From: Gammaproteobacteria bacterium
GTDB lineage: Bacteria > Pseudomonadota > Gammaproteobacteria > DRLM01
Direction: 5' to 3'
Length of the DNA stretch: 42,635 bases
Assembly (NCBI GenBank): GCA_919903055.1
Contig: CAKKSB010000050.1
Coordinates: 1,975-44,609 of the forward strand
Shown here: positions 1 to 42,635 of the stretch, piece by piece
How the letters are laid out: every line of letters starts with the position of its first letter
Position numbering within the stretch: the stretch's first letter is position 1
Translations under genes and position numbers: made by a program
The notes under the pieces: model-generated
Databases searched by the model: none
The model's input: only the letters and a program-made list of their open reading frames with translations
Told to the model about the DNA's origin: nothing

Positions 1-1089
1 GCCATAGAAGCCTACGTGAACCTAGGTAGCGTATTTGTTCAAAAACGAATGCCAGGGAAAGCGCGCATTTACTTTGAGAAGGCGTTAGCCATTGATCCGG
101 CAATGACTGTGGCGAAATACAATCTAGGGCAAACGTTCTTGCTGATGGGAGACTTCGAGCGCGGATGGGATTTCTACGAGGCCCGTTTTGCATGGTGGGA
201 ACAAAACGGCGTATCCCGCCCATGCTTTCCTAAGCCTCGCTGGCGGGGGGAGCATCTCCGTTTTAAGACGATACTATTGTGCGCAGAGCAAGGGCTTGGC
301 GATACGCTGCAGTTTATTCGGTATGCACCGCTACTTGCCGGAAAAGGCGCCCGGGTGGTCGTCGAGTGTCAACCGGAACTCGTGACGCTGCTGCGTACAG
401 TACCCGGTATTGACCGGGTGGTGGCCAGAGGCGAGACATTACCTCGGTTCGACCTTTGGTGCCCAATGATGAGCCTGCCGCTCGCCTTCAGGACCGCAGG
501 ATACTCCTCGGTTCCCAACGAGATTCCATACGTCAGAGCGGGCCACGATTCCATAAACGCATGGCAAGCACGGCTAAGCGAGGATGCAGGCACGAAAGTG
601 GGGCTGGTGTGGGCGGGAAATCCTAGAAGTTTCGACCACGATCTGGCGCGGACCGATGCAAGACGAAGTTGCGCGCTCTCGACGTTAACTCCGCTTTTCA
701 GCGTGCCGGGTATACACTTTTACAGTTTGCAGAAAGGGCAAGCGGCCATAGAGGCAAGAAGTGTGGGCGCGCCTCTGAGATTGCAGGACTATACAGAATA
801 TTTCAGCGATTTTGCCGATACGGCAGCTTTCGTGGAAACCCTAGACTTGGTGATTAGCGTAGACACATCTGTTGCTCACCTCGCAGGAGCGATGGGAAAG
901 CCGGTATGGTTATTGTCCAGATACGACGGTTGCTGGCGGTGGTTGATCGACCGCAATGACAGCCCGTGGTACCCCACGATGCGGATATTTCGCCAGACCA
1001 AGGCAGGAGATTGGCATGGCGTCATCGAACACGTGACAATGGAACTACACAAGCACGTGGCAGGCGGCATTCCAGCGAACCGGAAATAA
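1..1089 (+). CDS. TPR-repeat glycosyltransferase (GT9-like C-terminal domain), 5'-truncated by the window edge
   Basis: Frame is open from base 1 (AIEAYVNLG, TPR-like). Motifs EQGLGDTLQFIRY, GLVWAGNP, DLVISVDTSVAHLAGAMGKPVW and SPWYPTMRIFRQ are typical of TPR-GT9 fusion proteins. Confidence 0.85.
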   Translation, partial: AIEAYVNLGSVFVQKRMPGKARIYFEKALAIDPAMTVAKYNLGQTFLLMGDFERGWDFYEARFAWWEQNGVSRPCFPKPRWRGEHLRFKTILLCAEQGLGDTLQFIRYAPLLAGKGARVVVECQPELVTLLRTVPGIDRVVARGETLPRFDLWCPMMSLPLAFRTAGYSSVPNEIPYVRAGHDSINAWQARLSEDAGTKVGLVWAGNPRSFDHDLARTDARRSCALSTLTPLFSVPGIHFYSLQKGQAAIEARSVGAPLRLQDYTEYFSDFADTAAFVETLDLVISVDTSVAHLAGAMGKPVWLLSRYDGCWRWLIDRNDSPWYPTMRIFRQTKAGDWHGVIEHVTMELHKHVAGGIPANRK

Positions 1090-1112
1090 CAGACATCGCC
1101 GCTGTCTAAGGC

Positions 1113-1442
1113 TTATTCCGCCTCGCCGAAACGGTCGCGGATCAACTGCTCCAGCTTGTCCAGGGCCTGTTGTTCATCCTCGCCCTCGGCGGTCAATTCC
1201 AAGGCCGCGTCCTCTTCCATGGCGGGATCAGACAGGTACCCGTGCTGCAGAAAGTAGATTCGCGGCATCCTCTCCAGCCCCTTTGGCCGGCGACCGGCAC
1301 CCCGGGGGTTGGAATAATACGGTTCCAGCCCCTGGGTCAGCTCCTTCCAGGGAATGACCTGATCCATCTCGCCCAGAAATTTTTCTTTGCGCGTCTGCTT
1401 CGTATGCTTCTCAAATCCGCTGCTGAAGCTCTTCTGCCGCAT
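1113..1442 (-). pseudogene. Chimeric remnant: N-terminal ~75 aa of an IS5-family transposase fused in frame to an HPr/NPr-like C-terminal ~30 aa
   Basis: MRQKSFSSGFEKHTKQTRKEKFLGEMDQVIPW...GRRPKGLERMPRIYFLQH..LSDPAMEE matches the IS5 transposase N-terminus, with no DDE domain. LELTAEGEDEQQALDKLEQLIRDRFGEAE* matches the HPr/NPr C-terminus. Confidence 0.75.
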
Positions 1443-1510
1443 CTCTCTTGTCCCCTCTGGTTGGATGCGCCTATGTCTCATGGCTGGAGAATTGATCAGA
1501 GGTTCCTTAA
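1210..1510 (-). mobile_element. Truncated IS5-family element (left end only)
   Basis: The minus strand reads TTAA-GGAACCTCTGATCAATTC (1510-1489), an IS5-type terminal repeat beside a TTAA target, ~65 bp upstream of the transposase ATG. No right end seen. Confidence 0.7.
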
Positions 1511-1545
1511 AAGATTAAATGAAATGATGTGGAAACGTCTTGAGC

Positions 1546-1574
1546 ATGTCATCCATTTGTCATATAACTGCAAC
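1546..1574 (+). promoter_or_regulatory. Pho-box-like triple direct repeat
   Basis: ATGTCAT-CCAT-TTGTCAT-ATAA-CTGCAAC with 11-bp period, compared with the PhoB consensus CTGTCAT-A(A/T)A(T/A)-CTGTCA(C/T). No good -10 at the 10-bp position. Confidence 0.6.
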
Positions 1575-1687
1575 CTGTATACATTACCGGCCGCTGTTTT
1601 CTTAATCCCGCAATGCGGTAATGGTAAGTTACTTTCTTGCCAGCATAAGTTCAGCGCGCGCTCGCACTACAAACAAAATGTATATCT

Positions 1688-1721
1688 TTGTCATCAAGCT
1701 GAAATAGCCAAGAGCTAGATT
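1688..1721 (+). promoter_or_regulatory. PhoB-type promoter for the wecG-xrtD operon
   Basis: TTGTCAT-CAAG-CTGAAAT, exactly 10 nt, then TAGATT (1716-1721). Confidence 0.6.
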
Positions 1722-1800
1722 ACTCCCACATCCGAACACAAGAGCGAGATTGCTTGTTGAAGAAGCGATGTCGTCGTGAGTTTAATGCGGGGGGTTGACA

Positions 1801-2568
1801 ATGATGAAACGTAATGTGGGACTGTTGTTGGAAGTGGCGATTGATAGAAAGCCGCTGGATCAATTGCTGGAGGATGCTACCGCAGCAGTGACCCGGCGCG
1901 GCGGCAAGGTGGTGTTTGCTTGCGCTAATCCTCATTCGCTAGTGACGGCACAGCAGGATACCGAATTTTTACTTGCACTCAATCGTGCCAGCCATGTGGT
2001 GGCGGACGGTATCGGCGTCTCGCTGATGGCAAAAATGGCGGGTATAAATGTAGGCCCACGCATCACCGGCAGTGATTTCTTTTGGGGACTTATGAAGACT
2101 CTCGAAGATCGCGGTGGCGGCCGGGCGTTCTTCTTCGGTTCTTCGCGCAAGGTGTTGGCGTTGATCAGTGAGCGCTGCGCGCGCGATTTTCCCCGCGTGA
2201 CTTTGTGCGGCGTGTTGTCGCCCCCTTATCGAATCTGGTCGCCGGAAGAAAATGCCGCGATGCTGACGCAGATCAACGCCGCGCGCCCGGATGTATTGTG
2301 GGTGGGTTTGACCGCGCCCAAGCAGGAAAAATGGGTGGAGGCTAACAGCGGTAAACTGGATGTGTCGGTGATCGCTTCGGTCGGCGCGGTGTTCGATTTT
2401 TATGCCGGCACTTATCCGCGGGCACCGGAATGGATATGTCGTTTTGGGATGGAGTGGTTTTATCGCCTGTTCAAGGAACCGCAACGGATGTGGCGGCGAA
2501 ATTTTGTTTCATCGCCGTTGTTCGTGTTGATGGTGTTACGTCGCCATCTTCTGCGGCTACCGTTTTAA
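1801..2568 (+). CDS. WecB/TagA/CpsF (WecG-like) glycosyltransferase
   Basis: Motifs ANPHS, VADGIGV, RITGSD, DVLWVGLTAPKQEKW, VGAVFDF and GMEWFYRLFKEPQRMWRR. Confidence 0.92.
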   Translation: MMKRNVGLLLEVAIDRKPLDQLLEDATAAVTRRGGKVVFACANPHSLVTAQQDTEFLLALNRASHVVADGIGVSLMAKMAGINVGPRITGSDFFWGLMKTLEDRGGGRAFFFGSSRKVLALISERCARDFPRVTLCGVLSPPYRIWSPEENAAMLTQINAARPDVLWVGLTAPKQEKWVEANSGKLDVSVIASVGAVFDFYAGTYPRAPEWICRFGMEWFYRLFKEPQRMWRRNFVSSPLFVLMVLRRHLLRLPF

Positions 2569-2590
2569 GCCAAGATTGTTTACGAACCCC

Positions 2591-4165
2591 ATGTCAGCGA
2601 TTTTGATCCCCACTCTTTCACGCTTGTCACGCTCGGCGATTTTATTGTGGAGCGGCATCGCGGTTTTCGTCGTCCTGATGTATTGGGACGGCCTTGCCTA
2701 TCTGGTCGAGCAATGGCTATCGCAGGAAGAATACAGCCACGGTTTTCTAATTCCGGTAATCGCTGTCTATTTGTTGTGGCAGAACAAGGATGCCTTGCAG
2801 AAGCTGGAATGCCGTGGTTCCTGGTGGGGCGTCGCGGTGGTAACCGCCGGACTCGGCCTGTTTCTGATCGGTGAACTCAGCACGCTTTATATACTTATTC
2901 AATATTCCTTGCTGATCGTGTTGGCGGGATTGGTGATTACCTTCGCCGGTTTGGCGGGGCTGCGCGCCACCTGGGTACCGTTGATCGTGATGTTGCTGAT
3001 GATTCCTCTCCCAAATTTTCTTTATCAGGGTCTGTCCAGCCAGCTGCAGTTGATTTCCTCGGAGTTGGGCGTGGCGGTCATACGTTTTTGCGGCGTCAGT
3101 GTATTCCTCGAGGGCAATGTCATCGATCTCGGCGCCATGAAACTGCAAGTGGCGGAGGCGTGCAACGGACTGCGTTATCTGTTTCCGCTGTTCACGGTCA
3201 GTTTCATCTTGGCTTATATGTTCCGCGCTCCGATCTGGATGCGTCTACTGGTGTTCGTGTCCGCCTTGCCCATCACCGTGTTAATGAATAGCTTCCGCAT
3301 CGGCGCCATCGGTGTGCTGGTGGAGCGCTGGGGACCGGCCATGGCGGAAGGTTTTCTCCACGACTTCGAAGGCTGGGTCGTGTTCATGTTGAGCATGCTG
3401 GTATTGTTGGCGGAGATGTGGTTGCTGGCGCGTCTCGCCGGTGATCGTCGCCCTTTGAACGATGTGATAGGGCTGACTTGGCCCGCGCCGAGTCCCAGGG
3501 ATGCCGCGGTGACTTATCGCAACGCGCCTTTGCCTTTTATGGTGGTGGCGGGTTTGCTGGTGTCAGTGATGGTGGTGGCGGTGAGTTTGCCGACACGGGC
3601 GGAGATTATCCCCAGTCGGCAATCCTTCAGCGAGTTTCCCACTCAGCTCGCGGGTTGGCAGGGACATACCGAGCGCCTGGAGCAGGTTTTCATCGACGTG
3701 CTGAAGTTCGATGATTATCTTTTGGCCGACTTTGCCAAAGGCGACGAGGCGGTGAACCTGTATGCGGCCTATTATGCCTCGCAGCGCAAAGGCGAATCGG
3801 CCCATTCACCGCGTTCCTGCATCCCCGGTGGCGGCTGGGAGATTCGCGATCACAGTACTAGACCGATCGCCGGCGCGCAGGTGGCTGGCGCGGCGCTTGA
3901 AGTGAATCGGGTGCTGATCCAAAAGGGCGAGACCCGCCAATTGGTATATTACTGGTTCCAGCAGCGCGGCCGGGTCATCACCAACGAATATCTCGTGAAG
4001 TGGTATTTGTTTTGGGATGCGCTCACCCGCAATCGCAGCGACGGCACGCTGATACGTCTGACCACCATGCTCGAGCCTGGTGAAGAATTGGGCGTGGGCG
4101 ATCGCCGCTTGACCGACTTCGCCCGCACCCTGGTGCCGGAATTACATCCCTTCGTGCCTGACTAG
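2591..4165 (+). CDS. xrtD: Exosortase D (VPLPA-CTERM-specific) with C-terminal EpsI domain
   Basis: Multi-TM protein with EYSHGFLIP, catalytic VAEACNGLRY, NSFRI and FLHDFEGW. EpsI motifs HSPRSCIPGGGW and YYWFQQRGR. VPLPA-type substrates lie downstream. Confidence 0.9.
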   Translation: MSAILIPTLSRLSRSAILLWSGIAVFVVLMYWDGLAYLVEQWLSQEEYSHGFLIPVIAVYLLWQNKDALQKLECRGSWWGVAVVTAGLGLFLIGELSTLYILIQYSLLIVLAGLVITFAGLAGLRATWVPLIVMLLMIPLPNFLYQGLSSQLQLISSELGVAVIRFCGVSVFLEGNVIDLGAMKLQVAEACNGLRYLFPLFTVSFILAYMFRAPIWMRLLVFVSALPITVLMNSFRIGAIGVLVERWGPAMAEGFLHDFEGWVVFMLSMLVLLAEMWLLARLAGDRRPLNDVIGLTWPAPSPRDAAVTYRNAPLPFMVVAGLLVSVMVVAVSLPTRAEIIPSRQSFSEFPTQLAGWQGHTERLEQVFIDVLKFDDYLLADFAKGDEAVNLYAAYYASQRKGESAHSPRSCIPGGGWEIRDHSTRPIAGAQVAGAALEVNRVLIQKGETRQLVYYWFQQRGRVITNEYLVKWYLFWDALTRNRSDGTLIRLTTMLEPGEELGVGDRRLTDFARTLVPELHPFVPD

Positions 4166-4175
4166 GGCCTGGGCC

Positions 4176-5765
4176 GTGATTCTGTTTTTCAGTTTTCTCA
4201 TCGCCATGCTGGTGACCATGATTTTGATTCCGCCGTTGATGCGGGTCGCGGCGCGGCTGCACATCGTCGATTTGCCCAACGACCGCAAGGTGCACACCGC
4301 GGCCATACCGCGGGTCGGCGGGGTGGCCATGGTGGTGGGCGCGGTGTTGCCATTGTTATTGTGGTTGTTGCCCCTGCCGGAGGTGATGGGCCTGTTGCTG
4401 GGCATGGGCGTGATTCTGGCCTTCGGGGTATGGGACGATCGCGCCGATCTCGATTACCGTCTTAAATTCGCCGGCCAGTGTCTCGCCGCGGTCATCGTAT
4501 GGTGGGCGGGGGCGCGGGTGGAGGCCTTGCCGTGGATCGGCGCGTTGACGCCGCTTTGGTCGTTGGGTTTCACGGTGCTGGCCTTGCTGGCGATCACCAA
4601 TGCGGTGAATCTCGCCGACGGTCTCGACGGCCTGGCCGGTGGCAGCACCTTGCTGAGTCTCACCGCCATCGCCGTGCTCGGTTATATGGCGGGACAGGTA
4701 GCGGTGGTACTGATCGCGCTGGCGGTGATGGGCAGCATTTTGGGATTCTTGCGTTTCAACACGCACCCGGCGCAAGTGTTCATGGGTGACGCCGGCAGTC
4801 AGTTTCTGGGTTTCGCCACCGGTGTACTGGCCATCTTTCTCACGCAAGGAGAGAATAGCCTGTACAGTCTCAGCTTGCCTATCCTGCTGCTGGGCCTGCC
4901 TATCCTGGATACGGCGCTGGTGATGATACAACGCCTCCGTGAAGGGCGCTCGCCTTTTTCACCTGATAAAAATCATATCCATCATCGCCTGTTGGCCGCG
5001 GGATTCGATCATTATCAGGCGGTGTTCGTCATTTACATCGTGCAGGCGCTCTTAGTCATCGCCGCTTATTATCTGCGTAATGCTTCCGACACGCTGATCC
5101 TGTTGTGTTATGCCGTTTGTTGTACCGTGATAATAGCGGCCGTTACATGGGCGGGCGCCCGTCCGCGGCGGGCGCGGGCGATGCCGGCGCTTTTGAAGGC
5201 CTGGGGGTTTCCTGGCGAACGGGTGGTGCGCTGGGGCGCGCTGACCGCCGCATTTTCCATCCCCCTTTATTTGGCAGCGGGTAATTTGCGTGCCGACGCG
5301 CCCAGCGCCGATCTGGTCTGGCTGGCGGGTGGCTTGATGAGTCTGCTGGCCCTGTGGTGGTGGTGGTGGTGCGGCCAGCCCATCAATTGGTTGGAGCGAG
5401 GCGGGATTTATCTGGCCGCCGCCCTGACGCTCTATTTGGCGCAGCGGGCGGGAGCGGCCGGTCTCTGGATGATTCTTAGCGACATCTATTTCGCACTGCT
5501 GGCGGTGACGGTGGTGATCGCCTTCCGTTGCGCGCGCGATCAGCGTTTCGTCGCCACGCCCCTGGATTTTCTGGTGGTGTTTCTCGCGGTGGTCTTGCCC
5601 CAGGTGCCGGGTCTCGAAATCGGGTATGCCCAAGATCTTACCCGCCTGATGGTCTTGTTCTATGCCCTCGAGTTGGTCCTCACTCAATTACAGGCGCGCT
5701 ATGATCTGGTGCGCGCCGCGGCTTGCGTGCTGTTGTGTTTGCCGCTACTACGCCTGTTTATGTAA
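4176..5765 (+). CDS. WecA/TagO/MraY-family polyprenyl-phosphate HexNAc-1-P transferase with an extra C-terminal membrane domain
   Basis: Motifs DLPNDRKVH, PRVGG, GVWDDR, NAVNLADGLDGLAGG, FMGDAGS and DKNHIHHRL, followed by a ~200-aa hydrophobic extension. Confidence 0.88.
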   Translation: MILFFSFLIAMLVTMILIPPLMRVAARLHIVDLPNDRKVHTAAIPRVGGVAMVVGAVLPLLLWLLPLPEVMGLLLGMGVILAFGVWDDRADLDYRLKFAGQCLAAVIVWWAGARVEALPWIGALTPLWSLGFTVLALLAITNAVNLADGLDGLAGGSTLLSLTAIAVLGYMAGQVAVVLIALAVMGSILGFLRFNTHPAQVFMGDAGSQFLGFATGVLAIFLTQGENSLYSLSLPILLLGLPILDTALVMIQRLREGRSPFSPDKNHIHHRLLAAGFDHYQAVFVIYIVQALLVIAAYYLRNASDTLILLCYAVCCTVIIAAVTWAGARPRRARAMPALLKAWGFPGERVVRWGALTAAFSIPLYLAAGNLRADAPSADLVWLAGGLMSLLALWWWWWCGQPINWLERGGIYLAAALTLYLAQRAGAAGLWMILSDIYFALLAVTVVIAFRCARDQRFVATPLDFLVVFLAVVLPQVPGLEIGYAQDLTRLMVLFYALELVLTQLQARYDLVRAAACVLLCLPLLRLFM

Positions 5766-5793
5766 TCGAATTGTAAACATGAACCGGTAAAGT
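5760..5793 (+). promoter_or_regulatory. PhoB-type internal promoter upstream of gmd
   Basis: ATGTAAT-CGAA-TTGTAAA, exactly 10 nt, then TAAAGT (5788-5793). Confidence 0.55.
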
Positions 5794-5827
5794 GAGTCAC
5801 CTTGATTCAAGCCGGTGTCTTCTTCTA

Positions 5828-6913
5828 ATGAATAAAAAAGCTTTAATCACCGGGGTGACCGGCCAGGACGGCGCCTATCTCGCCGAATTTCTGCTGCAAC
5901 AGGGTTATGAGGTACACGGCGTCAAGCGCCGCAGTTCGCTATTCAATACCGACCGTATCGACCATCTGTATCAAGACCCGCATGTGAGCGATCGCCGTTT
6001 CATCCTCCATTACGGCGACATGACCGACAGCAGCAGCCTGATCCGAATCATGCAACGGGTGCAACCGGACGAAGTATATAACCTGGCGGCGCAGAGTCAC
6101 GTGGCGGTGTCCTTCGAAGAACCTGAATACACCGCCAATGCCGACGCCTTAGGGACGCTGCGTCTACTGGAAGCCATCCGTATCCTCGGTCTGGAGAAAA
6201 AGACTCGTTTCTATCAAGCGTCATCCTCGGAATTGTACGGGCTCGTGCAGGAAACGCCGCAGCGGGAGACCACGCCTTTTTACCCGCGTTCGCCCTACGC
6301 AGTGGCCAAACTCTACGCCTATTGGATTACGGTGAATTATCGCGAGGCCTACGCCATCTATGCCTGTAACGGCATTTTGTTCAATCACGAATCGCCATTG
6401 CGCGGAGAGACTTTCGTCACCCGCAAGATCACCCGCGGTCTGGCGCGGGTGAAACTGGGACTGCAGGAATGCGTATATCTCGGCAATCTCAACGCCCGGC
6501 GCGATTGGGGCCATGCCCGCGACTATGTGGTCATGCAATGGTTGATGCTGCAACAAGAGCGGCCCGAGGATTATGTGATCGCCAGCGGTGAACAGCATAG
6601 CGTACGCGATTTCGTCGATGCCACCGCCGCCGCTCTCGACATGAAGATTTATTGGGAAAGCCAAGGTATCACCGAGTGCGGTTACGACGAACACGGTCTG
6701 TGCGTGGTCGCGGTGGATCCGCGTTATTTCCGTCCCACCGAGGTGGAGACTTTGTTGGGTGACGCCCGCAAGGCGCGTGAACAACTGGCTTGGCAACCGC
6801 AAGTGTCTTTTCAAAAATTAGTGGAGGAGATGGCTCATGCCGACCTCGAATTGGCGGAGCGCGACGCGCTGTGCCGCCGGGAAGGTTACCGTGTTTTTGA
6901 TTACCGGGAATGA
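5828..6913 (+). CDS. gmd: GDP-mannose 4,6-dehydratase
   Basis: Motifs [52 protein letters not shown] and YFRPTEV. Confidence 0.97.
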
Positions 6914-7861
6914 ATGAACATGGAACGTGACGCCCGTATTTATGTAACCGGCCACAATGGCTTGGTAGGTTCCGCCTTGGTGAGGGAATTGCAAAGACGC
7001 GGTTATGGCGATCTCATCCTTGCCGATCGTGCCCAGCTGGATCTGCGCGAGCAGACCGCGGTGCGGAAATTCTTTCGCGAAACTCGGCCAAATTATGTGT
7101 TTGTCGCGGCGGGCAAGGTGGGGGGCATTCTGGCGAATGACAGTTACCCGGCGGATTTCATTTACGACAATCTGATGATCGCCGCCAATCTAATTCATAG
7201 CGCCTACGAAAGGAATGTAAGAAAACTGCTTTATCTGGGCAGTTCCTGCGTCTACCCCAAGTACGCGCCTCAACCCATGTGTGAAGAGGATTTGCTGAGC
7301 GGGCCGTTGGAACCGACTAACCAGTGGTATGCGGTGGCCAAGATCGCCGGCATCAAGCTCTGTCAGGCTTATCGCCGCCAGCACGGCTGTAGTTATATCG
7401 CCGCCATGCCCACCAATCTCTACGGCCCCTACGATAATTTCAATCTCAACACCTCGCATGTATTGCCGGCCCTGCTGCGGAAATTTCACGAGGCCAAGCT
7501 TGCCGACGCCAGACAAGTGACGGTATGGGGCACCGGCAAACCGCGCCGCGAGTTCTGCCATGTCGATGATTGCGTCGCCGCCTGTCTGCACCTGATGGAT
7601 GTTTATGATAGTGAAGAGATCGTCAACATTGGTGCGGAGAGCGACATCAGCATTCGTGAATTGGCGGAGCTGGTTCAAGACATCGTCGGTTTCCAAGGTG
7701 AGATCGTCTTCGATACCGGCCGTCCCGACGGTTCGCCGGTTAAACGGATGGACACCAGCGTCATCAACGCTCTGGGATGGCATACCGCCATTGAACTGGA
7801 ACAGGGCATACGCGCGACCTACGACTGGTACGTGCGCCACAAAGCGGATCACAGAGGATAA
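6914..7861 (+). CDS. fcl: GDP-L-fucose synthase
   Basis: Motifs GHNGLVGSA, KVGGILAN, LGSSCVYP, YAVAKIAG, PTNLYGP, SHVLPAL and WGTGKPRREF; abuts gmd. Confidence 0.96.
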   Translation: MNMERDARIYVTGHNGLVGSALVRELQRRGYGDLILADRAQLDLREQTAVRKFFRETRPNYVFVAAGKVGGILANDSYPADFIYDNLMIAANLIHSAYERNVRKLLYLGSSCVYPKYAPQPMCEEDLLSGPLEPTNQWYAVAKIAGIKLCQAYRRQHGCSYIAAMPTNLYGPYDNFNLNTSHVLPALLRKFHEAKLADARQVTVWGTGKPRREFCHVDDCVAACLHLMDVYDSEEIVNIGAESDISIRELAELVQDIVGFQGEIVFDTGRPDGSPVKRMDTSVINALGWHTAIELEQGIRATYDWYVRHKADHRG

Positions 7862-7866
7862 ACAGG

Positions 7867-10251
7867 ATGAACAAATATGGCTTGATTTTGCTTCTGGCCG
7901 CGGCACTGGCGGCGTGCAGCAGCGCCGAAGACCGCAAGACCGCTTATTTGCAAAAGGCGGCGGGCCTGCAAGCTCAGGGTAATTATGAGAAAGCGCGCCT
8001 GGAAGTGAAGAACGCTTTGCAGATTGAACCCAAGGATGTTCAGGCTTGGTATCTCATGGGTGAAATGGAAGAGAAGCTGCAAAACTGGCGTGCCGCCGCT
8101 GGTGGTTACCAGCGCGTGTTGGAGATGGATGCCGCGCATACCGGCGCCAAGCTTAAACTGGGACGTTTGTATCTGCTGGGCGGCGCGCCGGAGCGCACCG
8201 CAACGCTGGTGCAGGAGGTCTTGAAGGCCGAACCGGAAAATGTCGAGGCGCTGATATTGCGGGCCGGGGTCGCGGCGAAACGCGGCGATTTCGAAGCCGC
8301 CGGACGCGATGCCCATGCCGCGTTGGCGAAAGACCCCAAGAATATCGATGCCGCGATTTTTACGGCTACCCTTGAAATGCGGGACGGACACGCCGACCAG
8401 GCGGTCCGTCTGTTGAAGCAGGCGATCGAACAACATCCCAAACATGCCGGCCTGCGGGCGGTATTGGCCGATGTCTACGGCCAAACCGGACGCATCGACG
8501 AAGGCGCCGCGCAACTCAGGGAAATCACCGGCCTCTATCCCGAGAAAGTCGCTCCTTACGTGAATCTCGCCCGCTATTACCTACAGCATCAAAATGCCAG
8601 CGCCGCGGAGCAGGTGCTGCGTGACGCCCTCAAGCGCCAGCCCAAGCAGCAGGAACTTCGGATGGCGTTGGCGGCTTTTTTGGTGGATCAACGTCGGCAG
8701 GATGAGGCGGTGCAAACCGTCGAAGGTTTTATCAAGGAAACCCCCGAGGATTACTTTCTGCGTTTCCGTCTGGCCGAGCTTCATCTGGCCATGGGCAAAA
8801 AGCAACAGGCGGAGTCGGTATACCAGGCGGTGATCGCCGCCGCGGGTATTAAACCCGATGGCCTCAAGGCGCGCAGCCAACTGGCGCGCCTGGCGATCGC
8901 GGAAGGGAAAACCGATCGCGGCGCCGAATTGCTGGCCCAGGTGTTGAAAGAAAATCCCAAAGATAACGATGCGCTGTTTCTGCGCGCGGGCCTAGCGCTG
9001 CAGAAACAGGATGCCGCCGCGGCCATCGCCGATTTGCGCGCCGTGCTGCACGATCAGCCGGCTTCCGTGCCGGCATTGAAGAATCTCGCCAGGGCTCACC
9101 TGCTCAAGGGCGAGTTGGATCTGGCGCTCGAGGCTTTGCAAAAAGCGATGGACGCCGCCCCGCGGGATGCCGATGTGCGAATAGCCTTGGCGGATCTGTT
9201 GTTACGGCAGGGTCAGAAGAGTAAGGGTCGAGAACAAGTGGAGCTGGTATTAAAGGACTCTCCGCGACACGTGGGTGCGTTGGAGATGCTATTCAATTTG
9301 CAGATTGCGGAGGCGGAATACACCCAAGCGATGGAGTCCGCCCAGCGCATTCAAGCCGAGAAACCGGGTCTCGGAGACTATTATGCGGGTAGGGTCTTTC
9401 AGATTCAGAAGAAACATGACCAGGCGATTTCCAACTTTGAAGCGGCGTTGAAACAGGTTCCGGGTGCGATGGAGCCGCTCACCGCGTTAGTGCAAAGCCG
9501 CCTTGCGTTAAACCAGGTGGCGCTCGCCGAGCAGCGGCTCCGCCAGGAGTTGACGCGCAGCGGCGGCAAGGATGACGACAATGTCGTGGTTCACAATTTG
9601 CTCGGCGAAGTGTTGCTGCTGCAAAAGAAAACGGATGACGCGATCGCCTCGCTGCGCGTGGCGGAACGTCTGAGTCCGCGCTTCGCCACGCCCTATCGCA
9701 ACCTCGCCTTCGCTTACATGGCGAAACAGGATCAGGCGGCGGCGGTGGAGGCTTTGCGCCGAGGCATCACCGCCACCGATCATGACCCCGCGCTGGTGAT
9801 CGCACTCGCGACCTACGAAGAAAACCATCAACGAAGCGAGCAAGCCATCGCCCTCTATCAGCAGGCCCTCAAGGCGCGGCCGCGCGAGGAGTCCTTTATT
9901 AACAACCTGGCGATGATGCTTGCCATCTACCGCACGGATAAAGCGGACATCGATCGCGCCGTACAATTGGGCGAAAGTCTCAAGAGTCGCGGTAATCCCG
10001 CTTATCTCGATACCTTGGGCTGGGCCTATTACCGCCGCGGTGATTTCACGGCGGCCAAGGAGATGCTGGAGACGGCGATGCGTGCGGCCCCGGATTCTCA
10101 GCTGCTCAGCTATCACTTGGGCATGGTCTATTACCGGGAGGGTGATCACACGGCCGCCCGCCGTTATCTGGAGCGGGCGGTGGCGACGGAGACGCCCTAT
10201 ACCGGCGCCAACGAGGCCAAGGCCACCTTGGCCAAGCTCCAAACTTCGTGA
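7867..10251 (+). CDS. PrsT-like TPR-repeat lipoprotein of a PEP-CTERM/exosortase system
   Basis: Lipobox LAAC, TPRs throughout, C-terminal NNLA...YLDTLGWAYY...YHLGM typical of PrsT-like proteins; same operon as xrtD. Confidence 0.8.
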   Translation: MNKYGLILLLAAALAACSSAEDRKTAYLQKAAGLQAQGNYEKARLEVKNALQIEPKDVQAWYLMGEMEEKLQNWRAAAGGYQRVLEMDAAHTGAKLKLGRLYLLGGAPERTATLVQEVLKAEPENVEALILRAGVAAKRGDFEAAGRDAHAALAKDPKNIDAAIFTATLEMRDGHADQAVRLLKQAIEQHPKHAGLRAVLADVYGQTGRIDEGAAQLREITGLYPEKVAPYVNLARYYLQHQNASAAEQVLRDALKRQPKQQELRMALAAFLVDQRRQDEAVQTVEGFIKETPEDYFLRFRLAELHLAMGKKQQAESVYQAVIAAAGIKPDGLKARSQLARLAIAEGKTDRGAELLAQVLKENPKDNDALFLRAGLALQKQDAAAAIADLRAVLHDQPASVPALKNLARAHLLKGELDLALEALQKAMDAAPRDADVRIALADLLLRQGQKSKGREQVELVLKDSPRHVGALEMLFNLQIAEAEYTQAMESAQRIQAEKPGLGDYYAGRVFQIQKKHDQAISNFEAALKQVPGAMEPLTALVQSRLALNQVALAEQRLRQELTRSGGKDDDNVVVHNLLGEVLLLQKKTDDAIASLRVAERLSPRFATPYRNLAFAYMAKQDQAAAVEALRRGITATDHDPALVIALATYEENHQRSEQAIALYQQALKARPREESFINNLAMMLAIYRTDKADIDRAVQLGESLKSRGNPAYLDTLGWAYYRRGDFTAAKEMLETAMRAAPDSQLLSYHLGMVYYREGDHTAARRYLERAVATETPYTGANEAKATLAKLQTS

Positions 10252-10261
10252 GGCGCATCCG

Positions 10262-12595
10262 GTGGTAAAAAACAGAAAACATTCACGGATCATGGCCGCA
10301 CGCTGCTTATGCGCGCTCTGGTTAGCCGGTGGTATGACATCCCTGACGCAGGCCGCGGTATTGACTCCGCAGGCCGTGTTCAAAAACGATTTTGCCGGTG
10401 TCGCGGCGCCGGTGCCGGTGGTGGTGTCCAGCGACGGGCAGCAGGTCTATGTCGGCTCGGGCAGTGACGCGGCGCTCGCGGTATTCCGGCGTAACGCGGC
10501 GGGTAGCTACGCGCTCTTGGCCGCCGACACCTATACCGCCGAAGAAACAGTGGGCGGCGGCATTGGAATAAAATCCTTGCAGTCGCTCGCCATCAGTCCC
10601 GACGGCCGTCATCTCTATGCAGGCTACGCGAGGCTGAGCGATATGGGCGCGGCGATCGCCGTGTTGCCGCGTGACGGCAGCGGCGCCCTGGCCGCCGCGG
10701 TGCAAACGCTGCCCCTCGCCGGCAGTCGACTTCTAGGCGCGCTGACGGTGAGTCGGGACGGCGCCGCCGTATATGCGGTCGGTGAAGGCGGTTTGTATGT
10801 CTATGGCCGTGATGCGCAGAGCGGCCATCTTACCCTGCAACAACAATTGCGGGATGATGTCGGCGGCGTGGACGGTCTGGCGGGCGCGCGGGCGGTGGCG
10901 GTGAGTCCGGACAGCCGCCATGTCTATGTCACCGGCGCCGGCGAGCAGGCCCTCGCCGCGTTCCGCCGTGAAAACGGCGGTCAACTCACGTTTCTCGCCG
11001 TCTACAGGAACGGCGTCAACGGTGTCGCCGGTCTCGGCGACGCGCGCGGTGTCGTGGTGAGCCCCGACGGCAAACACGTATATACGGCCGCGGTAGACGA
11101 TCATGCCGTCTCGGTTTTTGCGCGTGACGGCGCCAGCGGCCTGCTGCAACTCAACCAGGTATATCGGGACGGCGTGCAGGGCATCGATGGCCTGGGCGGC
11201 GCCTATGCCTTGGCCTTGAGTCCGGAAGGCTCGCAGCTTTATGTGTCGGGCAGCGCGGAAGACGCATTGACCGTGTTTCGACGCGACGGTAGCAGCGGCG
11301 CCTTGCAACTGGTGCAGGTGCTGCGCCAGCAGCCCCCTGGCGTGGACGGTTTGCACCTCGCAATCGGCTTAAGCGTACACCCCGATGGCAGGCAATTATT
11401 CGTCACTTCGCCGGTGGACAATTCGCTGGCGGTGTTCGGCATCGCCGTCGCCGGCCTCAATCTGGTGATGCAAGTCGATGCCAATACCAAGACGGTGGGC
11501 GAAAGCGCGCAGTTTCAGTTGATGGTCACCAACAACGGCCCCGCGACGGCGACGCGTGTCGTCGTCGAGCACAGGCTGCCGGCCGGTGTCGGCGTGGCGA
11601 GCGGCGGTTCTTCGCAGACGCCGTGCAATCAGTTGGGGGCGCGTTTGCATTGCGACATCGGCGATCTGCCCGCTGGCGGCCGCGCGACCGTGAATATAAG
11701 CGTGAATTTTCCGCAAGCGGGCACCTATCTAAATGACGCCGTTGCCGCGGCCGATCAGCGCGATCCGCTTCCATCCGATAATCAGGATCAGGAAACCGTG
11801 CAGGTAAACCCGATCAATTTGCCGCCGGTCGCGGAGGACGATAGCGCCGCTACCCGCCCGGGTGTTGCCGTCGATATCCCGGTGTTGGCGAACGATCACG
11901 ATCCCGACGGTGACAAGCTCGTCATCAGTTTGCCGTCGGCCGCCGCGCAGCAGGGCGGCGGCCTGCATATCAATTCCGACGGCAGCGTACACTACGTCCC
12001 CGCCGCGGGGTTCCATGGTCTCGACAGCTTCAGCTACAGCATTGCTGATGGAAAAGGCGGTTCAGCGCAGGCTCGGGTACGAGTGACGGTGAATACGCCA
12101 CCCGATGCCAAGGACGATCTCGCCTCGGTGACGGCGGCTTCCAGCGCCATCATCCATGTGCTGGTCAATGATGTCGATGCCGACGGTGACACGCTGAATC
12201 TTGTGGCGGCGCAAACGCCTTCGGCGCGCGGCGGCAGCGTAAGCATCAACGGCGACGGTACCGTGAATTATAGCGCTCCCGTCAATTTCACCGGTGAGGA
12301 CAGTTTCGATTACACCGTAACCGACGCCAATGAAGGCAGCGATAATGCGCGGGTGAGCGTTGTGGTAATCGCCGCTGTAGCGAGCGGTAACAGCGGTGGT
12401 ACGCCACCTGCGCCGCAAAGCCAACCGGAACAACCACAAAGTGGCGGTGGTGGCGCGCAGGTGCTTGAGTCGCTGTTGCTATCGTTGGTACTGATCGCGG
12501 GTCACCGACATTATCCATCTCGTCCATGCCGTGCGCGCAGGCGGGGGGTTAATTTCATATTCACCAAACCCTTAACCAAAATACAAAAAATTTAA
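10262..12595 (+). CDS. Secreted lactonase-type beta-propeller + DUF11 + two cadherin/Big_9-like Ig domains, with a GlyGly-CTERM-like tail
   Basis: Signal peptide from GTG 10262 or ATG 10292. ~52-aa repeats GVDGL.GA..V..SPDG.H.YV. DUF11-like VTNNGPATAT. Two PP.A.DD...I.VL.ND.D.DGD.L repeats. Tail SGGGGA + hydrophobic helix + basic residues. Confidence 0.8.
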   Translation: MVKNRKHSRIMAARCLCALWLAGGMTSLTQAAVLTPQAVFKNDFAGVAAPVPVVVSSDGQQVYVGSGSDAALAVFRRNAAGSYALLAADTYTAEETVGGGIGIKSLQSLAISPDGRHLYAGYARLSDMGAAIAVLPRDGSGALAAAVQTLPLAGSRLLGALTVSRDGAAVYAVGEGGLYVYGRDAQSGHLTLQQQLRDDVGGVDGLAGARAVAVSPDSRHVYVTGAGEQALAAFRRENGGQLTFLAVYRNGVNGVAGLGDARGVVVSPDGKHVYTAAVDDHAVSVFARDGASGLLQLNQVYRDGVQGIDGLGGAYALALSPEGSQLYVSGSAEDALTVFRRDGSSGALQLVQVLRQQPPGVDGLHLAIGLSVHPDGRQLFVTSPVDNSLAVFGIAVAGLNLVMQVDANTKTVGESAQFQLMVTNNGPATATRVVVEHRLPAGVGVASGGSSQTPCNQLGARLHCDIGDLPAGGRATVNISVNFPQAGTYLNDAVAAADQRDPLPSDNQDQETVQVNPINLPPVAEDDSAATRPGVAVDIPVLANDHDPDGDKLVISLPSAAAQQGGGLHINSDGSVHYVPAAGFHGLDSFSYSIADGKGGSAQARVRVTVNTPPDAKDDLASVTAASSAIIHVLVNDVDADGDTLNLVAAQTPSARGGSVSINGDGTVNYSAPVNFTGEDSFDYTVTDANEGSDNARVSVVVIAAVASGNSGGTPPAPQSQPEQPQSGGGGAQVLESLLLSLVLIAGHRHYPSRPCRARRRGVNFIFTKPLTKIQKI

Positions 12596-12634
12596 TGTGC
12601 AATTCACAAAACTGTAAAGTCCGCTCTTCAAAAT
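12590..12634 (+). promoter_or_regulatory. PhoB-type promoter upstream of VPLPA-CTERM gene 1
   Basis: ATTTAAT-GTGC-AATTCAC-AAAA-CTGTAAA, 10 nt, CAAAAT; homologous to 13784-13828. Confidence 0.55.
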
Positions 12635-12829
12635 AATCTGTGGTTTATTAATGCACATGGGACTATAGCGGAGGCAAAGAATTTAAGGGGATTACTTCGT
12701 TTATACGATGCATGAAATAACCTGCTATATGCCACTCTCTTTAAGTTAACTCAGGTGAAGAATCATTGTATGAAGTGAATATCTTTAGTTAACTGCTTAC
12801 TTGCATGGAACTTAAGTGAGGAGATTACG

Positions 12830-13582
12830 ATGAGAACAAATCTACGATTGATTTTTTCAGTTACCGCAAGCGTGCTGTTGTCGACTTTCGCCAATGTCGG
12901 CGCTGCGTCGGCGGTCGCACCGGATTTTGATATAGACGGCGTCCCGATTGCTGGTTTTCCTCATTTCGAGGATACGGTCAAGGTCTCATTCAAGAAGATG
13001 GGTGGCCGTGATGACGATGGTGATCGTAATGGCCGTACCGGCTGGAGGCTGACGGCAATGCAGCACGGCGATACCCATCTCTTTCAGTCAACCACTGATT
13101 CCAACCATGACGTCGCCGTCCCTAAATTTAGTCTCGAAGCTGATTTCGATGAGGACCTGAATTTTATTAAAGGTGATATGAAATTGAGCGGAAAAATTCC
13201 GGGACTAGGCGTGAGGAAGCAGACTCTGTGGGAGGCGGACCTAAGCGATTTCGGTTTCAACACCGGTGCTGACGGCCATCCCAGATCGTTAGGTTGGAAG
13301 ATCATCAATATAGAGGACGACAGTTGGGCGGTGGAGGCAGGGTACTCCGATGGCATCACTCCCGAGAGTGTCTATTTGTATAACTTCAGTTCGTCCATGT
13401 TGGTGGACATGTTTGCCGCCGGCGAGGGATTCAAGATCAATCGTATCGATGCCACTGCGCTTACCACCGTGCCGCTGCCCGCCGCTGTCTGGCTGCTTGG
13501 TGCGGGCCTGCTGGCCCTGACGGGTCTGCGGCGTCGGAGTGAAATCTCATCTGATGCGGATAACACACTGCTTAATATCTAA
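12830..13582 (+). CDS. VPLPA-CTERM (PEP-CTERM) surface protein 1, acidic
   Basis: RBS GAGGAG, signal peptide, tail TVPLPAAVWLLGAGLLALTGLRRR. Confidence 0.9.
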   Translation: MRTNLRLIFSVTASVLLSTFANVGAASAVAPDFDIDGVPIAGFPHFEDTVKVSFKKMGGRDDDGDRNGRTGWRLTAMQHGDTHLFQSTTDSNHDVAVPKFSLEADFDEDLNFIKGDMKLSGKIPGLGVRKQTLWEADLSDFGFNTGADGHPRSLGWKIINIEDDSWAVEAGYSDGITPESVYLYNFSSSMLVDMFAAGEGFKINRIDATALTTVPLPAAVWLLGAGLLALTGLRRRSEISSDADNTLLNI

Positions 13583-13783
13583 GCCGAACGTACAGTCGAC
13601 TTTGAAAAAAACCGGGAATCGTCACCTCGGTCGTGAACATCTTAAAGTCATACGTTTGCTAGTCACGCCGAAATCTAAAGTCGATGTAAAAGTCATCACA
13701 CACGCTCTTTACTTACCGATAGCGGTAAACAGGTGGAATATACGTCCTCCGTCCAGTGTTTCTAACATAAAAAATACAAGAAA

Positions 13784-13828
13784 AGTTCATTTGCAATTCA
13801 CGAAGCTGCAAGGTTATCGCTCCAGACT
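13784..13828 (+). promoter_or_regulatory. PhoB-type promoter upstream of VPLPA-CTERM gene 2
   Basis: AGTTCAT-TTGC-AATTCAC-GAAG-CTGCAAG, 10 nt, CAGACT. Confidence 0.5.
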
Positions 13829-14117
13829 AGCGTCGGCAATAGGTACATAAGCCGATGAGGTCGGCGTGAAGTTCAAGGGAGCTTCTTGATCACCTGATTA
13901 CGCGTGATGCCAGGCAAGAATATCCGGCTTAGCAAGCAGCGGCCGGCGCGTAAGTGGAATCTTGGCGCGGCGTATACGCATTTTCAGAGTGATAAATCGA
14001 TATTAGCCGGACGCGCGAGTCCGTGATGAAAAAAGCTTATGCAGGGAGTGAATTGGGATTTTGCTACTCACACACTCACGTGGAAGCAATAAATAACAGC
14101 AGTAAGGAGGATTACTA

Positions 14118-14828
14118 ATGCGATTAACCTTACCTATGATGCCGTTGGCAGCCGCATTGCTACTACCAACGCTTCCTGGTATCACCCATGCAGCATCGGT
14201 GGTGCCGGATTTCAACATCAGTGGTGTTCCCGATGCCGGTTTCCCTCACTTCGAAGACAAAGTTAAGTTATCGCTTTCGAAGTCCGGTAAAGATTGGAAG
14301 TTCACGGCAGTCAATACCACCGGTACCCAGCTCTTTCAGAAGAACCCTACTCAAAGTTATAACATCACCTCTCCAAGCTTCAGCCTCACCGCCCTTTTTG
14401 ACAGCAGTTTGAACTTCAAAAACGGCACTATGGCGATCAAGGGGAAGATTCCGAGCTTGGGGGTGAATTCGACGACCAACCTGTGGACGGCGACCCTGAG
14501 CAATTTTGGGTTCGACATTAATCCCTTCGATGGTAGCCCGATATCTTTGGGCTGGAAGACCACCAATATGACCGGTTGGGGTGTCACGGCGGGTTATGCG
14601 TTTGGCACGCCCGAAAGCGTTTATTTGTATAACTTCGGCCTGTCCTCGCTGGCCAATATGTTCTACGGCCACCATGGCTCTTCTTTCAGCAACGTCACTG
14701 CGACAGCTCTCACCACCGTACCGGTCCCGGCCGCTGTTTTGCTGCTCGGTTCCGGTCTCATCGCGTTGTTCGGCCTGCGGCGCCGCAACCACGCCTCGTC
14801 CACCCTGGACGAGCCACTGGTGGCCTGA
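14118..14828 (+). CDS. VPLPA-CTERM surface protein 2 (paralog of 12830-13582), rich in N-X-S/T
   Basis: RBS AAGGAGG, signal peptide, shared motifs PDF.I.GVP.AGFPHFED.VK and PESVYLYNF, tail VPVPAAVLLLGSGLIALFGLRRR. Confidence 0.9.
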   Translation: MRLTLPMMPLAAALLLPTLPGITHAASVVPDFNISGVPDAGFPHFEDKVKLSLSKSGKDWKFTAVNTTGTQLFQKNPTQSYNITSPSFSLTALFDSSLNFKNGTMAIKGKIPSLGVNSTTNLWTATLSNFGFDINPFDGSPISLGWKTTNMTGWGVTAGYAFGTPESVYLYNFGLSSLANMFYGHHGSSFSNVTATALTTVPVPAAVLLLGSGLIALFGLRRRNHASSTLDEPLVA

Positions 14829-14916
14829 GGCCGACAACATAGCGCAAGGAACCTAGGAAACTAGGAAGTTAATCTGGCAATGATCAACCAGGCAAAATCA
14901 ATTGGGAGACGTAAAT

Positions 14917-15801
14917 ATGAAAGTTAAATTGAAAACCTTAGTCGCCGCTGTCGCGCTGTGCGCGGCCGGCGGTGCGCAAGCCGCCATTAGTGAAGACGGT
15001 ATGAACGGCGGTAATGGTATCGCCACGGGTACTGGTCAAGGCGAACTGTTTGTTAACGTCTGGGATCCGGTTCGAGCGAAGTCGCTGATTCTGGACCTCA
15101 ACCTCACCGTCAATGACTTCCGCAACAACAACGCGGCGCTGATCAACACCTTCAATGTCACCGATGCGCTGACGCAAAGCTTCATCGCCGGCTCCCCGAA
15201 CCAGGCCAATATGAAGTGGAGCGTCGTTGGTGTCAGCAATGGTCCAGGCACCTCGGCCCTCGGTTTCGTGACGACCCACGGCGCTGGTACTAACCTCGGT
15301 GTGCCTGATGCCGGGACGTCCATTTTCGCCAATATTCAGAACGCCAACCCGCCTAGCGAAGCGCCGTACAGCGGTACCTCCGTACAAGTCGGCATGGAAG
15401 GGATTTCCAACTATGTGAACAACAATAACTTCGCCCTCGGTGCCAGCGGTACGTCCGTGATTTCCGATGATACGTTTGCCACCGGATTCATGGGTGGCGC
15501 CATGGCCCACACCGTCGCCGGCTCGTTGAACTTTAGCAATGTCGGCGGCTTGAGCGATCAGATGCTGATGTCCTTCATTTATATGAATGATGCCAACGGC
15601 GATCCGCTGGGTGAAACCCCTGTGTTGGTGCAGGCCTTCGCCGATGGTTTCTGGAAGCTCAATGCCACGACCGGCAACGTTGCCTATGTGAGCGCGGTAC
15701 CCATTCCGCCCGCCTTGTGGCTGCTGGGTTCCAGCCTGGCCGGCCTGGTGGCCGTTGCCCGCCGTCGCAAAGAAACCCCTGAGCTGGCGTTGGTGAGTTA
15801 A
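14917..15801 (+). CDS. VPLPA-CTERM surface protein 3, Asn/Gly-rich
   Basis: RBS GGGAG, signal peptide ending AQA, tail VPIPPALWLLGSSLAGLVAVARRRK. Confidence 0.9.
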   Translation: MKVKLKTLVAAVALCAAGGAQAAISEDGMNGGNGIATGTGQGELFVNVWDPVRAKSLILDLNLTVNDFRNNNAALINTFNVTDALTQSFIAGSPNQANMKWSVVGVSNGPGTSALGFVTTHGAGTNLGVPDAGTSIFANIQNANPPSEAPYSGTSVQVGMEGISNYVNNNNFALGASGTSVISDDTFATGFMGGAMAHTVAGSLNFSNVGGLSDQMLMSFIYMNDANGDPLGETPVLVQAFADGFWKLNATTGNVAYVSAVPIPPALWLLGSSLAGLVAVARRRKETPELALVS

Positions 15802-15811
15802 AGCGTAATTC

Positions 15812-15840
15812 CTGCCTCGCGGCCTCGTGCCGCGAGGCAG
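15812..15840. repeat. Perfect 12-bp intergenic hairpin
   Basis: CTGCCTCGCGGC-ctcgt-GCCGCGAGGCAG with only a weak U-tract after it. Confidence 0.75.
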
Positions 15841-15871
15841 TCTATTTCTCTATATCCTTAGGAGATTCACG

Positions 15872-17674
15872 ATGAAGATCACTTTCAAGCAATTTGAGAA
15901 GCGCGCGCTGGCCGCGACCGTGTGCGGCGTGTTGGTCGCGATGGCCGCCGGTTCCGCTTCGGCCTTCGCCCCCGTGTGGCAGGCCGATGGTAATCCCGCT
16001 ACCACCGGCGACCGTCATACCGACGCCGATGTGGAAATCTGGCACGCTGGTGCCTCAGCTTCGACCCTTAGCATGCAAACCGCGGTAATTGAGACTTTTT
16101 GCGATGTCGCCCAACCGGCTGACTTGTTATCGAAGGGCGGTTTCTGGGCCCTGGGCTGCGTCGGCAAGGCCACCTTGCCTGCCTCGCTCGCCGGTAAGAA
16201 AATCCTGTGGAACAAGCGTGACGAAGGCGGTTCGGGCGTCGGCGTGGGCCCGGTGGTAGTACCGGGTGCGACGGTCGGTTTCATGCTGCCGTCCACCGGT
16301 GCCGGTACCAACTGCCCAGTCGCCTCCGCCCCGATTGTCATGAGCGGAGTCACGGTCACTCCTTGGAATTGTTCCGGTTTCGGCTATACCTTCGTGCCGC
16401 CGGTTGCGGCCACCTTCGATGCCAATGACGAAAGCGCCACCGTCGACGCCATCATGAAGCCGGTCGACATCGGCACTTCCGATATCGAGCCGGACAAGTT
16501 CAGCAGCAGCTTTGCGGAAAACGTGCCGGCGGCTGATTTCGATCTGAACGGCGTGGCCGGCCCCGCCCTGCCTCCCTACACCGCGACCGGTGGTACCCCT
16601 ATCGCCAGTTTGATTTTCAATACCCCGGTCAGTCTGCTGATGTCCCAAGATTTGCAGCGTGCGCAGTTCCCGACCGGGCATGCGTTGTTCAACGACTGTA
16701 ATCCGGCGGGTATTGATTACCTGCGTAACCCCACCTCGGGTTTGATCACCAACATCAAGGACAAGGCCGTGCCGGCCAACAGCGAGCGCTGCATGCCTTC
16801 ACTGATGGGTTCGGAGATCCGCTCCATTTTCGCTAAGGGCGGCGCCATCCGCAGTGCACAGGATTTTCAGGCTGAGACCGCCTATCAATCCGGTGCTTTC
16901 GCGCAGATGACCGCTACCGGTGCCACCGACAACACCATCCAGATTTGCCGTCGGGTGAAGGGTTCCGGTACCCAGGCGCAGTTCAACGCCGTGTTCATGG
17001 GTTATCCCTGCGATGCGACCTTCGATGGTGCTATCGACTCGTTGACTCCCGAAGGCCAGAGTGGCTTGACCCCGTTCGTGTCGGAGAACGAAGGTGCGGG
17101 TGACGTGGAGAAATGTCTGAACGACTTCAACAACGGCACCAACACCAGCGGTTTCAACTCCGCGCTGCGCAAGCGTTGGACCATCGGCATCATGAGCATG
17201 GAACGTAACGACAGCTTGGCGAACGACTATCGCTTCATCAAGGTTGATGGTTATGCGCCTACACTGGTCAACGTCCACGCCGGTGATTACTACGACTTCG
17301 TCTCTCAATCGCTGCAGACGAGAAGCGGTGTGTCGTCGGTGGTGACCGATGCGGTCAATAACCTGGTGCCCTTCATGCAGAACCCGGCCAAGCTGCCTAG
17401 CCTGAACAAGACTCATGGTTTCGGTGTTAGCGGCTGGCTGGCGATCCCTTCCAATGTCACGGTGCCCTTCAACATGAAGCCCGATTCCGAGCTGGATTTC
17501 ACCCGCCCGGTGAACTGGTTCCAGCGCGTAGCGGCTTCGGGTAAGGCCAACACCTGCGCCCTGCCTTCGGCGTTCAAGAAGACGGGTACGGCGACCAATG
17601 TCGACATCACCGTCGCCCCGCAAAACTGCTCGTCTGATAACGGCAGTGGCGATCAAAACTGCTATACGCCGTAA
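15872..17674 (+). CDS. Secreted Cys-rich protein, probable type-2 periplasmic-binding (PstS/DING-like) fold
   Basis: RBS TAGGAGA, signal peptide ending ASA, motifs AGASA, GGSGVGV, DIGTSDIEP and ICRRVKGSGTQ (compare PstS GS.., GSG.G, D.G.SD, R...SGT). 12 Cys in the mature part. Confidence 0.6.
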   Translation: MKITFKQFEKRALAATVCGVLVAMAAGSASAFAPVWQADGNPATTGDRHTDADVEIWHAGASASTLSMQTAVIETFCDVAQPADLLSKGGFWALGCVGKATLPASLAGKKILWNKRDEGGSGVGVGPVVVPGATVGFMLPSTGAGTNCPVASAPIVMSGVTVTPWNCSGFGYTFVPPVAATFDANDESATVDAIMKPVDIGTSDIEPDKFSSSFAENVPAADFDLNGVAGPALPPYTATGGTPIASLIFNTPVSLLMSQDLQRAQFPTGHALFNDCNPAGIDYLRNPTSGLITNIKDKAVPANSERCMPSLMGSEIRSIFAKGGAIRSAQDFQAETAYQSGAFAQMTATGATDNTIQICRRVKGSGTQAQFNAVFMGYPCDATFDGAIDSLTPEGQSGLTPFVSENEGAGDVEKCLNDFNNGTNTSGFNSALRKRWTIGIMSMERNDSLANDYRFIKVDGYAPTLVNVHAGDYYDFVSQSLQTRSGVSSVVTDAVNNLVPFMQNPAKLPSLNKTHGFGVSGWLAIPSNVTVPFNMKPDSELDFTRPVNWFQRVAASGKANTCALPSAFKKTGTATNVDITVAPQNCSSDNGSGDQNCYTP

Positions 17675-17749
17675 TACGGCTCACCGAGTGATAACGTAGC
17701 GACAATGGACCGACGCGGAGGCGCAACACTTCCGCTTCAAGGAAGACCC

Positions 17750-17781
17750 GCCAGCCCCCAGCAATGGGGGCTGGCTTTTTT
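17750..17781 (+). terminator. Rho-independent terminator
   Basis: GCCAGCCCCCA-gcaa-TGGGGGCTGGC followed by TTTTTT. Confidence 0.92.
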
Positions 17782-17845
17782 ATGGTAGTCAAGAGCCCCG
17801 AGTAAGTTTGCCAACCCAGCATTCAAAACCTCCCGAATATCGCGA

Positions 17846-17879
17846 TTGACATGTGTTCGTAACATCCATTTTGTAATGT
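17846..17879 (+). promoter_or_regulatory. PhoB-type promoter upstream of the haemagglutinin gene
   Basis: TTGACAT-GTGT-TCGTAAC, exactly 10 nt, TAATGT (17874-17879). Confidence 0.5.
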
Positions 17880-17949
17880 TGCTTACCTTAAAGTTGAGAT
17901 CCATTTCAACTCGGCGAATTCCCGATCCAAAGTTAACAAGGTCAGTGGC

Positions 17950-20900
17950 ATGATGGTAATCAGGCTGGGCAGAAAAAAACCGCGGCGGCTCCAGTCCGTG
18001 TTGCGTGGCATGCAGGCCTATTGGCGTTTATTGATGCTGGCGGGTGTGGTGTTCGTCTCGGCCGCGCCCGCGCGAGCCGAACTGCCGGTGCCTTGCGGCG
18101 GCGGTTGTGGCGGCAAGGTGTGGGTAGCGTCCGGCAAAGTACAGGCACCGGTGGTGACGGGGAATACCCTGCGCATCACCCAGGAGAGCGACAAGGCCAT
18201 ACTCAATTGGCAGAGTTTCAATGTTGGCGCCGAAAACACCGTCAGTTTCAGTCAACCGTCGAGCAATGCGGTAGCCTTGAACCGTATCTTTCAAAATAAT
18301 CCCAGCCGCATCCTCGGCCGTGTCAGCGCCAACGGCCAGATCTATCTCATCAATAAAAACGGCATCCTCTTCGGCCAGGGCTCGCAGATCAACGCGCACA
18401 GCCTGGTAGCGTCCACGCTGGATATCAGCGACGAGGTGTTCAACGACCTCGGTTTGACTAATGCGATCAATAACAGCGATCCGAATAAAGCGGCGGCATT
18501 TGCCGGCAGCGACGGCGGCGCTGTAATGGTGGAGGCGGGTGCCAAACTCACCAGTGCGGAGGGCGGACGCATTATGATTCTCGCCCCGGCGATTGAAAAC
18601 CGCGGTGATATCCGCACGCCGGGTGGCCAGACAATTTTGGCGGCGAGTCATGACAAGGTCTATCTCGCCAGTTCCGACGACCCCAATCTCCGTGGCCTGC
18701 TGGTCGAGGTCGCGACCGGCGGTGATGTCAGTAATCTCGGCACCATCGTCGCCGAGCGCGGCAGCGTCACCTTGCTCGGCCTCGCCGTTAATCAGAACGG
18801 TGTGGCGCGCGCCACCACCGCGGTCAATCTGAATGGCTCGGTGCGGCTGTTGGCCCGTGATCATGCCGCGTTTAATACGACCAGCGAGGGCATCAGAAAA
18901 CCTTTTGCGACCCGCACAGGTAGTGTGACTCTCGGCACGGGCAGCCTCACCGAAGTCGCACCGCATGATCTCCACGAGACCGCGGCCGATGCGCAGGAAC
19001 AGCCACTTTCCCGGGTCGAGCTGATGGGCCGGCAGGTGGTGCTGACGGCGGGCGCCCGTATTGTAGCCCCGGGCGGCGAGGTCAAGATCACCGCGACCCG
19101 CAATCCGCAGTCACCCGGGCCATCCGCCGCCAATCAGCAAATAAACGACAGCCGGGTGGTGATGGAGACGGGCAGTAGCATCGACGTGGCCGGCCTCGAC
19201 TCGGCGCTGTTGCCCATGGAACGCAATCTCGTCGAGGCCGAGCTGCGCGGTAATGAGCTGCGCGATTCGCCTTTGCAGCGCAATGGACCGCTGCGTAATC
19301 AAAAGGTGGTGGTGGATGTGCGCAAGGCCGAGGGTAAAGGCACGTCGCTTGCCGACCTGAGCGGTAAGATCGCGGCGATCAAGCGCCCGCTGGAAGAACG
19401 CCTGGCCGTCGGTGGAAATGTGTCGATCGTATCGGAAGGCGAGGTGGTCACGCACGCGGATGCGGTCATCGATGTTTCGGGCGGTGCGGTGGGGTACGAG
19501 GGCGGTTATCTCAACACCACCAAGCTCCTGGCGCAAGGTCGACTCTACGACATCGGCGAAGCCGACCCCTCGCTTCCTTACGATGCCGTGTTGTCGGGCA
19601 ACAAATTTATAGTCGAGAATCGCAAATGGGGTACGAAAAAGAATTATGACGCCCCAGGTCTGACCGCGCTGAGTACTTTTGAGCCCGGCTACGTGGAAGG
19701 AAAAGATGCCGGCAGCGTGACCATCAACACCCGCGTCATGGATTTGCATGGCAGCGTCCGCGGTGAGCGCACCTTGGGTGCTTACCAGCGTCTTCCCTCG
19801 ATTCCGCCGCCGGTGGTGTGGGGGCGTCGTTACGATCAAGTGCCGCTCGGCGGCCAATTGATCCTGGGCAGAAAGGACATCACTAAAGAGGATATCGATT
19901 TCGGTCTCACCGATGTGGAGTTGAAATCCTGGCAGGATCTGGGCGTCGTCGGCATGACCCGCGTGCAGGTCTATGCCAACGGACGCATCACGGTGCCCGA
20001 ACAGGCTAATCTCGAGCTGGCGGCCGGGGGCGAATTTTCATTGACGGCGCACCATATCGATCTGCAAGGCCGCATCACCGCGCCGGGCGGCAAGCTCCAG
20101 TTCAATGCAAGACAGACCAAGCTAAAAGAGAGCGAACTTGCCGAATTGACGGTGGGTCCAGCCAGCCGCCTTGATGTGAGTGGACTGTGGATCAACGACA
20201 GCGCGACCCTCCAGCCATCTGTATCGCCGCAAGGTCCGGTATTCATCGACGGCGGATCGGTAAGTCTGCTGGCGGTGGGCGATCTCGCTCTGGCGGCGGG
20301 CAGCCGCATCGACGCCGGCGGCGGTGCCCAACTTCAACGCAACGGCAATCTCAAGGCCGGTAAGGGCGGTGATATTACCCTCGCCGCTAAACCCACTTCC
20401 CTCTCCGAGCCGTCGAGATTACTCATGGACGGCGTAGTCAGCGCCTATGCGCTTGAAACCGGTGGCGGTCTGCATCTCACCGGACCGGGTTTCCGCATCG
20501 GCGGCGACACAGCGGATCTGATCGACGGCACATTATGGCTTGCACCGGACTTCTTCGAGCAGGGCGGTTTCAGCCGCTACGACCTCACCGCCACCCGCAC
20601 CGGCATCGACTTGGCCGCTGGCGAAACGCTCCGCCTGCGCGCTGAAAATCGTCTCCTGCAGTCCGATTTCTGGACCCGGGTGAGCGGCGCCGACATTGAT
20701 GACTTCAGTGGTGTCGGGCTATTACCCGACTATTTGCGGCAGCCGGTCTCGCTCTCGCTCGCCCTCACGCGGGCGAGTTATGTCGACCGGACACCCATCG
20801 TCGAACTGGCGGCGGGTTCCCGCATCGAGGCCGAACCCGGCGCCACGGTGAGCCTGTCCTCCGACACACGGATCGCAGTGAACGGTATGATTTCCGCTCC

Positions 20901-23900
20901 GGCCGGTGAGATCGAACTCAGCGTGCTCGCGCCGACCAACGATACCGATCTTGTGGTCTTCGATCCCACCCAATCCATTTGGCTGGGACCGCAGGGCCAT
21001 TTGCTGGCCGGTGCTTATTTCCAGGCCGTGCCCGATGGTTCGGGACGGAACCTGCGCAGTGGCAAGATGCTGAAAGGGGGCGAAGTCGCCCTCACCGCGA
21101 AACGCGGTTACGTTTTAACTGATACCGGTTCGCTGATCGATGTCTCGGGAGTGTCGGAAACCTTGGATGTCGACATTCAGGGACGCTTCGAGTCCACGCT
21201 GATGAACGGCGCGGCGGGCGCCGTCACTCTCACGGCGGCCGAGGGCATGGTGCTGAACGGCGATCTGCGCGGCGCGGCAGGCAACGGCGCAGGGGCGGCG
21301 GGCGGTAGCCTCGTACTCGCTTTGCAACCCGAGACCCGTACGGGCGCGGCATCGCGCGATATCGTGCTTACCGCGGAGGTGGTGGCCACGCCGGCGGTCG
21401 GCGCGGCGGTGGCGAACGATCTGAATGGCGTGGCGCGGCTTGATCCCGGGAAGGTACGGAGCGGCGGTTTCGACGCCCTCGACGTAATCGCCCGGTCTGC
21501 TAATACCACGGATGCGACGGCAGCCCGCGTTATCGTGGCGGGCGACAGCGGTCTCGACCTCAAACGCAGACTGGTGCTGGATGCGCCCATTTTGGAATCC
21601 AACGGTGGCCGCGCCGAGCTGGGAGCGGCTTACGTTAGAATGGGCATGAGCGAGACTATCGCGCCCGGCAGTGCCACATCCGGCAGCGGCAGTCTGCGTG
21701 TGCACGGCGAGCAAGTGGATATCGTCGGCAAGATGGCTCTGCGCGGTTTCGGTCCCGCCGCGTCCGAGCAAGATGTCGCCGCGACGACGCCGGTACGGAT
21801 TGAAAGCGGAGGCGACATTCGCCTCATCGGCGATTCGTCGCTCATCGGCCGCCTCGACAGTCGGGCGGACATTACCTTGCAGGCCGATCAGGTCTATACC
21901 ACTACCGCGACGGACTACACACTGTCGGTCGCCGGGCCGACCGGCCGGATAATAATAGAGCCGGGCGGGGAAACGGCGGCGTCATTCTCCGCCGGTTCCA
22001 AACTTACGCTCGCGGCCACCGACATCGAACAGCGCGGTACGCTGCGCGCGCCTTTCGGTCAGATCGAACTCGCCGCGACCAACAGCGTGACCCTGGGCGA
22101 AGGCAGTGTCACCTCGGCTTCCGGTGGCGGATTAGTCGTACCTTTCGGTTATACCGAATTCGGCGAAGATTGGCTTTACAAGGTCGGTACCAGCGGCAAG
22201 ATTTACCAGGCGCCGCCGGAGAAGGGCGTGGCAGTGAGCGCGCCGAACCTCACGCTGGCGCCGGGCTCCGTCGTCGACGTGAGCGGCGGTGGCGATCTGT
22301 TGGCGCGCGAATTCTTGCCCGGACCGGGCGGCTCCAAGGACATATTCGCTTCGGTCAACGCCAACGGTGCCTTCGCCGTGGTGCCCGGAGTGAATGCCTT
22401 CGGCAACTACGACCCCCTGCTGTCGGGTAAGGAGATCACGACCGGCGCGACGATCCATTTCGCCGCGGGTGGCCCGCTGCCCGCCGGTGATTATGCAGTG
22501 TTGCCGGCAGGGTATGCTTTGTTGCCCGGCGCCTATCTGGTCACGCCGTTGCAGGCACCGGAAAATCCGCTGCCCGGCGCGACCATGCCGCAATTTGACG
22601 GATCGGTGGTCGTCGCCGCTAAACACGGGATGGCGGGCACGGATATCCGCGACAATCTATGGTCGGCCTTCCGTGTCGAAAACGGCACACAAGTGAGAAA
22701 CCGCGCCGAGTACCTGGAGAGCAGGGCCGATACTTTTTTCGCAGCAGGCGCCGCCAGCGGCGATTCGTTGAACCGCGATGCCGGCCGCTTGGTGTTGGAT
22801 GCCGGCAATACGTTGGTGTTGGGCGGTACGCTGACACGTAATAATGGCGCAGGCCGCGGTTCCGCGGCCGATATCCTCGCCGATCGCTTGGCGGTGGTGA
22901 CCGCGGTCACCGGCGCGAGCGATCGCGTCGAGTTGCTCGCGGCGGATTTGAACAAGTTGGGTGCGGAGAGTCTGCTGCTGGGCGCGCGGCGCGAAGCGGC
23001 GGGCAAGGATAGCAAGCTCGACGTACAGGCGCAGGAAGTGCGGATTACACAGAACGTGCAAGTGACCGCCCCCGAGCTGATATTGGCAGCACGCAACACC
23101 GTGAGCATCGCCGACGGTGCCGCGCTGACGGCGACGGGTAGCAAAGTGGCCGCGCCCGCTTCCGTACTGATCGACGGCGACAGCGCCTACGCCCGGATTT
23201 CCACCGGCGAGCAGGTGCGGGTGCGGCGTGAAGGCGATAGCGGTGCCGCCGGCACCTTCGAACTGGCGGCGGGGGCGCGGCTGGACGCGGCGCGTTCCAT
23301 CACTCTCGACGCCAGTCGCGATACGCGGGTGAATGGCGATGTTCACACCGATAACGGTTCGCTGAGTCTGGCGGCCGCCCGCATCAGTCTCGGCGACACG
23401 GCGGGAGTGAGCGGCGGGCTGCTACTCTCCAATGAAACGCTCGCCCGGCTCAACGCCAGCGATCTCCGTTTCACCAGCCGCGGCACCGTCGATATCTACG
23501 GCGCGCTCGATCTCGACCTCGATCATCTCGAAATCAATGCGGCGGGACTCGCCGGTTATCACAATGTCGGCCAGACTGTGTCGATCGACGCCGACAGCGT
23601 AGTCCTCGCCAACCGTGCCGGCGCGAGCTTTACCGGCGCGCCGGACGGCGGCGGTGCGTTGAATATGTCCGCCCGCGAAGTGACGTTGGGCGAAGGCAAG
23701 TTTGCGCTGCGAGGTTTCACTACCACTAATATCACCGCGACTGAACAAATCATCGCCAGTCCCGAAAGCGACGTTGCCGTTTCCCTGCAAGCGGCGGGCG
23801 ACCTCAATCTGACCGCGTCGCGCCTCACCGCGACGCGGGGCGCCGAAGTGAGTATAGGCACGCAGGTCGCCGACGGAACCGCCGTCGGCAAGCTCACTTT

Positions 23901-26900
23901 AAATGCTTTGGCCGCACCGGTCAGCCTGCCCGCAGTGACTGAACTCGGGGCGCGGCTCGATCTCACCGCCACGCAAATCGAAGACCGCGGCCACATCACG
24001 CTCCCGTCCGGTACGGTGATTTTGCACGCCACCGCCGAGGGTGGTGTCTCGCTGGCCTCGGGAGCGACCATCGACGTCGCTGGCCGTGACCTCTCCTTCG
24101 CCGATCTCGCCGTCGGCTCGCCCGGTGGCGCCGTAGAGTTGATCGCCGATCAGGGCGGCATCGACGTCGACGCCGCGGCACGCATCAATGTCTCCGGCGC
24201 CGCCGCAGGCGGCGATGCCGGTAAATTGAGTCTGCTCGCACCCCAGGGCGCGGTGAACGTGGATTCGTTTGCGCAGCTCGTCGGTGCGGCGAAAGTGGGT
24301 GCCGAGCAGGGACGGTTTGCGATCGACACGCAAATGCTCACCCAAGGATTCTCGTCACTCAACAGCCTGCTTAATGACGGCGGTTTCACCGAAGCGCGTC
24401 AACTGCATTTGCGCCGCGGCGACCTTGCCGTCGCCGCGGCCGACGTGGTGCGTGCGCACGATGTCAACCTGAGCGCGGACGCGGGCAAAATCGACGTGTA
24501 TGGCCGTATTGATGCTTCCGGCGTGAAGGCGGGGCGGGTAAGTCTTTACGCCGCCGATGATCTCACCGTGCACGGCTCAGCCCGCATCGACGCTCACGCC
24601 GCGGCGGCCGGTGAACAAGGCGGCGGGGTGAGGCTGGCGACGGCGAACGGCCGCATCGATATGCAGGCCCCCGATGCCACTATCGATGTTGCAGGTACCG
24701 ATGACGCAGGTGGCCGCGCAGACAACGGCCGCGTGCATATCCGCGCCGCCCGGGACGGCGCCGCCGGTGTCCGGATCGAGCCCATCGCCGCGACCGTCAC
24801 CGGAGCTGATCGAATCAATATCGAGGCTAATCGCGTTTACAGCACCAACGATATCAACGACGCACTCATCGCCGACATTGGCGCCGACACCGCCGCCTTC
24901 ATGGCTAACGCCGGTCAGATTAAAAATGCTCTCGGCGTAGCGGCGGACAGCCGCTTTCATGTCATACCGGGGATCGAAATACAAAGCCCCGCCGCGCTGG
25001 CGGTGAACACGAATTGGGATTTATCGCAGTGGCGTTACGACGGCGACCCCGGCGTGCTGACGTTGCGCGCCGTTGCTGATTTGAATTTCAACGGCAGTCT
25101 AAGCGACGGTGTGACGCTAGACTTTCCCGTGCGGGATTCCACCGATTTATTTCCGGAACGTGAATTGGTGATGACCGGTCCGAGCTGGTCTTATCACTTG
25201 GCGGGCGGCGCCGATATCGGCGCCGCCGACCCGCTCGCGGTAGTGCGGGATACCGGCGATGTCAATCTCGCTGTGGGCGTTAAGCTCCGCACCGGTACTG
25301 GCAGCATCGAATTAGCCGCGGGTCGCGATCTCCGTTTCGCCGATAGCACGGCGGCGATCTACACCACCGGCGAAAACCGCGGTACCGGTGGTGTATCCGC
25401 GGGAGATACCGGTTTTTCCGCCGATGTCATAAAAGAGTTGGTATTCAAGGCGGATTTCCTGGAGAACGGCGGCGATGTCCGTATCGTCGCCGGCAACGAC
25501 ATCCTTGGTGCCGATGGCCATCAATTCATCAATGAATGGTTGACGCGGGTTGGCGGTGATGTGGTGTTACCGGGGATCGGCAGCACATCACTGCCGGCAT
25601 CCTGGGCGATTAATGTCACCAATTTCGCGCAAAACATCGGCGCCTTGGGCGGCGGCGATGTGACGGTGACCGCAGACGGGAATCTTGACAAGCTTTCGGT
25701 GATGATACCAACTACTGCCCAACCGACAAGTGATGCCGCCCATCCCGCTATCGCCGGCGGCGGTGATCTACGCATCGACGCCGGCGGTGATATTAAAGGC
25801 GGCGTATTCTATCTCGGCCAAGGTCATGCCGATATCCGGGCTGGCGGCGCGCTGAGCCATGCCGAGGGTGCGACGGTGAACCCTATTCTCTCTATGAATG
25901 ACGGCCATTATGATGTTCGGGCCGGCAAGGATCTCACCATCGAGACGGTACTCAACCCCACCGTGCTGGCCCAGCGCAATATTCACGGCGATTACATGGA
26001 CACCACCGTTTCATTGGAGCTGGAATCGTATTTCTTCACGTATTCCAACAATAGCGCGGTGCGGCTGGAGTCTCTCGCCGGAGATATCACTTTGCGCGGT
26101 GACAAGGCCGCGCTGGAAAGCGTGTCCGACGTGCTCTACAACACTATTAATCCCTCTGCTAATTACCGTTTGGCGACCCAGGCGATAAATTGGTATCCCG
26201 GCACACTGAGCGCTCGCAGCCTACAGGGAGACATCGCTGTCATCGGCGACAGCGGTCTTACCCTGACATTGGTTCCCGCACCGCGAGGGGATTTGGAACT
26301 GCTGGCCGGCGGTTCCATTACGACGGGTGGAAAAGGCAGCGTCAATCTCGTGTTGTCGGATACCGATGCCCGTTCGCTGCCCGCTATCGCCACCCCCTCA
26401 CTAAGTTTAACGAACACTCTACTGCGGCAGGGTGCGCACGCCCCACTTCCCGTGCACGCCGATGATTCGCAAGCGGTACGCATCGTCGCCCGCGGCGGCA
26501 ACATACAGCCATTGGAAGGCAGCCAGGACACGCTGAGCTTCGTGCTTGGCAAATCGGCGCGGATCAATGCTGGTGGGGATGTGCGGGATATCACGCTCGA
26601 TATTCAGAATATCGGTGAGCGTGATATCTCAACGGTCGAAGCCGGGGGTGATATTCGTTTCTCGATTCAGCGCGATGCCGGCGGCAAGGTGAAGGCCACC
26701 GACGATAATCAATTCAAAATCGAAGGCCCCGGCCAGTTCTTCGCTATTGCCGGTGCAGACGTGGACCTCGGCGCCTCACAAGGTATTTCTTCCGTGGGTA
26801 ACCAGAATAATCCCGCGCTTGCCGATCGTGGTGCCGCCATCAACGTTATCGCGGGCGCCAAGCGTGAGCCGGATTACGCCGGCTTCATTCAGCGCTATTT

Positions 26901-27930
26901 CGCTGATTCAACCGCGTACCGGCAGCGGTTGGCGAACTACCTCGCGCAACGCGGCGCGGTTTCCAGCGGCGTCGACGCCTTTCGTGGTTTGTCTCTGGTC
27001 GAGCAGCGCCAACTGATACTCGAAGTGTTCTTCACCGAACTCCGCGAGTCGGGTGTCGCGGCGGCCAAGAAAGGTGACGGCGATTACAGTCGGGGATTTA
27101 CGGCGATCAAGACATTGTTTCCGGCCGACGACTACCAAGGGGATATCAAGTCTTTCTTGAGCCGCATCTACACGTTGGACGGCAATGACATCTCGCTCTT
27201 GGCGCCGGGCGGGCTGGTCAATGCCGGGGTCGCCAGTTCCGCGGTTATCAATAAAGAGCCGGGCAAGCTCGGTATCGTCGCGCAACGCGACGGCGACATT
27301 CATGGTTTCGTCGCCGACGATTTCCTGGTCAACCAATCGCGGGTCTTCGCCCTCGACGGTGGTGATATCGTGATCTGGTCTTCCACCGGCGACATCGACG
27401 CCGGCCGTGGCGCCAAGACAGCCTTGTCGATACCGACACCAACGAGCACCACCGATGCCAATGGTAATACGGTGGTGGAACTGCCGCCGGCCGTTGCGGG
27501 CAGCGGCATCCGCGGCGCGGTAAGCACGCCCGGCCGCGCGCCGGGCGATGTTTATCTCTTCGCGCCCGCCGGGGTGGTCAACGCCGGCGACGCGGGTATC
27601 GGCTCGGCCGGCAACGTCACCATCGGCGCGGTGCAGGTGATCGGCGCCGACAATATCGACGTGGGCGGCGTGTCGGTGGGTGTGCCCCTAGCGGACACCG
27701 GCAGTTTGACGGCGGGCGCGGAGGGCTAAAGAGATGCGGCGGGGACCGTTACCAAGGACGCCATGGAATCCGCCACCGCGGCGGCTCAGCAGAATACTTC
27801 CTCTACCCCGGTTGCCGATGAAGCCTTGGCATTCCTGCAAGTGGAAGTACTGGGTTTCGGTGAAGAGAAAAAACTTGGAGATAATGTGAACGAAGCAAAG
27901 AATGAAGAGAAAAAGGACGCGAATGAATAA
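17950..27930 (+). CDS. Filamentous haemagglutinin-family TpsA exoprotein with DUF3739-type C-terminus; in-frame TAA at 27727-27729 (ORF as called ends at 27729)
   Basis: Signal peptide, TPS domain (AILNWQSFNVG, NRI, ANGQIYLINKNGILFG), beta-helix-like G..IDVSG repeats, DFLVNQSRVF and WSSTGDIDAGRG. The same frame continues 66 codons past the TAA and contains FLQVEVLGFG. Confidence 0.88.
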
Positions 27931-27972
27931 ATATCAAAGCTCACGATGATCGACGTAAGGTCTAATCCCGTT

Positions 27973-28006
27973 TGCTCACGAATCGGTAACCGGGGCGAAT
28001 TAAAAG
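27973..28006 (+). promoter_or_regulatory. Weaker copy of the PhoB-type box
   Basis: TGCTCAC-GAAT-CGGTAAC, 10 nt, TAAAAG; shares CAC(G/A)AATCGGTAAC with 28314-28327. Confidence 0.4.
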
Positions 28007-28309
28007 ACCCGACAACCAAAACAACATTGGTGCAAGGCTAGGCCGCAAAAACAGTACGAATACGAGTCCCGTCCGGGGGTTTTTTAGTTGCTTACCGCAT
28101 GGGGGCTCGTAGTACGCCGTAAGTTCAGAAAACGGAGCGGTGTGGTTGATGTACCGCGTGTCGGGCAACATGTTCATCGCGCCTTTAAACTCACCACTCC
28201 GGCGTTAACGGTTACCCCTCCTTTTTGAGAGGGGAGTGATGAAAGCAGGTTGATCTTTCCTCACGGAGCAAATACCAGCAATTGCGAAGCACTACCCGAG
28301 GTTTTGGAC

Positions 28310-28343
28310 GATACACAAATCGGTAACATACCCCGTTTAAACT
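28310..28343 (+). promoter_or_regulatory. PhoB-type promoter upstream of the TpsB gene
   Basis: GATACAC-AAAT-CGGTAAC, exactly 10 nt, TAAACT (28338-28343). Confidence 0.5.
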
Positions 28344-28435
28344 CCCTTGCATTGGTGGCAGACTTCGGGGTTCAGAGTCTGGCCGTGTTCGCAAGTCGTC
28401 GCATTCAGCGGAAGGTTCCCGTGTACGGTATTTCT

Positions 28436-30094
28436 ATGGCGCGATGGGCCCTGACACCCAATCTCGTCTGGTGGTGTTGCACCTGCTTATTGTGGGGCGC
28501 GTACGCCCATGCTCAAGATAGCCGGGGTGATCTCACGAGCGCGAGTAAGCCACGCTTCGATTTGTGGGAGTTGCGCGTTTCGGGGAATAGTCTCCTGGGT
28601 ATCCAAGAGGTGGAAAGGACGCTGTACCGCTTTCTGGGCGCAGGCAAGTCGGTTGATGACGTGGAAGCGGCGCGTGAAGCGCTGACTCAGGCTTACAGCG
28701 AAGCCGGATACGGTACTGTGCTGGTGAACATTCCCGAGCAGGATGTGGCGAACGGCATCGTTTATTTGCAGGTGGTCGAAGGACGAGTCGAGCAAAGTAT
28801 CGTCAGCGGCGCCAAATACCATTCCCCGCAACGGATCCGCGAGCAGGTGCCCGCGCTGGCGGACAACGGCGTGCTGCATCTGCCCAGTTTGCAGACGCAA
28901 CTCGCCGCGCTTAACGCGGTGAGCGGCGATCGCGCGGTGACGCCGGTGCTGCGCCCCGGCCGCACGCCCGGCACGGTGGAAGTGGAATTGAAGGTGCAGG
29001 ATGCGTTGCCGTTGCACGGCAGTCTGGCGCTCAACGATCGTTATTCGCTCAATACCTCCCGTCTCCGGCTGGAAGCCCAACTCAGTTACGGGAATCTTTG
29101 GCAGCGTGAACACAGTGTGTCCTTGCAATATCAGACCGCACCGGAAGAACTCAGCGAAGTGCAAGTATGGGCGGGCACGTACGTGTGGCGTGATTTTACC
29201 AAACGCTCGATCCTAGCTTTGTACGGTGTGCATTCGGAAAGCGAAGTGGCCGCGGTGGGCAGTTTTCAAGTACTCGGCCAGGGCGATATCGTCGGCGCGC
29301 GGCTGATCACGCCCTTCGCCGCTCAAGCCGGGTTCAGTCACAGTTTGACTCTGGGAATGGACTACAAGGATTTCGCGGAGGATTTGGCTTTGACCGGGAA
29401 CAGCGTGCCGGTCACCACACCTATCAGTTATATTCCCTTTTCCGTTGCTTACGGCGGCGCGAAGGTCGGCGCCGCGATAGACACCCGCTTTGAGCTTGGT
29501 GCGCATTTCGGCGTACGCGGTGTGGGCGACGATGAAATCGACTGCGAATTCCAGCGGGGAGACGGCAGTATCGGCCGGCAACGCATCAATGAGTTTGCCT
29601 GTAAACGGGCCGGCGCCAAACCCAATTTTGTTTATCTCACCGCGAGCGTCGAACATACCCGCGAGTTGATGAAGAGCATAGCCATGCATGTGGCGTTGCG
29701 CGGCCAGTTGGCGGATTCACCCCTCATCAGCAACGAACAGTTCAGCGCCGGCGGGATGGACAGTGTGCGCGGCTATCTGGAATCGGAGCGGCAGGGCGAC
29801 GATGCGATTCAATTCAATTTCGAACTGCGGTCATCGCCGCGGACGATGTCCATTCTGAATAGCTTGGCGGAGTTACGCGCCCATGGATTCATCGATGCCG
29901 CCTGGTTGAATATCCGTGAGCCCTTGCCCGGTCAGGCGCGGGATTACAGTCTTGCCGGTGCCGGCCTTGGTCTGCGCGCCGGTACGTTCAAAGGCGTGGG
30001 CGCCGCGATGGATCTGGCGTGGGCCCTGGAGGATGGCAGCGACACGCAAAAGGGGGATCTGCGCTGGCATTTTTCGCTGGATTATAAATTTTGA
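28436..30094 (+). CDS. ShlB/FhaC/HecB-family TpsB outer-membrane transporter
   Basis: Signal peptide ending AHA, POTRA start (ELRVSGNSLL...Y..AGY), IPEQ, SVRGY motif, terminal Phe; follows the TpsA gene. Confidence 0.9.
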   Translation: MARWALTPNLVWWCCTCLLWGAYAHAQDSRGDLTSASKPRFDLWELRVSGNSLLGIQEVERTLYRFLGAGKSVDDVEAAREALTQAYSEAGYGTVLVNIPEQDVANGIVYLQVVEGRVEQSIVSGAKYHSPQRIREQVPALADNGVLHLPSLQTQLAALNAVSGDRAVTPVLRPGRTPGTVEVELKVQDALPLHGSLALNDRYSLNTSRLRLEAQLSYGNLWQREHSVSLQYQTAPEELSEVQVWAGTYVWRDFTKRSILALYGVHSESEVAAVGSFQVLGQGDIVGARLITPFAAQAGFSHSLTLGMDYKDFAEDLALTGNSVPVTTPISYIPFSVAYGGAKVGAAIDTRFELGAHFGVRGVGDDEIDCEFQRGDGSIGRQRINEFACKRAGAKPNFVYLTASVEHTRELMKSIAMHVALRGQLADSPLISNEQFSAGGMDSVRGYLESERQGDDAIQFNFELRSSPRTMSILNSLAELRAHGFIDAAWLNIREPLPGQARDYSLAGAGLGLRAGTFKGVGAAMDLAWALEDGSDTQKGDLRWHFSLDYKF

Positions 30095-30130
30095 ACTTGC
30101 ATCATTCATCAAACCTGTAACTTCAGCGAG

Positions 30131-30210
30131 ACCACTTCGGACCATAAAAAAGGCCGGAGAGCTATTTTACTAATCTTCCCAGCCTCTCTTGGACTGCTTT
30201 AGATAATTCG
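30131..30210. repeat. 80-bp direct repeat, copy 1 (degenerate copy of the tRNA-Ala 3' trailer)
   Basis: Aligns to 32189-32268 with 9 mismatches and two 1-nt indels by eye. Confidence 0.9.
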
Positions 30211-30289
30211 TTAACCATTGCTAATAGGCTGGACTAATGCGCCCGATGGTAAGAATATGAACCGTTGCCTGAGAAACAAGGAAAAGAAC

Positions 30290-32044
30290 ATGGAAAAAGC
30301 GGAAGCGCAACACACTCAGACGCAGAGCCAACCAGCGGCCCGCCAGCGAAAAGGCCCTAAAGTCGTCGAACCGTCTCAAAGCAAGCGGCTCGGCCAGCTT
30401 GAGGCCATCATCGAGAGCAGCCCGCAGGCGGCTAAGCAAGCGCAATTGACGGCGAGAATTAGCGCCAGCCCGGCGATGGCAGCACAGCGCAAGTTCATGG
30501 ACATGGTAGATGATGACCCGCGCCAAATAGCCCAGCGCAAAACGGAGCCTGCCGGGAAGCCCAACGACACCGGACTGCCTGACAATCTCAAATCCGGGAT
30601 CGAATCCCTCTCCGGCATGTCCATGGACAACGTGAAGGTACATTACAATTCATTGCAGCCCGCTCAACTGAATGCCTTGGCCTATACCCAGGCCAGCGAC
30701 ATTCATGTCGCAACTGGACAGGAACGGCATCTTCCCCACGAAGCCTGGCACGTCGTCCAACAGGCGCAAGGCCGCGTAAAGCCGACCGTGCGGATGAAGG
30801 ATGCGGTGCTGATCAATGATGACAAAACGCTCGAGCACGAAGCGGATGTAATGGGGTCCAAGGCGTCGGGAGGTGTCGCGCAATGCCAACGCGTCCCGCT
30901 CGTACAGGCAACCAACGGCCAAGCGCCAGTGATGCAGTTGTTCAAGGATTTGACCAAAGCCGAATTGAGCAAAAAAGCGGGTGAAAAGTTTAGCGAGCTT
31001 CAGTATGTAGAGGACTTGCTGAAGGCCTTGGACACCTACGAGACGACTTCAAACGAAGACCCTGTAGCGCTGGCGACGGCGCTCGATCAGGTGGTCGTGA
31101 AGTATAAGGTCGCCAAGGACAAACTCGACACAGAGGTTTGGGACAATAAAAGAACGGACCTTGAGCCGCTCAACGAGTGGATAGTGAACCAATATGGCGA
31201 GGTGCGCACCGAACGCGATCAGGTGGTACTGCTTTTGCCGATCGCCAGCCGGCGCGAAGAGATGCTCAAGAAGTTTGAAGGCGACGCATCACTCACCATT
31301 GGCGATGGAATCCGCGCACTGGTCGAAAGCGGTGAACCTGACATAGGCAAGAGCTCGGAGGAAATGCGCTATGAAACCAGCATCGGTCTCCCTTTTGGTG
31401 AAAAGGGTCCCGTCATGGAAGATGTCAAGCAGGGCGAACTCGGCGACTGTTGGCTGCTGGCGCCATTGATCTCCTTGGTCAATTCCAAAGCGGGTCAGGA
31501 ACACATCCGGAACATGATCCAGCCTCACGGCAGCCCACCAGAGGCCTACACCGTGCGGCTCTTCGATGTTGGCGAAAAATTCGCGCCCCGCTCCGTGACC
31601 GTGTCGTCGCGCTTTCCGGCGTACAAATCGAAGAAGAGCGGAAATATACGGTTTATTTATGCGCACGGCGGCCACCGCGTCGACGATCCCCCGCCTCTTT
31701 GGCCGGCTATTATCGAAAAGGCCCTTGCCAAGTTGCTCAAAGGTTTTACGCAATTAAGCGGCAGCACGCGCGGCGCCAAAATGGCATTTGAATCCATCCT
31801 CGGCCGCGAAGCGCCCCAACAGCCACTGCTCGGCGAACCTCTGATAAAAGAGCAGGACCAGCAGTTAGTAGCCAAGCTCGTGACGGAAGGCAAGCTAGTC
31901 GTCGTGAGCACCGAGACTCATTACTGGAGCGTCATGGAGGGCGGCGTTGAAGGTCTCGTTTTGCGCAACCCCCACGGCAAGACGGAGAAAATGACTTGGA
32001 GCGACCTGAAAAAAATGACCTATCACGTAGGCCCTGACCTGTAG
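30290..32044 (+). CDS. DUF4157 (eCIS-core) domain protein fused to a calpain-like (peptidase C2) cysteine protease
   Basis: DUF4157: NDTGLPDNLKSGIESLSGMSMDNVKVHYNS...HLPHEAWHVVQQ...LEHEADVMG. Calpain-like: DVKQGELGDCWLLA, LWPAIIEKA, HYWSV, LRNPHG (Cys/His/Asn triad). Confidence 0.88.
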   Translation: MEKAEAQHTQTQSQPAARQRKGPKVVEPSQSKRLGQLEAIIESSPQAAKQAQLTARISASPAMAAQRKFMDMVDDDPRQIAQRKTEPAGKPNDTGLPDNLKSGIESLSGMSMDNVKVHYNSLQPAQLNALAYTQASDIHVATGQERHLPHEAWHVVQQAQGRVKPTVRMKDAVLINDDKTLEHEADVMGSKASGGVAQCQRVPLVQATNGQAPVMQLFKDLTKAELSKKAGEKFSELQYVEDLLKALDTYETTSNEDPVALATALDQVVVKYKVAKDKLDTEVWDNKRTDLEPLNEWIVNQYGEVRTERDQVVLLLPIASRREEMLKKFEGDASLTIGDGIRALVESGEPDIGKSSEEMRYETSIGLPFGEKGPVMEDVKQGELGDCWLLAPLISLVNSKAGQEHIRNMIQPHGSPPEAYTVRLFDVGEKFAPRSVTVSSRFPAYKSKKSGNIRFIYAHGGHRVDDPPPLWPAIIEKALAKLLKGFTQLSGSTRGAKMAFESILGREAPQQPLLGEPLIKEQDQQLVAKLVTEGKLVVVSTETHYWSVMEGGVEGLVLRNPHGKTEKMTWSDLKKMTYHVGPDL

Positions 32045-32188
32045 AAATAGCGGAACGCGGGCATTCGGCGCAGGCTTGGCCGTGCGGATTGCGTGATCGG
32101 TTAGCTCATTTGAGGGCAAACTTTTTTGGGAGAGTTCTATTATCCCAATGTCGTTCCACTTGCCCCTGAAGTGCATGGTTTTAGCCGA

Positions 32189-32268
32189 ACCGCTTCGGAC
32201 CATAAAAAAGCCGGAGAGCCTATTTTACTGAGCTTTCCGGCCTTGCTTGGACTGCTTTGGACAATTCG
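32189..32268. repeat. 80-bp direct repeat, copy 2, abutting the tRNA CCA end
   Basis: See 30131-30210. On the minus strand it carries repeated GTCC(A/G)A motifs and the tRNA terminator. Confidence 0.9.
32204..32241 (-). terminator. Terminator downstream of tRNA-Ala
   Basis: Minus strand GCCGGAAAGC...GCTCTCCGGC-TTTTTT. Confidence 0.7.
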
Positions 32269-32269
32269 G

Positions 32270-32345
<76 letters not shown>

Positions 32346-32433
32346 AACAGTTTGATTTTTAACCTATCCGAATCTGATATGGACCGGATAGGGCGCACAT
32401 TCTAACACCGGCCGCGGTGAATCGCTACCCATC

Positions 32434-33129
32434 TCACGTCCCTTCGCGTGGGGATTTTCGAATCGCGTCGCGCTCCAGCAGGGTGATGAATTTTTGCAGG
32501 GCGCGGCGCTGAAGAGGATCGAGGCGTTGGAACTGGCCGCCTAATTGACAACCGTGATCGTTCCGGCTGAAGAAACGCAGATCGAGACTGCATTCGATGG
32601 ACTCACCGCCCGGTATTTGAAAACGGCAAGTCAAGGGGGTGCCGGCGGTGAGATCGATGAGTTCACGGTCGGCCTTGATGCGCAGTCCACCGAGTGAGAT
32701 GTCTTGCAGGGTGCCGCTGATCGTATCGCCGCCCGGCAAGTCGAGTTGCACTTCGGTATTGAAGGCGCGGCTGACTTTCGGACGAAAGTGGGCACGCCGC
32801 TGACCGTAACTGATGCTGTCGGGAAGCGCCACCCGGTAGTAGGCGATACCGTTCTCTTGGCCGCTGCTGATGAGCGTGACGATGAAGGAAACCGTGATGC
32901 CCTTGAGGCTGGTCCGCACCCGGCAGCGCTGTTGCTGCAAAAACAGCTCATGGCCGGTATTCGGTTTGAGTTCGTCGAGCACTAAATAACCTTGTTCGGT
33001 GTTGATCTCCAAAAGGGCGCTGTTGAATTGGTAGCTATCACCGTTCAGATTGACCGCCAACAGGCAACGGCCATCCTGCATGCGTTGCAAGAGGGTGAGG
33101 ATTTGTGGCCGAAAACGGATTTGTTCCAT
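32434..33129 (-). CDS. ycgR: Flagellar brake protein YcgR/FlgZ (c-di-GMP-binding PilZ domain)
   Basis: PilZ motifs QRRAHFR and DISLGG; located after flgN. Confidence 0.85.
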   Translation of the reverse strand: MEQIRFRPQILTLLQRMQDGRCLLAVNLNGDSYQFNSALLEINTEQGYLVLDELKPNTGHELFLQQQRCRVRTSLKGITVSFIVTLISSGQENGIAYYRVALPDSISYGQRRAHFRPKVSRAFNTEVQLDLPGGDTISGTLQDISLGGLRIKADRELIDLTAGTPLTCRFQIPGGESIECSLDLRFFSRNDHGCQLGGQFQRLDPLQRRALQKFITLLERDAIRKSPREGT

Positions 33130-33199
33130 GCGAAGTCACATTATTGAGTCATTCCTTATTGATTGGAATGAGCGGTTATTATCAGTCGCCGAATCTGCG

Positions 33200-33685
33200 T
33201 TATACCCGGCCTAAAGTTCGCGAAGCTATTCCGTTGGGTGCGTGGCCCTTGGGGCTATAACATGTTTCGTCTTGGGCCGCGCCGCCGCGCAAAATGGCGA
33301 GGGCTTGCTGGGTTTGCCGTTGGTGAATGATCACGATTTTGCCGTTGAGGAGATTTTGTTCCCGGCAGCGCGAGAGTGATTCTTTTATTTTCCGCCAGCG
33401 CGATTCCAGCCCGAGCTGGCCGTCGGGATCGCAGCAGCGGAGATGGGTCACGATGCCGTGCTCATCCGCGGCAAGCCCGCTTTGCGCCAGCCAATCCAAA
33501 TGGATTTGCATGTTGTGCTCCAGCGCTTGCAGGCAATCCTGCTTGGCGGCAGTGGCGGCTTCGACACTCGGCACCGCGCCGCTGGTCAAAGCGGTCCGTT
33601 CGTCCTGGAGGATAGCAGTGAGACGCAGCACGTTTTGGTGCTGGCGTTCGAGTAAGATTTTGAGTTCCCGCGCGGCTGAGTTCAT
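33200..33685 (-). CDS. flgN: Flagellar export chaperone FlgN
   Basis: L..IL..E..AL...K, CREQNLLNG, C-terminal Y...G; downstream of flgM. Confidence 0.85.
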   Translation of the reverse strand: MNSAARELKILLERQHQNVLRLTAILQDERTALTSGAVPSVEAATAAKQDCLQALEHNMQIHLDWLAQSGLAADEHGIVTHLRCCDPDGQLGLESRWRKIKESLSRCREQNLLNGKIVIIHQRQTQQALAILRGGAAQDETCYSPKGHAPNGIASRTLGRV

Positions 33686-33697
33686 AAGTGATGGAAA

Positions 33698-34030
33698 TTA
33701 TCTTGTGTTGAGTTCGGTTGACTGACGTGCGCTTTCAAAGCGCAACATTTTTTCCGCGACCCGCGCCGAATTGAATTCATAGTGCCCGGCGTTGAGCGCT
33801 TGACGGACGTTATCGACCCGGGCGAGATCCATTACCGGTTGCGTCGCGATCATGGTGCCCAGCTTGTGCAGTTGCGATGCGGTATCGGTCAAGGTCACGG
33901 TGTCCGTGGTTTGACTTTGTCCCGTCTGCTTTTGCGCGGCGGTGGGTTCGGTGCGGCTGGCCTGGCCATGCGAATCGGCTCTGGCGCTCGATAATTGCGC
34001 AGGGGTGTACCTGGTTATTTCGATGGCCAT
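33698..34030 (-). CDS. flgM: Anti-sigma28 factor FlgM
   Basis: DTVTLT...D.ARV..VRQAL..G.Y.....RVAEKML.FE. Confidence 0.9.
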   Translation of the reverse strand: MAIEITRYTPAQLSSARADSHGQASRTEPTAAQKQTGQSQTTDTVTLTDTASQLHKLGTMIATQPVMDLARVDNVRQALNAGHYEFNSARVAEKMLRFESARQSTELNTR

Positions 34031-34059
34031 ACTGCTACCTCTTTCATTGCCTGCTAATA

Positions 34060-34086
34060 CTAACGGCCGTCAATTAACCAGCTTTA
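34060..34086 (-). promoter_or_regulatory. sigma28 promoter of flgM
   Basis: Minus strand TAAAGCTG-N11-GCCGTTAG. Confidence 0.75.
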
Positions 34087-34122
34087 GAAAATCGACGCCA
34101 ATTGTTTGACGATTGCCGACGT

Positions 34123-34863
34123 TTACAAAGTCACCTGAACCACGCCCGCCTGAATCACCGTGGCTTCCACCGTGCGTTTAGAAAGCACATTGCGTACCGT
34201 AATGCGATCGCCTTTGCCGCCATCGCTCAAGGCGGTGCCTTGCATGCGCACATCGATGCCGGGAATGGCCGCCATGATTACGATCTGCTGGCCGCGGCGG
34301 ACCAGAGGTGGGGTAGTCAGCACCTGGGGGCTGAGCACTGTGCTCGATGCCAACGGACGTTTGGCCACTTTACCGATAACGTCACCAGGTTCAGTAATAT
34401 AGTCCTGGCCGGCGCCGACTTCACGCAATTCGAGACGAACGTCGTCCGCGCTGATGGGAACCCCGCGCGGCAGAGGACGCTGTGCCACCACCACCTCCCG
34501 GCTGACCTTGACCTCGGCGGAGAGATAGAGAGTCCAGGGTTTTTGTCCTTCGCAATTGACGCCCACCGAGGTATTGCCCGGCAAACGGCTGCCGGGGGGA
34601 AGAAAGGCCCGCAGGGGTTTTTCACAGGCCGTGAGCTGCAGGCGCGGATCGAGTTTGCCGACGGCTATGTCGTGGGACGGAAAATCCTGGCCGATACTCT
34701 CCTTAATATACTGTTCCACCACCGCTTCGATACTGCCGTGGGATTGAGCGGGTTCAGCGCCGGCCCATGTGTCGGTGAATAACATCGGCACGATCAGCGC
34801 GAAGGCCGGCCATTTCCGACGCGGCTTTGACGTAGGGTTGATAAGGCATCGTGGGCTCTTCAT
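34123..34863 (-). CDS. flgA: Flagellar P-ring formation chaperone FlgA
   Basis: LDPRLQL..C, V.C.G.KPW, SAF domain, LVRRGQ, G.ALSDG..GD.I.VRN..S.R. Confidence 0.92.
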   Translation of the reverse strand: MKSPRCLINPTSKPRRKWPAFALIVPMLFTDTWAGAEPAQSHGSIEAVVEQYIKESIGQDFPSHDIAVGKLDPRLQLTACEKPLRAFLPPGSRLPGNTSVGVNCEGQKPWTLYLSAEVKVSREVVVAQRPLPRGVPISADDVRLELREVGAGQDYITEPGDVIGKVAKRPLASSTVLSPQVLTTPPLVRRGQQIVIMAAIPGIDVRMQGTALSDGGKGDRITVRNVLSKRTVEATVIQAGVVQVTL

Positions 34864-34910
34864 TACATCTCCGCGCCAGTATTGATCGTCAAATTTATCA
34901 TGGAGTAATA

Positions 34911-34926
34911 AGCAAGGCTTATGCCG
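34911..34926 (-). promoter_or_regulatory. sigma54 promoter of flgA
   Basis: Minus strand CGGCATAAGCCTTGCT (GG-N10-GC). Confidence 0.7.
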
Positions 34927-34935
34927 TTCGATGGC

Positions 34936-34962
34936 TTAAGCTTTATTACCGCTAGCCGATAC
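34936..34962 (+). promoter_or_regulatory. sigma28 promoter of cheV
   Basis: TTAAGCTT-N11-GCCGATAC. Confidence 0.7.
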
Positions 34963-34992
34963 CGGCTTTGGTATTCACAAAGGATAGGCGTC

Positions 34993-35940
34993 ATGGGCGG
35001 TTTACTGGACGGGGTCAATCTCAGAACGCAGCTTGTTGGCCATAACCGTCTGGAACTGCTTCTGTTTTTTTTGGATGGGGAGCAGCGTTACGGCATCAAT
35101 GTTTTTAAAGTTCATGAAGTGATACAGCGTCCGCCCTTGACGCGGATTCCCAATGCGCCGGCGGTGGTGCGCGGTATGGCGACCTTACGCGGCAAAACCA
35201 TTCCGGTATTGGATTTGGGCCTGGCCTTAGGCCAGCCGCCGATCGGTAATGACGGTGCCGGCATCGTGATCGTCACCGAGTACAACCGTACCGTGCAGGG
35301 TTTTCTGGTACGGGCGGTGGACCGCATCGTGAATATCAATTGGGAAAAAGTCGTACCTCCGCCCGATGGCGCCGGGGACGATCATTTCCTGACCGCCATC
35401 GCCCATGTCGACAAGCAAATGGTCGAGATGATCGACGTGGAAAAAGTGCTAAGCAACGCCAGCGGCGCCGAAATAGAAATATCGGAAAAAACCGTAAATG
35501 CCCTGAAAGCCACGCGGCCCGCTCAGCATATCGTGTTGGCGGTGGATGACTCCGCCGTGGCACGTGGCCAGATCAAACGCACTCTCGATCGGGTCGGCGT
35601 GCAGTCGGTACTGGCGCGCGACGGTAAAGAAGCCTACGACTTGCTCAGCGCATGGTTGGAAAAGAAGGATCCGATCCTCCAGCGCTTACTCATGGTGATT
35701 TCCGATATCGAAATGCCGGAGATGGATGGTTATACCTTGACGTCTAAAATTCGCGCCAATGACCGTCTTAAAAATACCTTTGTTATGTTGCACACGTCTT
35801 TGAGCGGTTTGTTCAACCATAATTTGATACGAAAAGTCGATGCCAACGCGTTCGTGCCGAAATTCGATGCCAACGATTTGGCTCAGGCGGTAATCGCGCG
35901 GATAAAGGAAAAAGAAGCGGAGACACTGGGCATTCAGTGA
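34993..35940 (+). CDS. cheV: Chemotaxis protein CheV (CheW + receiver)
   Basis: RTQLVGHNRLELLLF, YGINVFKV, VDDSAVAR, SDIEMPEMDGY, LHTSLSG. Confidence 0.95.
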   Translation: MGGLLDGVNLRTQLVGHNRLELLLFFLDGEQRYGINVFKVHEVIQRPPLTRIPNAPAVVRGMATLRGKTIPVLDLGLALGQPPIGNDGAGIVIVTEYNRTVQGFLVRAVDRIVNINWEKVVPPPDGAGDDHFLTAIAHVDKQMVEMIDVEKVLSNASGAEIEISEKTVNALKATRPAQHIVLAVDDSAVARGQIKRTLDRVGVQSVLARDGKEAYDLLSAWLEKKDPILQRLLMVISDIEMPEMDGYTLTSKIRANDRLKNTFVMLHTSLSGLFNHNLIRKVDANAFVPKFDANDLAQAVIARIKEKEAETLGIQ

Positions 35941-36058
35941 GGACAAGCGGTATGCGGCACGGAGTTGTTGCCAAGTTCGAATGTATGCCTTCAGCAGGAC
36001 CGTCTCGATTACCGGCCGTGGTTGCTTGCCGTGGGCGAATGCCGCGGAAAGCGCCGCG

Positions 36059-36889
36059 ATGAGCGCCGATATAAATCCGCAAGAGTACGCCGCCTTCCGT
36101 GATTTTTTAGAGCACGTCAGTGGGATCGTCTTAGGGGAAAACAAGCAATATCTGGTTAATAGCCGTTTGAGGTCTTTGTTGGGCGAACTCGGTATCAAAA
36201 GCGTTGGTGAATTGCTGGGGATGATGGACCGTTCATCCGGCGTGCAACTCCGGCAGCGGGTCATCGATGCCATGACCACCCACGAGACATTGTGGTTTCG
36301 CGATCAATATCCCTTTGAAGCTTTGAAACGCATGATTTTGCCCGAGCTGACGAAAGCCGACTTGCCGACGTTGCGAATATGGTCGGCCGCCTGCGCTTCC
36401 GGTCAGGAACCTTATTCCATCAGCATGATCTGCGAGGAGTTCCGCCTCGAATACCCGCGCCGGCCGCTGGGAACGGTACAAATCCTCGCCACCGACATTT
36501 CACCGACCATTCTGCAGCTGGCGCGCGAGGGCGTGTATGACAGTATCGCTTTGGGGCGCGGCCTCACTCAGGACCGTCGCGAACGCTTCTTCATCACCGA
36601 AAACGACAAGGCGAAAATTAAACCCGCGATGATGCGCCAAGTGACTTTCCGCGAACTCAATTTAATGCAGCCTTTTAAATCGCTCGGCAAATTTCACGTG
36701 ATCTTTTGCCGAAACGTCATGATTTATTTTTCCGATCAGCTCAAGGTCGACATACTCGGCCGCATCGCCGAGGTGTTGGAGCCGAACGGTTATTTGTTCC
36801 TGGGCGGTTCGGAATCGATTACCCGCTATTGCGATCGCTTCGAAGTCTCCCGCGCCCATGGCGGCATGGTGTTCCGCCTCAAATCATAA
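36059..36889 (+). CDS. cheR: Chemotaxis methyltransferase CheR
   Basis: TTHETLWFRD, RIWSAACASGQEPYS, ATDIS, IFCRNVMIYF. Confidence 0.95.
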   Translation: MSADINPQEYAAFRDFLEHVSGIVLGENKQYLVNSRLRSLLGELGIKSVGELLGMMDRSSGVQLRQRVIDAMTTHETLWFRDQYPFEALKRMILPELTKADLPTLRIWSAACASGQEPYSISMICEEFRLEYPRRPLGTVQILATDISPTILQLAREGVYDSIALGRGLTQDRRERFFITENDKAKIKPAMMRQVTFRELNLMQPFKSLGKFHVIFCRNVMIYFSDQLKVDILGRIAEVLEPNGYLFLGGSESITRYCDRFEVSRAHGGMVFRLKS

Positions 36890-37012
36890 GTAATGCCTTC
36901 CGTCCGCGCCTCAGCGGACCATGCGGCAAACACCGGCAGAAGTTTGCCGGTCGGCCGCGACAACGGCCGTTAAAACCACTTCATCTTCCCGCGATTCCCC
37001 ATTTACAGGCCA

Positions 37013-37027
37013 TGGCACGCTTGTTGC
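37013..37027 (+). promoter_or_regulatory. sigma54 promoter of the flgB operon
   Basis: TGGCAC-GCTTG-TTGC, consensus -24/-12. Confidence 0.85.
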
Positions 37028-37066
37028 CTTTGTTAACGGCGTGACGGATATCAGTTGGAGAAGACC

Positions 37067-37462
37067 ATGTCATTGAGCCTCGATAAAGCATTCGGTATTT
37101 ACGCGCAGTCGCTGTCGTTGCGCGCGCATCGCGCCGAACTGTTGGCGAACAACATCGCCAACGCCGACACGCCTAACTATAAAGCGGTGGATATCGATTT
37201 CAAAACCGCCTTGGCCAACGCCGGCAGCGGGCAACTGCCGATGGCGACGTCTAATTCACAACACATCCAAACCGTTTCCGGAAATGACGCGCGTTACGAC
37301 GTGCGGTATCGCGTGCCGCTGCAACCGGCCTTGGACGGCAACACCGTCGATACCCAAATCGAACAAGCCGAGTTCTCGCGCAACGCGGTGCAGCATCAAT
37401 CGTCACTGACTTTTCTGAACGGCCGCATCAACGGCATTTTGTTGGCAATCAAAGGGCAGTAA
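37067..37462 (+). CDS. flgB: Flagellar basal-body rod protein FlgB
   Basis: LANNIANADTPNYKA.D and DGNTVD. Confidence 0.96.
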   Translation: MSLSLDKAFGIYAQSLSLRAHRAELLANNIANADTPNYKAVDIDFKTALANAGSGQLPMATSNSQHIQTVSGNDARYDVRYRVPLQPALDGNTVDTQIEQAEFSRNAVQHQSSLTFLNGRINGILLAIKGQ

Positions 37463-37465
37463 ACC

Positions 37466-37882
37466 ATGTCGCTTTTTAAAATATTCGATGTCGCCGGCTC
37501 GGCCATGAGCGCGCAAACCGTACGCCTCAACGTGGTCGCCAGCAACTTGGCGAATGCCGACAACGTCAGCGGCACCGAGCAAGGGGCTTATAAGGCGAAA
37601 CATCCCGTCTTCAAAACGTTGCTCGATTCGGCGCACAACGGTGATAAAAGCTCGGCTGGGGTCGCGGTGTCGGGCATCGTCGAAAGTACGGAGCCGGCGC
37701 AAAAGCGCTACATGCCCCAACATCCCTTGGCGGATACCGAAGGTTATGTCTATCTCCCCAATATCAATCCGATCGAGGAAATGGTCAATATGATCTCCGC
37801 CTCGCGTTCTTATCAAAGCAACGTGGAAGTGATGAACACCTCCAAGGAATTATTGTTGCGCACTCTCGGCCTCGGCCAGTGA
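37466..37882 (+). CDS. flgC: Flagellar basal-body rod protein FlgC
   Basis: RLNVVASNLANA, PQHPLAD..GYV, EMVNMISASRSYQ. Confidence 0.96.
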   Translation: MSLFKIFDVAGSAMSAQTVRLNVVASNLANADNVSGTEQGAYKAKHPVFKTLLDSAHNGDKSSAGVAVSGIVESTEPAQKRYMPQHPLADTEGYVYLPNINPIEEMVNMISASRSYQSNVEVMNTSKELLLRTLGLGQ

Positions 37883-37897
37883 TGAAGAGGTAAAACC

Positions 37898-38569
37898 ATG
37901 ACTACCATCGACAGCAGCCTCATCGACCAACTCGGTCTCGGCGGCAATCAAAGCAGCCGCAAGCCCAGCAACAAACTCGGCCAGGAGGATTTTCTGAAAC
38001 TGATGACGACCCAGCTCAAGAATCAGGATCCGACCAAACCGATGGATAACAGCGCGTTTCTCGGACAAATCGCTCAGTTTTCCTCGGTGACCGGCATTCA
38101 AGAAATGCAGGCTTCGGTCAAGCAGCTGGTGGAAACCTTGTCATCGAATCAAACCATGCAGGCGGCGTCGCTGGTGGGTAAAACCGTGGTGGCTTCCGCC
38201 GACAGCGCGCTTTACGACGGTGAACACGCGATACAGGGCGGCGTGGAATTGACCACCGCGGCGGACAATGTGGTGGTCGGCATCTTCGATCAAAGCGGAC
38301 AACTCGTCAAAAAATTGGAATTGGGCGCGCAAGGCAGCGGCACGGTCTCCTTCAATTGGGACGGCCTCGCGACGGACGGTTCGGCGCTGCCCGCCGGCGC
38401 TTATCGTTTGAAAGCCGAATCCATCGTCGACGGCAAAGCGACGGCGGTGAGTACCTTGGTGGCCGAACCGATTGTGGCGGTGAATATGGCGTCCGGCGGC
38501 AAATCGCTGTCGCTCACGCTCGCCGGCGGATCCGACATCAACATGAGTGATGTCAAACAAATCATGTAA
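37898..38569 (+). CDS. flgD: Flagellar hook capping protein FlgD
   Basis: DFLKLMTTQLKNQDPTKPMD and FNWDG. Confidence 0.96.
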   Translation: MTTIDSSLIDQLGLGGNQSSRKPSNKLGQEDFLKLMTTQLKNQDPTKPMDNSAFLGQIAQFSSVTGIQEMQASVKQLVETLSSNQTMQAASLVGKTVVASADSALYDGEHAIQGGVELTTAADNVVVGIFDQSGQLVKKLELGAQGSGTVSFNWDGLATDGSALPAGAYRLKAESIVDGKATAVSTLVAEPIVAVNMASGGKSLSLTLAGGSDINMSDVKQIM

Positions 38570-38601
38570 TCGCCAATCTTTAATGGTGTAAGGAGTCAAA
38601 C

Positions 38602-39819
38602 ATGCCTTTTCGTATTGCGTTAAGTGGATTGAACGCGGCCTCGGCCGAGTTGCGGGTAGTGGCGAATAACATCGCCAACGTGAGCACCACCGGCTTCAAA
38701 AAATCGCGCACCGAGTTCGCCGATATTTATTCAGTGGCGAGCCTGGGCAACGCCGGTACCGCGATCGGCAGCGGCGTGTCGGTGGCGGCGGTGACACAGC
38801 AGTTCAGTCAAGGCAACATTTCCTTCACCGATAACGGTCTCGATCTCGCGGTGAGCGGCCAGGGCTTCTTCCGCTTGAGCGATCAAGGCAGCACGGTATA
38901 CAGCCGCGCCGGTTCCTTCAGCGTCAATCGCGACGGTTACATCGTCAACCCGCAAAATGCGCGGTTGACCGCTTATCTAGCCGATAGCAACGGTAATGTC
39001 ACCGGCGCGCTGGGCGACCTGCAATTGAATACCTCCGACATTTCGCCGCAAGCGACCACCGAGGTCGGCGTGGGCGTCAATCTGGATGCGACGGCGACGA
39101 TACCGCCGGCTTTCAACGTCAACGATCCGACTACTTACAACAATTCCACGTCATTGACGGTATACGACTCGCTGGGCACGTCGCATTTGTCGGAGATTTT
39201 TTACCGCAAGAGCGCCGCCAATACCTGGGAGACTCATCTGTTCGTCGACGGCAGTGAAGTGACGCCGACCACCGGCGGGACATTGACCTTTAATCCCGAT
39301 GGTACGCAGGCGACACCGGTGGGCGGTCAAATTGCCTATAACACGTTCCCGGTCGCCGGCGCGAATAATTTGGATATCGTTCTTGATTACGCCGCCAGCT
39401 CGCCTTCCACGCAGTTCGGCAGTAAGTTCGGCGTGAACTTCCTCGACCAGAACGGCTTTACCACCGGCCGGCTGAGCGGGCTCGACATCTCCGACACTGG
39501 CATCGTGCAGGCGCGTTTCACCAACGGCCAGTCGCGTACCCTGGGCCAAGTGGCGCTCGCCAACTTCGCCAATCAAGAAGGCTTGCGGCAATTGGGCGAC
39601 ACTACCTGGGCGGAGAGTTTCGATTCGGGTGTCGCGCTGGTCGGCCAGCCCGCCACCGCGAGCTTGGGTTTGATTCAATCGGGCGCTTTGGAGGATTCCA
39701 ACGTCGATCTTACCGAGCAGTTGGTGGCGATGATTACCGCGCAGCGTAATTTCCAGGCCAACTCGCAGGTCATCAGCACGGCCGACACCGTGACTCAGAC
39801 CATCATCAACATTCGTTAA
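38602..39819 (+). CDS. flgE: Flagellar hook protein FlgE
   Basis: IALSGL...[38 protein letters not shown]. Confidence 0.96.
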   Translation: MPFRIALSGLNAASAELRVVANNIANVSTTGFKKSRTEFADIYSVASLGNAGTAIGSGVSVAAVTQQFSQGNISFTDNGLDLAVSGQGFFRLSDQGSTVYSRAGSFSVNRDGYIVNPQNARLTAYLADSNGNVTGALGDLQLNTSDISPQATTEVGVGVNLDATATIPPAFNVNDPTTYNNSTSLTVYDSLGTSHLSEIFYRKSAANTWETHLFVDGSEVTPTTGGTLTFNPDGTQATPVGGQIAYNTFPVAGANNLDIVLDYAASSPSTQFGSKFGVNFLDQNGFTTGRLSGLDISDTGIVQARFTNGQSRTLGQVALANFANQEGLRQLGDTTWAESFDSGVALVGQPATASLGLIQSGALEDSNVDLTEQLVAMITAQRNFQANSQVISTADTVTQTIINIR

Positions 39820-39851
39820 GTGGTCAGCCGAATGACAGCCAGGAGTAATGC

Positions 39852-40592
39852 ATGGATCGGGTAGTTTACGTGGCCATGACCGGCGCCAAGCACACCATGC
39901 GCGCCAATCAGGTCAACACCAATAATCTCGCCAACATTAATACCACCGGCTTTCGCGGCGATCTCGCGGCGTTTCAGAGCAAGCCGATCGAAGGCGCGGG
40001 TTATCCCAGCCGCATTAACTCGGTGACGCAATCCAACGGTGCGGATTTCACGCCGGGTTCCCTGATCACCACCGGCCGCGAATTGGATGTGGCGGTGAAA
40101 GGCGAGGGCTGGATCGCGGTGCAAACCGCCGACGGCGGCGAAGCTTATACCCGCGCCGGTGATTTCACGGTGAACAACGCCGGCATGTTGCTCACGTCGG
40201 CGGGACAACCGGTGCTCGGCAACGGCGGGCCGATCGCAGTACCGCCGTTTTCCAAATTGGAGATCGGCAAGGACGGCACGATTTCGGTGTTGCCCGTAGG
40301 GCAGGCCCCCAGCACCCTGGCGGTGGTGGATCGCATTAAACTGGTCAATCCGCCGCGTGAACAATTGAATAAAACCGCCGAGGGTTTGTTTAAAACCGCC
40401 GACGGCGCAACGCAGGCCGCCGATGCCAAAGTAACGCTGGCGAGCGGCGTATTGGAAACCAGCAATGTCAACGGCGTTTCAGCGTTGGTGAACATGATCG
40501 AATTGTCCCGCCATCTCGAGGTGCAGGTGAAACTCATCAAGCAAGCCGAAGAGAATGACGCGGCGACGGCACAGGTAATGCGCGTCGGTTAA
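39852..40592 (+). CDS. flgF: Flagellar basal-body rod protein FlgF
   Basis: MDRVVYVAMTGA, NNLAN.NTTGFR, TGRELDVA, EAYTRAG. Confidence 0.96.
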   Translation: MDRVVYVAMTGAKHTMRANQVNTNNLANINTTGFRGDLAAFQSKPIEGAGYPSRINSVTQSNGADFTPGSLITTGRELDVAVKGEGWIAVQTADGGEAYTRAGDFTVNNAGMLLTSAGQPVLGNGGPIAVPPFSKLEIGKDGTISVLPVGQAPSTLAVVDRIKLVNPPREQLNKTAEGLFKTADGATQAADAKVTLASGVLETSNVNGVSALVNMIELSRHLEVQVKLIKQAEENDAATAQVMRVG

Positions 40593-40637
40593 GCGGCGGC
40601 GAATTTTTATTATCAACCCGATTAGAGGAGCGTAACA

Positions 40638-41423
40638 GTGGACCCAGCATTATGGATCGCCAAAACCGGATTGGAAGCGCAGCAGACCAAGATGGCCGTC
40701 GTGTCCAACAATTTGGCCAACGTCAGTACCACCGGTTTCAAACGCAGTTACGCGGCCTTCCAGGATTTGTTGTATCAAAACGTGCGGCAGGTGGGCGGCC
40801 AGACTTCGCAGGACACCCAATTGCCGTCCGGCATGCATATGGGTACCGGTGTACGGGTGGTGGCCACCGAAAAACTGTTCTCGCAAGGCAATATCATGCA
40901 GAGCGAAAATCCGCTGCACGTGGCGATCCAGGGCCGCGGTTTTTATCAGGTGCTGCTGCCTGACGGCACCCAGGGCTATTCCCGCGACGGCGCCTTTCAA
41001 ATGGATTCGCAAGGCCAGTTGGTGACCGCCAGCGGCTATCCGGTGCAACCGGCGATCACCATTCCGGACGGCGCGCAAAGTATCACCATCGGCAATGACG
41101 GCACGGTGAGCGTGCGCCTCGCCGGACAGACTTCACCCACTCAGATAGGCAGTCTGCAACTCGCCGACTTCATCAACACCTCCGGCCTGCAACCCATGGG
41201 CGAGAATTTATACCTCGAATCCGCCGCCAGCGGTTCGCCGCAGACCGGCACGCCCGGCGTCGGCGGTCTCGGCACCACCATTCAAGGTTCTTTGGAAACT
41301 TCCAATGTCAACGTGGTGCAGGAATTGGTGGACATGATCGAAACCCAGCGCGCCTACGAGATGAACTCGAAAGCGGTGGAAGCCAGCGACGGTATGCTGC
41401 GCTTCATCATCAACAATACCTAA
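40638..41423 (+). CDS. flgG: Flagellar distal rod protein FlgG
   Basis: [44 protein letters not shown]. Confidence 0.97.
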
Positions 41424-41442
41424 GTGACGCGGAGCGGCTAGT

Positions 41443-42177
41443 GTGATGACGGTATTCGGATCGACTCGCAACCCGGCGCGCGGCAATAACCCAGCGTGGT
41501 GGTTGCTCGGCATCGCGCTGCTGGCGGGTTGCGCGACGACTCCCCAGCAACACGCCAAATTCGCCCCCACGCCGCCGTTGACGGAAAAGCTGGCGCCGGC
41601 CACCGAGGGCGCGATTTTCCAGGCCGGCCGCGAAATCTCCTTGTTTCAAGATACCAAGGCGCGGCGGGTCGGTGACATGATTACCATCGTGCTGGTGGAG
41701 CGCACCCAGGCCAGCAAGCAAGCCAGCACCAACAGCAGCAAGGATCAGCAAGTCGAACTGGAAAATCCCACGTTGCTCGGCGCGCCGCTCACTTTCCGCA
41801 CGCCCGGCATGCTGCCGCTGAATGGACGGGATCTCAATTTGGGTACCAGTATCAACGGCACCCGTTCCTTCACGGGTGAAGGCGACAGCAGCCAGAGCAA
41901 TCAATTGAACGGCCAGATCACCGTCACCGTCGCCGACGTGTTGCCCAACGGCAATTTGATCGTGCGCGGCGAAAAATCGCTGACCATCAATCAGGGTGAC
42001 GAGACCATACAATTCGCCGGCATCGTGCGGCCGGCCGACATCGGTCCGGACAACACCGTGCTGTCCACGTTAGTGGCGGACGCCAAGATCAGTTACACCG
42101 GTAAAGGTACCCTGGCCGACGCCAATTCGATGGGCTGGCTGGGACGGTTTTTCAACAGCAAGTGGTGGCCGTTTTAA
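41443..42177 (+). CDS. flgH: Flagellar L-ring lipoprotein FlgH
   Basis: Lipobox LAGC, LFQD.KA..VGD.ITI, VLPNGNL...GEK, GWL.RFF...WPF. Confidence 0.95.
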   Translation: MMTVFGSTRNPARGNNPAWWLLGIALLAGCATTPQQHAKFAPTPPLTEKLAPATEGAIFQAGREISLFQDTKARRVGDMITIVLVERTQASKQASTNSSKDQQVELENPTLLGAPLTFRTPGMLPLNGRDLNLGTSINGTRSFTGEGDSSQSNQLNGQITVTVADVLPNGNLIVRGEKSLTINQGDETIQFAGIVRPADIGPDNTVLSTLVADAKISYTGKGTLADANSMGWLGRFFNSKWWPF

Positions 42178-42205
42178 CGGCGTCGATTAAGGAAACACAC
42201 GCAAC

Positions 42206-42635
42206 ATGAATCGCCGGATGTCCGATTATTTAGTGCTTGCCCTCTGCGTGTTCATACCGTGGACCGCGGCCAACGCCGAACGTATCAAGGATCTCGCGAC
42301 GGTCGCCGGCGTGCGTAACAACCAACTGGTGGGTTACGGTTTGGTGGTGGGCCTCGACGGCAGCGGCGACCAGACCAGCCAGGCGCCGTTCACCGTGCAA
42401 AGTTTGAAAAGCATGCTCGCGCAATTCGGCATCGCCATACCGCCCGGTGTGAGTCCGCAGCTCAAGAACGTCGCCGCGGTGGCGGTGAACGCGGAATTGC
42501 CGCCTTTCGCCAAACCCGGTCAAAGCCTCGACATTACGGTGTCGTCGCTCGCCAACGCCAAGAGCCTGCGCGGCGGCACCTTGCTGATGACGCCGTTGAA
42601 AGGCGCCAACGGCGAGATCTACGCGGTCGCGCAAG
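42206..42635 (+). CDS. flgI: Flagellar P-ring protein FlgI, 3'-truncated by the window edge (not in the ORF track)
   Basis: Translation from ATG 42206 gives a signal peptide, then [31 protein letters not shown]...KNVAAV...[14 protein letters not shown]. Confidence 0.95.

Follow-up and report, generated by a model that had tools for sequence, protein, structure and literature searches.

The exosortase D (XrtD) locus analysed here, from a member of the Gammaproteobacteria, probably belongs at least in part to the organism's Pho regulon, judging by the sequences of its promoters. The case for a PhoB promoter is strongest at the head of the wecG-xrtD-wecA operon, where a distal array of heptamers precedes a proximal box. 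An internal promoter ahead of the gmd-fcl-prsT-like-propeller genes is a probable further PhoB promoter, and those of tpsA and of the cargo gene V1 are plausible though weaker ones. The elements before V2 and tpsB and the one at 27973 appear to be conserved promoters with this layout, their half-sites (TTCAC, GGTAAC) lying at the edge of the PhoB matrices or outside them. A sequence-only reading had proposed a PhoB regulon of six units. Of that proposal the top-ranked wecG-xrtD boxes stand, as do the weaker but conserved gmd and tpsA boxes, while V2 and tpsB drop out and the box at 1546 is out of register. Pho-like promoters offer a testable cue for the poorly understood XrtD sorting system.

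Gene content of the locus

Profile searches of the window (the whole stretch of 42,635 nucleotides that was analysed) confirm the gene content read earlier from the sequence: XrtD, a wecG-type glycosyltransferase, a WecA/MraY-like phosphotransferase, gmd, fcl, VPLPA-CTERM proteins, TpsA and TpsB (Table 1). Among NCBIfam profiles, XrtD scores 591.1 bits against a cut-off of 400 (TIGR04152), the wecG-type enzyme 137.9 bits (TIGR00696) and the WecA/MraY-like protein 171 bits, which is under the cut-off of 326 (TIGR02380). The pairing of xrtD with wecA is kept in 27 of 33 XrtD loci, and the gene order of the 5828..12595 block is identical in the same-genus genome G002. Three VPLPA-CTERM proteins are encoded in the window, two of which, V1 and V2, have only 52% of their residues in common. 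TpsA carries the TPS domain (PF05860, 99.2 bits) and DUF3739 (PF12545, 126.1 bits). TpsB probably starts at GTG 28385, because the stretch 5' of ATG 28436 is kept in G002 with mostly synonymous changes.

The secreted protein labelled PstS-like has itself zero matches in Pfam or NCBIfam; 6 of its 24 relatives match PBP_like_2. Its AF2 model (pLDDT 80.2, pTM 0.83) was searched against the PDB with Foldseek, and the top matches are all PstS or other phosphate-binding proteins (best E 2e-7). Together with the agreement of the ESM Atlas, the model indicates that the protein has a PstS fold, which bears out the label. At 13 of the 16 homologous loci its gene is the neighbour of tpsA or tpsB, and other genomes also have XrtD, cargo, PstS-like and TPS genes together and in linkage. 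This linkage favours the earlier suggestion of a single co-regulated surface system.

Table 1. Genes and candidate regulatory elements of the locus (window coordinates)
Feature	Position	Strand	Remarks
Distal array	1535..1574	+	four in-phase heptamers; core Pho box 1546-1563
Proximal Pho box	1688..1721	+	TTGTCAT-CAAG-CTGAAAT + 10 nt + TAGATT; score 15.3
wecG-type glycosyltransferase	1801-2568	+	first gene of operon 1801..5765
Exosortase XrtD	2576-4165	+	middle gene of operon 1801..5765
WecA/MraY-like phosphotransferase	4176-5765	+	last gene of operon 1801..5765
Pho-like box (gmd)	5760..5793	+	ATGTAAT-CGAA-TTGTAAA + 10 nt + TAAAGT; overlaps wecA stop codon
gmd	5828-6913	+	profile search
fcl	6914-7861	+	profile search
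PrsT-like TPR protein	7867-10251	+	291 bits, just under cut-off 312
Beta-propeller/DUF11/Big_9-cadherin surface protein	~10250-12595	+	profile search
V1 upstream block	12573..12634	+	holds AATTCAC-AAAA-CTGTAAA + 10 nt + CAAAAT (12601-12634)
VPLPA-CTERM cargo V1	12830..13582	+	TIGR03370, 37.6 bits (cut-off 25.35)
V2 upstream block	13763..13828	+	holds AATTCAC-GAAG-CTGCAAG + 10 nt + CAGACT (13795-13828)
VPLPA-CTERM cargo V2	14118-14828	+	TIGR03370, 27.1 bits
VPLPA-CTERM cargo V3	~14917-15801	+	TIGR03370, 26.3 bits
G+C-rich hairpin, 12 pairs	15812..15840	+	between V3 and PstS-like gene; terminator-like or attenuator-like
PstS-like secreted protein, 600 aa	15872..17674	+	modelled PstS-type fold plus insertions
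Intrinsic terminator	17750..17775	+	3' of PstS-like gene; kept in G002
tpsA element	17846..17879	+	TTGACAT-GTGT-TCGTAAC + 10 nt + TAATGT; weak Pho-like box, canonical geometry
TpsA two-partner-secretion exoprotein, 3259 aa	17950..27729	+	TPS + DUF3739
27973 element	27973..28006	+	TGCTCAC-GAAT-CGGTAAC + 10 nt + TAAAAG; between small ORF and terminator-like hairpin
tpsB element	28310..28343	+	GATACAC-AAAT-CGGTAAC + 10 nt + TAAACT; promoter element
TpsB transporter	28385..30094	+	ShlB, POTRA_2, Omp85 domains

A shared promoter layout

The eight sites picked out in the sequence-only reading (1688, 5760, 12601, 13795, 17846, 28310, 1546 and 27973) carry the sequences quoted for them, and the first six have the claimed 7/4/7/10/6 spacing. 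As a single shared motif they exceed chance only marginally. Searching the six upstream regions de novo for a motif of this fixed architecture gives an LLR of 121.1, against 115.2 +/- 2.9 in 200 dinucleotide-shuffled sets, 8 of which do as well; 13 of 200 do so when V2 is left out and 29 of 200 when both V1 and V2 are. The paralogues V1 and V2 contribute part of this signal; they have a homologous ~50-nt upstream block in common, whose core occurs in the assembly only before these two genes. A leave-one-out matrix test returns p <= 0.012 at every site and is circular, because the sites were picked for their mutual resemblance.

Matches to PhoB matrices

Is this the layout of PhoB promoters? 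The genome encodes PhoB (348 bits, cut-off 296) as well as PhoR, PstS, PstC and PstA, and in its own pstS, pstC and phoB promoters TGTCAT-type repeats end 10 nt 5' of TAGACT, TATGGT and TAACAA. The heptamer/4/heptamer/10 nt/-10 arrangement, claimed earlier to be of the PhoB type, is identical to theirs in layout. Two matrices were derived independently of the six sites. The own-genome matrix comes from five Pho boxes outside the window and was scored at 4,786,082 positions of an assembly that is 75% complete, with crude gene calls; it places the 1546 core in the top 3, the 1688 box in the top 17 and the gmd box (score 13.1) in the top 49. The perfect repeat TGTCAT-N5-TGTCAT occurs three times in the 2.40-Mb assembly, at pstS, at pstC and at 1547 of the window. 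The relatives' matrix, found de novo in the pstS promoters of 23 relatives, is permissive, with many of its top matches inside coding-masked DNA. Its best position coincides with the site picked from sequence in five of the six regions (combined Fisher p 1.5e-5; 1.3e-3 without wecG). By these independent matrices the support is strong for wecG, moderate for gmd, tpsA and V1, weak for tpsB and absent for V2.

The distal array reads ACGTCTT-GAGC-ATGTCAT-CCAT-TTGTCAT-ATAA-CTGCAAC. Its core is in the top 2 under the relatives' pstS matrix, and 0 of 2000 shuffles equal its score under either matrix. No TAnnnT hexamer was found 10 nt 3' of the 1546 box, the nearest -10-like hexamers being TATACA at 14 nt and TACATT at 16 nt. 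About 140 bp separate the array from the proximal promoter downstream, and the array is not in register with a -10; an IS5 remnant adjoins it, so that its position may be recent. The box at 1688 with its -10, matched as a composite by 0 of 2000 shuffles, is the predicted PhoB-dependent promoter of wecG-xrtD-wecA, and the one at 5760 (box equalled by 10 of 2000 shuffles, composite by 0) is the predicted internal promoter of gmd.

The tpsA box reaches 8.5 with the own-genome matrix (box equalled by 78 of 2000 shuffles, composite by 0) and 9.5 with the relatives' matrix (52 of 2000). The V1 site scores 11.5 with the relatives' matrix (64 of 2000) and 1.5 with the own-genome matrix, where it is not significant against shuffles (1324 of 2000). 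V2 is not Pho-like: its site scores -4.2 and -2.3 with the own-genome and relatives' matrices, and the best site of its region is equalled by 1280 and 996 of 2000 shuffles. The tpsB element scores -7.6 (1814 of 2000) and 7.2 (217 of 2000), and the 27973 element -2.0 and 4.1. By these matrices, the PhoB assignment made earlier stands for wecG-xrtD and, with weaker boxes, for gmd and tpsA, while V2 and tpsB do not rise beyond shuffles.

Composites, defined as a box score >= 8 with TAnnnT exactly 10 nt downstream (a threshold set after the tpsA score of 8.5 was known), number 14 genome-wide. The window makes up 1.8% of the genome and contains three of them (1688, gmd 5760 and tpsA 17846; binomial p = 0.0018); at a stricter threshold of >= 13 it contains two of seven (p = 0.006). 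The set also holds pstS, pstC, ppk, PhoX and a porin.

Conservation in related genomes

In G002 the gmd box reads ATGTAAT-CGTA-TTGCAAT + 10 nt + TACACT; its spacer and the 5' UTR have diverged. The tpsA element is identical to its G002 counterpart at 26 of 34 positions between diverged flanks, the tpsB element at 32 of 34, and the 27973 element is kept at the orthologous position. Since they persist amid diverged flanks, the elements of gmd, tpsA and tpsB and the one at 27973 are, on this comparison, to be taken as real, whichever factor binds them. G002 also has a Pho-like box about 120 nt 5' of xrtD, though wecG is absent there. Of the 142 matches with <= 2 mismatches in G002, 2 fall in its locus against 0.9 expected, a count that alone is not significant.

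A Pho-like box 5' of xrtD is found in a minority of XrtD genomes: at p <= 0.05 in 7 of 33 loci on the forward strand versus 3 of 33 on the reverse, with p > 0.05 in the other 26. In five XrtD genomes, 6 of 9 cargo genes attain p <= 0.05 on the forward strand and none of the 9 on the reverse; of the below-cut-off matches, 0 of 4 do. In the XrtD genomes G179, G109 and G335 the DNA separating the PstS-like gene from tpsB carries tandem TGTAAY boxes.

A model for phosphate control and its alternatives

In the model that we prefer, phosphate starvation would lead PhoR to phosphorylate PhoB, dimers of which would bind the 7-bp direct repeats head-to-tail at 11-bp spacing. The repeats would stand in for the -35 element, with 10 nt between their end and a TAnnnT -10, and from there PhoB would recruit sigma-70 RNA polymerase; the distal array 1535-1574 would act as a high-affinity PhoB site. 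Phosphate-limited cells would then build a surface layer of fucose-containing glycan, XrtD-sorted VPLPA-CTERM proteins, the secreted PstS-like protein and giant TpsA. PhoB binding, low-phosphate induction and the function of the layer are all inferred from the DNA.

Could PhoB directly govern only the glycan and sorting operons, wecG-xrtD and perhaps gmd? The remaining sites (V1/V2, tpsA, tpsB, 27973) would then answer to a factor that reads TTCAC/GGTAAC-type half-sites in the same 11-bp layout, possibly another OmpR-family response regulator, or PhoB with an alternative sigma factor, as at the sigma-VreI promoters of P. aeruginosa. We regard such a division as unlikely, if still the most serious competitor. 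V2 and tpsB do fail the PhoB matrices, and V1/V2, 27973 and tpsB have WYCAC-RAAW-CKGTAAS in common, which departs from TGTCAT where 23 of 23 relatives' pstS boxes are invariant. AATTCAC, with only 38 occurrences in intergenic DNA, precedes each of the three cargo transcription units (V1, V2 and C125:14163-14918). Two more regulators of the OmpR family are encoded in the genome, scoring 208 and 192 bits with the PhoB profile, and P. aeruginosa pdtA is described as requiring both PhoB and sigma-VreI (PMC4971064). However, when a matrix is built from the sites of this second type (group B), two of its three best matches outside the training set are the porin and MIP promoters, both Pho-like, and the motifs therefore form a continuum. 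TTTCAT and GTTCAC half-sites occur among the relatives' pstS boxes, cargo genes of other XrtD genomes score with the PhoB matrix, and the locus encodes no candidate for a second regulator.

That phosphate plays no part, the sites being unremarkable promoters or accidental matches in intergenic DNA rich in A+T, is improbable. The unsupervised motif barely exceeds shuffles and three of six sites fail the strict own-genome matrix, but the other two perfect repeats in 2.4 Mb belong to pstS and pstC, no shuffle equals the wecG scores, composites elsewhere sit at classic Pho genes, and boxes with their -10 spacing are kept in G002 and recur in other families. Least probable is that the classical PrsK/PrsR/sigma-54 circuit of PEP-CTERM systems drives the cargo genes from missed sites. 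A PrsR (741 bits, cut-off 503) is encoded on contig C61, the locus has its PrsT-like protein, and the cargo upstream regions are long, as in the systems of Haft 2006 (PMC1569441). Yet none of the six promoter regions contains a -24 GG/-12 GC site at <= 2 mismatches, and a TTTACA-ending motif 1 followed ~63 nt later by a sigma-54 site is absent from the coding strand upstream of V1/V2. The only sigma-54 match near a cargo gene is inside the V2 coding sequence. The earlier observation that this part lacks a sigma-54 site and prsKR agrees with the promoter scan and with the placement of prsR on another contig.

Comparison with known systems

E. coli-type PhoB promoters, as described in PMC4971064, have in place of a -35 two or more 7-bp direct repeats of TGTCAT type that recur every 11 bp and stop 10 nt short of the -10. 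The geometry of pstS, phoA and phoB is matched exactly by 1688, 5760 and 17846. The locus differs in its targets, which are an exosortase operon, GDP-fucose synthesis and a TPS exoprotein instead of phosphate acquisition, in the displaced position of its best box (1546) and in the degeneracy of several half-sites.

LapA of P. aeruginosa is PstS-like. The PUMA3 locus of that species (vreAIR-hxc-lapA-pdtA-phdA-pdtB) is described as induced by phosphate starvation via PhoB and sigma-VreI, with PhoB bound to a pho box in the promoter of the TPS gene pdtA, whose locus also encodes LapA, a phosphate-starvation protein (PMC4971064, PMC7035377). Both loci place a giant TpsA/TpsB pair beside a secreted protein, there LapA and here the PstS-like protein. 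The likeness is one of gene arrangement and of a pho box in the tpsA-type promoter. As reported, an ECF sigma recognises a separate -35/-10 downstream of the PUMA3 pho box, whereas here the box abuts a sigma-70-like -10; an exosortase is not part of the Pseudomonas locus.

With the PEP-CTERM PrsK-PrsR-sigma-54 systems, as set out in PMC1569441, the locus has in common an exosortase, EPS-type glycosyltransferases, a PrsT-like TPR protein and cargo in single units with long upstream regions. It differs in pairing XrtD with VPLPA-CTERM cargo, in having no motif-1/sigma-54 motif-2 pair and in a candidate regulator of the OmpR/PhoB type. Phosphate availability is also described as setting the display of surface polysaccharides and adhesins, in rhizobial EPS and, via RapA, in P. 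fluorescens LapA (PMC3233446, PMC3131613, PMC3032545). Neither system is known to involve an exosortase, unlike the locus in the window, and in P. fluorescens low phosphate removes the adhesin, whereas here induction is proposed.

The locus and its products

The assembly that carries the window (2.40 Mb in 157 contigs, 75% complete) devotes the plus strand of this locus to surface functions. The first operon encodes a wecG/TagA-type glycosyltransferase, the exosortase XrtD (TIGR04152 at 591.1 bits, cut-off 400) and a WecA/MraY-like transferase; gmd, fcl, a PrsT-like TPR protein and a beta-propeller/Big_9 surface protein follow, then the VPLPA-CTERM cargo genes V1, V2 and V3, and the series ends with a 600-aa secreted protein, TpsA (3259 aa) and TpsB. 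An above-cut-off exosortase with three cargo genes nearby and a fourth on contig C125 constitutes an XrtD/VPLPA-CTERM system, and the N-terminal TPS domain of TpsA together with the POTRA and Omp85/ShlB barrel of TpsB constitutes two-partner secretion (type Vb).

The 600-aa protein (15872-17674) has no Pfam or NCBIfam family match, PstS models included, and PDB sequence searches with it, with V3 and with a family profile returned nothing relevant; six of 24 relatives match PBP_like_2, weakly. The best Foldseek matches of its AF2 model (pLDDT 80.2, pTM 0.83) in the PDB are all PstS/phosphate-binding proteins (best E 2e-7, target TM 0.4-0.67), and the ESM Atlas agrees. The model shows a PstS-type fold (type II periplasmic-binding protein); phosphate binding by the protein is putative.

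Several features surround these genes (see table). The tRNA is the sole Rfam match in the window, and the long cargo-gene leaders match no RNA family in Rfam. The six upstream regions have no second copies in the assembly with one exception, a 104-nt match (77%) of the tpsB region on contig C19. Directly after tpsB lies the gene of a 608-aa protein (30218-32044) combining eCIS_core (PF13699) with a calpain-type cysteine protease (PF00648). Downstream of the tpsA stop codon (27727-27729), positions 27730-27930 show coding-like conservation with G002, a genome of the same genus, in which the tpsA stop has no aligned counterpart. Two explanations fit: a genuine 65-aa ORF (27734-27930), or a tpsA whose truncation or extension differs between the two. 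The start of tpsB is probably the GTG at 28385, predicted to give a long signal peptide (MFASRRIQRK...), since the sequence upstream of the first ATG (28385-28436) is conserved, with mostly synonymous changes relative to G002.

Predicted Pho-box sites and other features of the window. "As high" counts positions of the assembly reaching the score with the own-genome matrix; the shuffle columns count dinucleotide shuffles of the upstream region reaching its best box (own-genome matrix) and shuffles as good (relatives' matrix).
Feature	Position	Score	As high	Shuffles, own	Shuffles, relatives	Remark
IS5-family transposase remnant	1113-1481 (-)					only first ~58 residues match; adjoins distal Pho-box array
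Distal box, wecG-xrtD-wecA	1546	23.4	3
Proximal box, wecG-xrtD-wecA	1688	15.3	17
wecG region				0/2000	0/2000
gmd	5760	13.1	49	10/2000	23/2000
V1	12601	1.5	7,987	1324/2000	64/2000
V2	13795	-4.2	54,535	1280/2000	996/2000
Hairpin	15812-15840					strong
Hairpin	17750-17775					strong
tpsA	17846	8.5	479	78/2000	52/2000
Element between tpsA and tpsB	27973	-2.0	26,876
tpsB	28310	-7.6	146,172	1814/2000	217/2000
tRNA	32273-32345					Rfam

Pho promoters of the genome and candidate ones in the window

The genome has its own PhoR-PhoB system. PhoB is encoded on contig C142 (348 bits, cut-off 296) and PhoR in fragments on C142 and C131, the latter continuing from the end of phoR into pstS, pstC and pstA. 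No pstB was found above cut-off in the assembly, most likely because the pst operon runs off C131. The sequence-only reading had proposed that six units of the window form one PhoB-type regulon, each headed by two heptamers 4 nt apart with a -10 hexamer 10 nt further on. This geometry is genuine here, because the promoters of pstS (CTGTCAT-ATGG-ATGTCAT, 10 nt, TAGACT), pstC (TTGTCAT-ATTT-CTGTCAT, 10 nt, TATGGT) and phoB (GTGTCAT-ATGC-CTGTAAT, 10 nt, TAACAA) follow the same spacing, and all eight sites that had been quoted were found in place and correctly spaced.

How closely do these sites resemble real Pho boxes? Perfect TGTCAT-N5-TGTCAT occurs three times on the two strands of the assembly: at pstS, at pstC and at window position 1547. 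The 1546 box is thus a perfect repeat and the 1688 box has two mismatches; gmd, V1 and tpsA carry the repeat in part, V2 and tpsB do not. The boxes at 1688 (TAGATT), 5760 (TAAAGT) and 17846 (TAATGT) end 10 nt before a -10, as in pstS and pstC, and no -10 stands 10 nt downstream of the 1546 box.

To rank sites among 4,786,082 positions, a half-site matrix was derived from five boxes that lie elsewhere in this genome: those of pstS, pstC, phoB, a GDPD/5'-nucleotidase operon and a PhoX gene. It separates the wecG, gmd and tpsA regions from those of V1, V2 and tpsB. A composite of a box scoring at least 8 and TAnnnT exactly 10 nt downstream occurs at 14 sites genome-wide: the three of the window (1688, 5760, 17846), those of pstC, pstS, ppk, a porin, PhoX and a MIP channel, and five others, four of them masked as coding. 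As the window makes up 1.8% of the genome, the binomial p is 0.0018 at this threshold, which was picked after the tpsA score was known; at a threshold of 13 two of seven sites fall in the window (p = 0.006). None of 2000 shuffles of the wecG, gmd or tpsA region contained the composite.

A second matrix of 18 columns came from a de novo motif search of the sequences preceding pstS in 23 relatives, one unpublished genome omitted. Their motif is TGTCAT-N5-TGTCAT-A, in which the second letter of the hexamer varies between T and G and the fourth between C and A. Its top position coincides exactly with the proposed site in five of six regions, with a Fisher combined p of 1.5e-5 (1.3e-3 without wecG) from a matrix that is softer and permissive, many of its best genome matches lying in coding-masked regions.

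Pho-like boxes also occur elsewhere in the assembly. A strong one ahead of priA, at a distance of about 200 nt, reads TTGTCAC-CAAT-TTGTCAC (G000:C18:4390-4407, minus strand; 22.8 with the relatives' matrix). On contig C64 (G000:C64:100-241 and 8401-8418) others flank a gene for a 507-aa protein without family match, and a further one precedes a gene for a 2936-aa GH94 cyclic beta-1,2-glucan-synthase-like protein.

One regulon or several kinds of site

An unsupervised search for the best motif under the fixed architecture, run against 200 shuffled sets, gave a log-likelihood ratio (LLR) of 121.1 for all six regions (115.2 +/- 2.9 shuffled; 8/200 as good), 107.3 without V2 (102.5 +/- 2.7; 13/200) and 91.9 without V1 and V2 (89.8 +/- 1.9; 29/200). 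The sites exist, but their enrichment as one motif before six units is marginal. A leave-one-out matrix test was set aside as support, being circular.

Paralogy of two cargo genes accounts for part of that signal. V1 and V2 are paralogues (52% identity) with a common upstream block of about 50 nt that includes TGCAATTCAC, the remaining leaders being unalignable; the core of the block is confined to these two genes within the assembly. Readings of it as a CRP, FNR, FliA or ECF site were rejected by eye, the spacing being wrong. The fourth VPLPA-CTERM gene (G000:C125:14163-15320, minus strand) lies outside the locus and is not a paralogue of V1 and V2. Its upstream region of about 550 nt holds three in-phase heptamers, TTGTCAC-GATT-AATTCAC-GACA-ATTTCAT, as well as a repeated GTCACGCCTA; the PhoB matrix finds no significant site in it (p = 0.175). 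AATTCAC has only 38 occurrences in the unmasked DNA of the assembly. When a matrix was made from the V1, V2, 27973, tpsB and tpsA sites, the Pho-like porin and MIP promoters were two of its three best non-training matches. These five sites may be degenerate Pho boxes at the margin of the family, or they may belong to a related regulator.

The proposed single regulon stands in part. PhoB control of wecG-xrtD is likely, that of gmd and tpsA, whose elements are both conserved, is plausible, and that of V1 is possible; these grades concern predicted binding and induction. V2 and tpsB fail the PhoB-matrix tests and may or may not be PhoB targets.

Conservation in a congener

In G002 the order is xrtD-wecA-gmd-fcl-prsT-propeller, without wecG, and the IS5 remnant is also absent from the equivalent place. 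TTGTAAA-ACGC-CTGTCAT lies about 120 nt before xrtD on the operon strand, and the wecA/gmd junction holds ATGTAAT-CGTA-TTGCAAT, 10 nt and TACACT, aligned with window position 5760: heptamers and TA...T are retained, and the spacer and 5' UTR have changed. More composite sites lie before the propeller gene and, on the operon strand, before a 197-aa ORF, which was dismissed as a cargo gene (no family match, and no VPLPA-CTERM tail seen in translation). The G002 locus holds two of that genome's 142 matches with at most two mismatches, a count not significant by itself.

The PstS-like-tpsA-tpsB cluster of G002 is on a separate contig, with proteins 31-74% identical to those of the window. In otherwise diverged intergenic DNA, the tpsA element keeps 26 of 34 positions (GCGACAT-GAAT-TTGTAAC, 10 nt, TAGGGT) and the tpsB element 32 of 34, and the 27973 element is retained together with a terminator. 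The tpsA, tpsB and 27973 elements are functional. A terminator-like hairpin with a T-run (28061-28085) separates the 27973 element from the tpsB promoter, so that this element may give rise to a short transcript of its own.

Pho-like boxes in other XrtD genomes

Of 401 class genomes, 36 encode an XrtD that passes the cut-off, the window's genome included. In the 300 nt preceding xrtD, 7 of 33 loci have a forward-strand match at p <= 0.05 and three (G002, G262 and G316) have one at p <= 0.01, against 3/33 and 1/33 on the reverse strand. Pho-like control of xrtD, as predicted from these matches, is recurrent (families f1, f49, f140 and f12) yet a minority state, since it is seen in 7 of 33 loci. 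The three XrtD loci with wecG upstream (G139, G086, G340) have no strong box in the 1.5 kb covered.

Cargo genes were surveyed in the five genomes G002, G262, G316, G022 and G240, which have a Pho-like box before xrtD. Of 16 VPLPA-CTERM matches, three cut by contig ends were excluded, leaving nine above and four below the family cut-off. A forward Pho-like match at p <= 0.05 precedes 6 of the 9 above-cut-off genes (reverse strand, 0/9) and none of the four below; counted by independent groups, since paralogues and orthologues are not independent, the figure is 5/7. Among 400 other genomes of the class, 15 encode a homologue of the PstS-like protein, and nine of these carry XrtD as well (Fisher p about 5e-7, kin not being independent); tpsA or tpsB adjoins the gene in 13 of 16 loci. 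In G002, G262, G022 and G240 its immediate upstream neighbour encodes a VPLPA-CTERM protein, as V3 does here, and tandem TGTAAY boxes stand between it and tpsB in G179, G109 and G335. Some genomes have Pho-like boxes before xrtD, cargo and TPS genes, and 26 of 33 xrtD loci show none at p <= 0.05 before xrtD.

Many environmental bacteria have exosortase systems, and little is known about what induces these systems or what they do. A PhoB-type promoter heading the XrtD operon would offer a simple, testable cue, low phosphate, in support of which Pho-like boxes precede both cargo genes and a linked PstS-like/TPS cluster in several families; in cultured relatives, low phosphate might be used to switch XrtD systems on for study. 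A bolder idea, which we put forward tentatively and consider less likely than not, is that XrtD, its VPLPA-CTERM cargo, the secreted PstS-like protein and TpsA/TpsB form one conserved module switched on by phosphate starvation in several gammaproteobacterial families, in which a surface layer of exosortase-anchored glycoproteins and a giant exoprotein would hold a phosphate-binding protein outside the cell, for phosphate capture or attachment to phosphate-bearing particles. If this is true, exosortases of the XrtD class would for the first time have a physiological cue and a role assigned to them.

Comparison with known systems

A full-text search, with subscription journals and supplementary files outside its scope, found no paper tying an exosortase to PhoB; where full-text hits linked PEP-CTERM with the Pho regulon, the PEP-CTERM regulator was a different one, and no relevant VPLPA-CTERM paper was found, judging by title and abstract. 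To our knowledge, the only regulation described for exosortases is the PrsK/PrsR/sigma-54 circuit inferred for XrtA (PMC1569441). In its PEP-CTERM regulon, as Haft et al. describe it there, sigma-54 motif 2 stands some 70 nt ahead of the cargo genes, with motif 1 before it. The six promoter regions lack this motif-1/motif-2 arrangement. The earlier remark that no sigma-54 site is present also holds: a -24/-12 with at most two mismatches is absent from the six promoter regions. Such matches at 37013 (+) and 34926 (-) lie near flagellar/chemotaxis genes outside the locus, and PrsR is encoded elsewhere (contig C61). The promoter layout in the window looks like sigma-70 plus PhoB.

A closer likeness comes from Pseudomonas aeruginosa, where, in the available text of PMC4971064 and PMC7035377, the promoter of pdtA, a TPS gene, contains a pho box to which PhoB binds, and the pdtA locus also carries the low-phosphate protein LapA and needs sigma-VreI. 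As far as those texts go, predicted PhoB control in the window would extend the theme that giant TPS exoproteins are part of the phosphate-starvation response.
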